Part shown: piece by piece, positions 1 through 64,000 of the stretch
Position numbering within the stretch: position 1 is the stretch's first letter
How the letters are laid out: every line of letters begins with the position of its first letter
Source of the DNA: Actinomycetes bacterium
GTDB lineage: Bacteria; Actinomycetota; Actinomycetes; Actinomycetales; Microbacteriaceae
Length of the DNA stretch: 64,000 nt
Assembly (NCBI GenBank): GCA_023428065.1
Contig: JAEYZI010000079.1
Location: 4,700 to 68,699 of the forward strand
Direction of reading: 5' to 3'
Notes under the pieces: model-generated
What the model was told of the DNA's origin: nothing
The model's input: the letters and a program-made list of their open reading frames with translations, nothing else
Databases searched by the model: none
Position numbers and translations under genes: made by a program

Positions 1-363
1 GAGATGCTCGGCAGGTCGGTGACGCTCGTCGACAAGTCGGCGCTCGCGGGGCTGCTCGACCCGAGCCAGCGCGACGGGCTGCTCTCGGCGGCGTGGATGC
101 TCGTGAGCGACACCCGCAAGAAGGCCGCCCCGAACAGGAGCATCACGATCCAGCTCGGGCCGCTCGCCCCGGCGGGCGACCCTCGCCCCGACCACCGCAT
201 CATCGTGCCGATCACGATCACGAGCGTCGGGATCCGACGGAATCGTGTCGATCCCTCGATCTGGGCCGCCCTCGGCCGGGTCGGGCGCTACTCTGACTCC
301 ACCGAGGGCGGAAGCCTCCGCGTCGACATCGAGGCGGCGGTCGACAATCCCGCAGACGTCTGA
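1..363 (+). CDS. C-terminal part of an ORF entering from the left edge; function unassigned (possibly partner of the adjacent response regulator)
   Basis: Frame-1 ORF open from base 1 to the stop at 361-363. It ends 30 nt before a LuxR-type response regulator. No diagnostic motif recognised in the visible 119 aa. Confidence 0.35.
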   Translation, partial: EMLGRSVTLVDKSALAGLLDPSQRDGLLSAAWMLVSDTRKKAAPNRSITIQLGPLAPAGDPRPDHRIIVPITITSVGIRRNRVDPSIWAALGRVGRYSDSTEGGSLRVDIEAAVDNPADV

Positions 364-393
364 CCTCACGACAACCCCCCGAAGGAGAACCGA

Positions 394-1056
394 ATGGCCG
401 CCCCGATCCGACTCGCCGTGGTCGACGACCACCGCATGATCCTGAGCGGGCTCGCCAACTGGATCCGCAACGCGACGCAGGAGATCGACGTCGTGGCAGA
501 GCTCGCCACCTGGCCGGAGCTGCTCACGCACCCCGCCTTCCCCGTCGACGTCGTGCTGCTCGATCTCGACCTCAAGGACAACATCCCCGTCGCCGTCAAG
601 ATCTCGGCGCTCAAGTCCACGGGCGTCCGCGTCGTGCTCATGAGCACCTACTCGGAGCCCAACGTCGTGCGCGAGGCCCTCGCGGCCGGCGCGCTCGGCT
701 ACCTCGTGAAAACCGAGGACGCCGCGATGATCGTGGAGGCCATCCGCGCCGCGTCGCAGGGCGAGAGCTTCATCTCGGCCGAGCTCGACCTCGCGATCAA
801 CGCATCCGACATCGGCGGCGCCCCCAAGCTCTCGGCGCAGGAGCGCCGTGTCATGGCCCTCTACGGCGGGGGCGAGCCCGTCAAGTCGGTCGCCTTCCAG
901 CTCGGCATCTCCGAGGAGACCGCGAAGAGCTACCTCAAGCGCATCCGCGAGAAGTATCGAGTCGCGGGCATCGACGTGGGCACGAAGGTCGCCCTGCGGC
1001 GGCGCGCGATCCAGGACGGCATCCTCATCCAGGATGCCCCCAACGGCACCTTCTGA
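394..1056 (+). CDS. NarL/FixJ (LuxR)-family two-component response regulator
   Basis: GAAGGAG RBS upstream. N-terminal receiver (RLAVVDDH, VVLLDLDLKD) plus C-terminal LuxR HTH (LSAQERRVMALYGGG...ISEETAKSYLKRIREKY). Confidence 0.9.
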   Translation: MAAPIRLAVVDDHRMILSGLANWIRNATQEIDVVAELATWPELLTHPAFPVDVVLLDLDLKDNIPVAVKISALKSTGVRVVLMSTYSEPNVVREALAAGALGYLVKTEDAAMIVEAIRAASQGESFISAELDLAINASDIGGAPKLSAQERRVMALYGGGEPVKSVAFQLGISEETAKSYLKRIREKYRVAGIDVGTKVALRRRAIQDGILIQDAPNGTF

Positions 1057-1072
1057 CGTCCACTGAGGCGGG

Positions 1073-2317
1073 CTACGCGGCAGGGATCGCGTCCGCGCGC
1101 CGCGCGGCCCGCGTCGTGACGGCCGCTCCCGCAGCGGCGAGCAGCACGCCGGGCGCGCACATCGCGAGGCCGACCCAGGTGGGCGCGAGGTAGCCCCAGC
1201 CCGCCGCGATGACGGCGCCGCCGAGGAACGCGCCGAGGGCGTTGCCGATGTTGAGCGCCGAGTGGTTGACGGCGGCGGCGAGCGTCTGGCTGTCGCCGGC
1301 GACATCCATGAGGCGCGTCTGGATCGCGGGCGAGAGCGCCGCGGCCGCGCCCCCGACCCCGAAGAGGAACCCGAAGAGCCCCACGGGCGACGACGCCGTG
1401 AGTCCGAGGCCCGTGAGGGTCACGGCGAAGACCGCGAAGCAGGCGAAGAGCGCGCGCAGCACGCCCCGGTCCGCCGCCCAGCCGCCGAGGAGGTTGCCGA
1501 CCGTCATCCCGAGCCCGAGGGTCACGAGCGCGAGCGGCACCCAGCCCTCGTCGAGGCGCGTGATCTCCGTCGTGAGGGGCGCGACGTAGCTGTACACGGC
1601 GAAGAAGCCCGTGAAGCCCACCGACCCGGTGAGGAGCGCCAGCCAGACGGCCGGCCGACGGAACGCCCCGAGCTCGCGGCGCGGCGTCGCACCCGGGTCA
1701 CCCGGCTGCCACGGCACCGTCAGCGCGATCGCGGCGACCGCGAGCGCGAAGATGCCGGCCACCGCGAGGTAGGCGATGCGCCATCCCGTCTGCTGCCCGA
1801 GGAAGGTGATGAGCGGCACCCCCACGACGTTCGCGACCGTGAGCCCCGAGAGCACGAGCGCGACGCCCCGCCCGCGATTGCCGGGGCCCATGAGCGACGC
1901 GGCGACGAGGGCGGCGATCCCGAAATACGCACCGTGCGGGAGCGCGGCGAGGAACCGGAACAGCACGACGAGCTCGAACGTCGGCGCGAGGGCGGACGCG
2001 GCGGTCCCGACCGTGAACGCGATCGCGAGTCCCAGGAGGATGCGGCGGCGCGGCAGCCGGGCCGCGAACACCGCGATCGTCGGCGCCCCGACGACGACGC
2101 CGAGCGCATATGCCCCGATCATGACGCCCGCCTGGGCGATCGCGTCGTCGGGCGCGGCGTGCCAGGTCGTGGGCAGGAGGTCGCGCGCGATCTGCGGCAG
2201 GAGACCCATCGCGACGAACTCGGTGGCGCCGATGCCGAACCCGCCGAGCGCGAGCGCGAGCAGCGCGAGACGCGTGCGGGCGGGCGAGACGGGCGCGAGG
2301 GGGGCTGCGGGGCTCAC
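1073..2317 (-). CDS. MFS transporter (DHA1/YdhP-like)
   Basis: 414 aa, about 12 hydrophobic spans. N-terminal GATEFVAMGLLPQIARDL motif typical of this MFS group. GTG start overlaps the upstream stop (GTGA). Confidence 0.85.
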   Translation of the reverse strand: MSPAAPLAPVSPARTRLALLALALGGFGIGATEFVAMGLLPQIARDLLPTTWHAAPDDAIAQAGVMIGAYALGVVVGAPTIAVFAARLPRRRILLGLAIAFTVGTAASALAPTFELVVLFRFLAALPHGAYFGIAALVAASLMGPGNRGRGVALVLSGLTVANVVGVPLITFLGQQTGWRIAYLAVAGIFALAVAAIALTVPWQPGDPGATPRRELGAFRRPAVWLALLTGSVGFTGFFAVYSYVAPLTTEITRLDEGWVPLALVTLGLGMTVGNLLGGWAADRGVLRALFACFAVFAVTLTGLGLTASSPVGLFGFLFGVGGAAAALSPAIQTRLMDVAGDSQTLAAAVNHSALNIGNALGAFLGGAVIAAGWGYLAPTWVGLAMCAPGVLLAAAGAAVTTRAARRADAIPAA

Positions 2318-3573
2318 GTGAGTCGGGACTCCGATCGGATCTCGGCAAGGAGGGCGGCGAGCGCCCAGGCGAACAGGGCGAGGTAGAGCACGTTGCGCAC
2401 CGAGAGCGCGGCGAGGATGACGGTGTCGAGCCCGAGCAGCCTCCCGTACCAGTACGGGTAGACGACCTGCGTGAGCCCCGCGATGACGATCCCGAGCGCG
2501 GCGGGCACACGGAACGAGGGTCCGCCGTCGAGGCGCGCCGTGACGAGCCCGAAAAGGACGGGGGCGGCGAGCCAGATCGCGAACTGCGGTGAGCCGACCT
2601 TGTTGAAGGTGATGAGCGCGATCGTGAACGCGAGCAGCAGGAGCGGCAGCATGCGGGCGGCGGCGACCCCGCGGCGCACCCCGACGACGCCGAGCACGAC
2701 GATCGCGAGCACGGCGACGACGAGCAAGGGCGTCGACAGCGAGGCAGCGAGCTCCGTGCCGGGACCGCGGAGCTGGTAGGTCAGGATGTCGTGGTCATAG
2801 TAGATCGACGTGCCCGCGTGCGCCCACGCGGTCCACATGGCGGCCAGGGCGAGGGGCGACTCGATCTGCAACCCCCGGTCCGTCTGCTGCGTGACGAAGC
2901 TCAGGAGGCTCGCGCCGCCCCCGAGGAGCACACCGGCGATGAAAACGACCCCGGTCGTGATGGCGGCGCTCGCGACGACGACCATGCGGGAGCGCAGGGC
3001 GATGACGACGGCGGCGACGAGCGCGGCCGGCCATACCTTGATCCACGCGGCGACGGTGAGGAGGGCGGCGCCGAGGGCGGGTCGGCCGACGATCACGAGC
3101 ACCCCCACGACGGCGACGGACGTCGCGAAGGTGTCGATGCGTCCGAGGGCGATCGGGCCGACCGCCACGAGGAACGCGATCCACCACCACGCGGCCGACG
3201 CGGTCGCGCGGTACGGACGTCCCCGATGCAGCAGCACGGCGAACGCCACGGCGTCGACGGCGAGCGCGAGTGCGAGCCACGTGCTCGCGTAGAAGGACCA
3301 GCCGAACGCCGCCGAGAGCACCATGGGGACGAGCGCGAGCAGCGGGTACACCCATGCCGTGTCGACGCCGACCCAGAGCCCGTCCTCGATGCCGCGGCGC
3401 ATCCAGAACTCGTAGACGATCGTCACGTCGCCCATGGGGAGACTCGGATGCGTGAGGCACACGAGCCCGAGCCCCAGGTGCACGAGCACGAACGCGCTCC
3501 AGAGGGTCACGGGATGCGTGAGAACGGCCCGCGCCCGGGCCCGGACGCCGGAGCCGAGCGCCGCATCCGTCAT
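2314..3573 (-). CDS. Polytopic membrane protein, GT87/DUF2029-like glycosyltransferase (tentative)
   Basis: Many TM segments. PMGDVTIVYEFW motif in the first loop resembles DUF2029 mannosyltransferases. Start set at the internal ATG (MTDAAL) rather than the ORF-track start at 3639. Confidence 0.55.
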   Translation of the reverse strand: MTDAALGSGVRARARAVLTHPVTLWSAFVLVHLGLGLVCLTHPSLPMGDVTIVYEFWMRRGIEDGLWVGVDTAWVYPLLALVPMVLSAAFGWSFYASTWLALALAVDAVAFAVLLHRGRPYRATASAAWWWIAFLVAVGPIALGRIDTFATSVAVVGVLVIVGRPALGAALLTVAAWIKVWPAALVAAVVIALRSRMVVVASAAITTGVVFIAGVLLGGGASLLSFVTQQTDRGLQIESPLALAAMWTAWAHAGTSIYYDHDILTYQLRGPGTELAASLSTPLLVVAVLAIVVLGVVGVRRGVAAARMLPLLLLAFTIALITFNKVGSPQFAIWLAAPVLFGLVTARLDGGPSFRVPAALGIVIAGLTQVVYPYWYGRLLGLDTVILAALSVRNVLYLALFAWALAALLAEIRSESRLT

Positions 3574-3686
3574 GAAGTCAGCGTATCCGCGGCGCGTGAC
3601 ACATCGTGACGACGTGTCCGGCGCGCACCTCGCGGACACGAGATGATGGAGTCACCCCCCTTCACGACCACAGCCCTGGAGGTTCC

Positions 3687-4523
3687 GTGTCCCGAATCCG
3701 CCCGTTCATCGCCGCCGCCGGCGCCGCAGCGCTCGCCCTGAGCCTCGCCGCGTGCGCGAGCTCGCCCTCCGCGTCGCCCTCGGGCGAGGACGAGGGCTAC
3801 GTCACGCCCGGCAAGCTCACGATCGCCACCGGCGAGACCGCGTACTACCCGTACGTCATCGACGACGCCCCCGAGTCGGGCGAAGGCTTCGAGGCCGCCG
3901 TCGCCTACGCCGTGGCCGAGAAGCTCGGCTTCGACGCCGAGGACGTCGTGTGGGTGCGCACGAGCTTCGAGTCGGCGATCGCACCGGGTCCGAAGAACTT
4001 CGACTTCAACATCCAGCAGTACACGATCACCGACGAGCGCAAGCAGGCGGTCGACTTCTCGTCGCCGTACTACCAGGCGAGCCAGGCGGTCGTCGCGATC
4101 GAGGGCGGCGCCGCCGACGGGGTCGACTCCATCGCGGGCCTCAAGGACCTCGTGATCGGCGCCATGGCCGGCTCGACGAGCGCCACGACGATCGACGAGG
4201 CCATCGCGCCGAACGTCGCACCGCAGCTCTACAACTCGAACGACGACGCGGTCGCCGCCCTCAAGGCCGGTCAGATCGACGCGCTCGTGCTCGACCTGCC
4301 GACCGCCTACTACGCGACGGGCGTCTACATCGAGGGCTCGTTCATCGTGGGCGAGCTCCCCGGCGCCGGCATCCCCGACGAGTGGGGCCTCCTCCTCCCC
4401 AAGGACTCGCCGCTCACCGCGAAGGTCACGAAGGCCCTCGATGAGCTGCGCGAGGACGGCACCCTCGCGAAGATCACGGATGAGTGGCTCGGCTCGGGTC
4501 AGGGCGTGACCCTCCTCAAGTGA
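3687..4523 (+). CDS. Polar amino-acid ABC transporter substrate-binding lipoprotein
   Basis: GGAGG RBS then GTG. Signal peptide with lipobox (LSLAAC). Family-3 SBP-like body (KLTIATGETAYYPY..., FDFNIQQYTITDERK). Confidence 0.85.
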   Translation: MSRIRPFIAAAGAAALALSLAACASSPSASPSGEDEGYVTPGKLTIATGETAYYPYVIDDAPESGEGFEAAVAYAVAEKLGFDAEDVVWVRTSFESAIAPGPKNFDFNIQQYTITDERKQAVDFSSPYYQASQAVVAIEGGAADGVDSIAGLKDLVIGAMAGSTSATTIDEAIAPNVAPQLYNSNDDAVAALKAGQIDALVLDLPTAYYATGVYIEGSFIVGELPGAGIPDEWGLLLPKDSPLTAKVTKALDELREDGTLAKITDEWLGSGQGVTLLK

Positions 4524-4543
4524 CAACGCGCTAGCGTCACCAC

Positions 4544-5419
4544 GTGAGTTCTCCACTTCCGGCCTCGAGCCGGCCGGCTCCCCACGAGCCGAGCCGGCTC
4601 GAGGTCGAACGTCGTGCCTATCGTCGACGGCAGCAGCTCCGCTCGGTGCTGATCGCCGCGCTCTCGACGGTCGTCGTCGCCGTCGTCGTGTGGGCGACGG
4701 TCATCAACACCGAGGGTTGGGCGGCCGTCCAGCGCTTCTTCCTCGACCCCGAGATCGCCTGGCGCTTCCTGCCGAAGGTGTGGGACGGGTTCCTCTTCAA
4801 CCTGCAGGTTCTCGCGATCTCGGTCGTCACCGTCGGCGTCGTCGCGCTCCTGCTCGCGACCTTGCGCACCCTGCGGGGCCCCGTGTTCTTCCCGCTGCGC
4901 GTGCTCGCCGCCGGCTACACCGACCTGTTCCGCGGGCTGCCGTTCATCATCGTGCTCTACATCGTCGGCTACGGCATCCCGACGATCACGAACACGCGCT
5001 TCTCGCCCGTCGTGCTGGGCGTGCTCGCGATCACGCTCACCTACTCGGCCTACGTCGCGGAGGTGCTGCGCGCCGGGATCGAGGCCGTGCACCCCTCGCA
5101 GCGACTCGCCGCGCGCGCCCTCGGCCTCGGCTACTCGCAGACGCTCGGACGGATCGTGCTGCCGCAGGCGGTGCGCAAGGTCACGCCCCCGCTCATGAAC
5201 GACTTCCTGTCGATGCAGAAGGACGTGGGCCTCGTGTCGATCCTCGGCGCAGTGGACGCCGTGCGCGCGGCCCAGAGCGCGGCCGCGCAGAGCTACAACT
5301 TCACGCCCTACATCGTCGCGGGGGTGCTGTTCATCCTGCTCGCGATCCCCACCATCCGCCTCACCGACTGGTACTCCGCGCGGCTGCGCGACCGCGAGCA
5401 GATGGGATCGATCGTATGA
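4544..5419 (+). CDS. Amino-acid ABC transporter permease (His/Glu/Gln/Arg/opine family)
   Basis: TM-rich, with the EAA-type loop (SAYVAEVLRAGIEAVHPSQRLAARALGL). Stop overlaps the next start. Confidence 0.85.
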   Translation: MSSPLPASSRPAPHEPSRLEVERRAYRRRQQLRSVLIAALSTVVVAVVVWATVINTEGWAAVQRFFLDPEIAWRFLPKVWDGFLFNLQVLAISVVTVGVVALLLATLRTLRGPVFFPLRVLAAGYTDLFRGLPFIIVLYIVGYGIPTITNTRFSPVVLGVLAITLTYSAYVAEVLRAGIEAVHPSQRLAARALGLGYSQTLGRIVLPQAVRKVTPPLMNDFLSMQKDVGLVSILGAVDAVRAAQSAAAQSYNFTPYIVAGVLFILLAIPTIRLTDWYSARLRDREQMGSIV

Positions 5420-6147
5420 GCGCGGTGCTGAGCGCGACCGAGGTCTGGAAGTCGTTCGGCGACAAGCAGGTGCTGCGCGGCATCTCGCTCGAGCTCGCCG
5501 CGCACGAGGTCGTCGCGCTCATCGGCCCGAGCGGTTCGGGCAAGTCGACGCTCCTGCGCTGCCTCAACCTGCTCGAACCGATCGACGACGGCCGCATCGT
5601 GCTCGGCGGCGACGACATCTCCGACCCGCGCGTGAAGCCGGATGCCGTGCGCGCCCGCTTCGGCGTCGTCTTCCAGCACTACAACCTCTTCCCCCACCTC
5701 TCGGTGCTCGACAACGTGACGCTCGCCTCGCGCGTCGTGCACGGTGTGCCCCGTCGGGAGGCGGAGGAGCGCGGCCTGCAGCTGCTCGACCGGATCGGAC
5801 TCGCCGACAAGGCGCGCGAGCACCCCGACCGCCTCTCGGGCGGTCAGCAGCAGCGGGCGGCGATCGTGCGCGCGATCGCGACCGACCCGGAGGTGCTGCT
5901 GCTCGACGAGATCACGAGCGCGCTCGATCCCGAGCTCGTGGGCGAGGTGCTCGACCTCGTGCGCGAGCTCGCGGCCGACGGCGCGACGATCCTCATGGCG
6001 ACGCACGAGATGGCGTTCGCGCGCGATGTCGCGCACCGGGTGCTCTTCCTCGACGGCGGCGTCGTGGTCGAGGAGGGTGCGGCGTACGAGCTCTTCGCAT
6101 CGCCGCGCGAGGCGCGCACGCGCGAGTTCCTCGCCCGGCTGGGCTGA
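5416..6147 (+). CDS. Amino-acid ABC transporter ATP-binding protein
   Basis: Walker A GPSGSGKST, signature LSGGQQQR, Walker B LLLDEITSALD. Start is the ATG overlapping the permease stop. Confidence 0.9.
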   Translation: MSAVLSATEVWKSFGDKQVLRGISLELAAHEVVALIGPSGSGKSTLLRCLNLLEPIDDGRIVLGGDDISDPRVKPDAVRARFGVVFQHYNLFPHLSVLDNVTLASRVVHGVPRREAEERGLQLLDRIGLADKAREHPDRLSGGQQQRAAIVRAIATDPEVLLLDEITSALDPELVGEVLDLVRELAADGATILMATHEMAFARDVAHRVLFLDGGVVVEEGAAYELFASPREARTREFLARLG

Positions 6148-6148
6148 C

Positions 6149-6964
6149 TCAGCCCCCGAGCACCTCGCGCACGACGCCCGGGAGCTCGGCGCACAGCTCG
6201 AGCACCGTGAACGGCCCGCCCCGACTCGCCCGCTCGGCCGCGAGGCCGTGGAGCACGGCGGCGGTCGCGGCGAGCGGGGCCGCGGTCCCCGCGTCGGCGG
6301 CGAGCTCGAGGGAGTGGGTGGCGAGGAGAGCCCCGAGCACGCCGGCGAGAGCATCGCCCGCCCCCGCGGTGGCGGTCCACGTCGGCGCGCACGTGACGTC
6401 GATGAGCCCGCCGTCCGGGTCGGCGACGTACGTCGTGTGGCCCTTGAGCAACACGATCGCGTCGAAGCGTGCGGCGGCCGCGAGCGCCGCTCCCGCCGCA
6501 TCCGCCGTCACGGCGTCGCGTCCGGTGCCGAGCAGCCGCGCGAGCTCTCCCGCGTGCGGCACGAGTACGCGGGTGCCGCGCGCCCGCTCGAGCATCCCGA
6601 GGGCGCCCGCATCGACGACCGTCGGCACGGCGTCGGCGAGCGCACGGTCGCGCATCGTCGCCGAGTACTCGTCGAGCGCGTCCGGGTCCTGCCCGGAGCC
6701 CACGACCCACGCCTGCACGCGGCCCTCAGCGGTCACCGCCTCGGGTCGCCGCTGCAGCACGAGCCGCGTCGGGCGTCCCGCGCCGAGGTAGCGCACCATC
6801 CCGACGCCCGTGCGCAGCGCGGCCTCGACACCCAGCACGGCCGCACCCGGGTAGCGGGCGGAGCCCGTCGCGAATCCCACGACGCCCCGCGAGTACTTGT
6901 CGTCGTCGGGCCCCGGCACCGCGATCCACGCTCGCGCCTGCTCCGCCCCGAAAATCGTCGCCAT
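6149..6964 (-). CDS. nnrD: ADP-dependent NAD(P)H-hydrate dehydratase (YjeF C-terminal domain family)
   Basis: DDDKYSRGVVGFATGS..YPGAAVLG and GAGDALAGVLGALLA motifs. Start placed at MATIFG. Confidence 0.8.
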   Translation of the reverse strand: MATIFGAEQARAWIAVPGPDDDKYSRGVVGFATGSARYPGAAVLGVEAALRTGVGMVRYLGAGRPTRLVLQRRPEAVTAEGRVQAWVVGSGQDPDALDEYSATMRDRALADAVPTVVDAGALGMLERARGTRVLVPHAGELARLLGTGRDAVTADAAGAALAAAARFDAIVLLKGHTTYVADPDGGLIDVTCAPTWTATAGAGDALAGVLGALLATHSLELAADAGTAAPLAATAAVLHGLAAERASRGGPFTVLELCAELPGVVREVLGG

Positions 6965-6986
6965 GGCGTCACGATAGTTTGGGAAG

Positions 6987-7628
6987 GTGAGCAACGCGGG
7001 TCCCGGTCGCATCAGCATCCCCGATCGGGTGGTGGTCTTCGACTACGGCGAGGTCATCTCGATGTCGCAGAGCGAGCACGATCGGCGCGCGATCCTCGGC
7101 ACCGCCCTCCAGGACGCGGACGACTTCTGGCCCGTGTACTGGCGGCACCGCGACGACCTCGACAAGGGCGCCGTCTCCGTCGTCGAGTACTGGCAGCGGG
7201 TGGCCGCCGACCTCGGCGTCACGTGGGATCTGCCGACGATCCAGCGGCTGTGGGCGATCGACTTCCGCAGCTGGATCAGCGTCGAGCCGGGCACGGTGCG
7301 CCTCATCGAGGAGCTCCACGCGGGCGGCACGCGCACCGCGCTCCTCTCCAACGCGGGCTTCGACTTCGGCGACGCGTTCCGCAACGCGCCGTTCGCGACC
7401 GTGTTCGAGCGCGTCTTCGTGAGCGCGGAGCTCGGACTGCTGAAGCCGGAGCCGGAGATCTACCGGCACGTGGCCCGCGAACTCGGCATCGAGCTCGACC
7501 GCATGGTCTTCATCGACAACAAGGCTCCCAACGTCGAGGGGGCCACCGCGCTCGGCGCCACGGGGCACGTGTTCACGGACGTGCCCCGCCTGCGGCGGTT
7601 CCTCGAGTCCCTCGCGGGAGAGCACTGA
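6987..7628 (+). CDS. HAD-family hydrolase
   Basis: VVVFDYGEVIS motif I-like N-terminus, LLSNAG motif II, FIDNKAPNVEGA motif III/IV region. Start codon uncertain. Confidence 0.7.
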   Translation: MSNAGPGRISIPDRVVVFDYGEVISMSQSEHDRRAILGTALQDADDFWPVYWRHRDDLDKGAVSVVEYWQRVAADLGVTWDLPTIQRLWAIDFRSWISVEPGTVRLIEELHAGGTRTALLSNAGFDFGDAFRNAPFATVFERVFVSAELGLLKPEPEIYRHVARELGIELDRMVFIDNKAPNVEGATALGATGHVFTDVPRLRRFLESLAGEH

Positions 7629-8711
7629 ATGCCCGGGCTCTTCGACCCCATCACCGTCCGCCGTGCCGAGATCGCCAACCGTCTGTGGGTGGCGCCCATG
7701 TGCCAGTACTCGGTGCAGGCGTGCGACGGCGTGCCGACGGACTGGCACCTCGTGCACCTCGGTTCGCTCGCTCGCGGGGGCGCGGGCCTCGTGATCGCCG
7801 AGGCGACCGCCATCTCGCCTGACGCCCGCATCACCCCGCAGGACACGGGGCTGTGGAACGAGGAGCAGGAGGCCGCCTGGGCCCGCATCACGACCTTCGT
7901 GCGCTCGCAGGGTGCCGTGGCCGGCATCCAGCTCGGGCACGCGGGCCGCAAGGCGTCGACGTTCGCCCCGTGGGGCTCCGAACGCTCGGGCTCGGTGCCG
8001 CCCGAGGACGGGGGCTGGCCCACGGTCGCGCCGTCGGCGGTCGCCTTCGAGGGCTACGCCGTGCCGCGTGCGCTCGCGACCGAGGAGCTCCCGGGGATCG
8101 TGCGGGGTTTCGCGGATGCCGCGGCGCGCGCCGTCCGCGCGGGCTTCGAGCTCGTGGAGCTGCACGCGGCGCACGGCTACCTCCTCCACGAGTTCCTGTC
8201 GCCGCTGTCGAACCTGCGCGAGGACGCGTACGGCGGGTCGCTCGAGAACCGCGCGCGCCTGCTCCTCGAGGTCGTGCGCGCGATGCGCGCGGCGATCGGC
8301 GACGAAGTTCCGCTCTTCGTGCGCTTCTCGGGCACCGACTGGGCCGAGGGCGGCTGGGACGTCGACGAGACCGCGATCGTGTCCCGCTGGGCGCGCGACG
8401 CGGGCGCCGACCTCTTCGACGTCTCGAGCGGGGGGCTCGTGGCCCACCAGTCGATCCCCGCAGGCCCCGGCTACCAGGTGCCGCTCGCCGAGCGGGTGCG
8501 CGGCGGCGGCGAACTCACGGTCTCGGCGGTCGGGCTCATCACGGATCCGCATCACGCCGACGAGATCGTGCGCTCCGGGCGGGCGGATGCGATCATGCTC
8601 GGCCGGGAGATGCTCCGCGACCCGCACTTCCCGCTGCGCGCCGCTCGTGCGCTCGGCGTCGAGGTGACGTGGCCGCCCCAGTACCTGCGCGCCCGCCGTC
8701 CCGCCGCCTGA
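7629..8711 (+). CDS. namA: NADH:flavin oxidoreductase, Old Yellow Enzyme family
   Basis: RLWVAPMCQYS, HLVHLGS, GIQLGHAGRKAS, ELHAAHGYLLHEFLSPLSN: canonical OYE motifs. Confidence 0.9.
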   Translation: MPGLFDPITVRRAEIANRLWVAPMCQYSVQACDGVPTDWHLVHLGSLARGGAGLVIAEATAISPDARITPQDTGLWNEEQEAAWARITTFVRSQGAVAGIQLGHAGRKASTFAPWGSERSGSVPPEDGGWPTVAPSAVAFEGYAVPRALATEELPGIVRGFADAAARAVRAGFELVELHAAHGYLLHEFLSPLSNLREDAYGGSLENRARLLLEVVRAMRAAIGDEVPLFVRFSGTDWAEGGWDVDETAIVSRWARDAGADLFDVSSGGLVAHQSIPAGPGYQVPLAERVRGGGELTVSAVGLITDPHHADEIVRSGRADAIMLGREMLRDPHFPLRAARALGVEVTWPPQYLRARRPAA

Positions 8712-8744
8712 CGCGCCCAGGCTCCTCGGGGCGGGAGCCCGTCG

Positions 8745-8807
8745 CCGCGGATCATCGCGGCGACCGACGCCCAGGCGAAGCCCCGCGGATTATCGCGGCG
8801 ACCGACG
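8745..8807. repeat. Two copies of a 25-nt unit CCGCGGAT(C/T)ATCGCGGCGACCGACG, period 38 nt
   Basis: Copies at 8745-8769 and 8783-8807, 24/25 identical. The second copy covers the last 5 codons plus the stop of the CNNM gene. The first copy forms an 8-bp hairpin (TCGCCGCG-GATCAT-CGCGGCGA). Confidence 0.6.
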
Positions 8808-9842
8808 ATCCGTCGCGTCCTGCACCTCTCCCACGAGCTCTTCGATGATGTCTTCGAGGAAGAGCACGCCGCGTGTCGCGCCGCTCTCGTCGAATACGCG
8901 TGCGACGTGGCTGCCGGCGCGCCGGAGCATGGCGAGGGCGTCTTCGAGCTCCATGCCGCGGTAGAGGGAGATGAGCTGGCGGATGCGCTTGGGCGGCACG
9001 GGGTCGTCGAACTCGTCGTCGTCGAGGTCGATGACGTCTTTGAGGTGCACGTAGCCGCTCGGCTCGCCGTCCTCGTCGACGAGGACGTAGCGGCTGAACC
9101 CGTGCTGGGCGACGGCGTGTTCGACGTCCGCGGGTGTCGCGTCCTCGGGGAGGGTGACGAGCGCGTCCATGCCGAGGGCGACGTCCGCGACCTTCTTGGT
9201 CGTGAATTCGAAGGCGTTGCTGAGGGTGCCGGTGGTGTCGGTGAGCACGCCTTCGCGCGTGGAGGTGCGAACGATGAGCTCCACCTCTTCGACCGTGAAG
9301 GCGCTCGTGGCTTCGTTCTTCGGCTGCACGCGGAAGAGCAGCAGCACGCCGTTGGCGGTCGCGTTGAGGGCGCGGATGACGGGGCGGAAGACGGTGGCGA
9401 CGGCGACGAGCGGCGGGGCGAGCAGCAGCACGGAGCGGTCGGGCACGGAGAACGAGATGTTCTTCGGCACCATCTCGCCGAACACGACGTGCAGGAACGA
9501 CACGAGCACGAGCGTGACGATGAATGCGACGGTGCCGATGACCTCCTCCGGCCATCCGGTGAGCGCGAAAGGCACCTCGAGGAGGTGGTGGATGGCGGGC
9601 TCGGAGACGTTGAGGATGAGCAGCGAGCACACGGTGATGCCGAGCTGGCTCGTCGCGAGCATGAGCGTCGCGTGTTCCATCGCCCAGAGCGCGGTCTTGG
9701 CGGAGCGGGATCCCGCTTCGGCGCGCGGCTCGATCTGGGAGCGCCGGGCGGAGATGACGGCGAACTCGGCGCCCACGAAGAACGCGTTGGCGGCGAGCAG
9801 GATGACGAGCCAGGCGAGGCCCCACCAGTCGGAGGCGTTCAT
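8790..9842 (-). CDS. CNNM/HlyC-CorC family transporter (DUF21 + CBS pair)
   Basis: Starts at the internal ATG (MNASDWW) overlapping the upstream stop (ATGA). DUF21 N-terminus (FFVGAEFAVISARRSQIE), CBS region, LEDIIEELVGEV motif. Confidence 0.85.
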   Translation of the reverse strand: MNASDWWGLAWLVILLAANAFFVGAEFAVISARRSQIEPRAEAGSRSAKTALWAMEHATLMLATSQLGITVCSLLILNVSEPAIHHLLEVPFALTGWPEEVIGTVAFIVTLVLVSFLHVVFGEMVPKNISFSVPDRSVLLLAPPLVAVATVFRPVIRALNATANGVLLLFRVQPKNEATSAFTVEEVELIVRTSTREGVLTDTTGTLSNAFEFTTKKVADVALGMDALVTLPEDATPADVEHAVAQHGFSRYVLVDEDGEPSGYVHLKDVIDLDDDEFDDPVPPKRIRQLISLYRGMELEDALAMLRRAGSHVARVFDESGATRGVLFLEDIIEELVGEVQDATDRRSPR

Positions 9843-11155
9843 CGCTCCTCCTCCTGCCCGTCGGGGCGCGGGGTGAACCGCACCCGGTCGACGCGGCGGC
9901 CGTCCATGCGTTCGATGCGGAAGGTGCCCGCGTCGATCTCGACGGTGTCGCCGACGACGGGGATGCGGCCGAGTTCGCTCATGAGGTAGCCGGCGACGGT
10001 CTCGTAGGGGCCGTCGTCGGGCACGGTGACGCCGGCGCGGTCGAGCAGCTCGTCGGGGCGCAGGGCACCGGGGAAGGTGAGCCAGCCGCGGCTGCGCACG
10101 ACGTCGGGGCGGGAGCGGTCGTGCTCGTCGGAGACCTCTCCGACGAGCTCCTCGACGAGGTCTTCGAGGGTCGCGACGCCCGCCGTGCCGCCGTATTCGT
10201 CGACCACGACGGCGATCTGGAAGCTGCGGGCGCGCAGCTCGCCGAGGAGGGTGTCGAGCTTCATGGTCTCGGGCACGCGCAGCGCGTCGGTCTGGAGCGC
10301 GCTGACGGGGACGGATGCGCGCCGCTCGCGCGGCACGGCGACCGCCTGCTTGATGTGGACGACGCCGACGATGTCGTCGGGGCTCTCGTCGATGACGGGG
10401 AAGCGCGAGTAGCCGGTGCGCCGCGCGAGTTCGATGACGGTCTCGGCGGTGTCGGTGCGGCGGGCGGCGGCGAGCCGCGGGCGCGGGGTCATGACGTCGG
10501 CCGCCGTGTGCTCGGAGAACACGAGGGTGCGGGCGAGGAGGGTCGCCGTGTCGCGGTCGAGGGAGCCCTCGCTCGCCGAGCGGCGCACGAGGCTCTTGAG
10601 CTCGTCGGCGGTGCGGGCGGAGCTGAGCTCTTCCTTGGGCTCGATTCCCATGGCCCGCAGCACGGCGTTGGCGGTGCCGTTGAGCAGCGCGACGAACGGC
10701 TTGAAGACCGTCGTGAAGACGAGCTGGAACGGGATGACGAGCTTGGCGGTCTGGCGCGGGAGCGCGAGGGCGAAGTTCTTCGGCACGAGTTCGCCGATGA
10801 TCATCGACAGCAGGGTGGCGACGGCGACGGCGACGATGGGCGCGATGATGCGTGCCGTGCCCTCGGCGATGCCCCACGCGTCGAAGAGCGGGCGGAGCCA
10901 CGCGCTGAAGGCGGGCTCGAGGGTGAAGCCGGCGAGCAGTGTCGTGAGGGTGATGCCGAGCTGGGCTGCGGACAGGTGCGTCGAGGTCACCCGGAGCGCG
11001 CGGATGGTGGGGCCGAGCATCGTCTCGCCCTTGGACTGGCGGTCCTCGAGGTCGTGGCGATCGAGGTTGACGAGCGCGAACTCGCTCGCGACGAAGAGTC
11101 CGGTGCCGACCGTGAGGAGCATCCCCGCGATGAACATCCACCATTCGGGACTCAT
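9839..11155 (-). CDS. CNNM/HlyC-CorC family transporter (DUF21 + CBS pair + CorC C-terminal domain)
   Basis: LFVASEFALVNLDRHDLE, GELVPKN, CBS pair, LEDLVEELVGEV, C-terminal transporter-associated domain. Confidence 0.85.
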   Translation of the reverse strand: MSPEWWMFIAGMLLTVGTGLFVASEFALVNLDRHDLEDRQSKGETMLGPTIRALRVTSTHLSAAQLGITLTTLLAGFTLEPAFSAWLRPLFDAWGIAEGTARIIAPIVAVAVATLLSMIIGELVPKNFALALPRQTAKLVIPFQLVFTTVFKPFVALLNGTANAVLRAMGIEPKEELSSARTADELKSLVRRSASEGSLDRDTATLLARTLVFSEHTAADVMTPRPRLAAARRTDTAETVIELARRTGYSRFPVIDESPDDIVGVVHIKQAVAVPRERRASVPVSALQTDALRVPETMKLDTLLGELRARSFQIAVVVDEYGGTAGVATLEDLVEELVGEVSDEHDRSRPDVVRSRGWLTFPGALRPDELLDRAGVTVPDDGPYETVAGYLMSELGRIPVVGDTVEIDAGTFRIERMDGRRVDRVRFTPRPDGQEEER

Positions 11156-11309
11156 CGCTCACCCCCCATTGCGGTGTTCACCGGCGTGGGTCTGTCAGCT
11201 GGCGCTGCGTGGTCTGGCTCTGACGTCGAAGACGGAGGGTCATCCATGATCGCGCCAGCCTACAGCCAGTCGACCCGGACGTCGCTGGGTGCGGGGCGCC
11301 GCCGCCGAG

Positions 11310-12749
11310 TCACCAGGAGACGGGGAGGGCCTTGCCCTCTTCGTAGCCGGCGGCCGACTGGAAGCCGACGACGGCGCGCTCGTGGAACTCGGGGAGCGAT
11401 GCGGCTCCCGCGTAGGTGAACGAGCTGCGCACCCCCGAGGTGATCATGTCGAGCAGGTCTTCGAGCGAGGGGCGGTGGGGGTCGAGGTAGATCTTCGAGC
11501 TCGAGATGCCTTCCGCGAAGAGCTCCTTGCGGGCGAGCTCGTAGGGGTCGAGTCGCCCGAACCGCTCCTGCACGGCTTTCGTCGACGCCATGCCCCAGCT
11601 CTCCTTGTAGAGCCGACCGGCGGCATCGGTCTCGAGGCGTCCCGGGGCCTCGATCGTGCCGGCGAACCAGGAGCCGATCATGACGGATGCGGCTCCCGCG
11701 GCGAGCGCGAGGGCGACGTCGCGCGGGTAGCGCACTCCCCCGTCGGCCCACACGTGGGCGCCGAGTTCGCGCGCGGCCTCCGCCGTCTCGAGCACGGCCG
11801 AGAACTGGGGCCTGCCGACCGCCGTCATCATGCGCGTCGTGCACATGGCGCCGGGGCCGACCCCGACCTTGATGATCGACGCGCCCGCCTCCACGAGGTC
11901 GCGCACGCCGTCGGCGGTGACGACGTTCCCGGCGACGAGCGGGATGCCGAGGCCGAGGCCGGCGATGGTGCGGAGCGCCGCGAGCATCCCCTCCTGGTGT
12001 CCGTGGGCCGTGTCGACGACGAGCACGTCGACTCCGGCGTCGGCGAGGGCGCGCGCTTTCGCGGCGACGTCGCCGTTGATCCCGACGGCGGCCGCGACGC
12101 GCAGGCGCCCGTCGGCGTCGAGAGCGGGCGAGTAGATGGTGGAGCGCAGGGCGCTGCGCCGCGTGACCGACCCCACGAGGCGCCCGTGGTGACGCACGAG
12201 GGCGACGTCGGCGTCCGCCTCGACGAGCAGGTCGAACGCGGCGCGCGGGCCGTCGAGGTCGTCGGCGTCGAGGGACGCCACGCCGCCGTGCACGAGGTCG
12301 CCGAGGCGTGCGTCGGGGAGCGCGGTCGCGAGCCGGGCGGCGGGCACGCATCCGCTCTCCTCGCCCGCGGGGTCGCGCAGCACGACGACGCCGGCGGCGA
12401 TCGGCGGGATGATGCGCAGCGCGTCGGCGACGGTCGCGTCGGAGGGCAGCTCGAGGGGCGCGTCCCAGCCGACGGGCTGCGCTTTGACGGCGCGGATGGC
12501 GGCGTCGAGCTCTTGGAGCGGGAGGTCCTGCGGGAGCACGCCGAGGCCGCCCCGGCGGGCGAGCGTCGCGGCGAGCCGTGGGCCCGTGACGGAGTTCATG
12601 TTGGCCGAGACGACGGGGATCGTGGCGCCCGTGCCGTCGGTCGTGGCGAGGTCGACGGAGAGCCGGCTCGCGACGCCGGACCGGTTCGGCACGAGGAAGA
12701 CGTCCGAGTAGGTGAGGTCGTGTGGGGGCACGCGTCCCATGAAGCGCAT
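11310..12749 (-). CDS. GuaB1-type IMP dehydrogenase-related protein (GMP reductase-like)
   Basis: DLTYSDVFLVPNRS N-terminus, CBS insert, KVGVGPGAMCTTR catalytic-loop motif. 479 aa. Confidence 0.85.
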   Translation of the reverse strand: MRFMGRVPPHDLTYSDVFLVPNRSGVASRLSVDLATTDGTGATIPVVSANMNSVTGPRLAATLARRGGLGVLPQDLPLQELDAAIRAVKAQPVGWDAPLELPSDATVADALRIIPPIAAGVVVLRDPAGEESGCVPAARLATALPDARLGDLVHGGVASLDADDLDGPRAAFDLLVEADADVALVRHHGRLVGSVTRRSALRSTIYSPALDADGRLRVAAAVGINGDVAAKARALADAGVDVLVVDTAHGHQEGMLAALRTIAGLGLGIPLVAGNVVTADGVRDLVEAGASIIKVGVGPGAMCTTRMMTAVGRPQFSAVLETAEAARELGAHVWADGGVRYPRDVALALAAGAASVMIGSWFAGTIEAPGRLETDAAGRLYKESWGMASTKAVQERFGRLDPYELARKELFAEGISSSKIYLDPHRPSLEDLLDMITSGVRSSFTYAGAASLPEFHERAVVGFQSAAGYEEGKALPVSW

Positions 12750-12924
12750 GCCTCCACGGTAGGGGGTGCTCTCCGCGGGCGCACGGGTCGCCTGGGAGGT
12801 TCCCCGGACACCCCCATGATCGTCAACGGAGCGCGCCCCGAAACGTTAGGCTGGTGGCTGGTGTGACCAGCGGGGATCACCCGGATCCCTGGCACCGGCG
12901 AGTAGTGAGAGTGGGCGGTCGGCT

Positions 12925-15900
12925 GTGTCCAACCCCGTCACCGGAGTGACGCCCGAGGAGAACGCCTCGGGGGAGTTCGGAGCCAATGAGTGGCTCGTCG
13001 ACGAGATGTACGAGCGCTACCTCGTCGACAAGGAATCTGTCGACAAGAGCTGGTGGCCGATCCTCGAGTCGTACCGCCCCGTCGACGACCCGACGCCGAC
13101 GTCGGCGATCCCCGTCGTGGCGCCCCAGGAGTCCGCCCCCGCGGCGGCCGAGCCGACGGATGCCGCCCCCGACACGGAGGCACCCAAGAGCCAGGTGGGC
13201 GGCGAGTCCCAGATCCCCGAGGTCGTGACCGAGGCCGAGAGCGCTCCACCCGCCGCGCCCGCGGAGCCCGCGCCGTCGACGACGCCCATCGCGCGCACGA
13301 CGTCGGCGCCCGCGAAGCCGCAGCCCATCCCGGCCGAGGCGCCCACGACGGCGTCGATCCCCGTCGCCGCCGCGTCGACGGAGGCCGAGGAGACCGTGAC
13401 CGTGCTCAAGGGCATGGCGAAGACGCTCTCCACCAACATGGACCAGAGCCTCACGGTGCCGACCGCCACGAGCGTGCGCACGGTGCCGGCGAAGCTCATG
13501 ATCGACAACCGCATCGTCATCAACAACCACCTCCGCCGTGCGCGCGGCGGCAAGGTGTCGTTCACGCACCTCATCGCGTGGGCGATGGTGAAGACGCTCG
13601 CGGAGTTCCCGAGCCAGAACGTCTTCTACCGCGAGACGGAGGACGGCAAGCCCACCGTCGTCGCGCCCGCCCACGTGAACCTCGGCATCGCGATCGACCT
13701 GCCGAAGCCCGACGGCACGCGCTCGCTGCTCGTGCCCGGCATCAAGCGCGCCGACACCATGAACTTCGCGGAGTTCCTCGCCGCCTACGAGGACGTCGTC
13801 GCCCGCGCGCGGGCGAACAAGCTCACGGCGGCGGACTTCCAGGGCGTGACGATCTCGCTCACCAACCCCGGCGGCATCGGCACCGAGCACTCGGTGCCGC
13901 GCCTCATGCGCGGGCAGGGCTGCATCGTCGGCGCGGGGGCTCTCGAGTACCCGGCCGCCTTCCAGGGCTCCTCGCCGAAGACGCTCGTCGAGATGGGCAT
14001 CGGCAAGACGATCACGCTCACGAGCACCTACGACCACCGCGTCATCCAGGGCGCGGGCTCGGGCGAGTTCCTCAAGAAGATCCACGAGCTCCTCATCGGG
14101 GAGCGCGGCTTCTACGAGGAGATCTTCGCCGCCCTGCGCATCCCCTACGACCCGATCCACTGGGCCGAGGACATCAACGTCGACCTGTCCGAGCGCATCT
14201 CGAAGACGAGCCGCGTGCAGGAGCTCATCAACTCCTTCCGCGTGCGCGGCCACCTCATGGCCGACATCGACCCGCTCGAGTACCGCCAGCGCTCCCACCC
14301 GGACCTCGACATCGCGAGCCACGGCCTCACCTTCTGGGACCTCGACCGCGAGTTCGTCACGGGCGGTTTCGGCGGCAAGCGCACGATGCTGCTGCGCGAG
14401 ATCCTGGGCGTGCTGCGCGACTCGTACTGCCGCACGGTCGGCGTCGAGTACATGCACATCCAGGACCCGGAGCAGCGCGCGTGGTTCCAGGAGCGCCTCG
14501 AGAAGCCGTACGTCAAGCCCACGCACGACGAGCAGCTGCGCGTGCTCGGCAAGCTCAACGAGGCCGAGGCGTTCGAGACGTTCCTGCAGACGAAGTACGT
14601 CGGGCAGAAGCGCTTCAGCCTCGAGGGCGGCGAGTCGACGATCGCCCTCCTCGACGAGATCCTGCAGGGCGCCGCCGAGGCGGGGCTCGACGAGGTCGCG
14701 ATCGGCATGGCCCACCGCGGTCGCCTCAACGTGCTCACCAACATCGCCGGCAAGACCTACGGCCAGGTGTTCCGCGAGTTCGAGGGAACCCAGGACCCGA
14801 AGTCGGTGCAGGGCTCGGGCGACGTCAAGTACCACCTCGGCACCGAGGGGACCTTCACCGCCATGAGCGGCAAGGAGGTGCCGGTGTACCTCGCCGCGAA
14901 CCCGTCGCACCTCGAGGCGGTCAACGGCGTGCTCGAGGGCATCGTGCGCGCGAAGCAGGACCGCACGGGCGACGGCCAGTTCGGCACCCTGCCGATCCTC
15001 GTGCACGGCGACGCGTCGATGGCCGGCCAGGGCGTCGTCGTCGAGACGCTGCAGATGTCGCAGCTGCGCGCCTACAAGACGGGCGGCACGATCCACGTCG
15101 TCATCAACAACCAGGTCGGCTTCACGACGACGCCGCAGGATGCGCGCACCTCGGTGTACTCGACGGATGTCGCCAAGACGATCCAGGCGCCCATCTTCCA
15201 CGTGAACGGCGACGACCCGGAGGCCGTGATCCGCGTCGCGGAGCACGCCTTCGCGTACCGCCAGCAGTTCAAGCGCGACGTCGTCATCGACCTCGTGTGC
15301 TACCGCCGCCGCGGTCACAACGAGGGCGACGACCCGTCGATGACGCAGCCGCTCATGTACAACCTCATCGAGGCCAAGCGCAGCGTCCGCACGCTCTACA
15401 CGGAGGCGCTCGTCGGCCGCGGCGACATCACTCAGGAGGAGTTCGAGCAGGCGCAGGCCGATTTCCAGGACCGCCTCGAGCGCGCGTTCGCGGAGACGCA
15501 TGCCGCCCAGACCGGCTCGATCCCCGTCGTGGCGCACGACCAGAGCCCCGTCTCGGACCTCGAGCGGCCCGTCGCGCAGCAGCGCGAGGACGCCGGTGTC
15601 GGCGAGCCCGCGTCGACGGGGGTCGACCAGGGCGTCGTCGAGCTCATCGGCGATGCGCACGCCAACCCGCCCACGGGCTTCAGCGTGCACCCCAAGCTCC
15701 AGCAGCTCCTTAAGAAGCGCTTCGACATGAGTCGCGGCGGTTCGATCGACTGGGGCTTCGGCGAGCTCATCGCGCTCGGCTCGCTCCTGCTCGAGGGCAC
15801 CCCGGTGCGCCTCGTCGGTCAGGACGCCCGCCGCGGCACCTTCGTGTCGCGCCACGCCGTGTTCCACGACCGCGAGAACGGCCAGGAGTGGCTGCCGCTC

Positions 15901-17163
15901 GGCAACCTGTCCGAGAACCAGGCCCGCCTGGCGATCTACGACTCGCTGCTGTCGGAGTACGCGGCCCTCGCCTTCGAGTACGGCTACTCGGTCGAGCGTC
16001 CGGACGCCCTCGTGCTGTGGGAGGCGCAGTTCGGCGACTTCGCGAACGGCGCCCAGACGGTCATCGACGAGTTCATCTCGAGCGCCGAGCAGAAGTGGGG
16101 CCAGCGTTCGGGCGTCGTCATGCTCCTCCCCCACGGATACGAGGGTCAGGGTCCGGACCACTCCTCGGCGCGCATCGAGCGCTACCTGCAGCTCGCGGCG
16201 GAGAACAACATGACGATCGCGCGTCCCTCGACGCCGGCGTCCTACTTCCACCTGCTGCGTCGCCAGGCGTACGCGCGTCCGCGTCGTCCGCTCATCGTAT
16301 TCACCCCGAAGTCGATGCTGCGTCTGCGCGGCGCGACGAGCGAGGTGGCCGACTTCACGCAGGGCCGCTTCGAGCCCGTCATCGACGACGCCCGCATCCA
16401 GGACCCGTCGACGGTGAAGCGCGTGCTCCTGCACTCGGGCAAGATCCACTACGACCTGCTCGGCGAGCTCGAGAAGCGGGCCGATGGCGGCGCGTTCGCG
16501 CTCGTGCGGCTCGAGCAGTTCTACCCGCTCCCCACCGAGCAGCTCCTCGCGGTGCTCGATCGCTACCGCGACGCCGAGCTCATGTGGGTGCAGGACGAGC
16601 CGGAGAACCAGGGCGCATGGCCGTTCCTGTCGTACGAGCTCACCCCGCAGCTCGGCGGGCGTGCGCTCCGCGTCTCGTCGCGACCGGCGTCGGCCTCCCC
16701 CGCGACGGGCTCCTCGAAGCGGAGCGCCGCCGAGCAGACGACGCTCATCGCGAAGGCCCTCGAGCTCTTCGCGTGTCGGCGACGGCTACGCGTCGAGAGC
16801 CGCGAGGATCTGGGCACGCAGTTCCTCGGGCGCCTTCTCCTGGCAGGCGCGCTGCACCTTCTGGATGAGGGTCAGCCCCACGAGATGCTCGGTGGAGCAG
16901 TCCTCGCACGCGTCGAGGTGGTCCTGGATGTCCTGCAGGTCGGTCTCGGAGAGCTCGCGGTGCAGGAACTCCTCGAGCTCGGCCTTGGCCTTGTCGCATC
17001 CGCAATCGGTCATCTCGTGCTCCCGGGTGACGTGTCCGCGACGGTGTACCCACGCTCGCGGGCGTATTCGGCGAGACGCTCGCGCAGCAGGCGGCGTCCA
17101 CGGTGGAGTCGGCTCATGACGGTGCCGACGGGGGTCTTCATGATGTCGGCGATCTCCTGGTAG
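12925..17163 (+). CDS. kgd: Multifunctional 2-oxoglutarate dehydrogenase/decarboxylase E1 (Kgd/OdhA type), as an ORF with an abnormal ~130-codon 3' run-on
   Basis: GTG start. [12 protein letters not shown]-terminus, Pro/Ala linker, E2-like acyltransferase segment ([11 protein letters not shown]), E1 ThDP core ([17 protein letters not shown]). Homolog-like C-terminus ([18 protein letters not shown]) is near 16.77 kb, but the first in-frame stop is at 17161-17163. Confidence 0.9.
16786..17013 (-). CDS. rsrA: ZAS-family anti-sigma factor (RsrA/RshA)
   Basis: 75 aa. HxxxCxxC motif present (HLDACEDC) plus N-terminal Cys pair (CGC). ATGA overlap with the sigH stop. Confidence 0.85.
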
Positions 17164-17627
17164 GAGAACCCCTCGACGTCGGCGAGGTAGACGGCGAGCC
17201 GGAAGTCCTCGGGGATCGACTGCAGTGCCTCCTTGACGTCGCTGTCGGGCAGGTGGTCGATCGCCTCCGCCTCCGCCGAGCGGGTGGTGCGCCCCTGCGT
17301 GAGCGACTCCGCGGAGCCGAGCTGCCAGTCCTCGAGGTCGTCGAGCGTGCCCTGGAAGGGGGCACGCTGATTCTTGCGATAGCTGTTGATGTAGGTGTTC
17401 GTGAGGATGCGGTAGAGCCACGCCTTGAGATTCGTACCCTGCTCGAAGCCGGCGAACGCGGCGAACGCCTTCGCGTAAGTCTCCTGCACGAGGTCGCCCG
17501 CGTCGGCGGGGTTCCGCGTCATCCGCATGGCCGCCGCGTAGAGCTGATCCATGAAGGGGATCGCCTGCTCGGCGAAGAGCCCTCGGAGCTGGTCGGGGGT
17601 GTGCTCGGAGCGCGCGCTGTCAGCCAT
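17010..17627 (-). CDS. sigH: ECF sigma factor SigH/SigR
   Basis: Region 2 ([23 protein letters not shown]) and region 4 ([31 protein letters not shown]). Start at ATG MADSAR; an in-frame GTG at 17690 would add 21 aa. Confidence 0.9.
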
Positions 17628-17728
17628 CGGCGTCGAGTCTATGCCGGGCGCGACGACACGTCCCGCCGTCGGCAGCTCCAGTACGAGCACCCCGCGCTCC
17701 TTCCCGCCCGTGGGGCATTACCCTTGTC

Positions 17729-17754
17729 AACCGATGGGTGTTCTCAGGTATTCC
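17729..17754 (-). promoter_or_regulatory. SigH/SigR-type promoter, GGAAT-N18-GTT
   Basis: The minus strand reads GGAATACCTGAGAACACCCATCGGTTGAC, about 100 nt upstream of the sigH ATG. It matches the published SigR/SigH consensus exactly in both elements and in spacing. Confidence 0.65.
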
Positions 17755-17829
17755 GGCCGCGACGAGGAGCTCTTCCTCCAGACCCCGGGCAAGGAGGAGG
17801 AGCCCGCGACGCTCTACGGCGTCGCCCAG

Positions 17830-19179
17830 GTGGCGGACGCCCCCGCCGGCCCGTGGGCGGCCCCTCGCGCGGACGCCCCCCTCGCGGCCCGCCTCACGCT
17901 TCCGGGTTCCAAGAGCCTCACGAACCGCGAGCTCGTGCTCGCCTCGCTCGCGGACGGGCCGTCGACGATCCACCGGCCCCTGCACTCGCGCGACACCTCG
18001 CTCATGGTCGAGGGCCTGCGCGGCCTCGGCGTCGGCATCGAGGAGGTGCCGGGCGACGGCGAGTTCGGGCCCGACCTGCGAGTGACCCCAGGCGAGCTGC
18101 TCGGCGGCACGATCGACGGCGGCCTCGCGGGCACGGTGCTGCGCTTCCTGCCGATCGTCGCGGCGCTCGCGCTCGGCCCCACGAGCGTCGACGGCGACCC
18201 GTACGCCCGCAAGCGCCCCATGCGCACGACGATCGACGCCCTCCGGGGCCTCGGCGTCGAGGTGAGCGACGACGGTCGCGGCACGATGCCGTTCACCGTG
18301 CACGGCACGGGCGGCGTGCGCGGCGGCGAGCTCGCGATCGACGCCTCCGCCTCGAGCCAGTTCGTCTCGGGTCTGCTGCTCGCTGCGCCCCGCTTCGCGG
18401 AGGGCCTCGTGCTGCGCCACACGGGAGATCGCCTGCCGAGCATGCCGCACATCCGCATGACGATCGAGTGCCTCGCGGCGCGGGGCGTCGTGGTCGAGGA
18501 GCCCGAGCCGGGGACGTGGGTCGTCGCCCCCCAGCCGATCCGGGCGATCGACGTGACGATCGAGCCCGACCTGTCGAATGCGGGGCCGTTCCTCGGCGCG
18601 GCCCTGCTCGCGGGCGGCACGGTCACGATCGGCGGCTGGCCCGAGTCGACGACGCAGGTGGGCGACGAGTTCCTGCGCATCCTCCCCCGGCTCGGTGCGA
18701 CGGTCACGCGCGACGGCGACGCCGTGACGGTCGACGGGGGCGCGGGGGTTCGGGGAGGCGTCCCGCTGCGGGCCGCGGATCTCGACCTCACGATCGGCGG
18801 GGAGCTCGCCCCGACGATCGCGACGCTCCTCGCCTTCGCCGACGGCCCCAGCACGGTCTCCGGGATCGGCCACCTGCGCGGGCACGAGACCGACCGCCTC
18901 ACGGCCCTCGCGACGGAGCTCGGCCGCCTCGGCGGCGAGGTCGTCGAGCACGACGAGAGCCTCGAGGTGCATCCTCGCCCGCTCCACGGCGGCGCGTGGG
19001 AGGCCTACGCCGACCACCGCATGGCGACCTCGGGCGCTCTCGCGGGACTCGTCGTGGAGGGCGTGACGGTCGACGACATCGGCACGACCGCGAAGACGCT
19101 CCCCGAGTTCCCCGAGCTGTGGGCCCGGATGCTCGGGCGCGAGCCCGGTGCGACGCACTGGGAGACGCTCCCGCTGTGA
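17830..19179 (+). CDS. aroA: 3-phosphoshikimate 1-carboxyvinyltransferase (EPSP synthase)
   Basis: LPGSKSLTNRELVLASLA, RDTSLMVEGL, class-typical C-terminal HRMA motif. The GTG at 17830 gives about 449 aa as in homologs. An ATG at 17734 is the alternative start but lies inside the sigH promoter. Confidence 0.85.
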   Translation: MADAPAGPWAAPRADAPLAARLTLPGSKSLTNRELVLASLADGPSTIHRPLHSRDTSLMVEGLRGLGVGIEEVPGDGEFGPDLRVTPGELLGGTIDGGLAGTVLRFLPIVAALALGPTSVDGDPYARKRPMRTTIDALRGLGVEVSDDGRGTMPFTVHGTGGVRGGELAIDASASSQFVSGLLLAAPRFAEGLVLRHTGDRLPSMPHIRMTIECLAARGVVVEEPEPGTWVVAPQPIRAIDVTIEPDLSNAGPFLGAALLAGGTVTIGGWPESTTQVGDEFLRILPRLGATVTRDGDAVTVDGGAGVRGGVPLRAADLDLTIGGELAPTIATLLAFADGPSTVSGIGHLRGHETDRLTALATELGRLGGEVVEHDESLEVHPRPLHGGAWEAYADHRMATSGALAGLVVEGVTVDDIGTTAKTLPEFPELWARMLGREPGATHWETLPL

Positions 19180-19201
19180 GGCAGGCACGGAGACGCGCAC
19201 G

Positions 19202-20233
19202 GTGAGCTGGCTCGACGACGACGAGCCGGAGGGCTTCGACGCCTGGGACGAGTCCGACGTGCGCATCCGCCCCAACCCGAAGGGCAACCGCCCGCGCACG
19301 AAGGTGCGGCCGACGCACGACGATGCGGTGGAGGGGCGCGTGCTCTCGGTCGACCGGGGCCGCTACACGGTGCTCGTCGACGCGGACTCCCCCGCCGAGC
19401 ACACGGCCACGGCGACCCGGGCACGCGAGCTCCGCGACCAGGCCATCGTCACGGGCGACCGCGTCGACCTCGTGGGCGACGTCTCCGGCGACCCGGGCAC
19501 GCTCGCGCGCATCGTGCGCATCCGCCCCCGCACGACGCTCCTGCGTCGTAGCGCCGACGACACGGATGCCGTGGAGCGCGTCATCGTCGCGAACGCCGAC
19601 CAGCTCATGATCGTCGTCGCCGCCGCGAACCCCGAGCCGCGCCCCCGGCTCGTCGACCGCTATCTCGTCGCCGCGTACGACGCCGGGATCCAGCCGCTCA
19701 TGGTCGTCACGAAGACCGACCTCGCCGACCCCGCGCCGTTCCTCGCGAACTTCGCGGGACTCGACATCCCCGTCGTGCGAAGCGCCCAGGGGTCGTGGCC
19801 GGTCGACGAGCTCGCGCCCCTGCTCGCGGGTCACACGACGGTCGCGGTCGGCCACTCCGGGGTGGGCAAGTCGACGCTCGTCAACGAGCTCGTCCCGGGC
19901 ACGGATCGCGCCACGGGCGACGTCAACGCCGTCACGGGCCGCGGACGCCACACCTCCTCCTCGACGGTGTCGCTGCGGGTGCCGACGGGCGGCTGGATCA
20001 TCGACACCCCCGGTGTGCGGTCGTTCGGCCTCGGCCACGTCGATCCCGCGAACATCCTGCGCGGCTTCCCGGATCTCGCCGCGATCGCCGAGGACTGCCC
20101 GCGCGGGTGCACGCACCTCGCCGACGCCCCCGACTGCGCGCTCGACGAGGCCGTCGACCGCGGCGAGGCGGACCCCGCGCGCGTCGACTCCCTGCGTCGG
20201 CTCCTCGCGAGCCTCGGCGACGCGGCTCGCTAG
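19202..20233 (+). CDS. rsgA: Ribosome small-subunit-dependent GTPase A
   Basis: GTG start (VSWLDDDE). OB-fold (VDRGRYTVLV), permuted GTPase motifs (VTKTDL, GHSGVGKSTLVN), zinc-finger Cys/His cluster (CPRGCTHLADAPDC). Confidence 0.85.
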   Translation: MSWLDDDEPEGFDAWDESDVRIRPNPKGNRPRTKVRPTHDDAVEGRVLSVDRGRYTVLVDADSPAEHTATATRARELRDQAIVTGDRVDLVGDVSGDPGTLARIVRIRPRTTLLRRSADDTDAVERVIVANADQLMIVVAAANPEPRPRLVDRYLVAAYDAGIQPLMVVTKTDLADPAPFLANFAGLDIPVVRSAQGSWPVDELAPLLAGHTTVAVGHSGVGKSTLVNELVPGTDRATGDVNAVTGRGRHTSSSTVSLRVPTGGWIIDTPGVRSFGLGHVDPANILRGFPDLAAIAEDCPRGCTHLADAPDCALDEAVDRGEADPARVDSLRRLLASLGDAAR

Positions 20234-20242
20234 GCTCGAGGA

Positions 20243-21040
20243 GTGAGCGACTCCCCCGACTTCTCCGTGGCCGACGACCTCGCGGTCGCGCTGACCCTCG
20301 CGGCCGAGGCCGACCTCATCGCGATGGACCGCTACCGTTCGCAGGACCTCGGCGTGCAGACCAAGGCCGACAAGTCGATCGTGACGGATGCCGACACGCG
20401 CGTCGAGCGCATGATTCGCGCCCATCTCGCCGACGCCCGTCCGCACGACGCCGTGCTCGGCGAGGAGTTCGGCAGCGAGGGCGAGTCGCGGCGCAAGTGG
20501 ATCGTCGACCCGATCGATGGGACGAGCAACTTCGCGCGCGGCGTGCCCATCTGGGGCTCGCTCATCGCGCTCGCCGTCGACGGGGTGCCCGTCGTGGGCG
20601 TCGCGAGCGCCCCGGCGCTCGGCCGGCGCTGGTGGGGTGCCGCCGGCCACGGCGCGTGGGTGCACGAGGAGGGGCACGAGCCGCGCCGCATCCACGTGAG
20701 CGCGGTCTCCGACCTCGCCGACGCGACCCTCAGCTACAACAACCTGCAGACGTGGGACCAGTACGGCTACCTCGACCGTCTCGTGGCGCTCTCGCGCCGC
20801 GTGGGGCGCACGCGTGCGTTCGGCGACCTGTGGTCGTACATGCTGCTCGCGGAGGGCGCGATCGACATCGCGGGCGAGTTCGACGTCAAGCCGTGGGATG
20901 TCGCCGCGCTGTGGCCCGTCATCACCGAGGCGGGCGGCCGGGTGGGGACCGTCACGGGGGGCACGGCGCTCGACGAGCCCAACGTCATCGCGACGAACGG
21001 CGTGCTGCACGAGGACGTTCTCGCGGCGCTCCGGGGGTAA
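20243..21040 (+). CDS. hisN: Inositol monophosphatase-family protein, probable histidinol-phosphatase
   Basis: IMPase motifs (VLGEEFG, WIVDPIDGTSNF, WDVAA). The position after rsgA matches actinobacterial hisN synteny. Confidence 0.75.
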   Translation: MSDSPDFSVADDLAVALTLAAEADLIAMDRYRSQDLGVQTKADKSIVTDADTRVERMIRAHLADARPHDAVLGEEFGSEGESRRKWIVDPIDGTSNFARGVPIWGSLIALAVDGVPVVGVASAPALGRRWWGAAGHGAWVHEEGHEPRRIHVSAVSDLADATLSYNNLQTWDQYGYLDRLVALSRRVGRTRAFGDLWSYMLLAEGAIDIAGEFDVKPWDVAALWPVITEAGGRVGTVTGGTALDEPNVIATNGVLHEDVLAALRG

Positions 21041-21155
21041 GCGTTCACGTCGTGAAGTGAATGCACGCGCCGACGGGGCACCCCGGGTGGGTGCGTCGCC
21101 ACCGAAATCCTGGGCCGTTACCGAATAGTTACCCAATTTCTTTCGCGCCGGGTAT

Positions 21156-21189
21156 CTTCAACTCTTGAAGTCAGTGCACAATCGCACTG
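21156..21189. promoter_or_regulatory. Two adjacent perfect 6-bp-arm palindromes upstream of the sugar ABC operon (candidate operator)
   Basis: CTTCAA-ctc-TTGAAG (21156-21170) and CAGTGC-acaatc-GCACTG (21172-21189), in the relatively AT-rich 216-nt leader. Confidence 0.35.
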
Positions 21190-21256
21190 CCACTGTTCAA
21201 TGCCGAGAGTGGTACTCGAGGAAGTTCCCCCTCAACACCATGAGAAAGGGAGTGAC

Positions 21257-22315
21257 GTGAAGAAGTCATCGCTGATTTCGATCGCTGCACTCGCCGGCGC
21301 CTCCGCGCTGGTTCTTGCCGGCTGTTCCACCACCGACAACGGCGGCAACGGGGGCGGCACCGCCTCCACCCGCGCGTGCGTCATCCTGCCCGACACCGAG
21401 TCCTCCGACCGCTGGGAGAACGGCGACCGTCCGGCTCTCGAGAAGGCGTTCAAGGACGCCGGCTTCGAGGCCGACATCCAGAACGCCCAGGGTTCGACCG
21501 ACAAGATGGCCACGATCGCCGACCAGCAGCTCTCGAAGGGCTGCGGCGTCATGCTCGTCACCGACTACCAGGGCGCCGGCGTGGCCGTCGCCGAGAAGGC
21601 CAAGGCCGAGGGCATCCCGGTCATCGCCTACGACCGTCCGATCGAGGGCGTCGACTACTACGTCTCCTTCGACAACGTGAAGGTCGGCGAGCTCGAGGGT
21701 CAGTCGGTCGTCGACGGTCTCAAGGCCGCCGGCAAGGACCCGGCCACCGCCGTCGTCGTCTACATGGGCGGCGACCCGTCCGACGGCAACGCGGCGATGT
21801 TCAAGGAGGGCGCCGTCAAGGTCATGGAGGCCGCGGGCATCAAGCCGGCCGCCGAGCCCACCGGCGTGTGGGACACCGAGAAGTCGGCGACCAACTTCGA
21901 GCAGGCACTGACCTCGCTCGGCGGCAAGGTCGACGCAGTGTGGTCGGCCAACGACGCCAACGCCGCCGGTGTCATCTCGATCCTCGACAAGAACGGCCTC
22001 ACCGTTCCCGTCTCGGGTCAGGACGCCTCGGTCGCGGGTCTGCAGAACGTGCTGCTCGGCAAGCAGACCGCCACGGTCTACAAGCCGTTCCAGCTCGAGG
22101 CCAAGGCCGCCTCGGACCTCGCCATCAAGCTCCTGAACGGCGAGAAGCCCACCGCCGACAAGCAGCTCGACGACGGCACCCCGTACATCGCGGTCACGCC
22201 GGTCCTCGTGGGACCGAAGGACGTGCAGAAGGTCATCGACGACGGCAACGCGTCGGCGTCGGAGATCTGCACGGGTGACGTCGCCGCGAAGTGCGAGGAG
22301 TACGGCGTCAAGTAA
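21257..22315 (+). CDS. Sugar ABC transporter substrate-binding lipoprotein (CUT2, XylF/ChvE-like)
   Basis: GAAAGGGAG RBS then GTG. Lipobox LAGC. Periplasmic-binding-protein type I body (ACVILPDTESSDRWE..., VIAYDRPI). Confidence 0.85.
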   Translation: MKKSSLISIAALAGASALVLAGCSTTDNGGNGGGTASTRACVILPDTESSDRWENGDRPALEKAFKDAGFEADIQNAQGSTDKMATIADQQLSKGCGVMLVTDYQGAGVAVAEKAKAEGIPVIAYDRPIEGVDYYVSFDNVKVGELEGQSVVDGLKAAGKDPATAVVVYMGGDPSDGNAAMFKEGAVKVMEAAGIKPAAEPTGVWDTEKSATNFEQALTSLGGKVDAVWSANDANAAGVISILDKNGLTVPVSGQDASVAGLQNVLLGKQTATVYKPFQLEAKAASDLAIKLLNGEKPTADKQLDDGTPYIAVTPVLVGPKDVQKVIDDGNASASEICTGDVAAKCEEYGVK

Positions 22316-22326
22316 CACGCGCGAGG

Positions 22327-22367
22327 AGGGGCCCCGCGTCGGGAGGAATCCTCGACGCGGGGCCCCT
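22327..22367 (+). terminator. Intra-operon stem-loop after the SBP gene (attenuating terminator or mRNA stabiliser)
   Basis: AGGGGCCCCGCGTCG-11 nt-CGACGCGGGGCCCCT, a perfect 15-bp stem with no T-tract. Confidence 0.5.
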
Positions 22368-22443
22368 TCCCACGGCGCAACCCGCTCTCGAGTGGGAACA
22401 TCACACGCAGGGACGCAGGCGTCCCAGAAAGGAGGGGCCCCCA

Positions 22444-23199
22444 ATGACCGACATCCCCCTCATCGAGCTCTCGGGCATCGTCAAGAGCTTCGGCCCGGTG
22501 AGCGTGCTCAAGGGCGTCAACCTGAAGGCCTACCCGGGCAAGGTCACGGCGCTCGTCGGCGACAACGGCGCGGGCAAGTCGACCCTCATCAAGGGGCTCG
22601 CGGGCGTGCAGCCCTACGACGGCGGCTCGGTGCACTTCGAAGGCGAGGAGGTGCACCTGCACTCCCCGCGCGAGGCGTCCCGCCTCGGCATCGAGGTCGT
22701 GTACCAGGACCTCGCCCTGTGCGACAACCTCGACATCGTCCAGAACATGTTCCTCGGCCGCGAGGAGACGATCGGCGGCGTCTTCGACGAGGGCCGGATG
22801 GAGCGCGAGGCGAGCGAGACCCTGCGGTCCCTCTCGGTGCGCACCGTCAAGTCCGTGCGCCAGAAGGTCTCCTCGCTCTCGGGCGGACAGCGCCAGACCG
22901 TCGCGATCGCCCGCTCGGTGCTCAAGAAGGCCAAGCTCGTCGTGCTCGACGAGCCCACCGCGGCCCTCGGTGTCGCCCAGACGGAGCAGGTGCTCCACCT
23001 CGTCCGCCGTCTCGCCGATCAGGGCGTCGCCGTCATCATCATCAGCCACAACCTGCAGGACGTCTTCAAGGTGGCCGACTACATCAACGTGCTCTACCTC
23101 GGCACGATGGTCGCCTCCATCCCGACCGCCGAGACCACGAGCGACGACGTCGTGGGCTACATCACCGGCAGCAAGACCTACGACGGAGCGAACGCATGA
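22444..23199 (+). CDS. Sugar ABC transporter ATP-binding protein (single NBD)
   Basis: Walker A GDNGAGKST, signature LSGGQRQ, Walker B VVLDEPTAAL. 251 aa. Confidence 0.9.
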   Translation: MTDIPLIELSGIVKSFGPVSVLKGVNLKAYPGKVTALVGDNGAGKSTLIKGLAGVQPYDGGSVHFEGEEVHLHSPREASRLGIEVVYQDLALCDNLDIVQNMFLGREETIGGVFDEGRMEREASETLRSLSVRTVKSVRQKVSSLSGGQRQTVAIARSVLKKAKLVVLDEPTAALGVAQTEQVLHLVRRLADQGVAVIIISHNLQDVFKVADYINVLYLGTMVASIPTAETTSDDVVGYITGSKTYDGANA

Positions 23200-24512
23200 C
23201 CAGCACACCCGCGGCGCCGCCTCCCCCGGCGACCGACACCACGAACCTCCCGGCCGAGGGCGGCTTCATCGGAAGCGGGCAGGAGGGCGGCATCGGCGAT
23301 CAGGTGCGCGCCTACCTGCAGCGCGTGCGCCACGGCGACATGGGCGCCCTCCCGGCCATCGGCGGTCTCGTCGTGCTCGTCATCCTCTTCGCGGTGCTCA
23401 GCGAGACCATGCTCGGTCAGCAGTTCTTCCTCACGGAGCGCAACTTCGCGAACCTGCTGACCCAGGCCGCGTCGCTCGTCATGCTCGCGATGGCGCTCGT
23501 GTTCGTGATCCTGCTCGGCGAGATCGACCTCTCGGCCGGTGTCACGGCGGGCGTCGCGCTCTCGGCGTTCGTCGTGCTCACCAAGCCCGACGGCATCAAC
23601 ATGAACTGGGTGCTCGCCGTCGTCATCGCGCTGCTCGTGGGCGTCGCGATCGGCACGTTCAACGGCTTCTTCGTGGCGCGCGTCGGCATCCCGTCGTTCG
23701 TCGTGACGCTCGGCCTCTTCATCGGCCTGCAGGGTGTCACCCTCATCCTGCTCGGCGACGGCGGCGTCTTCCGCATCCAGATCCCCGACTTCCTCGCGAT
23801 CCAGAACTCCAACCTGCCGATCTGGGGCGGCTGGGTGATGCTCGGCGTGATCCTGCTCGTGTCGTTCGGGATGTCGATGTGGGACCGTCGTCTGCGCACG
23901 CGCGCGGGCGTGCCCAACCGCACGATCGCGCTCGTGTGGGCCAAGCTCGCGGTCATCGCGATCGCCGGCGGATTCGTCGTGGGCGTGCTGAGCACGAACC
24001 GGTCGTCGAGCATCAAGGTCATCGAGGGCGTGCCGATCGTCGTGCCCATCGTGCTGCTCATCCTCTGGATCGGCACCTTCGTGCTCGACCGCACCAAGTT
24101 CGGCCGCTACATCTACGCGATCGGCGGCAACGCCGAGGCCGCACGGCGCGCGGGCGTGAAGGTCATCACGATCCGCTGGGTCGCGTTCATCATCTGCTCG
24201 CTGCTCGCGGTCGTGGCGGGCGTGTTCAGTGCGAGCAAGGTGGGATCGGTCAACGCGGGCTTCGGGACCGACACCGTGCTGAGCGGTGTCGCGGCGGCGG
24301 TCGTCGGCGGCGTGAGCCTCTTCGGAGGTCGCGGCCGGCTCATGCACGCGGCCATCGGCGCCCTCGTGATCGCCGTCATCGCGAACGGGCTCGGCCTGCT
24401 CAACCTGCCCGCCGGCGTCAACTACATCGTGACGGGCAGCGTGCTCGTGCTCGCGGCGACCGTCGACGCGGTCTCGCGCGTTCGGGCGGGCGGCTCGATC
24501 ATCCGCACCTGA
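23196..24512 (+). CDS. Sugar ABC transporter permease (XylH-like)
   Basis: ATG overlaps the ATPase stop (ATGA). 438 aa, about 10-12 TM segments, with an N-terminal Pro-rich cytoplasmic tail. Confidence 0.85.
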   Translation: MTSTPAAPPPPATDTTNLPAEGGFIGSGQEGGIGDQVRAYLQRVRHGDMGALPAIGGLVVLVILFAVLSETMLGQQFFLTERNFANLLTQAASLVMLAMALVFVILLGEIDLSAGVTAGVALSAFVVLTKPDGINMNWVLAVVIALLVGVAIGTFNGFFVARVGIPSFVVTLGLFIGLQGVTLILLGDGGVFRIQIPDFLAIQNSNLPIWGGWVMLGVILLVSFGMSMWDRRLRTRAGVPNRTIALVWAKLAVIAIAGGFVVGVLSTNRSSSIKVIEGVPIVVPIVLLILWIGTFVLDRTKFGRYIYAIGGNAEAARRAGVKVITIRWVAFIICSLLAVVAGVFSASKVGSVNAGFGTDTVLSGVAAAVVGGVSLFGGRGRLMHAAIGALVIAVIANGLGLLNLPAGVNYIVTGSVLVLAATVDAVSRVRAGGSIIRT

Positions 24513-24528
24513 CGCGCTCGGCGACGAG

Positions 24529-24569
24529 ACGACGAAGGCCGCCCCGGCATCCGGGGCGGCCTTCGTCGT
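24529..24569. terminator. Bidirectional hairpin terminator between convergent genes
   Basis: ACGACGAAGGCCGCCCCGG-cat-CCGGGGCGGCCTTCGTCGT, a perfect 19-bp stem. Confidence 0.75.
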
Positions 24570-24581
24570 GTGCGGGCCCGA

Positions 24582-25694
24582 TCAGCCGAGGTGACGCTCC
24601 TCGACGCCCACGTACTCGGAGAGCGGGCGGATGAGGGCGTTCGCGGCCGCCTGCTCGCGGATGTGCGCCGTCCACCCCGTGACACGGCTCGCGACGAAGA
24701 GCGGCGTGAAGAGCTCGGTGTCGAAACCCATGAGGTGGTACGCCGGGCCCGAGGGGTAGTCGAGGTTCGGCTTGATGCCCTTGCGCTCGTCCATCGCGGT
24801 CTCGAGCGCCGTGTAGAGGTCGCCGAGGTCGGCGCGGTCGTACTCGACGAGGAGCGTGTCGAGCGCCGCCTTCATCGTCGGGACGCGCGAGTCGCCGTTC
24901 TTGTAGACGCGGTGACCGAAGCCCATGATCTTGCGCTTCTCGGCGAGCGCGGAATCGAGCCACTCGGCCGCGCGGTCGGCGAAGACGATCTCGTCGAACA
25001 TGTGCATGACGGCCTCGTTGGCGCCGCCGTGCAGCGGCCCCTTGAGGGCGCCGATCGCCGCGGTGACCGCCGAGTACAGGTCGGACATGGTCGAGGTCAC
25101 GACGCGCGCCGTGAACGTCGACGCGTTGAAGGAGTGCTCGGCGTACAGGATCATCGACACGTCGAAGGCCGTGACGACCACGAGATCCGGCACCTCGCCG
25201 AAGGTCATGTGCAGGAAGTTGGCCGAGTAGCCGAGGTCGTCGCGGGGCTCGACGACCTCCTCGTCGCGCAGGCGACGCTGCGTGTAGGCGACGACCGCGG
25301 GGAGCTGCGCCCACAGCCGGATCGCCTGGTCGAGCTGGGCGTCGGGGCTCTGGTCGGCGACCGTCTCATCGGCCGCACCGATCGCCGAGACGGCCGTGCG
25401 CACGACATCCATGGGGTGGGCGTCGAGCGGGAGCAGGTCGATCGCGTGCTTCGCGACGTGCGAGAGCGCCCGGTGCGCGCGCTCGAGCGCCTGGAACGCC
25501 TCGAGCTGTTCGGGCGTCGGAAGCTCGCCGTGCCACAGCAGATAGGCGACCTCCTCGAAGGTGCAGTTCGCCGCGAGCTCCTGCACGGGGTAGCCCCGAT
25601 AGAGCAGGGAGTTGGTCTCGGGATTGACCTTGGAGATCGCGGTGACGTCGACGACGACGCCCGCGAGCCCCTTCTTGATCTCGGTGTCCGCCAT
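24582..25694 (-). CDS. prpC: 2-methylcitrate synthase / citrate synthase 2
   Basis: 370-aa short-type citrate synthase (GLAGVVVD, LLYRGY, HAEHSFNAST, MGFGHRVYK). Last gene of the prpDBC arrangement. Confidence 0.85.
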   Translation of the reverse strand: MADTEIKKGLAGVVVDVTAISKVNPETNSLLYRGYPVQELAANCTFEEVAYLLWHGELPTPEQLEAFQALERAHRALSHVAKHAIDLLPLDAHPMDVVRTAVSAIGAADETVADQSPDAQLDQAIRLWAQLPAVVAYTQRRLRDEEVVEPRDDLGYSANFLHMTFGEVPDLVVVTAFDVSMILYAEHSFNASTFTARVVTSTMSDLYSAVTAAIGALKGPLHGGANEAVMHMFDEIVFADRAAEWLDSALAEKRKIMGFGHRVYKNGDSRVPTMKAALDTLLVEYDRADLGDLYTALETAMDERKGIKPNLDYPSGPAYHLMGFDTELFTPLFVASRVTGWTAHIREQAAANALIRPLSEYVGVEERHLG

Positions 25695-25695
25695 G

Positions 25696-26604
25696 TCAGC
25701 TCCTGTTGTTGGTCAGATCGAAGGTGTAGACGCCGGCGTCGAACTCGGAGTATCCCGCGTAGTCGACGAGTTCGTACAGCCTGGCACGGGTCTGCATCTC
25801 CGGCACCCGGGCCTCGAGGGATCCGTCGGCGAGGATCGTGTCGAGCCCGCGCTCCGCGGCGCCCATCGCGAGCCGCAGGAGGCTCACGGGGAAGATCACG
25901 ATGTTCACGCCGACGTCGGCGAGCTGCTGCGTCGTGAAGAGGTCGCTCTTCCCGAACTCGGTCATGTTGGCGAGGATCGGCACGTCGACGGCCGCGCGGA
26001 CGGCCTCGAACTCGGCGAGATCGGCCATCGCCTCGGGGAAGATCGCGTCGGCGCCCGCGTCGACGAGCTTCTTCGCCCGGTCCTTCGCGGCCTCGAGCCC
26101 CTCGACGCCCCGGATGTCGGTGCGCGCCATGATGAGGAAATCGGGGTCGCGGCGCGCCTCGACGGCGGCCCGGATGCGCTTGACGGCCGTGCCCTCGTCG
26201 ACGACCGCCTTGCCGTCGAGATGACCGCAGCGCTTGGGGTTGACCTGGTCCTCGAGGTGCATGCCCGAGACCCCCGCGTCCTCGAGCATCTGCACGGTGC
26301 GCGCGACGTTCATGGGCTCGCCGAAGCCGGTGTCGGCGTCGATGAGCGTCGGGAGGTCGGTCACGCGCGCGATCTGCCCGCCGCGGCCCGCGACCTCCGT
26401 GAGCGTCGTGAGGCCGATGTCCGGCAGCCCGAGGTCGGCAGCGAGCACGGCGCCCGAGATGTAGACCCCCTCGAAGCCCTTGTCCTCGATGAGCTTCGCG
26501 GAGAGCGGGCTGAAGGCGCCGGGCATCCGCACGAGCTCGCCCGAGACGAGCCGCTCGCGGAGCACGCGGCGCTTGGCGGATGCGGTGAGGGTCGAGTGCA
26601 GCAT
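25696..26604 (-). CDS. prpB: Methylisocitrate lyase
   Basis: Starts at the internal ATG (MLHSTL). PEP-mutase/ICL family motifs (MPGAFSPLSA, DADTGFG, LEDQVNPKRCGHLDGK). Confidence 0.9.
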   Translation of the reverse strand: MLHSTLTASAKRRVLRERLVSGELVRMPGAFSPLSAKLIEDKGFEGVYISGAVLAADLGLPDIGLTTLTEVAGRGGQIARVTDLPTLIDADTGFGEPMNVARTVQMLEDAGVSGMHLEDQVNPKRCGHLDGKAVVDEGTAVKRIRAAVEARRDPDFLIMARTDIRGVEGLEAAKDRAKKLVDAGADAIFPEAMADLAEFEAVRAAVDVPILANMTEFGKSDLFTTQQLADVGVNIVIFPVSLLRLAMGAAERGLDTILADGSLEARVPEMQTRARLYELVDYAGYSEFDAGVYTFDLTNNRS

Positions 26605-28118
26605 CAGAACAGTCCTTCCGGTGCGGAGGGAAGGCCCGCCGCGACGATGTTGAGTTCGGCGACCTCGACCGCACCGAGCTCGGGCAGACGCTCGGCGAGG
26701 CCGAGGAAGCGCTCGATCTCGGCGTCGGCGAGCACGCCGTCGGCGAGGGTGCGGAACTTGCGCACGTAGTCGGCGCGCGCGAAGGGCCGGGCACCGAGCG
26801 GGTGGGCGTCGGCCACGGCGATCTCGTCGACGATCCGCCCGCCGTCGGCGAGCTCGATCTCGACGCGGCCGCCGAACGCCTTCTCGTCGGGGTCCTCCGA
26901 GTGGTAGCGGCGCGTCCACTCGGCGTCTTCGGCGGTGGTGACCTTGTGCCAGAGCGCGACGGTGTCGGGACGGCCCGCGCGCTCGGGGGCGTAGGAGGCG
27001 ACGTGATCCCATGCGCCGTCCTGCAGGGCGACGGTGAAGATGTACGGGATCGAGTGGTCGAGCGTCTCACGGCTCGCGGTCGGGTCGTACTTCTGCGGGT
27101 CGCCCGAGCCCGAGCCGATCACGTAGTGGGTGTGGTGACTCGTGTGGAGCACGACGCGGCTCACAGCGTCGGGGTTCCGCAGCTCGGGGTGCTCGGTGCC
27201 GAGTCGGCGCGCGAGGTCGATCCACGCCTGCGCCTGGTACTCCGCCGAGTGCTCCTTCGTGTAGCTGTCGAGGATGGCGCGCTTGGGTTCGCCCCACTCG
27301 GGCAGCGGCACTTCGTAGCGTCCCTCGGGGCCGTCGAGGAGCCACGCGATGACGCCGTCCTCGCCCTCCCAGATCGGGGCGGGCGAGGTCTGACCCCGCA
27401 TCGCACGGTCGATCGCCTCGACCGCCATCTTGCCCGCGAACGCGGGGGCGTGCGCCTTCCAGGTCGAGATCTGGCCCTTGCGCGACTGGCGCGTCGCGGT
27501 CGTCGTGTGGAGCGCCTGCCCGATCGCCTGGTAGATCACCTCGGCGTCGAGGCCGAGGAGCGTGCCGATGCCGGCGGCGGCCGACGGGCCGAGGTGGGCG
27601 ACGTGGTCGATCTTGTGCTTGTGCAGGCTGATGGCGCGCACGAGGTCCATCTGCACCTCGTAGCCCGTCGCGATGCCGCGCACGAGGGCCGCGCCGTCCG
27701 CGCCCGCGTGCTGCGCGACCGCGAGGATCGGCGGGATGTTGTCGCCCGGGTGCGAGTACTCCGCGGCGAGAAAGGTGTCGTGATAGTCGAGCTCGCGCAC
27801 GGCGACGCCGTTGGCCCACGCCGCCCACTCGGGCTGGTACGCGCCCGCGACGCCGAAGACGCGGGATCCCGCGTGACCGGGGCGCGCATCCGCCTGGGGT
27901 CGCGCCTGCGCCTGCCCGCGCGCGGCGACGACGGGCGCGCGGGAGAGCGACGCGACGGCGACCGCGGCGTTGTCGATGACGCGGTTGACGATCATCTCCG
28001 CGACCTCGGGCTCGACGGCGACGGGGTCGACGGCGAGGCGCGCGATCTTCCAGGCGAGCTCGTCCTCGCGGGCGAGCCCTTCGTCGCTGCGATGGGTGCG
28101 GACGGTGTGGAGCTTCAT
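26604..28118 (-). CDS. prpD: 2-methylcitrate dehydratase
   Basis: 504-aa MmgE/PrpD family protein directly upstream of prpB and prpC. Confidence 0.9.
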
Positions 28119-28134
28119 GTGCTCTCCTTGGTGC

Positions 28135-28776
28135 TCACGAGGCGGTCGCCTCGAGGATGTGGCGCAGACTCGCGTGCAGGTGCACGGCGATCGCGTGGCG
28201 GGCGAGGTCGGGGTCGCCGTCGCGGATGGCCTCCGCGATGAGGCGGTGCTCGGCGGCGGCGCGCTCGAGTCGTGCGGGGTGGTCCTGCGCGAGTCGGCGG
28301 ATGCGCTGCAGGTGGGTGCGCACGCCGCGCAGGGCGCTCACGAACGCGGCGTTGCCGAGGGTCGCGTCGATGGCCTCATCGAAGCGCGCGACGAGTTCGT
28401 AGTAGGCGTCGAGCTCGTGGCGGCGCACGAGGTCGGCCGCCGCGTCGAACTCCGCGGCGAGCCCGCGGAACAGCTCGGCGTCGCGCCGCTCGGCGGCGAG
28501 CGCGGCGGCCGCCGTCTCGAGCGCCTCGCGCAGCTCGAAGAGCGCGCGGACGTCGGAGGTGTCGAGCGAGGAGACGACGAGCCCGCGACCGGATTGCGCC
28601 TCGACGAGGCCGTCGGCCGACAGGCGGGAGAGCGCCTCGCGCAGCGGCGTGCGCGACACACCCAGCCGGGCGGCCTGCTCGACCTCGCCGAGCACGGTGC
28701 CGGGAGGGAGGCGCCACTGCAGGATCTCGTCCCGGAGCGCCTCGTATGCGCGGTCGCTTGCGCGTCCCCCGGACAT
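28135..28776 (-). CDS. GntR-family transcriptional regulator, FadR subfamily (FCD domain); probable prp operon regulator
   Basis: Winged HTH ([23 protein letters not shown]) plus an all-helical C-terminal domain. First gene of the prp operon. Start at ATG MSGGRAS (a GTG at 28800 is possible). Confidence 0.85.
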
Positions 28777-28791
28777 GCTCACGCTCTCCAA

Positions 28792-28799
28792 TGTATACA
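28792..28799. promoter_or_regulatory. TGTATACA palindrome, candidate FadR-type GntR operator
   Basis: Perfect palindrome 16 nt upstream of the regulator ATG. The GT-N-AC core is typical of GntR/FadR operators. Confidence 0.45.
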
Positions 28800-28829
28800 C
28801 TGGACCCTGGTTACGCTACGGAATAGCCC

Positions 28830-28865
28830 CAGAAGGCCCCACTTGTATACAAGCGGGGCCTTCTG
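28830..28865. promoter_or_regulatory. CTTGTATACAAG palindrome (28842-28853) embedded in a long hairpin CAGAAGGCCCC...GGGGCCTTCTG; operator and/or terminator
   Basis: The perfect 12-nt palindrome is identical to the core of the B. subtilis GntR operator (ACTTGTATACAAGT). The flanking 11-bp arms form a terminator-like stem downstream of the F420 reductase gene. Confidence 0.5.
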
Positions 28866-28880
28866 TGATTCGGAACCACG

Positions 28881-29450
28881 TCAGCCGACGAGCGTGAAGC
28901 CGGCGTTCCAGGCGAGCTTGTCGGCCACCGCGAGGGTGAGCTGCAGGAAGCCGATCGACTCGAGCTCGCGCGCGCGGGCGAGCGGGCCCGCGTCCTGACC
29001 GCGGAGGCCCGCGGCGCGCACGACCGCGAGGAGCGCATCCTTCGCGTCCTGGTCGTCGCCCGCGACGAGCACGGTCACGGGGTCGTCGCCGACGACACCC
29101 GCGGCGAGGGTCGCCGCGAAGTTGGTGTTGAACGCCTTGAGCACCCGCGCTCCGGGGAGCTTGTCGGCGATGACGGCCGCGGCCGAGGAGTCGGCGGGCA
29201 CGACGAGACGGTCGAAGGTCGAGAAGTCGATGGGGTTGGTGATGTCGACGACGATCTTCCCCTCGAGCCGGTCGCCGAAGTTCGCGACGACGTCGTCGAT
29301 CTCCGGGTAGGGCACGGCGAGCACGACGATGTCGCCCGTGAGTTCGCGGTCTCCGCGCGAGACGAGCTGCACCTCGGCTCCGCCCTTCGCGGCCATGCCG
29401 GCGAGCGCGCCGCCCATGTTGCCCGTGCCGATGATGCTGATCGTGGTCAT
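28881..29450 (-). CDS. NADPH-dependent F420 reductase-like NAD(P)-binding oxidoreductase
   Basis: ISIIGTGNMGGALA Rossmann motif. 189 aa, NpdG-like. Confidence 0.75.
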   Translation of the reverse strand: MTTISIIGTGNMGGALAGMAAKGGAEVQLVSRGDRELTGDIVVLAVPYPEIDDVVANFGDRLEGKIVVDITNPIDFSTFDRLVVPADSSAAAVIADKLPGARVLKAFNTNFAATLAAGVVGDDPVTVLVAGDDQDAKDALLAVVRAAGLRGQDAGPLARARELESIGFLQLTLAVADKLAWNAGFTLVG

Positions 29451-29465
29451 GACGAGATCCCTTCG

Positions 29466-29523
29466 ATGGTTGTCGCGTCAACAATATCCCCATATGGTTG
29501 TCGCTGCAAGCATTCGCTACAAT
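29466..29523 (+). promoter_or_regulatory. Divergent promoter/operator region: direct repeat ATGGTTGTCGC x2 and a TACAAT -10 placed for a leaderless marR transcript
   Basis: Repeats at 29466-29476 and 29494-29504. TTGTCG-N17-TATGGT is also present. TACAAT at 29518-23 ends 6 nt before the marR ATG, with no RBS in between. Confidence 0.4.
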
Positions 29524-29529
29524 CGCGCC

Positions 29530-30018
29530 ATGACCCGCCTCGTCCCCCGACTCGACCCCGAGGAGTCGGCGGCGTGGCTCGCGCTCGTGAGCCTCCTCGA
29601 ACTGCTGCCCAGCGCCCTCGACTCCCAACTGCAGCGCGACTCCGGTCTCACCCACTTCGAGTTCGTCGTGCTCTCCCACCTCCGGTTCTCCCCCGACCGG
29701 ACACAGCGCATGAGCGCGCTCGCGACGGGCACCAACGCGACGCTTCCGCGTCTCTCGCACGTCGTCAGCCGGCTCGAGAACCGCGGCCTCGTCGAACGGC
29801 TCCGCGCACCCGACGACCGCCGTGCGACCGACGCACGGCTCACCGACGCCGGACGTCGCGAGCTCGTGCGCGCGACCCCCGGCCACATCGACTTCGTGCG
29901 CCGCATCGTGATCGACTCGCTCGACCGCGAGCAGCTCGGGCAGCTCACGGCCATCGCCTCGGCGATCACGCGCACGCTCGACCCCGACGGCAGGTTCGCC
30001 GTGCTGCCCGCCGAGTGA
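29530..30018 (+). CDS. MarR-family transcriptional regulator
   Basis: Winged-helix core (RMSALATGTNATLPRLSHVVSRLENRGLVERLRAPDDRRATDARLTDAGR). Starts at the internal ATG. Confidence 0.9.
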   Translation: MTRLVPRLDPEESAAWLALVSLLELLPSALDSQLQRDSGLTHFEFVVLSHLRFSPDRTQRMSALATGTNATLPRLSHVVSRLENRGLVERLRAPDDRRATDARLTDAGRRELVRATPGHIDFVRRIVIDSLDREQLGQLTAIASAITRTLDPDGRFAVLPAE

Positions 30019-30053
30019 TCTGGCGCCCACCGAGCCGTCGCTAGGCTCGAACC

Positions 30054-31781
30054 ATGACCGAATCGGATGACGCCGTCGCGGCCGCCCGCAAGGCGCTCGA
30101 GGAGGCGCAGGCGGCGCTCGCCGCCGCCGAGGCGGCCGCCCAGGCCGCACCCGCCGAACCCGAACCCGTCGCATCCGCGGCAGCCGTGGGACCGCTCGAC
30201 GAGACGGCCGTCGCCGCCGTCCGCGCCGGCTACGCGTTCGACGCACCCGCGCTCGAGATCGGCGCCCTCGTCAACGGGGCGGCGCGCGCCGATGTTCCCG
30301 TGCGCATCCCGCTGTCGATGGTGAACCGTCACGGGCTCGTCGCGGGCGCCACGGGAACCGGCAAGACCAAGACCCTCCAGGTGCTCGCCGAGCAGCTCAG
30401 CTCCGCGGGCGTGCCCGTCTTCGCCGCCGACATCAAGGGAGACCTGTCGGGCATCGCGTCGCCCGGCACCCCGAGCGAGAAGCTGCTCGCCCGCACGAAG
30501 GGGCTCGGCCAGGACTGGGTCGCCCACCCCTCCCCCACAGCGCTCTACGCGCTCGGGGGCGACGGCATCGGCGTGCCCATCCGCGCGAGCGTCGAGGGCT
30601 TCGGGGCGGTCATGCTGAGCAAGGTGCTCGGCCTCAACCAGACCCAGGAGTCGAGCCTCGGTCTCGTCTTCCACTACGCGAAGCAGCAGCAGCTCCCCCT
30701 CGTGACTCTCGACGATCTGCGAGCCGTGCTCCAGCACCTCACGAGCGCCGAAGGCAAGGGCGAGCTCGAGAGCCTCGGCGGGCTCTCGAAGGCCACCGCG
30801 GGGGTCATCCTGCGCGAGCTCATCGCCTTCGCCGAGCAGGGGGCCGACGTGTTCTTCGGCCTCCCGCAGATCGACACCGCCGACTTCTTCCGCACCGAGC
30901 TCGGGCCGGACGGCGTCACGCGCGGCGTCGTGAGCCTCCTCGAGGTGCGCAGCCAGCTCGGACGCCCGGAGCTGTTCTCGACCTTCCTCATGTGGCTCCT
31001 CACACAGCTCTACGGCTCGCTTCCCGAGGTGGGCGACGTCGAGAAGCCGAAGCTCGTCTTCTTCTTCGACGAGGCGCACCTGCTGTTCCGCGACGCGAGC
31101 GACGACTTCCTCGCGATCGTCACCCAGACCGTCCGCCTCATCCGCTCGCGCGGCGTCGGCATCTTCTTCGTGACGCAGACTCCCAAGGACGTTCCCGGCG
31201 ACGTGCTCGCGCAGCTCGGCAGCCGCATCCAGCACCAGTTGCGCGCGCACACGCCCGACGACGCGAAGGCGCTCAAGTCGACGGTCTCGACCTACCCGAC
31301 CTCGCCCTACGACCTCGGCGAGGTGCTCACGACGCTCGCGATCGGCGAGGCGATCGTGACCGTCATGAACGAGAAGGGCGCGCCGACCCCCGTCGCATGG
31401 ACGCGGCTGCGGGCGCCCGAGGGATCCATGGACCCGACCCCGGATGCCGTGCTCCAAGCGGCCGTGGCCGCGTCGCCCCTCTCGGCGAAGTACGCCGCCA
31501 CGAGCACCCAGGGGGCCGCGGCGATCCTCGCGTCGCGCACGACCGCCCCCGCCGCGACCGCGGGCACCGCGGCGGCCCCGGGCACCGCGGATGCGCCCCT
31601 CACCCCCGCGCAGCAGCGTCGGCAGGCGGAGGCCGAGGCTCGCGCCGAGCGCAAGGCGAAGGAGGCCGCCGAGCGCGAGGAGCGCGCGAAGCGTCGCCAG
31701 GCCGAGCGCATCCAGAAGGAGGTCGTCTCGGGCGGCATGAGAATCGCGCGCGACGTGCTCAAGAACCTCTTCAAGCGATGA
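30054..31781 (+). CDS. DUF853 / HerA-like P-loop NTPase (YjgR family)
   Basis: Walker A GATGTGKTKT, Walker B-like LVFFFDEAHLLF, basic Lys/Arg/Glu-rich C-terminal tail. Confidence 0.85.
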   Translation: MTESDDAVAAARKALEEAQAALAAAEAAAQAAPAEPEPVASAAAVGPLDETAVAAVRAGYAFDAPALEIGALVNGAARADVPVRIPLSMVNRHGLVAGATGTGKTKTLQVLAEQLSSAGVPVFAADIKGDLSGIASPGTPSEKLLARTKGLGQDWVAHPSPTALYALGGDGIGVPIRASVEGFGAVMLSKVLGLNQTQESSLGLVFHYAKQQQLPLVTLDDLRAVLQHLTSAEGKGELESLGGLSKATAGVILRELIAFAEQGADVFFGLPQIDTADFFRTELGPDGVTRGVVSLLEVRSQLGRPELFSTFLMWLLTQLYGSLPEVGDVEKPKLVFFFDEAHLLFRDASDDFLAIVTQTVRLIRSRGVGIFFVTQTPKDVPGDVLAQLGSRIQHQLRAHTPDDAKALKSTVSTYPTSPYDLGEVLTTLAIGEAIVTVMNEKGAPTPVAWTRLRAPEGSMDPTPDAVLQAAVAASPLSAKYAATSTQGAAAILASRTTAPAATAGTAAAPGTADAPLTPAQQRRQAEAEARAERKAKEAAEREERAKRRQAERIQKEVVSGGMRIARDVLKNLFKR

Positions 31782-33184
31782 CGACAGAGCCGGCACCCGA
31801 GACCGTCCCCGCGCAGCCCACGCCCGAGGAGGCGCCGCTGCGGCGGCCGCGCGACAACCGCACGCGCGCACGCCTGCGACTCACGAGGCGCGGGCGCATC
31901 CTCCTCATCGCGGCCGGCGCCGTCGTGATCGCCCTCGTCGCGAGCCTGCTCGTCGTGAACGTGCTCGGCGGCCGCTCGGCGGCGGACGAGCTCGCGGCGG
32001 CCCAGAAGGCGGCGACCGAGGCCGATGCCGACCTCACCGCCGCCGCGGCCGACGCCGACGCGTCGCATGCGGCGCTCACGACCCTCATCACCGCCGCGGA
32101 TGCCGGGCTCGCGATCACGGGCGACGGACTCGACGAGGCGGCCCGTCCGTCGCTCGTCGATGAGAGGGACGCCGCCGAGCTCGTCGCGACCGCCCACAGC
32201 GAGCCCGGTGAGCTCGTCGACGTGCCCGAGGCCGCCGTCGACCCCGCCCTCGGCGACCGCGAGAACGCGGAGGCCTTCCGGGCCCGCGCCACCGCGCTCG
32301 AGGCGAACGCGGAATCCGAAGCCGCGCGGGCGAAGATCCTCGACGACGCCGCGGCCACCCTCGCCTCCGCCATGACCGCGTACCTGTCGAGCACCGCGGT
32401 CGTCGGCGCGGCACTCCTCGCGGACCGCGGCGACGCGGCCGACGACGCGAAGTCCGCGCTCCAGGCGCAGCTCGACGCTCTCGTCGGCGCCGAGCCCGAG
32501 GCGTTCGCAGAGACCCTCACCGCCTACCGTGCGGCCGTCGACCAGGTGATCGCCTCCTCGGATGCCGTGCGCAACCCCACCCCGGGAGGTTCCGGCGTGC
32601 GCATCACCGACCCCGCCTCGATCACGGCCGTCGTCAACAAGCGGCGCGGGCTCCCGGGCGACTACGTGCCGCCGGATCTCGTGATCCCCGCAGGCGTCCC
32701 CAACAACAACGGCCAACCCGTGCGCCAGGTGATGGTCGCCGACCTGCAGGCCATGCAGGCCGCGATGGCCGCCGAGGGCATCGCGCTGCGCATCGGCAGC
32801 GCCTACCGCAGCTACGACGACCAGCGCATCATCTACAACCGCTACGTCGCGAAGGACGGCGTCGCGGGCGCCGACACGTACTCGGCGCGACCCGGCAACT
32901 CCGAGCATCAGACGGGCCTCGCGGTCGACCTCGACGACGGCACCGGTTGCAACCTCAGCGAGTGCTTCAAGGACGCCCCCGGCGGACGCTGGCTCGCCGC
33001 GAACTCCTGGAAGTACGGCTTCATCCTGCGCTACGGCGACGGCTGGACGCCGATCGTCGGCTACAAGTTCGAGCCGTGGCACTACCGCTACGTCGGCGTC
33101 GACGTCGCGAAGGACATGCACGACAAGGGCATCAAGACGCTCGAGGAGTACTACGGTCTCCCCGCGGCACCCGACTACGGCTGA
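31778..33184 (+). CDS. Membrane-anchored M15B (VanY-type) D-alanyl-D-alanine carboxypeptidase
   Basis: ATG overlaps the DUF853 stop (ATGA). N-terminal TM, about 230-aa Ala-rich helical region. C-terminal M15 motifs (SAYRSYDDQ, SEHQTGLAVDL, EPWHYRYVG). Confidence 0.8.
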   Translation: MTTEPAPETVPAQPTPEEAPLRRPRDNRTRARLRLTRRGRILLIAAGAVVIALVASLLVVNVLGGRSAADELAAAQKAATEADADLTAAAADADASHAALTTLITAADAGLAITGDGLDEAARPSLVDERDAAELVATAHSEPGELVDVPEAAVDPALGDRENAEAFRARATALEANAESEAARAKILDDAAATLASAMTAYLSSTAVVGAALLADRGDAADDAKSALQAQLDALVGAEPEAFAETLTAYRAAVDQVIASSDAVRNPTPGGSGVRITDPASITAVVNKRRGLPGDYVPPDLVIPAGVPNNNGQPVRQVMVADLQAMQAAMAAEGIALRIGSAYRSYDDQRIIYNRYVAKDGVAGADTYSARPGNSEHQTGLAVDLDDGTGCNLSECFKDAPGGRWLAANSWKYGFILRYGDGWTPIVGYKFEPWHYRYVGVDVAKDMHDKGIKTLEEYYGLPAAPDYG

Positions 33185-33201
33185 GCCGCTTCACCGCGCC
33201 G

Positions 33202-33238
33202 ACCGCAGACGCCCCGTGGTGGTCGGGGCGCCTGCGGT
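33202..33238. terminator. Hairpin between convergent genes
   Basis: ACCGCAGACGCCCCG-tggtggt-CGGGGCGCCTGCGGT, a 15-bp stem with one mismatch. Confidence 0.6.
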
Positions 33239-33309
33239 GCGCGTCGAGGACGGATGCTGCGGGGCGTCCGGGCGGGGCCGGTCCTCGCTCGACCCTGCCC
33301 GGACGCCGG

Positions 33310-34830
33310 TCAGCCGAGCTGGAAGGTGTTCAGCAGCTGCGAGAGCACGGTGTCCTTCTCGTAGTCGGAGTTCAACTGGGCGATGAGCACGAGGGTGCCG
33401 CTCCCCCCGGAGTCCTGCGTCGCGAGCACGAGCTCGTAGGTGCCCGAGCAGTCGAACTCGTTGTAGACGCCGGCGTAGTAGCCGTCGTCGTAGTCCCCGC
33501 GGGAGGTGAGCACCGAGCACTGGGACGAGAAGTCGAAGGTCGCTAGCGCGTCGTCGGGCGAGAGGCTCGCCTCCGTCGCGACGAGCTGGGCGCCCGAGGT
33601 CGTGAACGACGACTGGAAGCCCGCGAGGTCGCTCGACGCCGCGACGCTGTACCAGGTGCGCCCGTCGCCCCCCGTGATGGTCGACCCGTCGACCTGGCCC
33701 CACTCGCGCGGAACGGCCATCGAGACGGTGCCCGTGTCGTCCGTGACGGTCGTGAAGCCGCCCGAGTTCGCGGTGCCGCCGTCGCCGCCCAGCACGCCCG
33801 TCTGCGTGACCTGGAGCTCCTTGCCGTTGACCTGGCCGCTCAGGATCGCATCCTGCGTCGGACGGTAGACGTCGACGTCGATCGTCGCGTCGACACCCTG
33901 CGTGTCGAGCACCTTGCAGTAGTCGGCGAGCGTGCCGTCGAGTCCGACGCTCACGCCGCCGAGCTTGTAGATGAGATCCCCCGGCTCGACGCCCGCGACG
34001 TCGGCCGGGCCGCCCGCCTCGACCGACTGCACCCACACGCCGGCGAGCGATCCGTCCTCCGATCGCCACGCCTTCGCGTTGATGCCGATCGACGCGACGC
34101 GCTCGCCCTTCGAGAGGGCCTCGAAGGCGTCGCGTGCGACGTCGCGGTGGATCGCGTAGTTGTAGTCGAGCGAGTCGTCGCCCGCGTAGTTGATGCCGAC
34201 GACCGCGCCCTCGGGGTCGACGAGCGGTCCTCCCGAGTTGCCGCCGCGGATGCGGGCGTCGTGCTCGATCACGTGGCCGAGCGAGGCCCACTGGGTGTCG
34301 AAGGCGAAGTCGTTCTTGGAGACGATGCCGCGCGTGAGCGTGAACTCCTCGGCGGCGCCGAGGGGGTAGCCGGCCGAGTAGACGTCGAGTCCCGTCTTGA
34401 TGTCGCCCTGGTGCCAGCCGAGGAACGGGAGTCCCGTGCCCTCGAGTTGCACGACGGCGAGGTCGAGGCACTCGGAGGCGCCGAGCACCTTGACGCCGAC
34501 CTCCTTGTCGGGGTCGCCCCCGATGAAGCCGGAGAGGGTGCCCGCGCCGACGACGACGTGGTTGTTGGTCATCGCGAGGCCGTCGGGCGTCACGAGGAAG
34601 CCGGAGCCGATCCAGGCGACCTCGGACGAGCCGGTCGTTCCGGGATCGATGTAGGTGCCCTGACCCTTGAAGTAGACGGTCGCCGACTGCACGTCGTCGA
34701 AGTCGACGGGCTTCGCGGCGGGACCGCCGGTGGGCAGCAGGCCGCAGCCCGCGAGGGCAGCCGCGGACGCGGTGAGGATCGCGGCCGCGACGAGCGCGCG
34801 GCGCACGGGGATGTGGCGGTGCGAGGACAT
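33310..34830 (-). CDS. Secreted/lipoprotein S1C (trypsin/HtrA-like) serine protease with PDZ and an extra C-terminal domain
   Basis: Lipobox LAGC. His (TNNHVV), Asp and Ser (GGNSGGPLV) catalytic motifs. PDZ-like GVEPGDLIYKLGG. About 170-aa unassigned C-terminus. Confidence 0.85.
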   Translation of the reverse strand: MSSHRHIPVRRALVAAAILTASAAALAGCGLLPTGGPAAKPVDFDDVQSATVYFKGQGTYIDPGTTGSSEVAWIGSGFLVTPDGLAMTNNHVVVGAGTLSGFIGGDPDKEVGVKVLGASECLDLAVVQLEGTGLPFLGWHQGDIKTGLDVYSAGYPLGAAEEFTLTRGIVSKNDFAFDTQWASLGHVIEHDARIRGGNSGGPLVDPEGAVVGINYAGDDSLDYNYAIHRDVARDAFEALSKGERVASIGINAKAWRSEDGSLAGVWVQSVEAGGPADVAGVEPGDLIYKLGGVSVGLDGTLADYCKVLDTQGVDATIDVDVYRPTQDAILSGQVNGKELQVTQTGVLGGDGGTANSGGFTTVTDDTGTVSMAVPREWGQVDGSTITGGDGRTWYSVAASSDLAGFQSSFTTSGAQLVATEASLSPDDALATFDFSSQCSVLTSRGDYDDGYYAGVYNEFDCSGTYELVLATQDSGGSGTLVLIAQLNSDYEKDTVLSQLLNTFQLG

Positions 34831-34894
34831 GTGAGGACTCCATCCGGGAAGGTGCGGACGGGCGAGGACCCGGCCGAGCCACCAGTGTGGAGCC

Positions 34895-34917
34895 GCCGGG
34901 GTCGCACCGACCCCGGC
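34895..34917 (-). terminator. Hairpin downstream of the aldehyde dehydrogenase gene (left boundary of the island)
   Basis: GCCGGGGTCG-cac-CGACCCCGGC, a perfect 10-bp stem. Confidence 0.55.
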
Positions 34918-34985
34918 GACCGACCCCAGAAGGCAGAACTAGGGACGCGCGCGGCCGCGGGCCGGCGACGCGCCCCGAGGCCGCG

Positions 34986-36362
34986 TCAGCGCTTCCAGAC
35001 CGTCTTCACGTTCATGAACTCGCGGATGCCCTCCTTGGCGAGCTCCCGTCCGAATCCCGAGTCCTTGATGCCGCCGAACGGCAGCTCGGGGTAGGAGATC
35101 GTCATGCCGTTGACGAAGACGGCGCCCGCCTCCAGCTCGGAGACGAAGAACGCCTCCTCGGCGGCGTCGTTCGTCCAGACCGCCGACGACAGGCCGAAGG
35201 AGGTCTGGTTCGCGATCCGCACCGCCTCCTCCCGGTCGGCGACGCGGTAGAGCGACGCGACGGGACCGAAGGTCTCCTCGAACACGATGCGCATGTCGTC
35301 GGTGAGGTCGGCGAGCACGGTGGGCTGGATGAACCATCCCGGTCCGGGCACCGCGGCACCCCCCGCGAGCACGCGCGCCCCCTTCGCGACGGCGTCGTCG
35401 ACGAGCTCGAGGAGCTCGGCACGACCCGATTCCGTCGCGACGGGACCCACGTCGACGGTCTCGTCGAAGGGGTCGCCGACGCGGAGCTCGGCGAACGCCG
35501 CGGCGAAGCGGCGGGAGAACTCCTCGTACACGTCGTCGTGCACGAGGAAGCGCTTCGCGGCGATGCAGGACTGCCCGTTGTTCTGCACGCGCGCCCGCAC
35601 GGCGGTCGCGACCGCCTCGTCGAGATCGGCGGACGGCATCACCACGAAGGGGTCCGAGCCGCCGAGCTCGATGAGCGACTTCTTCACCTCGGATCCCGCG
35701 ATGGCCGCGACGGATCGCCCAGCCCCCTCCGAACCGGTGAGCGTCACGGCGGTCACGCGCGGGTCGCGGATGACCCCCTCCACCACGCGCGACCCGATGA
35801 GCAGCGTGCGCATGGATCCGCGGGGGAAGCCGGCCCGCTCGAAGAGCGTGTCGAGGTAGAGCGCCGTCTGCGGCACGTTCGATGCGTGCTTGAGCACACC
35901 CACGTTGCCCGCCATGAGCGCGGGGGCCGCGAAGCGGACGACCTGCCACAGCGGGTAGTTCCACGGCATGACGGCGAGCACCACGCCGAGCGGATGATAG
36001 GTCGTCGCGGCCGCGGAGGCTCCGACGCGCGACGGGTCCTCGAGCACCTCGTCGGCGAGGAAGGCCTCGGCGTGCTCGGCGTAGAAGCGCATGCCCTTGG
36101 CGCACTTGAGCACCTCCGCCCGGGACTGGGCGATCGGCTTGCCCATTTCGAGCGTCATGAGACGCGCGAGCTGCTCGACATCCGCCTCGACGAGCTCGGC
36201 CGCGGCGCGCATCCAGGCCGCGCGCGTCGCGAAATCGGTCGCGCGCAGCGCTTCGAAGGCCGCCTGCGCCTCGGCGAGACCGCGCTCGACGAGCTCGGGC
36301 GGGTAGGCCTCGTACTCCTGAACGGTCTCGCCGGTCGCCGGGTTGATGGTCGCGATCGCCAT
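34986..36362 (-). CDS. gabD: NAD(P)-dependent aldehyde dehydrogenase, succinate-semialdehyde dehydrogenase-like
   Basis: AAGGAG RBS before ATG MAIATINPATGE. ALDH motifs (LTLEMGKP, ELGGSDP, GQSCIAAKR, EETFGPV). Confidence 0.85.
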   Translation of the reverse strand: MAIATINPATGETVQEYEAYPPELVERGLAEAQAAFEALRATDFATRAAWMRAAAELVEADVEQLARLMTLEMGKPIAQSRAEVLKCAKGMRFYAEHAEAFLADEVLEDPSRVGASAAATTYHPLGVVLAVMPWNYPLWQVVRFAAPALMAGNVGVLKHASNVPQTALYLDTLFERAGFPRGSMRTLLIGSRVVEGVIRDPRVTAVTLTGSEGAGRSVAAIAGSEVKKSLIELGGSDPFVVMPSADLDEAVATAVRARVQNNGQSCIAAKRFLVHDDVYEEFSRRFAAAFAELRVGDPFDETVDVGPVATESGRAELLELVDDAVAKGARVLAGGAAVPGPGWFIQPTVLADLTDDMRIVFEETFGPVASLYRVADREEAVRIANQTSFGLSSAVWTNDAAEEAFFVSELEAGAVFVNGMTISYPELPFGGIKDSGFGRELAKEGIREFMNVKTVWKR

Positions 36363-36382
36363 GGGCGGGACTCCTTGTCGTG

Positions 36383-37813
36383 TCAGTCGAAGCCGAGCGA
36401 GCTCCGCCACGTCGCGTGAAGCGCGGCGTACTGCTCAGCTCGGGCGGGATCGGGGTGCACCGTCTCGCGGCGCTCGTGGGCTCCGAAGGCGCTCACGTCG
36501 GCCCCCGCGCCGCGCAGCGCGATGAGGGCAGCGCCGAGCAGGCTGACATCGGGCTGCTGGCACACCTCGATGGGACGACCGAGGACGTCGGCGCGCAGGC
36601 GGGCCAGCTCGGGTGAGCGGGCGACACCTCCTGCGAGCACGAGGGTCGCGGCTCCCGAGGGATCGAGCGCGTCGACGGCGTCGCGCACGATGTGCGCCGC
36701 GCCCTCGGCGGCGGCGAGCAGCACGTGCTCGCGGCCGTGGTCCTCGCGCTGCCCGATGACCATCCCCGTGCGCTCCGGCCGCCAGTGCGGGAAACGCGCT
36801 CCCGAGAGGCTCGGGTCGATGAGGAGGCCGTCGGCTCCGGGGCCGATCGCCTCGAGTCGCGCCGCGAGGAAGCTCGTCGCATCCGCGACGTCCGCGAAGC
36901 CGAGCAACACAGCCCAGCGTGCGAACGCGGCGCCCGTCGCGCCCGTGGGACCGCCCGCGCTGAAGCCGCCGAGCGGATAGGGGTTGATGACCGCTCCCGT
37001 CGGCGCATCGCCGGGCGACGCCACGAGACGCACGAGCACGTCGGTCGTGCCGGCGACGTCGGCGACGACGCCCTGCCGGTCGCGCAGCACGAGCGCAGCC
37101 CCGACCGATCCGTCGGTCGCGCCCGCGGCGACCGCGACGCCCCGGTTCAGACCGAGCTCGTCCGCGACCTCGGATGCCAGCTCCCCCACGATCTCGTCGG
37201 CAGCGAACTGCTCGGGAAGCTGCGCCGGGTCGAGGCCGACGAGCTCGAGCATGCGGGGCGACCAGGTCGAGTCGGCGATCGCGCTGAGGCCGGAATATGC
37301 GGCGGAGGTGCGGTCGGTCACCGCTGCCCGGGTGAACCGCCAGATGACGAAGTCCTTGGGCGTGAGCACGCGCGCTACCGAGGCGGCCGCCGCGGGATCG
37401 CTGCGGCGCAGGGCGAGGAGCGCGCTCCCTGCCCCACCCGCCGGCGTCGTCCGCCCGGCCGCGGCGAGCAGCTCGGCGAGCGAGTCGCCCGCGGCCGCCG
37501 TGAGCAGTTCGATGCCCGAGCTGTCGGCCCAGCCACGGCCTTCGCCGACGGGCGCACCGTCCGCGTCGACGAAGACCGTTCCCACATGACCCGCGATCGC
37601 GAGCGTCGAGATGCGTGCGCGTGCGCTCGCGGGGAGCGACACGACCGACTGCACCACGTCGAGCCACAGCCGCTCGGCGTCGAAGCGGGTTCCGGCGGAG
37701 GCGTCCGGACGCGTGACCCGGGTCGAGGCCACGATGACGCCTCCGCCGTCGACGGCGGCGCTCCGGACGGCCGACGTTCCGATGTCGATCGCCAGCACCA
37801 GCGCATCCGTCAT
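36383..37813 (-). CDS. FGGY-family carbohydrate kinase (kinase 1 of the island)
   Basis: Starts at the internal ATG (MTDALVLAIDIGTSAVRS, FGGY N-terminal motif). 476 aa. C-terminal GGVARSPE motif. Confidence 0.85.
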   Translation of the reverse strand: MTDALVLAIDIGTSAVRSAAVDGGGVIVASTRVTRPDASAGTRFDAERLWLDVVQSVVSLPASARARISTLAIAGHVGTVFVDADGAPVGEGRGWADSSGIELLTAAAGDSLAELLAAAGRTTPAGGAGSALLALRRSDPAAAASVARVLTPKDFVIWRFTRAAVTDRTSAAYSGLSAIADSTWSPRMLELVGLDPAQLPEQFAADEIVGELASEVADELGLNRGVAVAAGATDGSVGAALVLRDRQGVVADVAGTTDVLVRLVASPGDAPTGAVINPYPLGGFSAGGPTGATGAAFARWAVLLGFADVADATSFLAARLEAIGPGADGLLIDPSLSGARFPHWRPERTGMVIGQREDHGREHVLLAAAEGAAHIVRDAVDALDPSGAATLVLAGGVARSPELARLRADVLGRPIEVCQQPDVSLLGAALIALRGAGADVSAFGAHERRETVHPDPARAEQYAALHATWRSSLGFD

Positions 37814-37821
37814 GGGGATCC

Positions 37822-39522
37822 TTACTCCTCGCCGGCCTCGTAGGGCACGAACGCCGGGTAGGTCCAGGCGTTCACCGAGCGGTCGAGCGGCACGTCGAGG
37901 AGCACGGGGCTGTCGCCCCGGAGCGCTTCCCCGACCCGCGTGACGAGGGTATCGAGGTCGGGCACGACCTCGCCCGCGACGCCCATACCCCGGGCGACCA
38001 GGCCGAAGTCGACCTCGTGGAAGTCGACGCCGATCGTGCGCCCGTCGAAGTGCAGCTCCTGCTCCTGGCGGATGTTGCCGTAGCTCGAGTCGTTGAGCAC
38101 GACGATGCAGACGCGGCCGCCCACGCGGGCGAGCGTCTCCAGGTCGCCGGCGCTCATGCCGAGCGACCCGTCGCCGATGAGGGCGAGCACGGGACGCTCG
38201 GGGTCGATCGTCGCCGCGGCGATCGCCGCGGGCAGCGCGAAGCCCATGTTGCCGAAGCCGACAGGCTTGATGTAGGTGTTCGGCTCGGTGATCTCCCACA
38301 GGAAGGACCACACGCCGGGGTTGCCCGCGTCGGGGATGAGCAGCGTGTCGCTCGGGGCGACGTCGCGCAGCGCGCGCACGACGTCGGCCGGGGAGAGCGG
38401 CGCGGCGTGCGAGCCGGGCGCGACGGCGCTGAGCGCCCACCACGTGCGCTCCGCCGCCTGCAGCTCGGCGATCCAGTCGGCACGACGCGCGCGCTCCCCC
38501 TCGGCACGGTCGCCGACCGCCTGGGTGAGCGCCGAGGCGAACGACGAGATGTCGGAGACGATGCCGGTCGTCACCTCGCCGTAGTAACGGCCGATCATCG
38601 CGGGGTCGATGTCGACCTGGATGACCTCGGGGAGCTGACGGCGCCAGCGGGTCGTCGAGACGGCGTTGAGGCTGTTGCCGAGCGCGAGCACGAGGTCGGC
38701 GTCGCCGAGCACCCGGGTCGAGAGCTCGGTGCCCATGCGGCTGACCGCGCCGAAGACGAGCGGGTGCGTCGTCGGGACGGCCCCGATGCCGTTGAACGTC
38801 GTGACGACGGGGATGTTGAGCGCCTCGGCGAGGGCGAGCACGGCCTCGGAGGCGCGTCCGCGGTTACCGCCGTTGCCGAGCCAGATGACGGGGCGCTCGG
38901 CGGAGAGCAGGCGCTCCGCGGCATCCGCGACCGCGACGGCGTTGGGCGCGGGACGCTGTCCGACCCAGGCGCGCGCGGGGTGCACGGCGGGGACGGCGGG
39001 AGGGTTCTCGACGATGCCCTCGATCGTGTCGCGGGCGAAGTCGAGGTGCACGGGGCCGGGGTTGCCGGCCATCGCGTTCACGTAGGCCTCCTCCATGGCC
39101 TGCTTGATCGACGAGGCATGGGCGACGAGTCGGCTGTACTTGACGAGCGGCTTGAAGAGCTCGACGTGGTCGGCGTTCTGGGCGTCGTCCTTGTGGATGT
39201 TCTCGCCGTTGTTGTTGCACGTGATGACGAAGCCGGGGCTCGAGTCGCGGTACGCGCCGCCGACGCCCGTGATGAGGTTCGTGGCGCCGGGACCCGTCGT
39301 CGAGATGCACGCGGAGGGCTCACCCGTGAGCCGGCCGTATGCGTCCATCATGACGGCGGCGGCGTTCTCGTGCCGCGTGTGGACGAACTCGATGCCGGGC
39401 GTCGTGAGGATCGCGTCGGTGATGGCGAGCGTCTGGCCTCCGACGACGCCGAAGACACGGCGGACCCCGAGCGATACGAGCATGTCGACGACGAGCTGGC
39501 CGCCGGTCATGGGTGTGGTCAT
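37822..39522 (-). CDS. Thiamine-diphosphate enzyme of the acetolactate-synthase/oxalyl-CoA-decarboxylase superfamily (specificity unknown)
   Basis: N-terminal Pyr domain (GVVGGQTL, HENAAAVMMDAYGRLTG, TTGPGATNL). C-terminal ThDP motif GDGSLGMSAGDLETL...VVLNDSSYG. Confidence 0.85.
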   Translation of the reverse strand: MTTPMTGGQLVVDMLVSLGVRRVFGVVGGQTLAITDAILTTPGIEFVHTRHENAAAVMMDAYGRLTGEPSACISTTGPGATNLITGVGGAYRDSSPGFVITCNNNGENIHKDDAQNADHVELFKPLVKYSRLVAHASSIKQAMEEAYVNAMAGNPGPVHLDFARDTIEGIVENPPAVPAVHPARAWVGQRPAPNAVAVADAAERLLSAERPVIWLGNGGNRGRASEAVLALAEALNIPVVTTFNGIGAVPTTHPLVFGAVSRMGTELSTRVLGDADLVLALGNSLNAVSTTRWRRQLPEVIQVDIDPAMIGRYYGEVTTGIVSDISSFASALTQAVGDRAEGERARRADWIAELQAAERTWWALSAVAPGSHAAPLSPADVVRALRDVAPSDTLLIPDAGNPGVWSFLWEITEPNTYIKPVGFGNMGFALPAAIAAATIDPERPVLALIGDGSLGMSAGDLETLARVGGRVCIVVLNDSSYGNIRQEQELHFDGRTIGVDFHEVDFGLVARGMGVAGEVVPDLDTLVTRVGEALRGDSPVLLDVPLDRSVNAWTYPAFVPYEAGEE

Positions 39523-39622
39523 GGTGGGTCCTCCGTTAGTGCTGGGTAGTGGGTCGGTGGGCGCCGGATGCGGCCGCCCTGGCCCCGAGGTGGGCCGGTG
39601 TCTGTCGTGATGTCATCTAGTA

Positions 39623-39630
39623 GTCTAGAC
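39623..39630. promoter_or_regulatory. Island box A: ctagtaGTCTAGACcacttc (HutC/DasR-like operator)
   Basis: AT-rich box about 95 nt upstream of the ThDP enzyme start. Preceded on the minus strand by the hairpin TTCGGGCG-N6-CGCCCGAA (39645-39666) after the CoA-transferase beta gene. Confidence 0.55.
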
Positions 39631-39674
39631 CACTTCCGGGAAAGTTCGGGCGTTGTCACGCCCGAAGATCGAGG

Positions 39675-40472
39675 TCAGACGCGCAGCAGCGCGTTGGTGG
39701 GGTCGATCTCCTCGCGGATGGCGCGGAGAGCGGACTCCGGCACGCCGGGGGACTCGGTCAGCCCCTCGACGATGTCGGGCTCGAACGACATCCGCGAGAG
39801 GACGTCGTCGAGGGTCACCCCCGGGTAGAGCGACGTGAGCCGCATCCGCCCCGACGGCGTGAAGTCGAACAGGGCCATGTCGGTCACCACGAGCTCGGGG
39901 CCGCCGCCGTCGTAGCCCAGGGACTCGCGGGTGCGCACGCCATCGCCGTAGCCGAAGCTCGTCACGTAGTCGACCTTCTCCACGAAGACGCGCGACGACA
40001 GGTCGGCGACGATGATCGGACGCCGCACGAAAGCCAGATGCTCGGGCTGCGCGAGGCAGCCGACGAGCCGCACCGTGGGCGTCTCCCCCACGCCGATCCG
40101 CGTGATGTTGAGGTTGCCGTAGCGGTCGATCTGCGCCGCGGACTCGAAGCTCACGTCGAACTCCCCGCGCACGAGCATGTCGACCTTGGAGCCGACGTCG
40201 GCCGGCGCGTGCGCGCCCGGCCAACGCGTGATGGCGTCCTGCGTGAGACGCTCCGGCACCTCCGAGAGGTCGGGGCTCAGCAGGTTGCCCCAGTAGATGT
40301 CGAGATCCGGCGCGTGCCGCAGCTGGGCGAGACGCGCCGCGACGAGCGGCACACCCACCGCGAGGGTGAAGGCGCGACCCGAGGTCCCGACTCCGACGAA
40401 GACGAGTTCGCCGTCGCGCAGCACCTCGCTGATCGCGAAGGCCATGAGCTCGTTGCGCGTCGCCTCAGCCAC
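39675..40472 (-). CDS. Class I CoA-transferase beta-subunit-like protein (GctB/IpdB-like)
   Basis: GGAGGTG RBS then GTG. QIDRYGNLN and LVVTDMALFDF...IREEIDP segments typical of GctB/IpdB. No (S)ENG/ESG glutamate motif seen. Confidence 0.8.
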   Translation of the reverse strand: MAEATRNELMAFAISEVLRDGELVFVGVGTSGRAFTLAVGVPLVAARLAQLRHAPDLDIYWGNLLSPDLSEVPERLTQDAITRWPGAHAPADVGSKVDMLVRGEFDVSFESAAQIDRYGNLNITRIGVGETPTVRLVGCLAQPEHLAFVRRPIIVADLSSRVFVEKVDYVTSFGYGDGVRTRESLGYDGGGPELVVTDMALFDFTPSGRMRLTSLYPGVTLDDVLSRMSFEPDIVEGLTESPGVPESALRAIREEIDPTNALLRV

Positions 40473-41346
40473 GCTTCACCTCCAGGCTCGTGAGCCGCTC
40501 TCGTCCGACCGCGTCGAGGTACGCCTCGTGGTCGGCCACGTCGCGCACCGTCTCGGCCAGGTAGGCGTCGAAGCCCCCTTCGCGCTTGCCCGCCGCGACC
40601 CAGCGCTCGAGCTCGGCCTCGTCCTCGTCGTAGATCGTGTCGCAACTGCCCGGATAGGCGCCGAAGGGCGCCTCGCACACCGCCGCGACCTTCGTGTGCG
40701 GGATGTAGGTGAGGTTCGGGCGGCGCACGACCTCCGAGTGCGGGATGATCCGCTCGACCGACACCACGAGGCGCCGCGAGCCCGCGGCCATGATGAGGTC
40801 CTCGTCGTCGCTGTCGCGATGCGCCGGCCACACGATGTTGCCGAACTCGTCTCCCGCGTACGCGTGCAGGATCGTCGAATCGGCCCGCGCCGCCGCGGTC
40901 GCGTGCAGCTCGACACCCGTGTACGGGCACGTCACGCTGCGCACGTCGTCGCGCTCGCTCATCGAGGTGCCGCGGATGGGCTTCACCGGCAGGAACGGCA
41001 GGCCCATGGCCGCGGCGCGGAACTTCGCCGTCATGACCGACTCCGAGTGGTCGGTCACGGCCACCTCGCCGCGCTCGACCGCCCGGCGGAAGTTCGGCGC
41101 AGCGCCCTGCCACCACATCCCGACGTAGATGCCCTCCCAGGCGCGCACGCAGCCCGCTCCCACGAGGAGGTCGGTCGCGAGGCTCGACGCCCACGTCAGG
41201 AGCGTGAGGTCACGCACCTCCTGCCGGACGAGCTCGCGCGCGAGGGCGAGCGGCTGCCTGCGCAGCAGCGACCCTCCCACGGCGACGGTGTCGCCCGACG
41301 AGACGAGCGACGCCGCCTCCGCGACGGATGTCAGTTTGACGCGCAT
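40465..41346 (-). CDS. Class I CoA-transferase alpha-subunit-like protein (GctA/IpdA-like)
   Basis: SGDTVAVGG N-terminus, GLPFLPVKPIRG, VVSVERII: GctA/IpdA-like pattern. 8-nt overlap with the beta gene. Confidence 0.8.
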   Translation of the reverse strand: MRVKLTSVAEAASLVSSGDTVAVGGSLLRRQPLALARELVRQEVRDLTLLTWASSLATDLLVGAGCVRAWEGIYVGMWWQGAAPNFRRAVERGEVAVTDHSESVMTAKFRAAAMGLPFLPVKPIRGTSMSERDDVRSVTCPYTGVELHATAAARADSTILHAYAGDEFGNIVWPAHRDSDDEDLIMAAGSRRLVVSVERIIPHSEVVRRPNLTYIPHTKVAAVCEAPFGAYPGSCDTIYDEDEAELERWVAAGKREGGFDAYLAETVRDVADHEAYLDAVGRERLTSLEVKRG

Positions 41347-41353
41347 GCCGACC

Positions 41354-42082
41354 TCAGTGCTCGAGCACGCGGCGCAGGAACTGCTGCAGGCGCGGGTTGC
41401 TGGGCGACGTGAAGACCTGCTCCGCGCTTCCCTGCTCGCCGATCACGCCGCCGTCGAAGAACAGCACGCGGTCGGCGGTCTCCCGCGCGAAGCCCATCTC
41501 GTGGGTCACGACGAGCATCGTCATCCCCGCGGCGGCCAGCTCGCGCATGACCTTCGTGACCTCGCCCACGAGCTCCGGGTCGAGGGCGGAGGTAGCCTCG
41601 TCGAAGAGCATGACCTGCGGCTGCAGAGCGAGCGCGCGAGCGATCGCGACGCGCTGCTGCTGTCCACCGGAGAGCTGCTGCGGGTACGAGCCCGCCTTCT
41701 CGGCGAGCCCGACGCTCGTGAGCGCCGACATGGCGCGCTCGGTGGCGTCCGCCTTGCTGAGCTTCTTGACCTTGCGGAGCGCGAGGGTCGCGTTCTCGAG
41801 AGCCGTGAGGTGCGGGAAGAGGTTGAACTGCTGGAACACCATGCCCACGTGCTGGTGCACGAGGTGGGCGCTCTTGGGGTCGTGCACGGGGACCCCGTTC
41901 ACGACGATCTGCCCCGAGTCGATGGTCTCGAGACCGTTGATCGTGCGCAGAAGCGTGCTCTTCCCCGAGCCGCTGGCGCCGATGACGGCGATCACCTCGC
42001 CCTTCTCGACCTCGACGCTCACTCCCTTGAGCACCTCGTTGTCGCCGAAGCGCTTCCGAACGTCTGTGACTTGGACGATCAC
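41354..42082 (-). CDS. Amino-acid ABC transporter ATP-binding protein
   Basis: GAGGAG RBS then GTG overlapping the permease stop. Walker [29 protein letters not shown]. Confidence 0.9.
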
Positions 42083-42753
42083 GCGACTACTCCTCTTTTC
42101 CGGATGATCCGCCTCTCGAGGCCTCCAGCGAGGAGCGAGAGCGGGTAGTTGAAGGCGAAGAACAGGGCGGCGATGACGAGGTAGACCACGAACGAGTTCG
42201 CGCCGCGCTCGATGATCGCCTGCCCCTGGCGGACGATGTCGGAGAATCCGATCACCGACGCCAGGACCGTGTTCTTGATGAGGGTCAGGTACTGGCCGAA
42301 CAGGGGCGGCAGTACCACGAGCGTGGTCTGCGGAAAGACCACGTCCTTGTTGGTGTGGAAGCGCGAGAGCCCGAGGGTCCTCGCCGCCTCGCGCTGGCCC
42401 GGAGGCACCGACGCGAATCCGGCGCGGAACACCTCCGAGATGTACGCCCCCTGGTAGAGGGTGATGGCGATGGCGCTCGCGATGAACACCGAGACCCAGT
42501 CGAGGCGCAGGTACGCCGCACCGAAGTAGACGAACATGAGCTGGATCAGCAGCGGAGTGCCGCGGAACAGCTCGAGGTACACGCGCAGCACGACGTCGAG
42601 CACCGGGATCCGCGAGTAGCGGGCGAAGCCGACGAGGAATCCGACGACCGTGCTCGTGATGATCGTGACCGCGGAGAGCGCGAGCGTCGCGAGGAGGCCG
42701 TTCCAGAGGAGCTCGCGGCCGGCCCAGATCGCCTCCCATGCGTTGCCGTTCAT
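42079..42753 (-). CDS. Amino-acid ABC transporter permease
   Basis: 224 aa, 5 TM, EAA loop ([28 protein letters not shown]). Confidence 0.85.
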
Positions 42754-43505
42754 CGGCTATCCCCCTTCGACTGAGCGCGAGGCGACTTCGCCCCGGCGCT
42801 GAGGCCCGTCTGGTCGACGAGCCGGCTGCCGCGCAACCGGAACCGGAACCGCACGGGTGCGGCGATCGCGGGCTTGAATGCGTACCGGGCGAACACGGAG
42901 GCCGCCAGCGACACGAGGTTGGTGAGCACCAGGTAGAAAAGCATCGCGAACGCGAAGACCGCGAGCGTCTCGTAGGTGGCGGCGTTCACACGGCGTGCCG
43001 CGCCGGTGAGCTCGTTGACCGCGATGGCCGACAGCAGCGAGCTCGCGAGGATGAGGTCGATGAACCGGTTGACGATCGGCGGGAAGACCGTGCGGATCGC
43101 CTGCGGCAGCACGACGTTGAAGAAGGTCTGCGCGGGTGCGAGCCCGAGCGTGCGGGCAGCCTCGAGCTGGGACCGCGGCACGGAGCCGAGGCCAGCGCGG
43201 ATGATCTCCGCCAGGTAGGCACCCGCGTTGACGCCGAGGGCGATGATGCCGGCGACGATCGCGGGCAGTCGGATGCCGATCGACGCGAGGCCGAAGTAGA
43301 AGATGAAGATCTGGACCAGGACGGGGGTGTTCCAGAGCACCTCGACGTAGATCGAGCCGATAGTGCGCAGGATGAGCAGTCGCGATCGTCGCGCGAGGGC
43401 GACGAGAACGCCGAGCACCAGCCCGAGGGCGAAGGCGACCGTGGACGTCCACAGGGTCACCCATGCCCCGCTGATGAACAGCTCGATGTAGTTAAGGAAG
43501 TTCAT
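42750..43505 (-). CDS. Amino-acid ABC transporter permease
   Basis: Starts at the internal ATG ([10 protein letters not shown]). EAA loop ([28 protein letters not shown]). Confidence 0.85.
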
Positions 43506-43591
43506 GGTTGGGACCGATCTGAGGCGACGGGGCTCCGGGGCGCGGGTGGCGGATCCGGACGGATCCACCACCCGCGCTCAGGTTGGGACGG

Positions 43592-44464
43592 TCAGTCCTC
43601 CAGGCCGGAGAACGCCTCGGCCGGGGGCTTCGTGCCGAACCACTTCTCGTAGAGCGCCTTGCCGCGCTCGTTCGCGTGGAACTCGGCCATGAACTCGTTG
43701 ATCGCCTCGAGGAGCGTCGAGTTGCCCTTCTGGACCGCGAGGGCGTAGGTCGAGAGCTCGTCACCGTCGACGAGGCCCGGCAGCATGCGCATGGTGTCGT
43801 CCTCGCTCACCTTGTAGGAGAGCTGGAACACGCCGTCGATGATCGCGTCGGCCTGGCCCTGCTGCACCGCGAGGAGGGTCGCCACCTGCGTGTCGTAGTA
43901 CTGCTTGGTCGCGTTCGGGAACGCCGCGTCGGCGAGAGCCTCGCCGCGCGTGCCCTTCTGGACGGCGATGGTCGCGTTGGCGAGCTCCTCGATCGACTCG
44001 ATCGACGATCCCGCGGGAACCGCGACACCCTGGAAGGCGTTGATCTCGCCGACCTCGGCGAAGTCGACCTGCTCCTGGCGCTCCGGCGTGACCGTGAGGG
44101 TGAAGGAGATGACGTCGGCCTGGCCGCTCTGGAGGGTGGGGATACGGGCGTCGGCCGAGACCTCGAAGAGGTTCGCCTCGACCCCGAGGTACTCGGCGAG
44201 CTCGAGGGCGACGTCGATGTCGAAGCCCTCGGGGTTGCCCGAGTTGTCCTTCATGCCGAAGGGCGGCGTGGTGAGGCCGACGCCGATGTTGATGACGCCG
44301 CGCTTCTGGATGTCGGCGAGGGTGCTGCCCTTCGCGTCCGTGTCGTCGCCGCCGGCCGACGGCGCGTCGCTACCGGCGCAGGCCGTGAGCAACGCGACGA
44401 TCGCGCCGCCCGCGAGGAGGGCGGCCAGCCGACGCTTCGGCGATCGGGTGGAATGGTTCCTCAT
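43592..44464 (-). CDS. Polar amino-acid-type ABC transporter substrate-binding lipoprotein
   Basis: Lipobox LTAC. Family-3 SBP body (GVINIGVGLTTPPFGMKD, FDIDVALELAEYLG, DVISFTLTVTPER). Confidence 0.85.
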   Translation of the reverse strand: MRNHSTRSPKRRLAALLAGGAIVALLTACAGSDAPSAGGDDTDAKGSTLADIQKRGVINIGVGLTTPPFGMKDNSGNPEGFDIDVALELAEYLGVEANLFEVSADARIPTLQSGQADVISFTLTVTPERQEQVDFAEVGEINAFQGVAVPAGSSIESIEELANATIAVQKGTRGEALADAAFPNATKQYYDTQVATLLAVQQGQADAIIDGVFQLSYKVSEDDTMRMLPGLVDGDELSTYALAVQKGNSTLLEAINEFMAEFHANERGKALYEKWFGTKPPAEAFSGLED

Positions 44465-44538
44465 GATGGCTCTCCTTTGAGCAGGCCGAGCGGAGATGCT
44501 CGGGGTGGTGGGGACGGGATGTCGTCGCCGAGAAAGTC

Positions 44539-44546
44539 ATATAGAC
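44539..44546. promoter_or_regulatory. Island box B (minus strand): ctagtcGTCTATATgacttt
   Basis: AT-rich box about 75 nt upstream of the SBP start, in the 160-nt gap after the lactonase gene. Confidence 0.5.
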
Positions 44547-44624
44547 GACTAGGCGACGCTCTGAGATTACGCGATTGATCCGCCGTGTCAAGTCGAACCT
44601 CCAGTAGACCATCGCCGGAGGGTG

Positions 44625-45485
44625 TCACCGCACCAGCGGGACCGCCGGAAGCGTCGTCGTGCGCACCCGATGCAGCCCCGTGGCGGAGGTCACGTAGAGG
44701 TCGTGTCCGTCGCCCCCGAACGCGACGTTCGTGACGACGTCGGGGATCTCGATGCGCAGGAGCTCATCGCCCGTGGGGGCGAGCACGACGAGCGCATCGT
44801 GGCTCGACGTCCAGATCCGCCCCTCGACGTCGACGCGGAAGCCGTCCGCGTGACCCGGGTCGACGAGGTCCCGGCCCCCCGAGCACGCGCCGTCGACGAC
44901 GTCGTAGACGCGGATGACATCCGGGATCCCCGGGTCGCGATCCGAGCCCGTGTCGGCGACGTAGAGCAGCGACTCGTCGGGTGAGAACGCGAGGCCGTTG
45001 GGATGCACGATGTCGGTGATCACGGCGCGGAGCTCGCCGCTCGCCTCGTCGTAGCGGAACACGAAGCACCCCTCGTAGTCCTTGACCCCGTCGTTGCCGC
45101 GACCGAGGCCGTAGGGAGGGTCCGTGAACCAGATGGCGCCGTCGGAGGAGACGACGACGTCGTTGGGCGAGTTGAAGCGGCGCCCCTCGAAGCGGTCGAC
45201 GATCGGCGTGACGACCCCGTCGACGTCGCGTTCGATGCGACGCTCCTGATTGGAGCACTGCACGACCGCGCCGCCGAGGTCGACCGCGCGCCCGTTGACG
45301 AAGCCCGCCGCCGGGTTGTGGACCGTGACCTCGCCGCTCGCCGGGTCGTACTCGAGGATGCGGTTGCGGGGGATGTCGCTGAAGCGGAGGACGCCGCGGT
45401 CCGCGAGCCAGGCCGGCCCCTCGGCCCACCCGGCCTCCTGCCAGAGGGTCTCGAGTCGGGCCCCGGGTGCGATGAGTTCGATCAT
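44625..45485 (-). CDS. SMP-30/gluconolactonase/LRE-family lactonase
   Basis: EGPAWL, RFNSPNDVVV, IWFTDPPYG, PNGLAFSPDE, GFRVD: six-bladed propeller lactonase motifs. Confidence 0.85.
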   Translation of the reverse strand: MIELIAPGARLETLWQEAGWAEGPAWLADRGVLRFSDIPRNRILEYDPASGEVTVHNPAAGFVNGRAVDLGGAVVQCSNQERRIERDVDGVVTPIVDRFEGRRFNSPNDVVVSSDGAIWFTDPPYGLGRGNDGVKDYEGCFVFRYDEASGELRAVITDIVHPNGLAFSPDESLLYVADTGSDRDPGIPDVIRVYDVVDGACSGGRDLVDPGHADGFRVDVEGRIWTSSHDALVVLAPTGDELLRIEIPDVVTNVAFGGDGHDLYVTSATGLHRVRTTTLPAVPLVR

Positions 45486-45507
45486 GGCGCCAGGCTACCG
45501 GCCACAT

Positions 45508-45515
45508 GTATAGAC
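45508..45515. promoter_or_regulatory. Island box C (minus strand): ctagtaGTCTATACatgtgg
   Basis: In the divergent region between the lactonase (start 45485) and the MmgE/PrpD-family gene (start 45600). Confidence 0.5.
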
Positions 45516-45599
45516 TACTAGTCCAATATTCGCCCGGCGAGGTTGCCGCGTCCGCTCCGCGGTGCTGACGGCCTCCGCAGGTCCCCGAGGAGCACGCAC

Positions 45600-46967
45600 A
45601 TGGCCGACATCATCAGCCCGACGACCGCCCGTCTCACCGACTACGTGGCATCGGCGCTCGGCACCGAGCTTCCGGACGACGTGCGGGAACGCACGCGCCT
45701 GCACCTGCTCGACACGCTCGCCGCGATCGTCTCGGGCGCGATCCTGCCCGCCGGCATCGCCGGTCGACGCTACGCCGAGACCGTGTCGGGCACCCCCTCC
45801 GCCTCCCTTCTGGGCTCGAGCGCGGTGTCGGACCCCGTCGGCGCGGCGATCGCCAACGGCATGGCCGCCCACGCCGACGAGTCGGACGACTCGCAGGAGT
45901 CGGGACAGATCCACCCCGGCTGCGGCATCCTGCCCGCCCTCCTCGTGGCCTCCGAGCTCACGCCGTCGACGGGGACCGACCTCGAACGAGCCGTCGCGCT
46001 CGGCTACGACCTCGGGTCGCGCTTCGGCGAGCTGCTCCAGGACGTCATGGACACCTTCCGCTCCTCCCCCGCGACCCACGCCTGGGGCCCCCTCTTCGGC
46101 GGCGGCTTCGCCGCGGGCGCCCTCAGCCGCTTCGACACGGACCAGCTCGTCACGCTCTTCTCGTACCTCACCCAGGAGGCCTCGGGGATCACGACGTGGC
46201 CGCTCGACAACCAGCACGTGCTCAAGAGCTACGTGTTCGGGGGGATGCCGTCCGGCGCCGCGGTGCGCGCCCTGCGCTTCGTGCAGCTCGGCTTCTCGGG
46301 CTCGGGCGACGTGCTCGTGCCCGAGCGCCGCAACCTCCTCGATGCGCTCGGCATCGCCCCGGAACGCGCCGGGCACCTCGTCGACCGGCTCGGCGAGCGC
46401 TGGATCATGCGCGAGAGCGACATCAAGAGCCACACGGTGGGCTTCCCCGTGATCGCCCCCGTCGGCGTCGTCGAGCGTCTCGTCGCCGAGCACGAGCTCC
46501 GCGCCGACGAGGTCCAGCAGATCCGCGTGCACTACCACGAGGACTGGTACACGATCACGGCGAAGAGCCCGATGCCCGACGTGAACCTCCCCTACTGCCT
46601 CGCCGCGACGATCGTCGACGGCCGCCTCTCGTTCGCGGCCTCGCACGACACGGCCCGCATGTCCGACCCCGCGATCACCGCCCTCACCGACCGCGTGCGC
46701 CTGCTGCCGCCCACCGACGGGCTCGACCGCTTCGACGTGCGGGTCGAGATCGACACGACGCGCGGGACGCTCGCCGCCGAGCAGAACGGCCCCATCCTCG
46801 GGCGGGCGGGCAACCCCATGAACCGCGAGCAGGTCGAGACCAAGGCCCGCGAGCTCCTCGAGCCCGTGCTCGGACACCGCACGGAGGCGCTCGTCGCCGC
46901 CACGCGCGACCTCGAGGCCGTGCGCGACGTGCGCGACCTCATCGCGCTCGCACGTCCGGAGAACTGA
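45600..46967 (+). CDS. MmgE/PrpD-family protein (paralog of prpD, specificity unknown)
   Basis: Starts at the internal ATG (MADIISP) with a GAGGAG RBS. Family pattern (LLDTLAAIVSG, NGMAAHADESDD, HPGCGILPALL). Confidence 0.85.
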   Translation: MADIISPTTARLTDYVASALGTELPDDVRERTRLHLLDTLAAIVSGAILPAGIAGRRYAETVSGTPSASLLGSSAVSDPVGAAIANGMAAHADESDDSQESGQIHPGCGILPALLVASELTPSTGTDLERAVALGYDLGSRFGELLQDVMDTFRSSPATHAWGPLFGGGFAAGALSRFDTDQLVTLFSYLTQEASGITTWPLDNQHVLKSYVFGGMPSGAAVRALRFVQLGFSGSGDVLVPERRNLLDALGIAPERAGHLVDRLGERWIMRESDIKSHTVGFPVIAPVGVVERLVAEHELRADEVQQIRVHYHEDWYTITAKSPMPDVNLPYCLAATIVDGRLSFAASHDTARMSDPAITALTDRVRLLPPTDGLDRFDVRVEIDTTRGTLAAEQNGPILGRAGNPMNREQVETKARELLEPVLGHRTEALVAATRDLEAVRDVRDLIALARPEN

Positions 46968-46995
46968 CCCCGGTCGAACCCAGGAGGAGCCCCGC

Positions 46996-47772
46996 ATGCC
47001 TTTCACGCTGTCCGCCAACGTCGACGTCCTCTTCACGGAGGCCGGCGACGTGCCCGCACGCATCGCCGCCGCCGCCGACGCCGGGTTCGAGGCCGTCGAG
47101 TTCTGGACCTCGTCCGACCGCGATGTCGACGCCATCCGACGGGTGGCGACCGACCGCGGCGTTCAGGTCACCTCGATGCTCGCCGAGCCCCGCACCAACA
47201 TCACCTTCCCCGACGTCGACCTCGAGGCCTACTACGACGGCGTCGCGGCGACCGTCGACCGCGCGCGTCAGCTCTCCTGCCCGCGGATCGTCGTGAGCGG
47301 CGGCACGGGCTACATGCGCACGAAGCGTCCCGCGCAGCTCCAGCAGGTCGTCGACGTGTACTCCGAGATCGTCGCGCGCACCGAGGGATCCGGCGTCGAG
47401 TTCATGCTGGAGGCGTTCAACGTGCGCGTCGACCACCCGGGCGCGCTGCTCGACCGTACGCGGGATGCCGTTCAGGTGGTGCGCGCGGTCGACTCCGAGC
47501 GCTTCGGCATCATCTACGACCTGTACCACTCGATCACCGAGGACGAGGACCCCGCGAGCATCTTCGCCGAGGCGGGCGACGTCATCCGCTATCTGCAGAT
47601 CGCGGATGTGCCGGGCCGCGGCGAGCCGGGCTCCGGTTCGATCGACTGGCCGGCCCTCTTCGGCACGATCGCCGCGACCGGCTACGACGGGTACATCGGG
47701 CTCGAGTTCTACCCGACGAAAGCGACCGCCGAGGCGATCGCCTACATCCAGCAGGTCAACGCCGCGAGCTGA
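46996..47772 (+). CDS. Hydroxypyruvate-isomerase-family TIM-barrel protein (Hyi/OtnI-like)
   Basis: 258 aa. FSANVDVLFTE N-terminus, GFEAVEFW, YLQIADVPGRGEPG, GYIGLEFYP: Hyi-family signature. Confidence 0.8.
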   Translation: MPFTLSANVDVLFTEAGDVPARIAAAADAGFEAVEFWTSSDRDVDAIRRVATDRGVQVTSMLAEPRTNITFPDVDLEAYYDGVAATVDRARQLSCPRIVVSGGTGYMRTKRPAQLQQVVDVYSEIVARTEGSGVEFMLEAFNVRVDHPGALLDRTRDAVQVVRAVDSERFGIIYDLYHSITEDEDPASIFAEAGDVIRYLQIADVPGRGEPGSGSIDWPALFGTIAATGYDGYIGLEFYPTKATAEAIAYIQQVNAAS

Positions 47773-47796
47773 GCGCGCGACGCCTCGCGGGCGGAC

Positions 47797-48777
47797 TCAG
47801 CCGAGCCGCTCCGCGAGGCGGTCGTACGCGGCGTCGATCACCGGGTCGACGACGCGGCGCTCGCGGAGCTCGTACCAGTCGAGGATGTCGCGCGACCCCT
47901 CCTCGAACGTCGTCGTCGCGACCCATCCGGGCACGAGGGTGCGGATCTTCGTGTTGTCGAACCACACCGAATGGGCGTAGTCGCCGAGCAGGCGACCGCG
48001 GAACTCGGGGAGCTCGCGCGCGATCGTTTCGCTCGCGACGTGCACGATCCGCGGCTCGACGCCGAGCCGACGGGCGAAGGTGTGCACGATGCCGTTCCAG
48101 GTCAGGTGCTCGTCGGAGGTGATGTGCACGGCCCCGCCGAGGGCGTGCGGGTTGCCGAGCAGTTCGACGAAGGCGCGCGCGAAGTCGCGCGAGTGGGTGA
48201 GGGTCCACCAGGAGGTGCCGTCGCCGTGCACGACGACGGGCTTGCCCGACAGCATCCGGTCGAGCGCCGTCCAGCCGCCGATGAGCGGCATGTTGCCGCC
48301 GTCGTAGGTATGGGAGGGGCGGACGATCGTGGCGGGGAAGCCGTCCTCCCGGTAGGCGGCCGCGAGCAGCTCCTCGCCCGCGATCTTGTCGCGCGAGTAC
48401 TGCCAGTAGGGGTTGCGCAGGGGCGTCGACTCCGTGATGGGCAATTGCGCCACGGGCTTCTGGTACGCGGATGCGGACGACAGGAAGACGTACTGGCCGA
48501 TCCGTCCGCGGAAGGCCTCGATGTCGGCGGCGACCTGCTCGGGGCGGTAGGCGCGGAAGTTCACGACCGTGTCGAACTCGCGACCGGCGATGGCCTCTCG
48601 GATGCTCGCGGGGTCGTCGGCGTCCCCGCGCAGTTCGACCGCGCCGGGCGGCACGGGGCGGGCTCGGTTGACGCCGCGATTCACGAGCGTGACGTCCCAG
48701 CCGCGTTCGAGAGCGCGGCGCGTCACCCACCACGAGATGATCCCGTTGCCCCCGATGATGAGCGCCCGTCCTCGCAT
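47797..48777 (-). CDS. NAD-dependent epimerase/dehydratase-family (extended SDR) protein
   Basis: GGAGAGGA RBS before ATG MRGRALIIGGNGIIS (Rossmann). YxxxK region (YQYSRDK). Confidence 0.8.
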   Translation of the reverse strand: MRGRALIIGGNGIISWWVTRRALERGWDVTLVNRGVNRARPVPPGAVELRGDADDPASIREAIAGREFDTVVNFRAYRPEQVAADIEAFRGRIGQYVFLSSASAYQKPVAQLPITESTPLRNPYWQYSRDKIAGEELLAAAYREDGFPATIVRPSHTYDGGNMPLIGGWTALDRMLSGKPVVVHGDGTSWWTLTHSRDFARAFVELLGNPHALGGAVHITSDEHLTWNGIVHTFARRLGVEPRIVHVASETIARELPEFRGRLLGDYAHSVWFDNTKIRTLVPGWVATTTFEEGSRDILDWYELRERRVVDPVIDAAYDRLAERLG

Positions 48778-48826
48778 CGCCGCGCGTCCTCTCCGTCGCG
48801 CCATCGCGACACGAAGTCATGTAGAT

Positions 48827-48834
48827 GTCTAGAC
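48827..48834. promoter_or_regulatory. Island box D: gtagatGTCTAGACtattgg
   Basis: In the divergent region between the extended-SDR gene and the Ldh_2 gene. TAGACT overlaps a -10-like hexamer. Confidence 0.55.
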
Positions 48835-48873
48835 TATTGGGCGATTCAGCCGGTCGCAAAGCAGAGGAGTCCC

Positions 48874-49941
48874 GTGGTCGAGCGCTCTCCCTCCCCCGTC
48901 ACGCTCGTCGCGCCCGTCGAACTGTGCACCTGGGCCGCGTCGGTGCTGAGGGCCGCGGAGACGCCCCCGGGCACCGCGGTCCGCGTGGCGGACTCCCTCA
49001 TCGAATCCGAGCTCCGCGGCTACGCGTCGCACGGCGTGCTCCGCCTGCCGGGATACGTCGCGGCCATCCGCGACGGCCTCATCGACCCCGCCGCCACGCC
49101 CGAGGTCGTCGACGGCGGGCGCGGTGCCGTGGTCGTGGTCGACGGCCGCGACGCCTTCGGCCAGGTGACCGCGGGGGTGCTCGCCGACGAGCTCACGACG
49201 CGCGCGGCCGAGTCGGGCGTCGCGTTCGGCGTGACCCGGCGCTGCCGCCACGTCGGGCGGCTCGGCGAGTACGTCGAGCACCTCTCCGCACGCGGCTTCA
49301 TCGGTTTCGCCACTGTGAGCGCCGAGCCCCTCGTCGCCGCGCACGCGGGCGGCCGCCGCATCCTCGGCACGAACCCGCACGCCTGGGGCTTCCCCGCAGG
49401 AAGGGATGAGCCGCCCGTCGTGATCGACTTCGCGACCTCGGTCGCCTCGGCCGGCCGCGTCTTCACGGCGGAGGCCCGTGGCGAGCGTGTCCCGGGCGGA
49501 TGGCTGGTCGACTCCGCGGGCGAGTCCACGAGCGATCCCGCTGCGCTCCGCGCCGGTGGAGCGCTCCTGCCGTTCGGCGCGCACAAGGGGCTCGCCCTCT
49601 CGCTCGTCGCCGACATGCTCGCGGGAGTGCTGAGCGGCACGGGATCGGGGAGCGACCCCGCGGCGTCCGGAGCACACGGGCTCGCGATGCTCGCGATCGA
49701 CGTGTCGGCCTTCGGGCCCGCGGAGAAGTTCCGCGACGAGGTCGAGGCGCTGCGGCGACGCGTGGCCGCATCCTCGGATCGCGACGCCGCGCTGCCGGGC
49801 GAGGGCAGCGCTTCCCGCCGGCGCGCCGCCCTGCGCGACGGGATCGGCATCCCCGCGGCGACGATGCACGAGCTCCGGGGGCTCGCCCGCGCCCTCGGCA
49901 CGGACGAGCCCCCGGGAAGCTCACCCAGGGGTGCTCAGTGA
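48874..49941 (+). CDS. Ldh_2-family (malate/L-lactate dehydrogenase 2) oxidoreductase
   Basis: GAGGAG RBS then GTG. Family motifs (ESELRGYASHGVLRLPGY, GTNPHAWGFP, DFATSVAS, FGAHKGLALSL). Confidence 0.85.
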   Translation: MVERSPSPVTLVAPVELCTWAASVLRAAETPPGTAVRVADSLIESELRGYASHGVLRLPGYVAAIRDGLIDPAATPEVVDGGRGAVVVVDGRDAFGQVTAGVLADELTTRAAESGVAFGVTRRCRHVGRLGEYVEHLSARGFIGFATVSAEPLVAAHAGGRRILGTNPHAWGFPAGRDEPPVVIDFATSVASAGRVFTAEARGERVPGGWLVDSAGESTSDPAALRAGGALLPFGAHKGLALSLVADMLAGVLSGTGSGSDPAASGAHGLAMLAIDVSAFGPAEKFRDEVEALRRRVAASSDRDAALPGEGSASRRRAALRDGIGIPAATMHELRGLARALGTDEPPGSSPRGAQ

Positions 49942-51413
49942 CGCAGCGCCCCCGCGGCGGCGCGCGCCGAACGGATCGCGAGCGCGACGCTCGTGATCGT
50001 GGGGTTGCAGGCCGTGGGCGTCGGGATCACACCGTTGCCGCCCACGTAGAGCCCCTCGACGCCCCACACCGCTCCCGTGGTGTCGCACACGCTCGTCTCG
50101 GGGTCGACCCCGAGACGCACGGTGCCCATGAAGTGGTACGACGCGCCGGCGGGAAGAACGCGCGGCTCGACGAGCGGGGTGCCGAGCACGCCGGCGATGC
50201 GCCGCGACATCTCGAGCAGCCGGTGCTCGGTCTGCAGATCGCGCGCCGTCGAGTGGTAGCTGATGCGCATGGCCGGCATGCCGTAGGCGTCGGTCTCGTC
50301 GTCGCTGAACTCGACGCGGTCCTCGGGCGTGATCTCCTTCGTGCCGAAGAGCACGACGCCCACGGTCGACCCGGCCCACGGCTCACCCGTCGGGATGAAG
50401 CCGATCGGCGAGGCGTCGAGCTGCATGACCTGGCAGTGGAAGGGGAAGCCGTCCTCTTCCGAGTAGGGGATCCACGTGACGCCGCCGCGGCCCGCGATGT
50501 CGCGGAACTCGTCGCTCAGCTGCACGAAGGTGCGCACGTCCGCGTGGTCGTTGAGGTAGCGGCCGAGCGCCCACGGCCGGATGCCGGACGCGTGGAGCAG
50601 CTGCGGGGTGCGGAAGCTGTCGCCCGCGACGTACACGAGGCCCGCCGAGATCGTCTCGGTCGCCCCCGTGCGCACGTCGCGCACCTCGACTCCCGAGACC
50701 CGGCCGTCGGTCAGCACGACCGAGGTGACGAGCGTCTCGGCGCGCAGCTCGACGGAGCCGTTCGCGAGCACGGGCGCCAGGATGCCGTCGGTGCCGGCCC
50801 ACTCGACCGTGCCGTCCTCCCGCGGGCGCGCCGCGAGGGGCATGGGCTGCACGGGACGATCGGTCGACCCGCGCGGGAACTCCCGAGCCAGGGCGTCGAT
50901 GATCGCCGCCGAGAGCGGGGCGTCGGCGAAGGTGCTCTGTGTGACGCCCAGGAGCGCGTCCGCCGCGTCGAGCACCTCGGTCATCTCGGCCTCGGGGATC
51001 TCGGCGATGATCTCCGTCCCGCCGGGCCGCGGGCACGCGCCCGTCCAGTGGGCGCCCATGCCGCCGACGTTCGTCGACATCGACGCGGCGGGGAGGCCCG
51101 TCGAGTCACTCGTCGTCATCCCGTCGCTCACGAGGAAGGTGCCGGGGCGCACCGCCTGAGGCGGGTGACCGGCGGCTTCCTCGCCCTCCGCGATGAAGTC
51201 GGTTCGCCGGGGGCCCTCGGACGCGGCCTGGGCGCGGGCGCGCTCGTCGGCGTCGACGATGCTGCGCACGTGCACCCCGGGAGGGTCCGCGATCACGGGG
51301 CCGGCCTCTACGATGAGGATGGTGGCGCGGGGGTCAGCCTCGGCGAGCGTTCTCGCGAACGCGCTGCCGACGGGCCCGCTGCCGACGACGACGACGTCGT
51401 AGACTTTGCTCAC
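49935..51413 (-). CDS. GMC-family FAD oxidoreductase, pyranose-oxidase/glycoside-3-oxidase-like
   Basis: GTG start. YDVVVVGSGPVGSAFARTLAE (P2Ox-like GxGxxG) and C-terminal GGNGVIPTPTACNPTITSVALA. 7-nt convergent overlap with the Ldh_2 stop. Confidence 0.8.
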   Translation of the reverse strand: MSKVYDVVVVGSGPVGSAFARTLAEADPRATILIVEAGPVIADPPGVHVRSIVDADERARAQAASEGPRRTDFIAEGEEAAGHPPQAVRPGTFLVSDGMTTSDSTGLPAASMSTNVGGMGAHWTGACPRPGGTEIIAEIPEAEMTEVLDAADALLGVTQSTFADAPLSAAIIDALAREFPRGSTDRPVQPMPLAARPREDGTVEWAGTDGILAPVLANGSVELRAETLVTSVVLTDGRVSGVEVRDVRTGATETISAGLVYVAGDSFRTPQLLHASGIRPWALGRYLNDHADVRTFVQLSDEFRDIAGRGGVTWIPYSEEDGFPFHCQVMQLDASPIGFIPTGEPWAGSTVGVVLFGTKEITPEDRVEFSDDETDAYGMPAMRISYHSTARDLQTEHRLLEMSRRIAGVLGTPLVEPRVLPAGASYHFMGTVRLGVDPETSVCDTTGAVWGVEGLYVGGNGVIPTPTACNPTITSVALAIRSARAAAGALRH

Positions 51414-51451
51414 CTTCGTTCCAATCTATTGAATGGGTGGGTAGGTCGGGT

Positions 51452-51459
51452 GTCTAGAC
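51452..51459. promoter_or_regulatory. Island box E: gggtGTCTAGACgactatataa
   Basis: In the divergent region between the GMC oxidoreductase (start 51413) and the HutC-type regulator (start 51518). A TATATAA tract is adjacent. Confidence 0.55.
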
Positions 51460-51517
51460 GACTATATAACCCTCGGCTGCCCTCCCCGGTAGCCACCACA
51501 CTCGACGAGGAGATCCC

Positions 51518-52231
51518 ATGGTGAACGCACGCCTGTACGAGGTGATCAGCCGCGACCTCACGGAGCAGATCACGTCCGGGCGCCTCAAGCCCGGCGAGCG
51601 ACTCGAGAGCGAGACCAATCTCGCCTCTCGCTACGGGGTCAGCCGCATGACCGTGCGACAGGCGCTCGGGCTACTCGAGTCCGACGAGCTCGTCGCGCGC
51701 CGCCACGGCGCGGGCACCTTCGTGTCGGAGAACCGCAGCGTCAAGCGCCGGGCGAACCGGCTCGCCCCGTTCAACGAGGAGTTGGGGCTCGACGCCGAGG
51801 ACATCAGCACGACGGTCCTCGAGCGCGAGGTGGGTCACCCGCCGGAGGACGTCAGCCAGGCGCTCTTCTCCACCGTCGGCCCGACGGCCGTGCACATCGT
51901 GCGCGTGCGGTCGTACCGCGGCGAGCCGATCGCCATCCAGGATTCGTGGATCCCCTACCTCCTCGCACCCCAGCTCGCCCACGGGCGACTCGTGCAGGGC
52001 TCCGTGTACAAGACCCTCGCCGCGCGCTCGGGCATCGAGATCGCGCGCGCCGAGCAGCAGGTGACGGCGACGCTCGCCGACGAGCACTCGGCGAAGCTCC
52101 TCCAGGTCGACGTGGGGAGCCCGCTCATCAGCACCCGCCGCGTCTCGCGCCTCGCATCGGGCGAGGTCGTCGAGGTCGCGTCGTGCCTCATGCGGCCGGA
52201 GTATCCGACGGTCTTCCGCCTCGAGCGCTAG
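51518..52231 (+). CDS. GntR-family transcriptional regulator, HutC subfamily (UTRA effector domain)
   Basis: GAGGAG RBS. HTH (ESETNLASRYGVSRMTVRQALGLLESDELV) plus a UTRA-like C-terminal domain. 237 aa. Confidence 0.9.
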   Translation: MVNARLYEVISRDLTEQITSGRLKPGERLESETNLASRYGVSRMTVRQALGLLESDELVARRHGAGTFVSENRSVKRRANRLAPFNEELGLDAEDISTTVLEREVGHPPEDVSQALFSTVGPTAVHIVRVRSYRGEPIAIQDSWIPYLLAPQLAHGRLVQGSVYKTLAARSGIEIARAEQQVTATLADEHSAKLLQVDVGSPLISTRRVSRLASGEVVEVASCLMRPEYPTVFRLER

Positions 52232-52290
52232 GCGCTCCCGCGGCGAGCGCCGCGGTTTGACATGAGGCACCGCCTCGGGCGAGTATTCAT

Positions 52291-52310
52291 ATAGATGTCT
52301 GTACATCTAT
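52291..52310. promoter_or_regulatory. Island box F: ATAGATGT-ctgt-ACATCTAT (perfect 8+8 inverted repeat, core GTCTGTAC)
   Basis: Between a hairpin (CCGCGGCG-ag-CGCCGCGG) after the regulator gene and the CaiB-family gene start (52368). Confidence 0.6.
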
Positions 52311-52367
52311 GACCAGCGTCGCTCGCTCTCTGCGTGTCGACGCACCCGACGGAGGGAGCCCCACGAC

Positions 52368-53567
52368 ATGTCCGGAGACGCGGTCACCCAGCCCCTGAGC
52401 GGCGTCAAGGTGCTCGACCTCAGCCGCTTCATCGCGGGGCCGCTGTGCTGTCAGATGCTCGCCGACATGGGAGCCGAGGTGCTCAAGATCGAGCGCTCCT
52501 CCGGCGAGGACTCGCGCAAGCTCGCCCCGTTCTTCCAGGGCCACAGCATCTACACGATGCTCTACAGCCGGAACAAGTACGCCGGCACCCTCGACACCCG
52601 CCACCCGGAGGCGCTCGGGATCCTCGAGGACCTCATCCGGCGCTCCGACATCGTCGTCGAGAACTACCGTCCGGGCACCCTCGACGCGATGGGCATCCCC
52701 TTCTCGCGCATGCAGGAGCTCAACCCCGGCATCATCCTCGTCTCCATCTCCGGCTTCGGCCAGACCGGCCCGCTCGCGCAGCGCGCGCTGTTCGACGGCA
52801 TCGCCCAGGCCGCATCCGGTCTCATGAGCATGACGGGCGAGCCGGGCGGACGCCCCACGCTCACGGGCGCGTTCGTCGCGGACTACATCGCGGGGTACCA
52901 CGGCGCCATCGGCGCCCTGCTCGCCCTCATCCACAAGCGTGCGACGGGCGAGGGCCAGCACGTCGACGTCGCCTCCGTCGACGCGCTCTTCAGCGCGCTC
53001 GGCACCGCGACGAGCGCGTGGCCCATGCTCGGACAGAAGATGGAGCGCAACGGCTCCCGCGACCGCATGAGCGCCCCCGCCAACCTCTTCGAGGCGAGCG
53101 ACAGCTACATCTACCTGCACGCCGGCACCGACCCGCTGTTCCGGCGGCTCGCCCACGCGATGGGACGCCCCGAGCTGCTCGAGGACGAGCGCTTCTCCGC
53201 GGTCGCGCAGCGCATGGCGCACGTCGACGAGGTCGAGGCGATCGTGAGCGAGTGGCTCGGCGAGCTGACGGCCGAGGAGGCGGGTCGCCTCCTCGACGAG
53301 GCCGGCATCCCCTACAGCAAGGTCATGGGCGTCGACGAGGTCGCGTCCTCCGAGCAGATCCGCGCGCGCGAGATGCTCGTCGACATCGAGCACCCCGAGC
53401 TGGGCGTCGTGACGCTCCCGGGCGTGCCGATCAAGCTGAGCGCGGCCCCGGGATCCATCCGCAAGGCACCCCCGCTCGTGGGCGAGGACAGCGACTACAT
53501 CTACGGCGAGCTCCTCGGCTACGACGCGGACACCATCCAGGGTCTCCGCGACCGCGGCGTCATCTAG
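52368..53567 (+). CDS. CaiB/BaiF-family (class III) CoA-transferase
   Basis: GGAGGGA RBS. GVKVLDLSRFIAGPLCCQMLADMGAEVLKIE and ENYRPGTLD motifs. Confidence 0.9.
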   Translation: MSGDAVTQPLSGVKVLDLSRFIAGPLCCQMLADMGAEVLKIERSSGEDSRKLAPFFQGHSIYTMLYSRNKYAGTLDTRHPEALGILEDLIRRSDIVVENYRPGTLDAMGIPFSRMQELNPGIILVSISGFGQTGPLAQRALFDGIAQAASGLMSMTGEPGGRPTLTGAFVADYIAGYHGAIGALLALIHKRATGEGQHVDVASVDALFSALGTATSAWPMLGQKMERNGSRDRMSAPANLFEASDSYIYLHAGTDPLFRRLAHAMGRPELLEDERFSAVAQRMAHVDEVEAIVSEWLGELTAEEAGRLLDEAGIPYSKVMGVDEVASSEQIRAREMLVDIEHPELGVVTLPGVPIKLSAAPGSIRKAPPLVGEDSDYIYGELLGYDADTIQGLRDRGVI

Positions 53568-53588
53568 CCCTCGACTCGGAACTCCCCC

Positions 53589-55034
53589 ATGAACGACGCC
53601 TTCCTCGGCCTCGACGTCGGCACGTCCGGACTCAAGATCCTCGTGATCGACACCGACGGCGGCGTGCTCGCGCGCACCTCGGCGGGCTACCCGACCTCCT
53701 ACCCCGCGCCCGGGCGCGCCGAGCAGGATCCCGAGTCGTGGATCGACGCGCTCGCGGATGCCCTGAGCCGCGTCGATGCGGACGTGCGCGCCCGCATCCG
53801 GGGCGTCGCCGCCGTCGGCCACGTGCCGAGCCTCGTGCTCGTCGACGCCGACGGAAGAGCCGTGCGACCGTCGATCATCTGGCAGGACAATCGCGCCGAG
53901 CGCGAGGCGCAGGCGCTCGGCGCCCGCTTCGGCGACGTCGACGCCGAACTGGGAACGGCCCTGCCCTGGGCGGCGTCGCAACTGCTGCCGAAGCTCTCCT
54001 GGGTGGCCGCCCACGAGCCCGAGGCGGTGACCCGCACGAGCGCGGCACTGCAGCCCAAGGACTACGTCAACCGCTTCCTCACCTCGATCACGGCGACCGA
54101 CCCGTGGTCGTCGAAGGGCATCTGCGACGTGACGGAGGGCGCGCCCGCCGCGCGTCTGCTCGCGGGCGCCGGCTGGTCCTCCGACGTATGTCCTCCGACG
54201 CATGCGCCGTGGGCGGAGCTCGGGCGTGTGACGCCCGCGGCCGCCGAACGTCTCGGCATCCCCGCCGGCATCGTCGTCGCGACCGGATGGTCGGACGCCC
54301 TGGGTGCCGTGCTCGCCGTCGGCGCGTTCGACGAGCCGCGCTCGTTCGTGCTCACCGGAACCTCCAACATCGTCGGAGCGACCCGCACGGACGTCGCGAC
54401 GGCACAGGGCCTGTACGCCGTCCCGGCGGGACCCTCGGCCCCGCTCCCCATGCTCTACGGACCGACCCAGTCGGGCGGCGAGGCGCTCACCTGGGCCGCC
54501 CGCATCCTCGACGTCGAGGTCGGCGAGGTCATCCGCCTCGCGACGGAAGCGGCCACGACCGACCGCCCGACCTTCGTGCCGTACCTGCGCGGCGAGCGCG
54601 CACCGCTTTGGAACCCCGCGGCCCGCGGCCTGCTCGTCGGCCTGTCGGCCGACCAGGGGCGCGCCGAGTTCGCCCGCGCCGTCGTCGACGGCGTCGCCTC
54701 GAGCGCCCGTCACGTGCTCGAGCTCGCCACGGGCGGCGACGGCGCCGACCAGCCGGTCGAGGTCGGAGGGGTCGGCGTCGACGACCCGCGCTGGGCCGCG
54801 ATGTGGGCATCCGCCCTCCGCCGCCCGCTGCGCATCCACTCCGAGCCGAACCTCTCCGCGCTCGGAGCCGCCCTCCTCGCGGCCGGGGCGTGCGGGCTCA
54901 AGGGCGCCGAGCTCGCGCGGCTGCGCCCGCAGCCCACCGAATACCACCCGGATGCCGCCGACGCGGACGACACCGGATTCCGCGATTATCTCGACGCGAG
55001 TCACCTCGCCGACGAATGGAGCCGACGTGACTGA
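53589..55034 (+). CDS. FGGY-family carbohydrate kinase (kinase 2 of the island)
   Basis: FLGLDVGTSGLK N-terminus, IIWQDNRA, FVPYLRGERAP: xylulokinase-like pattern. Confidence 0.85.
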   Translation: MNDAFLGLDVGTSGLKILVIDTDGGVLARTSAGYPTSYPAPGRAEQDPESWIDALADALSRVDADVRARIRGVAAVGHVPSLVLVDADGRAVRPSIIWQDNRAEREAQALGARFGDVDAELGTALPWAASQLLPKLSWVAAHEPEAVTRTSAALQPKDYVNRFLTSITATDPWSSKGICDVTEGAPAARLLAGAGWSSDVCPPTHAPWAELGRVTPAAAERLGIPAGIVVATGWSDALGAVLAVGAFDEPRSFVLTGTSNIVGATRTDVATAQGLYAVPAGPSAPLPMLYGPTQSGGEALTWAARILDVEVGEVIRLATEAATTDRPTFVPYLRGERAPLWNPAARGLLVGLSADQGRAEFARAVVDGVASSARHVLELATGGDGADQPVEVGGVGVDDPRWAAMWASALRRPLRIHSEPNLSALGAALLAAGACGLKGAELARLRPQPTEYHPDAADADDTGFRDYLDASHLADEWSRRD

Positions 55035-55647
55035 ACTCGCCACCGACCCCGTCATCGTCGTCGTCCGCCTGGACGACCCCGACGCCGCCACGACCGCCAT
55101 CACGGGCCTCCTGCGGGGAGGCGCGCGCAGCATCGAGGTCACGATGACCGTGCCCTCGGCGCTCGGCATCATCGAGAGCCTGCGCGGCCAGGACGCCATG
55201 ATCGGCGCCGGCACCGTGCTCACCCGCCAGGACGCCCTCGCCGCCGTCGCGGCGGGCGCGCGCTACCTCGTCGCGCCCGACACCAATCCCGAGGTGCTCG
55301 CCGTCGGCGCCGAGGCCGGCGTGCCCGTCGTCCCGGGCGCCCTGACGCCCACCGAGATCCGCCAGGCCGCTGGGCTGGGCGCCGCCGCCGTCAAGGTGTT
55401 CCCGGTCGACGCGCTCGGCGGCCCCGAGTACATCCGCTCCCTCCGCGGCCCGCTCCCCGACGTGCCGTTCGTCGTCTCCGGCGGCGTCACGACCCCGCAG
55501 GCCGCCCAGTACTTCGCCGCGGGCGTGCGGTCGGTGTGCATGGGACGCGAGTTCCTCGACGCCGCCGAGATCGCCGCCCGCGACATCGACGCCATCGCCG
55601 CACGCGCCGCGCGTGTGCTCTCCGCGGTCGCCCCGGCCGCGGCCTGA
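55027..55647 (+). CDS. eda: KDPG/KHG aldolase family protein
   Basis: GTG overlapping the kinase 3' end. PVIVVVRLDD, IEVTMTVP, GAGTVL, VKVFP (Schiff-base Lys context). Confidence 0.85.
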   Translation: MTELATDPVIVVVRLDDPDAATTAITGLLRGGARSIEVTMTVPSALGIIESLRGQDAMIGAGTVLTRQDALAAVAAGARYLVAPDTNPEVLAVGAEAGVPVVPGALTPTEIRQAAGLGAAAVKVFPVDALGGPEYIRSLRGPLPDVPFVVSGGVTTPQAAQYFAAGVRSVCMGREFLDAAEIAARDIDAIAARAARVLSAVAPAAA

Positions 55648-55693
55648 CGACCCGACCCCCGCCCACAGCCTCACGAAACACGAAGGAAGCACC

Positions 55694-57016
55694 ATGGCCA
55701 GAATCGGCAGCCATCGGATCACCGACATCCGGTTCCCCACGTCGCTCGACGCCTCCGGTTCGGACGCGGTCAACGTCGACCCCGACCACTCCGCCGCCTA
55801 CCTCGAGCTGACGCCCGACGACCCGAGCTGGCCCTCCGGCTACGCCTACGTCTTCACCCAGGGCCGCGGCAACGACCTCGCCTGCCACACCCTCGAGGTC
55901 ATGGTCGGGCTGCTGCCCGACTGGCCGCTCGAGGAGATGCTCGACCGCCTCGGCGAGGTGTCGCGCCTGCTCGTCGACGACTCGCAGCTGCGCTGGCTCG
56001 GGCCCGAGAAGGGGCTCACCCACCAGGCCGCGGGCGCCGTCGTCAACGCGCTCTGGGACATCAAGGCGCGCCGCGCGGGCGTGCCCCTGTGGCGCCTGCT
56101 CGTCGACATGACGCCCGAGGAGATCGTCTCGGTCGTCGACTTCTCGCACCTGCGCGACGCCATCACGGAGGCCGAGGCGCTCGATATCCTCCGCGCCGGC
56201 CAGGAGGGCAAGGAGGAGCGCATCGCGCACCTGCGCAGCGACGGCTTCCCGGCGTACACGACCGGCCCGGGGTGGCTCGGCTTCAGCGACGAGCGGATGC
56301 TGGGCCTCGTCCGGCAGGCGGTCGACGACGGCTTCACGCTCATCAAGATGAAGGTCGCCGGCAACCTCGAGGACGACAAGCGCCGCCTCGGGCTCGCGCG
56401 CGAGGCCGTCGGCCCCGACATCCGGCTCGCGATCGACGCGAACCAGCGCTGGGACGTCGACGAGGCGATCGACTGGATCCGCGAGCTCGTCGACTACCAG
56501 CTGTGGTGGGTCGAGGAGCCGACCGCGCCCGACGACATCCTCGGCCACGCGAAGATCCGCAAGGCGATCGCACCGACCAAGGTCGCGACGGGCGAGGCGA
56601 TGGCCAACCGCATCATGGTCAAGCAGTTCCTGCAGGCCGAGGCGCTCGACATCCTGCAGATCGAGTCGAGCCACTTCGCGGGCGTCAACGAGAACCTCGC
56701 GAACCTGCTGCTCGCGACGAAGTTCGGCGTGCCCGTGATCCCGCACGCGGGCGGCGTGGGACTCTGCGAGCTCGGGCAGCACTACGTCTACTTCGACTAC
56801 GCCGTGCTCGCCCGCACGCTCGACGACCGCGGGCTCGAGTACATCGACCACCTGCACGAGCACTTCGTCGCTCCGGTCGACGTGACCCGCGGACGCTACC
56901 GTCTGCCCGACACGCCGGGCACGGGAGCCGAGATCCGACCCGAGTCGGTGGCGCGGTGGACGTTCCCCGACGGGCCCGGCTGGACCGAGCTCCGCGAGAA
57001 GGGACTCGTGCCGTGA
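55694..57016 (+). CDS. Enolase-superfamily acid-sugar dehydratase, L-fuconate-dehydratase-like
   Basis: ITDIRFPTSLDASGSDAVNVDPDHSAAY N-terminus typical of the FucD group. KMKV, AIDANQRWD, WWVEEP metal-ligand motifs. Confidence 0.85.
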   Translation: MARIGSHRITDIRFPTSLDASGSDAVNVDPDHSAAYLELTPDDPSWPSGYAYVFTQGRGNDLACHTLEVMVGLLPDWPLEEMLDRLGEVSRLLVDDSQLRWLGPEKGLTHQAAGAVVNALWDIKARRAGVPLWRLLVDMTPEEIVSVVDFSHLRDAITEAEALDILRAGQEGKEERIAHLRSDGFPAYTTGPGWLGFSDERMLGLVRQAVDDGFTLIKMKVAGNLEDDKRRLGLAREAVGPDIRLAIDANQRWDVDEAIDWIRELVDYQLWWVEEPTAPDDILGHAKIRKAIAPTKVATGEAMANRIMVKQFLQAEALDILQIESSHFAGVNENLANLLLATKFGVPVIPHAGGVGLCELGQHYVYFDYAVLARTLDDRGLEYIDHLHEHFVAPVDVTRGRYRLPDTPGTGAEIRPESVARWTFPDGPGWTELREKGLVP

Positions 57017-57807
57017 CCGAGCGGCGCGACGCCGTCTCGTTCGACCTCTCCGCGCGCAGCGTCATCGTGACGGGCGGGGCGAGCGGGATCGGCGCGACCC
57101 TCGCCGAGGCGCTCCTCGCCGCGGGCGCCCGCGTGAGCGTGTGGGGCCGCGACCAGGCGCGGCTCGACGCGTTCGTCGAGCGGATGGCCGGCAGGTACGC
57201 GCACGACCCGCTCCCGAAGTCGGTCGACGTGACCGACGCCGCGAGCATCGACGCGGCCCTCGCGGAGGTCGTCGAGGAGTGGGGCCGTGTCGACGGTCTC
57301 GTGAACGGCGCCGGCACGATGAAGGTCGGCGACTCGGTCGACTTCGCCGAGGCGGACTTCCGGTCGATCGTCGACATCCACCTCGTGGGCGCGTTCCTCT
57401 GCTCGCAGCGTGTGGCGCGCGTCATGCGCGAGTCGGGCGGCGGCAGCATCCTCAACCTCGGCTCGATGGCCACCTTCGTCGGCCAGCCTCGCCGCGCCGC
57501 CTATTCGGCCGCCAAGACCGGCATCGCCGGCCTCACGAAGACGCTCGCCGTCGAGTGGGGTCCGGATGCCATCCGCGTCAACGCGATCGCGCCCGGCTAC
57601 ATCGCGACGGGCATGGCGATGGAGAACGTGCGCCTCGGCGTGCTGCCGCTCGACAAGGTGCTCTCGCGCACGCCCCTGCGCCGCATGGGCGAGCCCGAGG
57701 AGCTCGTGCCGCTCTCGCTCTACCTGCTGAGCGACGTCGCGGCCTTCGTGACCGGAACCATCATCCCGGTCGACGGCGGCTGGCTCGCCAACGGCTACGT
57801 GGAGTAG
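57013..57807 (+). CDS. Classical SDR oxidoreductase
   Basis: GTGA overlap with the dehydratase stop. TGGASGIG and YSAAK motifs. Pairing with a FucD-like gene resembles 2-keto-3-deoxy-L-fuconate dehydrogenase. Confidence 0.85.
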   Translation: MTERRDAVSFDLSARSVIVTGGASGIGATLAEALLAAGARVSVWGRDQARLDAFVERMAGRYAHDPLPKSVDVTDAASIDAALAEVVEEWGRVDGLVNGAGTMKVGDSVDFAEADFRSIVDIHLVGAFLCSQRVARVMRESGGGSILNLGSMATFVGQPRRAAYSAAKTGIAGLTKTLAVEWGPDAIRVNAIAPGYIATGMAMENVRLGVLPLDKVLSRTPLRRMGEPEELVPLSLYLLSDVAAFVTGTIIPVDGGWLANGYVE

Positions 57808-57839
57808 CGGGCGACCCCGACAGCGCGTGATGACGGCGG

Positions 57840-58210
57840 TGGTGGAGATGGGGGGAATTGAACCCCCGTCCATCGCTGTGAGCCTGCGCCTTCTCCGGGC
57901 GCAGTCCGTGAAATCGTTCTGCTCGGCTCCGACCTTCGTCACGAACACCTAGGTCGACGAGCCCAGCCCCAGTGAAAGTCCCGCGCGACCCTGGAACACG
58001 ATCGCGCAGCAAGCCCCCTCGATGACGCCAGGATCCGGATCGGGGGCGAGTCCGGACTGACGGACCTATCTACTCCGCTTAGGCAGCGAGAGCGAGGTCG
58101 GTGCGCTTAACGTTGGCACCTATGGTGTGCGGAGGGCGTTAACGAGATAACCCCGCATCCTCGGCCCGCTTCTCGCAGTTTCGCAGGCGATGTCGAAACC
58201 GATCATCCCC
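57840..58210 (-). ncRNA. ssrA: tmRNA (transfer-messenger RNA)
   Basis: 5' GGGGATGATCGGTTTCGAC and 3' GGACGGGGGTTCAATTCCCCCCATCTCCACCA on the minus strand. The tag reading frame at 58079-58117 encodes ANVKRTDLALAA-stop. Confidence 0.95.
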
Positions 58211-58338
58211 ATGGTCACCTCGGGAGCTCGCTCCGTGAGAGGTGGGCCGTCATCACGCGCTGTGGAGTTGTCAATCGCGCCGATGAGGCGCAGCCCTTCA
58301 TCATAGCCGAGGCCGCGAGGTGCTGGCAGGATGAGGCG

Positions 58339-59010
58339 ATGAGCACCGTCATCACCGTGCAGGGCCACTTCACGGCGTGGTACCCCGCCGAGCGCGCCAC
58401 CGTCCGCCTCACCGTCGGTTTCGACGGACCGAAGCGCGCGGACGTGCTCGCCTCCGCGACGGCCGCCGTGCAGACCGTCACCGACTCCGTGACGCACCTG
58501 CACGATCCGGATGCGGGGCCCGTCACGTGGTGGTCGTCGGCGCGCGTGCGCGTGTGGGCCGAGCGCCCGTGGAACGCCGACGGCAAGCAGCTCGCGCCCG
58601 TGCACCACGCGTCGATCGCGATGACGGTGAAGTTCAAGGACTTCGACGCCCTCGCCGACTGGCTCGCGGAGGCCGCGACCGTGCCGGGCGTGCAGGTCAA
58701 CGGGATCGACTGGGACCTCACCGAGGCCAAGCGCACGGCCGTCACGACCGAGGTGCGCTCCCGCGCCGTGCGCGACGCCGTCGACAAGGCGCGCGTCTTC
58801 GCCCAGGCGATCGGACTGGCCCAGGTGTCGGCGACGGCGATCGCGGACCCGGGCATGCTCGGCGTGCGCGGAGAGGCCGACTCTCCCGCCCCGAGCATGA
58901 TGCGCGCCGCGTCGTTGAGCGCGCCCCACGCGGCCGGCACGTCGTTCAGCTTCACGCCGGAGGACATCGAGGTCACGGCCTCGGTCGACGCCCGCTTCGA
59001 GGCGAGCTGA
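58339..59010 (+). CDS. SIMPL (DUF541) domain protein
   Basis: 223 aa. Pattern TVRLTVGF...VRSRAVRDAVDKARVFAQAIGL is typical of the SIMPL family. Confidence 0.75.
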   Translation: MSTVITVQGHFTAWYPAERATVRLTVGFDGPKRADVLASATAAVQTVTDSVTHLHDPDAGPVTWWSSARVRVWAERPWNADGKQLAPVHHASIAMTVKFKDFDALADWLAEAATVPGVQVNGIDWDLTEAKRTAVTTEVRSRAVRDAVDKARVFAQAIGLAQVSATAIADPGMLGVRGEADSPAPSMMRAASLSAPHAAGTSFSFTPEDIEVTASVDARFEAS

Positions 59011-59011
59011 A

Positions 59012-59488
59012 CTACTCCCCGAGATGCCGGCGGCTCGCCATCGCGCGGTCCGCCTCGCGCTTGTCCTGACGCTCGCGGAGCGCCTGACGCTTGTCGTACT
59101 CCCGCTTGCCCTTCGCGACCGCGAGCTCGACCTTGGCGCGGCCGTCCTTGAAGTAGATGGAGAGCGGCACGAGGGTGTACCCGCCCTCCTTCGTGCGGTG
59201 GCTGATCTTGATGATCTGCGCCTTGTGCAGCAGGAGCTTGCGCTTGCGGCGCGTGGCGTGGTTCGTCCACGACCCGGAACCCCACTCGGGGATGTGCACC
59301 GCGTCGAGCCAGATCTCGCCGCCGTCGATGAAGGCGTAGCCGTCGACGAGCGAGGCCTTGCCCTCCCGCAGCGACTTCACCTCGGTGCCCGAGAGCACGA
59401 TGCCGGCCTCGTAGGTGTCCTCGATCGTGTAGTCGTGGCGCGCCTTGCGGTTGGTCGCGACGACCTTCTCGCCCTTCTCACGGGGCAT
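59012..59488 (-). CDS. smpB: SsrA-binding protein
   Basis: [31 protein letters not shown] and [12 protein letters not shown], conserved SmpB motifs. Start at MPREKG. Confidence 0.95.
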
Positions 59489-59557
59489 GACGCACCTCCC
59501 TGCGCGTGACATCCGGAGCCGTCGCGGACGCGGCGGCAGCCGTTCAGTCTATGCGAC

Positions 59558-60475
59558 TCAGGCCTTCAGGTAGCGCCGGATGGCGACGCTCGCCGAGAGG
59601 GCGGCGAGCAGCGCGCCCACGCCGATGAGGATGGGCACCACGAGCAGCGCCTCGGGCAAGCCGATGAAGGTGTAGCCGCGGATGCGCTCCGTCAGGTAGC
59701 CGCCGACGAAGAAGTGCACGATCGCGACGACCGCGCCGCTCGCGAGCAGCGACCCGATGAGCGAGGCGAGCACGCCCTCGAGGATGAACGGCGTCTCGAT
59801 GAAACGGTTCGACGCTCCGACGAGGCGCATGATCGCGAGCTCCCGGCGCCGTGAGAAGGCGGAGAGCCGGATCGTCGTGGAGATGAGCAGGACCGCCGCG
59901 ATGAGCATGAGCGCGGCGATGCCGACGGCCGTGAAGCTCGCCACGTTCATGACGTCGAAGATCGGCTGCAGTAGGGCGCGCTGGTCGGTGACCTCGTCGA
60001 CGCCCGGCATCCCGCTGATCGAGTCGATGATGACGTCGGAGTTGTCGGGGTCGACGAGCTTGATCTGGAAGTCGTAGGGGAAGGAGTCGATCGTGGCGAG
60101 GTCGACGACCGAGTTGCCCGCGAACTGCTCCTTGAACCGCTCGAACGCCTGCTCGGGCGTCTCGAGTGTCACCGTCTCGACGAACTCGGCGAGGGTCGGC
60201 CCCTCGAGCTGCGCCTGCACCGCGTCGATTTGCTCCTGCGTGGCGCTCGCACCCTCGCAGCTCGGCACCGCGGGGATGCACATGTAGACCGTCACCTCGG
60301 CGCGGTCGTACCAGTAGTTCTTCATCTCGCCGATCTGCATCTGCAGCAGGATCGCGGCGCCGAAGAAGGTGAGCGAGATGAAGGTCACGAGGATGACCGA
60401 CACGACCATCGAGAGGTTGCGCCGGAAGCCCTGGCCGACCTCCGACAGGATGAGCCCGAGCCTCACGAGCGTCCT
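59558..60475 (-). CDS. ftsX: Cell-division ABC transporter permease FtsX
   Basis: GGGAGGA RBS then GTG (VRLGLILSEVGQGFRRN). 4 TM with a large extracellular loop. Only the last 305 codons of the 1110-codon ORF-track entry are genuine. Confidence 0.9.
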   Translation of the reverse strand, partial: RTLVRLGLILSEVGQGFRRNLSMVVSVILVTFISLTFFGAAILLQMQIGEMKNYWYDRAEVTVYMCIPAVPSCEGASATQEQIDAVQAQLEGPTLAEFVETVTLETPEQAFERFKEQFAGNSVVDLATIDSFPYDFQIKLVDPDNSDVIIDSISGMPGVDEVTDQRALLQPIFDVMNVASFTAVGIAALMLIAAVLLISTTIRLSAFSRRRELAIMRLVGASNRFIETPFILEGVLASLIGSLLASGAVVAIVHFFVGGYLTERIRGYTFIGLPEALLVVPILIGVGALLAALSASVAIRRYLKA

Positions 60476-61431
60476 CCCGGTTCGACGAGGGGCGGGGGCA
60501 CGGGTGCCCCGGATGCCGTGCCGGCCTGCGCGTCGCCCGTCTCCGGCGGCGGCACCTGCTTCGGCACGAAGAAGGAGGCCGTGAGCGAGGCGGGCTCCGC
60601 GGTCGGCGCCGCGACGGGCGAGGCGCTCGGCTCCACGGGCGCGGCGACGGGCGGCACCTCCCGGCGCACGGCATCCGGCGCGGGCGCGCCCGCCACCTTG
60701 AGCTGCTCGCGTTCGAGCTGCTCGCGGAAGTCCTGCACGGGGATCGCCTGGGTCTGGTAGCCGCCCTGGCGCTCGTCGCGCACGACCTGGCCCGAGATGA
60801 GCTCGATGACGCGGCGCTTCATCGTGTCGACGATGCCCGAGTCGTGGGTGGCCATGAGCACGGTCGTGCCGTTCGCGTTGATCGTCGAGAGCAGCGTCAT
60901 GATGCCCGCGCTCGTGGCAGGGTCGAGGTTGCCCGTGGGCTCGTCGGCGAGCAGGATCGCGGGCTTGTTGACGATGGCGCGTGCGATCGCGACGCGCTGC
61001 TGCTCGCCGCCCGAGAGCTCGTGGGGGAAGCGACCGGACTTGCCCGCGAGGCCCACCATCTTGAGCACGTCGGGCACTGCCTCCTGGATGAAGCCCTTCG
61101 ACTTGCCGATCACCTGGAGCGTGAAGGCGACGTTGTCGAAGACGGTCTTCGCGGGCAGCAGGCGGAAGTCCTGGAAGACGACGCCGAGGTTGCGGCGGAA
61201 GTACGGCACCTTGCGGTTGGCGAGCGTCGTGAGGTCGTTGCCGAGCACGTGGAGCTTGCCGCGGCTCGGCTTCTCCTCCTTGAGGATGAGCCGCAGGAAG
61301 CTCGACTTGCCGGAGCCGGAGGCGCCGACGAGGAACACGAACTCGCCCTTCAACACCTCGAGGTCGACGTTGTTGAGGGCGGGACGCGTCGTGCCGGGAT
61401 AGGTCTTGCTGACCTGGTCGAAACGGATCAT
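60463..61431 (-). CDS. ftsE: Cell-division ATP-binding protein FtsE with a ~90-aa Pro/Ala-rich C-terminal extension
   Basis: [39 protein letters not shown]. The canonical domain ends near residue 230 of 322. Confidence 0.95.
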   Translation of the reverse strand: MIRFDQVSKTYPGTTRPALNNVDLEVLKGEFVFLVGASGSGKSSFLRLILKEEKPSRGKLHVLGNDLTTLANRKVPYFRRNLGVVFQDFRLLPAKTVFDNVAFTLQVIGKSKGFIQEAVPDVLKMVGLAGKSGRFPHELSGGEQQRVAIARAIVNKPAILLADEPTGNLDPATSAGIMTLLSTINANGTTVLMATHDSGIVDTMKRRVIELISGQVVRDERQGGYQTQAIPVQDFREQLEREQLKVAGAPAPDAVRREVPPVAAPVEPSASPVAAPTAEPASLTASFFVPKQVPPPETGDAQAGTASGAPVPPPLVEPGGRS

Positions 61432-61512
61432 GGCGCGCCCAGCCTAAGCACGGCGCCCACGCACCCGGGGCGCGACACTCCCCCGGCCCGCGAAGCGGTC
61501 GGCGGATGCCGC

Positions 61513-61537
61513 GGGGCGACGGTGCGATCGTCGCCCC
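61513..61537 (-). terminator. Hairpin after the surface-protein gene
   Basis: GGGGCGACG-7 nt-CGTCGCCCC, a perfect 9-bp stem 30 nt past the stop. Confidence 0.5.
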
Positions 61538-61566
61538 CGCGAGGTCGGGCGGGTGTCCGCAGCGAC

Positions 61567-62958
61567 TCAGCTGCTCGCGATCCGGCGGATGCCGAGGGCC
61601 GCGATCCCCGCTCCCGCGAGCAGACCCCCGAGCATCGCGAGTCCCGCGATGTCGAGCCCCGCACCCGATGCGGCGAGCCGTCCGGGGCCGTCTCCCGTCG
61701 GCACGGGACGGGGGGCGTCGGTGCCTCCACCGCCCGCGCCCCCCGCGCCGCCACCGGCGCCGCCGTCCCCGCCTCCCGCGGGAGCGGCGACGACACGGTA
61801 GTCGTAGGCGATCTCGGTGCGGTGTCCCGCGACGTCGACCGCGAAGAGGGTGAGCCGGTGATCGCCGAGCGTGCCCGTGGGCACGACTCCCGTGGGCGAC
61901 TCGACGATGCCGCACGCGGCGACCCCCGAGGTGGCGTCGTCGCAGGCCGCGGCGATCGTCGCCGCCTCGCCCTGCCGGTAGCTGGGCGTCGCGAGCGTGC
62001 GGGGCGCGCCCGCGACGCCGACGGTGGGGGCAACCGTGTCGAGGCGCACGCGGTGCGTCGTGCCGTCCGCGCGGTTGCCGTAGACGTCGATGGCCCAGTA
62101 GGAGACGTCGGTGACGCCGTCGACGTCGAGCACGAACGCGGCATCCTCCTCGTCGCGCGTGACGTCGCCGTTCGTCGAGACCGCGCCATCCGTCCACCAG
62201 TGGCGCGACGCGATGCCGGAGGCGTCGCTCGCGACGACCCCGATGCCGAGCGGCATCGCGTACCAGCCGCTCGCGGGCGCGGGCGCGATCATGAGCGAGA
62301 CCTCGGGCGAGGTGAGGTCGGGCGCCACGAGGTAGCGGAACGTGCTCGTGGAGGTGAAGCCCGCGGCATCCTCCGCCGTCACCACGAGCTCGTGCTCGCC
62401 GAGCTCGTCGGTCGGCAGGGGTGCGCCGGGGGCGAGCGCCGCGGAGCACGAGACGACACCGGATGCGGCGTCGCTGCACGCGTAGTCGAAGGTCGGGCTC
62501 GACCCGCGCTCGACGAGCCGGGGCGTCGTGACCTCGATGAGCGGGGCGCTGCGGTCGAGCTGGAACACGAGCTCGTGCGGCTCCTCGACGTTGCCGGCGG
62601 CGTCCGTCGCCCACACCGTGAGCACCGTGCGGCCCTCGGCCGAGATCGCGATGCTCGTGTCGGCGGTCGGGACCGTCACGGGCGCGGCGGCGCCGATCCG
62701 GTACGTGATCGAGGCGACCCCCGAGCCCGTGTCCTCGGCGGTGATGCGGGCGGGCACCGAGGCGCTCGTGTACCAACCCGAGGCGGGGGGCGCGCCGCGG
62801 TGCACGGTCGAGACGGGGGCGGTCGTGTCGTCGCCAGGCTCGGCGGATGCGGCGATCGGGACGAGCACGGCGCTCGCGACGATGCCGCACGCCGCGGCGC
62901 TCGCGGCGAAGGCGATGCGCCCGTTGCGGGCGCGGAGGTGCGTGGAGGGATTCGTCAT
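61567..62958 (-). CDS. Secreted repeat-domain surface protein with an LPXTG-like (LAASG) C-terminal sorting signal
   Basis: Signal peptide (AASAAACGIVASAVLVPIAASA). Alternating Ig-like modules (GWY...D.SG[VI]AS and C.D..SGV..C types). Gly-rich spacer, then LAASG, a hydrophobic span and RRIASS. Confidence 0.7.
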   Translation of the reverse strand: MTNPSTHLRARNGRIAFAASAAACGIVASAVLVPIAASAEPGDDTTAPVSTVHRGAPPASGWYTSASVPARITAEDTGSGVASITYRIGAAAPVTVPTADTSIAISAEGRTVLTVWATDAAGNVEEPHELVFQLDRSAPLIEVTTPRLVERGSSPTFDYACSDAASGVVSCSAALAPGAPLPTDELGEHELVVTAEDAAGFTSTSTFRYLVAPDLTSPEVSLMIAPAPASGWYAMPLGIGVVASDASGIASRHWWTDGAVSTNGDVTRDEEDAAFVLDVDGVTDVSYWAIDVYGNRADGTTHRVRLDTVAPTVGVAGAPRTLATPSYRQGEAATIAAACDDATSGVAACGIVESPTGVVPTGTLGDHRLTLFAVDVAGHRTEIAYDYRVVAAPAGGGDGGAGGGAGGAGGGGTDAPRPVPTGDGPGRLAASGAGLDIAGLAMLGGLLAGAGIAALGIRRIASS

Positions 62959-63058
62959 GTCCCCGACGCTAGGAACCGGGCCGGTCCCGTCGGCAGGGGG
63001 CCGCGTCCCCTTTCACGTCCCGCCTCGCGGGACGCCGCCCGGGTCGCGGGTCCCGGTG

Positions 63059-64000
63059 TCAGTCCTCGTCGTGCGCCGACTTGCGCCAGCGGATGCCGGC
63101 CGCGATGAACCCGTCGAGGTCGCCGTCGAAGACGGTCGCGGGGTTGCCCGACTCGTAGCCCGTGCGCAGGTCCTTCACCAGCTGCTGGCCGTAGAGGAAG
63201 TAGGAGCGCATCTGGTCGCCCCAGCTCGCGGTGATGACACCCGCGAGCTCCTTCTTCTTGGCGGCCTCCTCCTCCTTCTTGAGCAGCAGGAGGCGGGTCT
63301 GCAGCACGCGCATGGCGGCCGCGCGGTTCTGGATCTGCGACTTCTCGTTCTGCATCGACACGACGATGCCGGTGGGCAGGTGGGTGATGCGCACGGCCGA
63401 GTCGGTCGTGTTGACGCTCTGGCCGCCGGGGCCGGAGGAACGGAACACGTCGACGCGGATGTCGCCCTCGGGAATGTCGACCTCCTGCGCCTCCTCCATG
63501 ACGGGGATCACCTCGACCGCGGCGAAGGAGGTCTGGCGCTTGTCGGCCGAGCCGAAGGGGCTGATGCGCGCGAGCCGGTGCGTGCCCGCCTCGACGGAGA
63601 GCGTGCCGTAGGCGTAGGGGGCGTCGACCTCGAAGGTGGCCGACTTGATGCCCGCGCCCTCCGCATAGGAGGTGTCCATGACCTTGACGGGGTAGCCGTG
63701 CCGCTCCGCCCAGCGCAGGTACATGCGCAGCAGCATCTCGGCGAAGTCGGTCGCGTCGTCGCCACCCGCACCCGAGCGGATCGTGACGACGGCCGAGCGG
63801 GGGTCGTACTCCCCGTCGAGGAGCGTCTGCACCTCGAGGTCGCCGATGGCCTTCTGCAGCGAGGTGTACTCGGCCTCCGCCTCGGCGGCGGCATCCGCGT
63901 CGTCCATCTCGCGCGCGAGCTCGACGAGCACGTCGAGGTCGTCGAGTCGGCGCTGCACGGCGGTCACGCGTGTGAGCTCGGCCTGGCGGTGGCTGAGCGT
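63059..64000 (-). CDS. prfB: Peptide chain release factor 2 (5' end beyond the window)
   Basis: SPF tripeptide (RISPFGS), GGQ motif ([10 protein letters not shown]), [11 protein letters not shown]. The frame stays open to base 64000. Confidence 0.95.

Follow-up and report, generated by a model that had tools for sequence, protein, structure and literature searches.

A 64-kb stretch of DNA from a soil actinobacterium (the window) carries 21 intact catabolic genes, g1 to g21 (34986-57807), flanked by an HtrA-like protease gene on one side and ssrA on the other. We give roughly even odds (probability about 0.5) to the reading that they form the regulon of the HutC-type regulator g16, which would import a polyhydroxylated carboxylate and degrade it through a CoA-dependent core. 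That core, an IpdAB-like pair (g5/g4) with a CoA-transferase (g17), is widely conserved but uncharacterised. In this reading the substrate would most probably be an aldonic acid or the corresponding lactone.

Genes were called by GC3 frame analysis and assigned to families with Pfam and NCBIfam (Table 1), and every family named in the sequence-only reading was recovered within the cluster. The first FGGY kinase, the Ldh_2 oxidoreductase and the SDR were recovered by codon-position GC; three of the longest raw ORFs had the wrong frame or strand. Gene g11 encodes 455 aa, and the g20 start is most likely the ATG preceded by GAAGGAAG. The assertion that the gene set fits no single described pathway still stands, since g1 alone passes an NCBIfam equivalog cut-off (PRK09406, 749.9 against 730) and no description of the core was found in the literature searched; g19 passes a subfamily cut-off (TIGR01182, 164.9 against 156). 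The term 'island' had to be dropped in its mobile-element sense: GC is 0.67-0.75 within the cluster and similar outside, no gene carries an integrase or transposase domain, and the 3' end of ssrA is not repeated as an att site at the opposite border. The only metatranscriptome containing the sequence holds three tiny contigs of it.

Table 1. Genes, predicted operators and borders of the cluster (window positions).
Feature	Positions	Strand	Assignment	Basis or remark
GC-rich hairpin	34895-34917		left border of cluster	downstream of g1
g1	34986-36410	-	ALDH/SSADH, NADP-type succinate-semialdehyde dehydrogenase-like (accessory)	Pfam Aldedh E 2e-142
g2	36383-37813	-	FGGY kinase 1, xylulokinase-like, below cut-off	Pfam FGGY_N/C
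g3	37822-39522	-	ThDP enzyme, ALS/POX superfamily	three TPP domains
Box A	39617-39634		operator, upstream of g3	CTAGTAGTCTAGACCACT
g4	39675-40472	-	CoA_trans beta, IpdB-like	PDB matches GctB, IpdB, AibB
g5	40465-41346	-	CoA_trans alpha, IpdA-like	PDB alignments
g6	41354-~42100	-	ABC ATPase	Pfam; NCBIfam GlnQ/EhuA-like, below cut-off
g7	42079-42753	-	permease	Pfam
g8	42750-43571	-	permease	Pfam
g9	43592-44464	-	SBP_bac_3 (family-3 SBP)	Pfam; NCBIfam LAO-like, below cut-off
Box B	44538-44552		operator, upstream of g9	CATATAGACGACTAG
g10	44625-45485	-	SMP-30/gluconolactonase-family lactonase (accessory)	Pfam SGL E 3e-42
Box C	45507-45521		operator, g10/g11 divergent promoter	TGTATAGACTACTAG
g11	45600-46967	+	MmgE/PrpD family, distinct subfamily (accessory)	Pfam
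g12	46996-47772	+	Hyi/OtnI-like TIM-barrel isomerase	Pfam AP_endonuc_2
g13	47797-48804	-	extended SDR (epimerase/dehydratase family)	Pfam Epimerase
Box D	48822-48838		operator, g13/g14 divergent promoter	TAGATGTCTAGACTATT
g14	48874-49941	+	Ldh_2 oxidoreductase (accessory)	Pfam Ldh_2 E 3e-90
g15	49935-51413	-	GMC flavoenzyme, bacterial glycoside-3-oxidase/pyranose-oxidase clade	PDB matches
Box E	51450-51466		operator, g15/g16 divergent promoter	GTGTCTAGACGACTATA
g16	51518-52231	+	GntR/HutC-subfamily regulator (GntR HTH + UTRA)	Pfam
Box F	52291-52310		operator, upstream of g17	ATAGATGTCTGTACATCTAT
g17	52368-53567	+	family III (CaiB/Frc-type) CoA-transferase	Pfam CoA_transf_3 E 2e-116
g18	53589-55034	+	FGGY kinase 2	Pfam
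g19	55027-55647	+	KDPG/KHG aldolase (Eda)	Pfam Aldolase
g20	55694-57016	+	L-fuconate-dehydratase-family (FucD) acid-sugar dehydratase, FucD-type enolase	PDB matches
g21	57013-57807	+	classical SDR	Pfam adh_short_C2 E 2e-60
ssrA	57840-58210	-	tmRNA	right border

The comparison covered 31 loci, each 9 kb or longer, drawn from Actinobacteria and from Alpha-, Beta- and Gammaproteobacteria. In these, the only genes that constantly co-occur are the GctAB-like pair, present in all 31, and the family III CoA-transferase, which adjoins the pair in 29 of the 30 other loci and is missing from one. The best NCBIfam model for g17 is formyl-CoA transferase (265 against a cut-off of 442). A ThDP enzyme usually accompanies the trio, as does a kinase for small ketoses (FGGY or DhaKL). 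In Actinobacteria these are a g3-type enzyme (68-85% identity in six loci) and an FGGY kinase; in Proteobacteria they are a PRK06112-type ThDP enzyme and DhaKL, with a further IpdAB-like pair besides. The two CoA systems, the ThDP enzyme and the amino-acid-type importer, set apart in the sequence-only reading as foreign to known routes, are instead the conserved centre of the cluster as found in Actinobacteria.

Active-site residues separate g5/g4 from true transferases. In PDB alignments the GctB motif 'IIVESG' falls on 'DIY-WGN' in g4, so that the catalytic Glu of class I CoA-transferases is missing, as it is in nine g4 homologs. The g5 motif 'HSESVM' aligns with 'MDEGMV' of wild-type IpdA and 'MDAGMV' of the E105A chain; the position of IpdA Glu105 is Q in GctA, G in AibA and Glu in g5, and g5 E102 is invariant in 14 homologs. 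With a beta subunit lacking the catalytic Glu and an alpha subunit carrying the equivalent of Glu105, the pair is IpdAB-like rather than a transferase.

We infer both the substrate and the chemical steps as follows. CoA would be loaded onto the carboxylate by g17, and g5/g4 would hydrolyse the 3-oxoacyl-CoA so formed at a C-C bond (retro-Claisen), the type of reaction that IpdAB performs in steroid ring opening; our best guess is that a hydroxy-acid (aldonate or lactone) is cleaved in this form. It counts against this proposal that the known IpdAB substrate is a carbocyclic enone-CoA and no sugar acid. One fragment could then be turned into a phosphorylated triose or tetrulose by g3 and g2 (DhaKL in Proteobacteria). 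In Actinobacteria the 3-oxo acid might arise by two routes, either through oxidation of a ring or chain 3-OH by g15, or through a 2-dehydrogenase (g14 or an SDR) and a 2-oxo/3-oxo isomerase (g12). Oxidation of the 3-OH of C4-C6 sugar acids to 3-oxo acids, conversion of 3-oxo-L-threonate to dihydroxyacetone, and composite sugar-acid clusters forming a 'metabolic funnel' all have precedent (PMC12994016). A minimal Azospirillum module has the core without a dehydrogenase, so there the 3-oxo substrate would come from elsewhere or the chemistry would differ.

The ThDP enzyme was considered as an acetolactate-synthase (ALS) equivalog and rejected, because its best NCBIfam model scores 352.9 against a cut-off of 509. 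Its best PDB match is BbmA (252 bits), ahead of ALS (~200-225) and HACL/Oxc (~160). Proteobacterial ThDP enzymes share ~30% identity with g3 and belong to different subfamilies, so the enzymes of the two phyla may differ in job. Both kinases fall below the XylB cut-off of 380 (g2, 172.6; g18, 256.8) and are 28% identical to each other; g2 homologs (41-60% identity) occur in eight of nine other actinobacterial loci.

The IpdAB likeness also lends itself to a substrate that is not an open-chain acid sugar but a hydroxylated carbocyclic acid, a cyclitol carboxylate resembling quinate or shikimate, with CaiB-type activation, hydration or oxidation by MaoC-like, shikimate-dehydrogenase-like or GMC enzymes, and IpdAB-like ring opening of the kind known from pathways of the steroid C/D-ring or benzoyl-CoA type. 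IpdAB, the only characterised hydrolase of the fold, opens a cyclohexenone-carboxyl-CoA ring, and its residue pattern is matched here; the GMC clade of g15 oxidises ring hydroxyls on six-membered rings; MaoC-like hydratases recur among core loci; and shikimate-dehydrogenase-like genes adjoin the core in Cupriavidus, in Shinella and in a number of metagenomic loci, a hint of cyclitol carboxylate substrates in several proteobacterial loci. We nonetheless consider it unlikely for this cluster, whose 21 genes include no shikimate-dehydrogenase-like or MaoC-like gene by Pfam and do include the acid-sugar enzymes FucD, Eda, a lactonase and an OtnI-like isomerase; from the genes present, no route could be constructed from quinate or shikimate to a Dak or FGGY substrate.

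Around the core, the aldonate reading has a classical 2-keto-3-deoxy branch bolted on, in which FucD (g20), kinase g18, Eda (g19) and SDR g21 would act, and additions confined to this lineage (lactonase g10, PrpD-like g11, extended SDR g13 and SSADH-like g1). For g20 the PDB matches are 1yey/2hxt (516-517 bits) and ENOSF1 (456 bits). Only distant matches were found for g11 (CAD, 53 bits; IDS epimerase, 42 bits), which is 24% identical to the prpD of the same window; its homologs lie in acid-sugar clusters, and g10 homologs accompany those 69% and 52% identical to it. The proposed yiaK-lyxK-sgbU analogy finds no support: g14 matches a Thermus type-2 MDH/LDH (1vbi) at 167 bits but YiaK at only 80, and the supposed sgbU-like isomerase, g12, is Hyi/OtnI-like (Hyi 148.8 and OtnI 118.9, both below cut-offs; PDB matches 3ngf and YgbM), with no SgbH/SgbE-type gene present.

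The flavoenzyme g15 matches C-glycoside 3-oxidases (7qf8, 431 bits; CarA, 7dve, 421 bits), followed by 8qve (389 bits), and its homologs (51-52% identity) lie within or beside the core operon in Paramicrobacterium (L085), Mycobacterium (L093) and locus L092. It could thus serve oxidative deglycosylation, in which a G3Ox-like oxidase would yield a 3-keto-glycoside and a TIM-barrel enzyme would release the aglycone by elimination, with the sugar part entering the FucD/Eda branch and an acidic aglycone the CoA core. The xylose-isomerase-like barrel g12 is conserved with g15 in Mycobacterium and Paramicrobacterium (66-73% identity), and a glycosylated amino acid or organic acid might be taken up by an importer of the amino-acid type. 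However, g12 is not CarB/DgpB-like, a CarC-type small subunit is absent, the cluster has neither a glycoside hydrolase nor a CUT1 sugar importer, and most core loci lack the GMC gene, which makes this scheme decidedly unlikely.

The regulon reading draws on operator placement. A HutC/DasR-type operator, GT[C/A]TAGAC-N-ACTA, occurs in all six promoter-bearing intergenic regions, with no full match elsewhere in the window; in box F a near-perfect palindrome encloses a degenerate core. Exact TAGACNACTA occurs four times in the 64 kb, always in cluster intergenic regions, and allowing one mismatch recovers two further cluster boxes (mean in shuffles, 1.1); a search with GTCTAKAC gave the same picture. 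The motif recurs in equivalent promoters of five actinobacterial relatives, all with a GntR/UTRA gene, and g16 homologs (38-56% identity) are found in eight of nine other actinobacterial loci. With the operator shared by all six promoter regions, the genes look co-regulated, and the 21 genes appear to have one repressor in common, whose binding is predicted from motif placement; g16 would control some nine transcription units.

Co-conservation of the gene set is borne out in part. Gene order from g7 to g20 is retained in a relative (L081) whose g11 is 88% identical, and Mycobacterium L093 keeps 16 of the 21 genes in one divergon (17 counting a weak SDR match), with SDR, TIM, FucD, Eda, FGGY and CaiB in one arm and SBP3, two permeases, ATPase, IpdA-like, IpdB-like, GMC, ThDP, FGGY and GntR-UTRA in the other. 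The set in Paramicrobacterium L085 is similar, with a MaoC-like gene in addition. Confined to the closest relatives are g1, g10, g11 and g14; g14 was seen only in the window and L081, and g1 orthologs only on the window's own contig (ALDHs elsewhere among the loci, 30-41% identity). Homologs of g13 also occur in two more actinobacterial loci, L085 and L097 (77-78% identity). One indivisible pathway was accordingly rejected, and FucD/Eda/FGGY2, GMC, Ldh_2, lactonase, PrpD-like protein, TIM isomerase and SSADH count as additions specific to particular lineages. That five cluster genes are not conserved past close relatives counts against the one-regulon model.

Such patchiness would also be expected if unrelated catabolic operons were adjacent by chance: one of the L-fuconate type, one joining an amino-acid importer to CoA enzymes, and a glycoside oxidase. 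Modules recombine freely beyond ~30% divergence, g11 homologs of 69-70% identity have neighbourhoods quite unlike this one, the full gene set is found at none of the 80 GTDB loci surrounding g11 homologs, and FucD/Eda/FGGY2 are missing from most core loci. Chance adjacency is quite improbable, however, given the shared operator, its recurrence with the regulator in relatives, and the position of CaiB as first gene of the FucD operon in the window, L081 and Mycobacterium, where that operon diverges from the ABC/IpdAB-like operon.

Uptake in the aldonate reading would fall to g6-g9 (41354-44464, minus strand), by sequence a polar-amino-acid-type (PAAT) ABC importer with an ATPase, two permeases and a family-3 SBP; this type is linked to the core in six of ten actinobacterial loci, and proteobacterial core loci have CUT2 sugar-type ABC, MFS or TRAP importers. 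A family-3 SBP importer is an unusual choice for acid sugars and counts against an aldonate or lactone. In Agrobacterium, opines and deoxyfructosyl-glutamine enter through family-3 SBP systems, and the Ldh_2 family includes imino-acid reductases (g14 against 1wtj, 131 bits), yet the sugar-amino-acid conjugate (Amadori compound or opine) suggested from the importer is very improbable, as no Pfam domain for C-N chemistry (PLP enzyme, FAD amine or fructosyl-amine oxidase, amidase, deglycase) turned up in the 21 genes and the proteobacterial importers are of other types.

Being built around this trio, the cluster points to an undescribed breakdown route for a sugar-derived acid.

The 21 genes g1-g21, at 34986-57807 of the window, make up what we read from sequence as a CoA-dependent catabolic cluster with a putative IpdAB-type hydrolase outside steroid degradation. 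Because the window is ~71% G+C, plain ORF lists are rich in spurious frames; reading frames were chosen by codon-position GC, and families were assigned afterwards with Pfam and NCBIfam. By this procedure every gene family named in the sequence-only reading was recovered, exactly as it had been described. Three of the longest raw ORFs lay in the wrong frame or on the wrong strand, and codon-position GC recovered the first FGGY kinase (g2), the Ldh_2 oxidoreductase (g14) and the last SDR (g21). Refined starts place the PrpD-like g11 at 45600 and the FucD-type g20 at 55694. The two FGGY kinases, g2 and g18, share 28% identity, and identity is only 24% between g11 and the window's own prpD, a separate, canonical-looking gene at 26604-28118, upstream of the cluster within 24.5-28.3 kb. 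An equivalog cut-off was passed by g1 only (NADP-SSADH) and a subfamily cut-off by g19 (Eda). The sequence derives from soil metagenomes, and a 34-kb JGI contig (L095) is identical to part of the window; a single metatranscriptome contained three contigs of 151-206 nt, on the importer ATPase and SBP genes (g6 and g9) and the lactonase gene (g10).

A HutC/DasR-type box, GT[C/A]TAGAC followed by N-ACTA, is present in every promoter-bearing intergenic gap of the cluster (six boxes in six gaps; see table), and g16 encodes a GntR HTH plus UTRA protein of the HutC subfamily (Pfam). Exact GTCTAKAC occurs at four sites in the 64 kb, every one a cluster box, against a shuffle mean of 1.35 strand matches. 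Similarly, all four exact occurrences of TAGACNACTA in the window fall within cluster gaps, and allowing one mismatch gives 9 matches versus a shuffle mean of 1.1. A promoter and terminator scan of the window returned nothing usable in such high-GC DNA. Five actinobacterial relatives that encode a GntR-UTRA regulator carry the operator motif in the corresponding promoters, including the divergent CaiB/SBP promoter of a Mycobacterium, of Paramicrobacterium chengjingii and of a metagenomic relative (L092). A GntR-UTRA regulator together with palindromic GT-N-TA-N-AC-type predicted operators in target promoters is the pattern of a HutC-subfamily regulon, and the co-regulation on which the sequence-only reading depends gains support from predicted operators in all six promoter gaps and from their retention in relatives.

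Cluster borders and predicted operator boxes (window positions)
Feature	Position	Location or role
GC-rich hairpin	34895-34917	one cluster border
Box A	39617-39634	before g3
Box B	44538-44552	before g9
Box C	45507-45521	between divergent g10 and g11
Box D	48822-48838	between divergent g13 and g14
Box E	51450-51466	between divergent g15 and g16
Box F	52291-52310	before g17
tmRNA (ssrA)	57840-58210	other cluster border

Two details of gene layout deserve mention. A 152-nt gap (39523-39674) with its own operator box divides the minus-strand string into an SBP-to-IpdB unit and a ThDP-FGGY-ALDH unit; at the same position Mycobacterium and Paramicrobacterium have a GMC gene, joined in Paramicrobacterium by MaoC. 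The Ldh_2 gene g14 (+) and the GMC gene g15 (-) are convergent with a 7-nt overlap (window 49934-49941) that leaves no space for a terminator, and this tail-to-tail arrangement recurs in the closest relative (L081, 8131-8134).

Gene order from g7 to g20 is kept in that metagenomic relative, whose g11 is 88% identical. In a Mycobacterium (g5 at 73%), one divergon holds 16 of the 21 genes (51-83% identity) and an SDR matching at 49%; its first arm comprises SDR, TIM barrel, FucD, Eda, FGGY and CaiB genes, and its second the family-3 SBP, two permeases, ATPase, IpdA-like, IpdB-like, GMC, ThDP, FGGY and GntR-UTRA genes. Synteny in these two loci indicates that the CoA, ThDP and importer genes, foreign to known routes in the sequence-only reading, travel together with the FucD/Eda operon. 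The pattern of predicted operators and this synteny argue for one regulon.

The choice of seed mattered for wider comparison. Among 80 GTDB loci around g11 homologs, all at ≤53% identity, none had the full gene set, and even g11 homologs at 69-70% identity had a different neighbourhood; g11 is thus a poor seed, whereas g5 worked. The g5-seeded set comprised 31 loci of at least 9 kb, the window's own contig included, which were scored with all 21 proteins and eight extra queries. Homologs of g4 and g5 occurred in 31/31 loci, and a homolog of the CaiB-type transferase g17 in all but one, which is cut at a contig end. Co-conservation, as assumed in the sequence-only reading, stands for the order in L081 and the 16 genes in that Mycobacterium and fails for the ALDH, lactonase, PrpD-like and Ldh_2 genes (g1, g10, g11 and g14), restricted in this comparison to the window and its closest relative. 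The extended SDR g13 is additionally found in L085 (P. chengjingii) and L097, and FucD, Eda and FGGY2 only in the window, the 88% relative and the Mycobacterium.

In actinobacterial loci (g5 at ≥65%), a g3-type ThDP enzyme is present at 68-85% identity, often as the best conserved gene, along with a g2-type FGGY kinase, a GntR-UTRA regulator, a family-3 ABC importer and often a MaoC-like protein. Proteobacterial loci (g5 at 46-55%) have a ThDP enzyme of a different subfamily (NCBIfam PRK06112, ~930 bits; only ~30% identity to g3), DhaK/DhaL, a second paralogous IpdAB-like pair, LacI regulators and CUT2, MFS or TRAP importers, frequently accompanied by shikimate-dehydrogenase-like and MaoC genes. 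The module ranges over Microbacteriaceae, Mycobacterium, Rhizobiales, Azospirillum, Cupriavidus and Pantoea. Its cultured carriers include P. chengjingii (CP061169, 3.326-3.347 Mb), Azospirillum argentinense MTCC4035, Shinella sumterensis, S. oryzae and Pantoea. A compact 12-gene core version lies on Azospirillum argentinense plasmid p5 (NZ_CP032326.1, 77-90 kb), with a CUT2 ABC importer, LacI, two IpdAB-like pairs, CaiB, a PRK06112-type ThDP enzyme and DhaKL; this plasmid is conjugative, two IS3 transposases downstream bound the module on one side, and it offers a handy minimal module for experiments.

Beside the core, a MaoC-like protein (~334 aa) and a PrpD-like protein seem to be mutually exclusive: four actinobacterial loci (L085, L099, L101 and L102) have MaoC without PrpD, and the window has PrpD without MaoC, as do L081 and an Acetobacteraceae MAG (L002) as far as their short contigs reach. 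This alternation may reflect non-orthologous replacement of a (de)hydratase step. In Salipiger marinus DSM 26424 (NZ_FNEJ01000004.1), a g11-family protein at 49% identity is encoded within a TRAP cluster under LacI control, whose other members are two Gfo/Idh/MocA dehydrogenases, an IlvD/Edd dehydratase, a GMC oxidoreductase, an ALDH and an enolase-superfamily gene. Clusters of this type recur in Tagaea, Telmatospirillum and Rhodospirillales MAGs; that of Salipiger is another, uncharacterised acid-sugar cluster.

At the centre of the conserved core is the GctAB-like pair g5/g4. Both proteins match Pfam CoA_trans, their genes are adjacent with an 8-nt overlap (40465-40472), and their PDB relatives are GctA/B, IpdA/B and AibA/B. 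These relatives catalyse different reactions: GctAB is a true transferase, AibAB a decarboxylase and IpdAB a ring hydrolase. The beta-type protein g4 is without the transferase catalytic Glu (GctB Glu54), as 'IIVESG' of GctB aligns with 'DIY-WGN' of g4, and the residue is likewise replaced in nine g4 homologs of both paralog types. In the alpha-type protein g5, E102 aligns with IpdA Glu105 (wild-type 'MDEGMV', deposited E105A mutant 'MDAGMV'), a position occupied by Gln in GctA and Gly in AibA; E102 is retained by all of 14 homologs with identities down to 47%. At the sequence level, the pattern of alpha and beta Glu residues in g5/g4 is that of an IpdAB-type hydrolase and not of a transferase. 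The resemblance to IpdAB of M. tuberculosis and Rhodococcus jostii (PDB 6co6, 6con) extends to adjacent, overlapping genes, a class I CoA-transferase fold, a beta subunit devoid of the catalytic Glu and an alpha subunit with the Glu105-aligned Glu, and g5/g4 would by analogy act on a CoA thioester formed by another enzyme. However, IpdAB gives phmmer scores of only 89-97 bits for alpha and 66-68 bits for beta, and GctAB scores higher (131 and 101 bits). The context differs too: none of the 31 loci, the window cluster included, contains steroid-ring (KstR2 regulon) genes. Instead of ipdC, ipdF, echA20, fadD3 and fadE, g5/g4 is accompanied by sugar kinases, a ThDP enzyme and a family III transferase, with GntR or LacI regulators and sugar- or amino-acid-type importers. 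The pair is thus IpdAB-type as judged by these residues, and stands outside the steroid context of IpdAB.

We propose a scheme in which a hydroxylated carboxylate would be imported and converted to a 3-oxo acid, either through oxidation by the 3-oxidase-like GMC enzyme g15 or by a 2-dehydrogenase together with an OtnI-like 2-oxo/3-oxo isomerase, g12. The CaiB-type g17 would make the CoA ester of this acid. In a retro-Claisen reaction g5/g4 would split this ester, releasing a shorter acid plus a short acyl-CoA that gives its CoA back via g17. A fragment could then become a phosphorylated triose or tetrulose through the ThDP enzyme and an FGGY or DhaKL kinase. Since FGGY and DhaKL replace each other between loci, the kinase is likely to act on a small ketose or on glyceraldehyde. 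A parallel 2-keto-3-deoxy outlet would run through FucD, FGGY2 and Eda. We assign a probability of about 0.5 to this scheme in its general form, namely a single regulon whose CoA-dependent hydrolytic core acts on an acid derived from a sugar. That g17, g5/g4, the ThDP enzyme and a triose/tetrulose kinase constitute an undescribed multi-phylum catabolic module, often plasmid-borne, whose IpdAB-type hydrolase cleaves a 3-oxoacyl-CoA from a sugar acid or cyclitol carboxylate is a more tentative proposal, with the odds against it; the specific 3-oxo-aldonyl-CoA chemistry is unlikely.

The main rival to a sugar acid is a cyclitol carboxylate, similar to quinate or shikimate, as the substrate. The known chemistry of IpdAB would suit such a compound, as would the shikimate-dehydrogenase-like neighbours of the core in Proteobacteria. 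Paper routes from quinate and shikimate, as from 2,3-diketogulonate, hamamelonate and 3-oxo-hexonates, each need an ad hoc step or omit conserved genes.

Among described systems, the sugar-acid "funnel" clusters (LtnD/OtnI/OtnK/OtnC; Ltn3D of Paracoccus litorisediminis) share with the sugar-acid scheme a composite of acid-sugar modules, an OtnI/Hyi-like enzyme (g12), a 3-oxo acid as the probable key intermediate and a possible outlet via dihydroxyacetone and DhaK (PMC12994016). Composite funnels for sugar acids exist, as do oxidation of the 3-OH of C4-C6 sugar acids to 3-oxo acids and conversion of 3-oxo-L-threonate to dihydroxyacetone (PMC12994016). Unlike those clusters, that of the window has neither a DUF1537 kinase (OtnK) nor a class II aldolase-type decarboxylase (OtnC), and a hydrolase would act on its 3-oxo acid in the form of a CoA ester, for which no precedent was found. 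Non-phosphorylative or mixed acid-sugar routes of the L-fucose/L-galactonate type are evoked by g20, which appears to be FucD-type (516-517 bits to Xanthomonas campestris FucD, 1yey/2hxt, over residues 26-459; 456 bits to human ENOSF1), and by the lactonase, SDRs, aldolase and ALDH. The cluster nonetheless is without the FAH-family diketo-hydrolase and DHDPS-type aldolase of those routes; its aldolase is Eda-type, preceded by an FGGY instead of a PfkB kinase, and its FucD operon begins with a CoA-transferase gene.

Genetic coupling of a family III CoA-transferase to a ThDP enzyme is also seen in Frc/Oxc and HACL systems, but the invariant third partner here, the IpdAB-like pair, has no role in them. 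The Frc/Oxc oxalate system was rejected: the closest NCBIfam model of g17, formyl-CoA transferase, gives 255-265 where cut-offs of 442-504 apply, and the intact ThDP enzyme g3 has BbmA as its best PDB match and is nearer ALS-like proteins (200-252 bits) than Oxc/HACL (~150-164 bits), which are not among its best matches. The GMC enzyme g15 belongs to the bacterial glycoside-3-oxidase/pyranose-oxidase clade, with 431, 421 and 389 bits to 7qf8 (PsG3Ox), 7dve (CarA) and 8qve, yet it is without CarB/CarC partners and sits in or beside the CoA/ThDP operon. A CarABC C-deglycosylation system was rejected for want of CarB/CarC orthologs, as the only TIM barrel, g12, is Hyi/OtnI-like (hydroxypyruvate-isomerase/2-oxo-tetronate-isomerase group) and no small CarC-like ORF was found among the called genes.

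The analogy to 2,3-diketo-L-gulonate utilisation (yiaK-lyxK-sgbH-sgbU-sgbE) drawn in the sequence-only reading does not hold: g14 scores 109.5 against a cut-off of 316 with the NCBIfam 3-dehydro-L-gulonate 2-dehydrogenase model and 80 bits to YiaK in the PDB, g12 does not match the NCBIfam SgbU/UlaE models, and Pfam found no OMP-decarboxylase-like or class II aldolase-like gene (SgbH/SgbE-type) in the cluster. Its suggestion of an Amadori- or opine-like substrate fails as well, as no cluster gene has a Pfam domain for C-N chemistry. The itaconate/2-hydroxyparaconate cluster, which includes a Ccl-type lyase, was rejected because that lyase is absent here.

Description of the cluster as an "island" could not be upheld in the mobile sense. 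No cluster gene has an integrase or transposase domain (Pfam), GC inside the cluster (0.67-0.75) is similar to that of the flanks and the rest of the window, and the 3' end of ssrA is not repeated at the distal border, with no repeat >14 nt near 34.9 kb; a tmRNA-targeted genomic island was rejected, lacking an integrase beside ssrA, a distal direct repeat and atypical composition. The tmRNA gene is bracketed by an 18-nt perfect inverted repeat (57820-57837 and 58246-58263), a possible precursor-processing stem or paired terminator/promoter element.

In conclusion, the sequence-only reading of a composite, undescribed pathway whose substrate cannot be deduced stands. Every enzyme family is known and the cluster is not categorically new; the combination was not found in the literature covered, and no description of g4, g5 and g17 homologs with a ThDP enzyme and kinase was found in the full-text literature, mostly outside subscription papers. 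Among proteins of the GctAB fold, non-transferase activity is, to our knowledge, limited to two reactions, steroid ring opening by IpdAB and isovalerate biosynthesis by AibAB, and IpdAB-type hydrolases are so far known only from the former. Compact versions of the module in cultured strains and on plasmids make the question directly testable, and the predicted operator and family-3 SBP are simple handles on inducer and substrate (EMSA, thermal shift). If true, the more tentative proposal of a multi-phylum module would mean a hydrolytic form of carbohydrate 'beta-oxidation' that recycles CoA. Such a third role of the non-transferase GctAB fold, in carbohydrate-like catabolism, would bring a new kind of C-C cleavage into the metabolism of sugar acids and would give a function to several widespread mis-annotations as 'acetolactate synthase', 'CoA-transferase' and 'MmgE/PrpD'.

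Follow-up and report, generated by a model that had tools for sequence, protein, structure and literature searches.

In this study, six 20-bp near-palindromes were found in a 23-kb sugar-breakdown gene cluster of the window (the whole 64,000-nt stretch of Microbacteriaceae DNA that was analyzed), and every promoter region of the cluster has one of them. We believe that these boxes are very probably the operators to which the GntR regulator of the HutC subfamily, with its gene at 51518-52231, binds as a dimer. An earlier note on this DNA had made the same proposal, and it is supported by the predicted domains of the protein, the loci of its orthologues, the conserved intergenic blocks, and the putative contact residues. 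The motif itself, its specificity for these loci, its conservation, and its occurrence together with the regulator are observations, whereas which protein binds it, in which direction this protein regulates, and what its effector is are points that we infer from comparative sequence analysis. From the boxes, 21 genes can be grouped into one system with high confidence.

All six boxes were found where the earlier note had placed them (Table 1), and they give the operator consensus CTAGTnGTCTA(G/T)ACnACTAG, an imperfect palindrome of 20 bp. In each natural site, one half is near-perfect (TAGWNGTCT) and the other half is degenerate, and the edge of the 20-mer lies 16-94 nt from a start codon for all boxes. 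The claimed HutC-type core GT-N-TA-N-AC is present, with GTCTA(G/T)AC in the center of the sites; as had also been written, box B (GTCTATAT) and box F (GTCTGTAC) depart from the GTCTAKAC 8-mer at core positions. Box F is indeed a perfect 8+8 inverted repeat (ATAGATGT-ctgt-ACATCTAT).

The 8-mer GTCTAKAC was found at four sites (seven strand-matches) in the window against 1.35 expected, a count that was reached in 0 of 100 shuffles. The looser GTCTNNAC was not enriched in the window (27 matches, 29.3 expected), and therefore the signal consists of the AT-rich center together with the flank. The half-site TAGWNGTCT, which combines flank and core, had exactly six matches in the window, all at the six boxes, compared with a mean of 0.04 and a maximum of 2 in 2000 shuffles of the intergenic DNA of the window; because this pattern was picked after the boxes had been seen, a leave-one-out PWM was also run. 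The omitted boxes scored 15.9-24.2 bits, the best non-box position scored 7.9-11.9 bits, and none of the 127,662 non-box positions reached the score of the omitted box. All six intergenic gaps of at least 40 nt within 34986-57807 carry exactly one box, and 0 of the 15 such gaps outside this range has one. The earlier statement that the boxes mark every promoter region of the cluster thus holds, and so does the statement that no such box occurs elsewhere in the window, by half-site matching, PWM scan, and gap count.

The boxes had been taken to define a compact regulon of at least six transcription units. The compact regulon was confirmed, and the number of units was corrected to nine, with 21 genes, as three of the boxes stand between divergent genes. 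In the unit under box A, neighboring genes are 8 and 20 nt apart. The GMC flavoprotein under box E has the GAHW and LDASP signatures of clade IV actinobacterial pyranose/C-glycoside 3-oxidases. The ThDP enzyme is 73-81% identical from Microbacteriaceae to Streptomyces, and the conserved core of the system (ThDP enzyme, family III CoA-transferase, FGGY kinase, and MaoC-like proteins) is without an assigned function in curated family libraries. Among the 21 regulon genes, there are none for GlcNAc or chitin use (nagA, nagB, PTS, chitinases).

Table 1. Boxes, transcription units, regulator gene, and predicted promoter in the window.
Feature	Coordinates	Strand	Sequence	PWM score (bits)	Placement or content
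Box A	39617-39636	+	CTAGTAGTCTAGACCACTTC	28.2 (leave-one-out 21.7)	94 nt 5' of ThDP-enzyme gene start (39522, minus); head of operon TPP-FGGY1-Aldedh, 39522 down to 34986
Box B	44533-44552	-	CTAGTCGTCTATATGACTTT	29.2	68 nt 5' of SBP_bac_3 gene start (44464); head of six-gene operon, 44464 down to 39675
Box C	45502-45521	-	CTAGTAGTCTATACATGTGG	29.8	Divergent region; SMP-30 lactonase start 45485 (minus) 16 nt off, MmgE/PrpD start 45600 (plus) 78 nt off
Box D	48821-48840	+	GTAGATGTCTAGACTATTGG	26.5	Divergent region; NAD-epimerase-family start 48804 (minus) 16 nt off, Ldh_2-family start 48874 (plus) 33 nt off
Box E	51446-51465	-	ATAGTCGTCTAGACACCCGA	25.0	Divergent region; GMC oxidoreductase start 51413 (minus) 32 nt off, regulator start 51518 (plus) 52 nt off
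Box F	52291-52310	+	ATAGATGTCTGTACATCTAT	28.7	57 nt 5' of family III CoA-transferase gene (52368); head of five-gene operon 52368-57807
Unit under A	34986-39522	-			ThDP enzyme 37822-39522, FGGY kinase 1 36383-37813, aldehyde dehydrogenase 34986-36362
Unit under B	39675-44464	-			SBP_bac_3 binding protein, two permeases, ABC ATPase, CoA-transferase family I subunits A and B
Unit under C, leftward	44625-45485	-			SMP-30/gluconolactonase-like protein
Unit under C, rightward	45600-47772	+			MmgE/PrpD-family protein, xylose-isomerase-like TIM-barrel protein
Unit under D, leftward	47797-48804	-			NAD-dependent epimerase/dehydratase-family protein
Unit under D, rightward	48874-49941	+			Ldh_2-family (malate/L-lactate/sulfolactate-type) dehydrogenase
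Unit under E, leftward	49935-51413	-			GMC flavoprotein, glycoside-3-oxidase-like
Regulator gene	51518-52231	+			237 aa; GntR wHTH + UTRA, HutC subfamily
Unit under F	52368-57807	+			Family III CoA-transferase, FGGY kinase 2, KDPG/KHG aldolase, MR/MLE-family dehydratase, SDR
Predicted promoter, transporter operon	44564-44591	-			-35 TTGACA 44591-44586, 16-nt spacer, -10 TAATCT 44569-44564

The regulator has an N-terminal GntR-type winged helix-turn-helix (PF00392, E 2.3e-20, residues 6-69) and a C-terminal UTRA effector domain of the chorismate-lyase fold (PF07702, E 3.4e-31, residues 96-228), and its top solved homologues are NagR and DasR. As the earlier note had said, it is the only HutC-type regulator in the window; tblastn of the window gave no paralogue. 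Outside the window, the genome may hold further sites or a second HutC-type protein of overlapping specificity. Box E, which lies between the regulator gene and the GMC gene, is its predicted autoregulatory site.

The comparison with orthologous loci in relatives, which had been proposed as a check, showed that the motif is conserved at operon heads and rare elsewhere. A PWM built from the six window boxes alone was applied to 17 loci with a regulator orthologue (L081-L087 and L001-L010; identity 41-79%, Microbacteriaceae to Streptomyces). One to five sites of at least 21.5 bits were present in 16 of the 17 loci, and the exception, L009, which is a paralogous cluster, had two weaker sites only (18.5 and 19.6 bits). 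The sites were always intergenic and headed syntenic operons. In L081, L083, L084, and L085, where the regulator is 76-79% identical and the locus is syntenic, boxes B-F stand at the same intergenic positions, except for D in L083. This locus is a natural experiment: the epimerase gene is absent, no promoter gap separates the Ldh_2 gene from the TIM gene before it, and box D is absent. In L082, L086, L087, and L001-L010, which span Paramicrobacterium, Leifsonia, Herbiconiux, Streptomyces, Saccharomonospora, and Nocardiopsis, the regulator is 41-57% identical, and the sites head operons with the ThDP enzyme, the family III CoA-transferase, and the FGGY kinase, often with the regulator too. Equivalents of box A lie 5' of the TPP operon in L001-L008, L010, L082, L086, and L087, and box B is kept in L081, L082, L083, and L084.

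When the intergenic regions of relatives were aligned, the best-conserved blocks were at the positions of boxes B-F. The block is GTATAGACTaCTAGTC at box C and ATTCATATAGATGTCTGTAC at box F; at box E, a block of 24 nt (GGGTGTCTAGACGACTATATAACC) is shared without change by the window, L081, and L083, and L084 departs from it at two positions. As a control, high-GC loci with other HutC paralogues, 563 kb in all, were scanned. Six matches of at least 18 bits were found there, and four of them, at 23.2-25.8 bits, were the only ones of at least 21.5 bits; each of these four lies at most 160 nt upstream of the HutC gene of its own locus, and in the 563 kb no match of at least 21.5 bits was found away from the upstream region of such a gene.

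Structural work has shown that Arg38, Arg48, and Gly69 of NagR contact G-5, G-4, and G-7, respectively (PMC4333415). In the alignment, these residues correspond to Thr33, Arg43, and Gly64 of the regulator. All 40 regulator orthologues compared have the equivalents of Arg43 and Gly64, and none of the 40 has Arg at position 33. Among 74 half-sites, G-4 is present in 65, G-7 in 59, and G at -5 in only 4; these half-sites were selected by the PWM, so the conservation at PWM-fixed positions is partly circular, a caveat that does not touch the variable -5 position. If the regulator contacts DNA as NagR does in its solved complex, Arg43 of the recognition helix would read G-4 and the wing Gly64 would contact G-7, while Thr33 would sit where the NagR residue reads G-5 and leave position -5 free, which would set the boxes apart from DasR/NagR dre sites. 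On this structure-based reasoning, the putative contact residues fit the motif.

The predicted promoter of the transporter operon (Table 1) ends 11 nt before the beginning of box B, and both of its hexamers are conserved in the window, L081, L083, and L084. The hexamers TAGACT, TAGTCT, and TATAGT, also conserved, lie inside boxes C, D, and E, and a conserved TTGACA lies at 52257-52262, upstream of box F. A strict sigma-70 scan found no promoter, and these assignments come from relaxed patterns together with conservation. The overlap of several boxes with -10 elements, which had been suggested before as fitting repression by occlusion, is plausible. Because the boxes coincide in part with conserved -35/-10 elements or come directly after them, we believe that the regulator likely acts at them by repression. 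The one site per promoter region would overlap the -10/+1 zone, and in the three divergent regions it would overlap both promoters. Without inducer, the regulator would most likely repress all nine transcription units, its own gene included.

It is unlikely, in our view, that the boxes are bound mainly by another HutC-family protein elsewhere in the genome, such as one of the DasR/NagR type, with the local regulator binding otherwise or at some sites. The core GTCTAGAC is common to the boxes and to dre, the recognition helix SRMTVRQAL is the same as that of NagR, and HutC paralogues in the control loci have similar sites 5' of their own genes; the minus strand of box A, AGTGGTCTAGACTACT, is close to the dre 16-mer, and cross-binding by a DasR-like protein may occur there. 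However, the motif travels with orthologues of the local regulator across actinobacterial families, often in the same operon. In addition, five of the six boxes are without the GG that is read by Arg38 and Arg48 of NagR, which fits a protein without the first arginine, and 0 of the 21 regulon genes are for N-acetylglucosamine or chitin.

The dyad symmetry of 20 bp makes it very improbable that the boxes are shared -10 or extended -10 promoter elements, perhaps of a dedicated sigma factor, instead of operators. Boxes A, C, D, and E do contain TAGACT, TAGTCT, or TATAGT, hexamers that match the TANNNT pattern of actinobacterial -10 elements, but box B follows a separate conserved TTGACA-N16-TAATCT, box F follows a conserved TTGACA, the boxes have no fixed orientation with respect to the gene, and every locus has a HutC regulator along with the HutC-type core. 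That the regulator binds the boxes as an activator, or has a dual role at some promoters, is a still more remote prospect. Box E (toward the regulator gene) and box F begin at or just after the presumed -10, which could speak for it, but the sites lie on or after the presumed -10/+1 and not at the place upstream of -35 that is usual for activators, and NagR and DasR, the close relatives that have been characterized, repress until an effector releases them (PMC4333415).

Arg129, Arg131, Ser162, and Tyr164 of the regulator align with the phosphate-binding Arg133, Arg135, Ser165, and Tyr167 of NagR and are invariant in alignment A1. Since this arginine pair and the Ser/Tyr of the phosphate pocket are kept in the UTRA domain, a pathway intermediate that is phosphorylated, or at least anionic, is the probable inducer; one of the two regulon FGGY kinases could plausibly produce it. 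More tentatively, the regulon may mark an undescribed actinobacterial catabolic route for a sugar-derived acid or glycoside via CoA thioesters. Its steps might involve the family III CoA-transferase, MaoC-like hydratases, and the acetolactate-synthase-like ThDP enzyme as the C-C-cleaving step; through the FGGY kinases, the product would enter central metabolism, and the phosphorylated intermediate would be the inducer. In Microbacteriaceae, an ancestral operon with one operator may have grown into the regulon of six operators and nine units by recruiting the glycoside-3-oxidase-like enzyme, the lactonase, PrpD- and Ldh_2-family enzymes, and the amino-acid-type ABC transporter, which would illustrate how a regulon can expand from a single operator to six. 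The regulon is also a handle for finding the substrate of the pathway.

The repressor system itself is a further case of an ordinary, textbook-type local bacterial switch, and its mechanism teaches little that is new. The best solved match is NagR (YvoA) of Bacillus subtilis (PDB 4WWC, 4U0V, 2WV0; E 5e-26, 95 bits, residues 7-229). Both proteins have the GntR wHTH + UTRA architecture, an identical recognition-helix stretch, the same Arg (NagR 48, here 43) and wing Gly (NagR 69, here 64), and conserved phosphate-pocket residues, and both operators have the same core with conserved G-4 and G-7 and natural sites that are imperfect palindromes. In contrast to NagR, the regulator has Thr33 for Arg38, and its operator takes any base at -5, where that of NagR has G, and reaches farther outward, with a conserved CTA at -10 to -8. 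The regulon is without GlcNAc genes and has six operators and nine units, compared with two operators in B. subtilis. The loss of one arginine with the relaxation of one operator position would be a clean natural example within the NagR/DasR recognition scheme.

DasR of Streptomyces coelicolor (dre TGGTCTAGACCA) is likewise an actinobacterial HutC-subfamily repressor with a palindrome centered on the same core, but the match is weaker (E 1e-18, 71 bits), and DasR is a global regulator of GlcNAc/chitin use and development, whereas the regulon here is local and pathway-specific. The likeness to dre drawn by the earlier note is right for the core and for the minus strand of box A (14 of 16 positions of the dre 16-mer), and the kinship was overstated because only box A is close to dre, the genes are not GlcNAc-related, and the arginine for the first G is absent; boxes B-F are without the GG/CC of dre, and in box A, GG is present in a single half. 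That the boxes form a DasR/NagR dre regulon was rejected on the absent first arginine, the rarity of G at -5, and the lack of GlcNAc/chitin genes among the 21. The regulator as a DasR orthologue was also rejected; Streptomyces genomes hold separate orthologues of the regulator inside the ThDP-enzyme operon.

A similar design is known from AraR of Bacillus subtilis, a local GntR-family repressor that, as far as the account in PMC3592433 describes it, coordinates the dispersed promoters of one catabolic system, its own included, through eight operators in five promoters. The effector domain of AraR is of the LacI/GalR type, whereas that of the regulator is UTRA, and the operator sequences differ. 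AraR often uses two cooperating operators per promoter, whereas each promoter region here has a single box.

Independent evidence from related loci supports the proposal of the earlier note that the six boxes A to F, 20-bp near-palindromes in the promoter regions of one gene cluster, would be operators of the GntR/HutC-type regulator encoded among them. All six boxes were located where they had been reported, and box F was a perfect 8+8 inverted repeat. The octamer GTCTAKAC was found at four sites in the window, with 1.35 strand-matches expected. The looser pattern GTCTNNAC was not enriched in the window; therefore, the information sits in the AT-rich centre and flank of the boxes. The half-site TAGWNGTCT had exactly six matches in 64 kb, all at the boxes, and shuffled intergenic DNA (2,825 nt) had a mean of 0.04 matches. 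Because this half-site was picked after the boxes had been seen, a leave-one-out test was added, in which a position weight matrix (PWM) from five boxes scored the omitted one at 15.9-24.2 bits, and the top score among 127,662 non-box positions was 7.9-11.9 bits. Both searches agree with the claim that the window holds no further box. Inside 34986-57807, intergenic gaps of at least 40 nt number exactly six, each with one box, and 0 of the 15 such gaps in the rest of the window has one, as expected if every promoter region of the cluster is marked. Chance or AT-richness as the source of the boxes was ruled out by the shuffles, the leave-one-out scoring, and the intergenic-only control.

Gene calling by third-position GC and annotation with Pfam and NCBIfam gave 21 genes in the cluster. 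Its left neighbour is an HtrA-like protease gene, and its right neighbours are the tmRNA gene and then the SIMPL, SmpB, and FtsX/FtsE genes. Six boxes correspond to nine transcription units because boxes C, D, and E sit between divergent genes. The tblastn search with the regulator found no paralogue in the window. The Ldh_2 and GMC genes are convergent, with 3' ends overlapping by 7 nt, and prediction gave no terminator-like structure between the two.

Boxes, proposed transcription units, and other features (window positions unless a locus is named; boxes written better half first)
Feature	Sequence	Position	Strand	Units or remarks
Box A	CTAGTAGTCTAGACCACTTC	39617-39636	+	ThDP enzyme, FGGY kinase 1, aldehyde dehydrogenase
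Box B	CTAGTCGTCTATATGACTTT	44533-44552	-	SBP_bac_3 ABC transporter and CoA-transferase A/B
Box C	CTAGTAGTCTATACATGTGG	45502-45521	-	leftward: SMP-30 lactonase; rightward: PrpD-family protein and TIM barrel
Box D	GTAGATGTCTAGACTATTGG	48821-48840	+	leftward: epimerase-family protein; rightward: Ldh_2-family dehydrogenase
Box E	ATAGTCGTCTAGACACCCGA	51446-51465	-	leftward: GMC oxidase; rightward: GntR/UTRA regulator
Box F	ATAGATGTCTGTACATCTAT	52291-52310	+	family III CoA-transferase, FGGY kinase 2, KDPG aldolase, MR/MLE dehydratase, SDR
Box D with offset match		48813-48840
Box E with offset match		51446-51473
Cassette members		37822-39522 and 52368-53567		also L001-L010, L086, L087
Region compared with L083		47797-48874		L083 7398-8426
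GMC flavoprotein gene		49935-51413	-
Ldh_2/GMC overlap		49935-49941
tmRNA gene	ANVKRTDLALAA (tag peptide)	57840-58210	-
SmpB gene		59012-59512
Palindromes near other HutC paralogues		L023 9841, L046 9891, L078 9854, L029 9936

Homologues of the regulator were aligned (alignment A1) and then used to retrieve loci from species-representative genomes, and individual homologues were placed on contigs. Loci with a regulator 41-79% identical shared a core of ThDP enzyme (66-81% identical to that of the window, across orders), family III CoA-transferase, and FGGY kinase. In Streptomyces, Saccharomonospora, Nocardiopsis, and Herbiconiux, the core operon also contains the regulator, MaoC-like proteins, and a transporter of the sugar type. 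Across Actinobacteria, a cassette of these three core genes and one or two MaoC-like proteins moves with the regulator.

These loci were scanned with a PWM built solely from the six window boxes. The close, syntenic loci L081, L083, L084, and L085 had sites where the window has boxes B, C, D, E, and F, except for box D of L083, and L083 serves as a natural experiment on this box: it is also without the epimerase-family gene, and its Ldh_2 gene comes directly after the TIM-barrel gene, joined into the PrpD-TIM operon. In L084, there is an additional GFO/IDH/MocA gene beside the epimerase gene. Based on these two loci, the periphery of the regulon is fluid, and the boxes follow the promoter gaps. 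When the intergenic regions of the window were aligned with those of L081, L083, and L084, the longest fully conserved blocks were the boxes. The loci L082, L086, L087, L001-L008, and L010 had one to four intergenic sites heading core-gene operons, and the paralogous cluster L009 had two weaker sites only (18.5 and 19.6 bits). In the control, 563 kb of high-GC loci with other HutC paralogues, six matches of at least 18 bits were found. All four matches reaching 21.5 bits lay no more than 160 nt upstream of the HutC gene of their own locus and are therefore probably operators of those paralogues. The HutC paralogues of Actinotalea, Cellulomonas, and an uncultured bacterium have related palindromes, CTAGATGTCTGGACCAGTTG and CTAGTTGTCTAGACAAGATT, 65-160 nt upstream of the respective gene, which are probably autoregulatory operators.

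The 37 sites, with their 74 half-sites, define the half-site C(-10) T A G(-7) T N(-5) G(-4) T C T(-1) and the full site CTAGTnGTCTA(G/T)ACnACTAG. At boxes D and E, a second and weaker PWM match (17-21 bits) is offset by 8 bp. It is kept in relatives (L081, L084, L086, and L001) and violates the nearly invariant T-3; it may represent another operator that overlaps the first, or mere CTAG-N4-CTAG self-similarity of the motif. The solved structures nearest to the regulator are those of B. subtilis NagR/YvoA and S. coelicolor DasR. In the NagR-DNA complex, G-5 is read by Arg38 and G-4 by Arg48, and Gly69 of the wing contacts G-7 (PMC4333415). By alignment, the equivalents in our regulator are Thr33, Arg43, and Gly64. 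Arg43 and Gly64 are invariant among 40 orthologues. At position 33, these orthologues have T, S, L, P, A, H, K, G, or N, and none has Arg. G-4 occurred in 65 of the 74 half-sites, G-7 in 59, and G at -5 in 4, counts that come from PWM-selected sites, so that the fixed positions are partly circular and -5 was already variable in the PWM. The operator bases thus appear to mirror the predicted contact residues, with G-4 and G-7 kept and -5 variable.

It is possible that a DasR-like protein encoded elsewhere binds box A, which has the core of dre, the operator of DasR/NagR-type regulators. The comparative loci and the anatomy of site and protein disfavour this, and the match between residues and bases argues for the local protein, not a DasR-type one, as the partner of the boxes. 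Two observations contradict the reading of the boxes as pure promoter elements: the boxes have dyad symmetry, and boxes B and F are downstream of separate conserved promoter hexamers. Four genomes share TTGACA-N16-TAATCT ahead of box B, which starts 11 nt past the -10; for box F, the conserved block ATTCATATAGATGTCTGTAC comes after a TTGACA that is conserved as well. For boxes C, D, and E, TANNNT hexamers legible both ways (TAGACT/TAGTCT, TATAGT) are part of the conserved block. These promoter assignments rest on relaxed patterns and conservation, and a strict sigma-70 scan of 39.4-52.5 kb gave nothing. For boxes acting as operators of the local regulator, their positions relative to the putative hexamers fit repression by occlusion, and the regulator would repress itself through box E.

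No core enzyme reached an NCBIfam equivalog cut-off; the exception was the aldehyde dehydrogenase, which matches the NADP-dependent succinate-semialdehyde dehydrogenase. Among PDB entries, the ThDP enzyme is closer to acetolactate-synthase-like proteins (BbmA, ALS) than to oxalyl-CoA decarboxylase or 2-hydroxyacyl-CoA lyase (HACL). The family III CoA-transferase is likened to formyl-CoA, mesaconate, and glutarate transferases. In the GMC flavoprotein, GAHW occupies residues 120-123, and QLDASP is also present; GAHW and LDASP are signatures of clade IV among actinobacterial pyranose/C-glycoside 3-oxidases (PMC10807413), which hints at a 3-keto-glycoside step. The transporter varies by lineage (amino-acid-type ABC, sugar ABC, or MFS). 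Judging from these genes, the substrate is probably a sugar-derived acid or a glycoside. For the effector, Arg133, Arg135, Ser165, and Tyr167, which hold the phosphate of GlcNAc-6-P in NagR, align with Arg129, Arg131, Ser162, and Tyr164, all invariant in A1. By this analogy, the inducer is likely phosphorylated or otherwise anionic, and its obvious sources would be the regulon's two FGGY kinases.

We also considered what else the boxes and the cluster could be. The likeness among the six box regions ends within about 24 nt, against a larger repeated element or MITE, and a direct-repeat search of 33-59 kb gave coding-bias repeats only. An RNA leader or riboswitch in the 5' regions was rejected, as Rfam at gathering thresholds returned only the tmRNA gene in the whole window. 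tmRNA 3' ends are classic insertion points of islands. A gap of 33 nt separates the tmRNA gene from the stop codon of the final gene in the regulon, and the 3' end of the tmRNA gene points to the cluster. Integration of an island there was rejected: a second copy of the 3' end and an integrase are absent, and composition and GC are not different. In L081, the same cluster has other right-hand neighbours.

The literature search returned nothing relevant on the gene combination or the motif strings, and for the cassette of ThDP enzyme, CoA-transferase, FGGY kinase, and MaoC it found no paper, nor was there an equivalog-level annotation. Interest in the mechanism itself is modest; what deserves to be followed, we believe, is the pathway it marks out, which is uncharacterised and widely conserved.

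Of the likeness to the DasR dre drawn in the earlier note, the common core stood, but the GG/CC of dre is absent from the motif and the cluster is without the GlcNAc gene content; membership in the DasR/NagR dre regulon was rejected. The conserved Arg43 and Gly64, together with the missing equivalent of Arg38, offer a mechanistic reason why the core is shared without GG/CC. In every window site, one half is near-perfect and the other weaker, an asymmetry also seen in natural NagR sites (PMC4333415). The sequence comparisons support a local HutC-family repressor with multiple operators, a system of a well-known kind.
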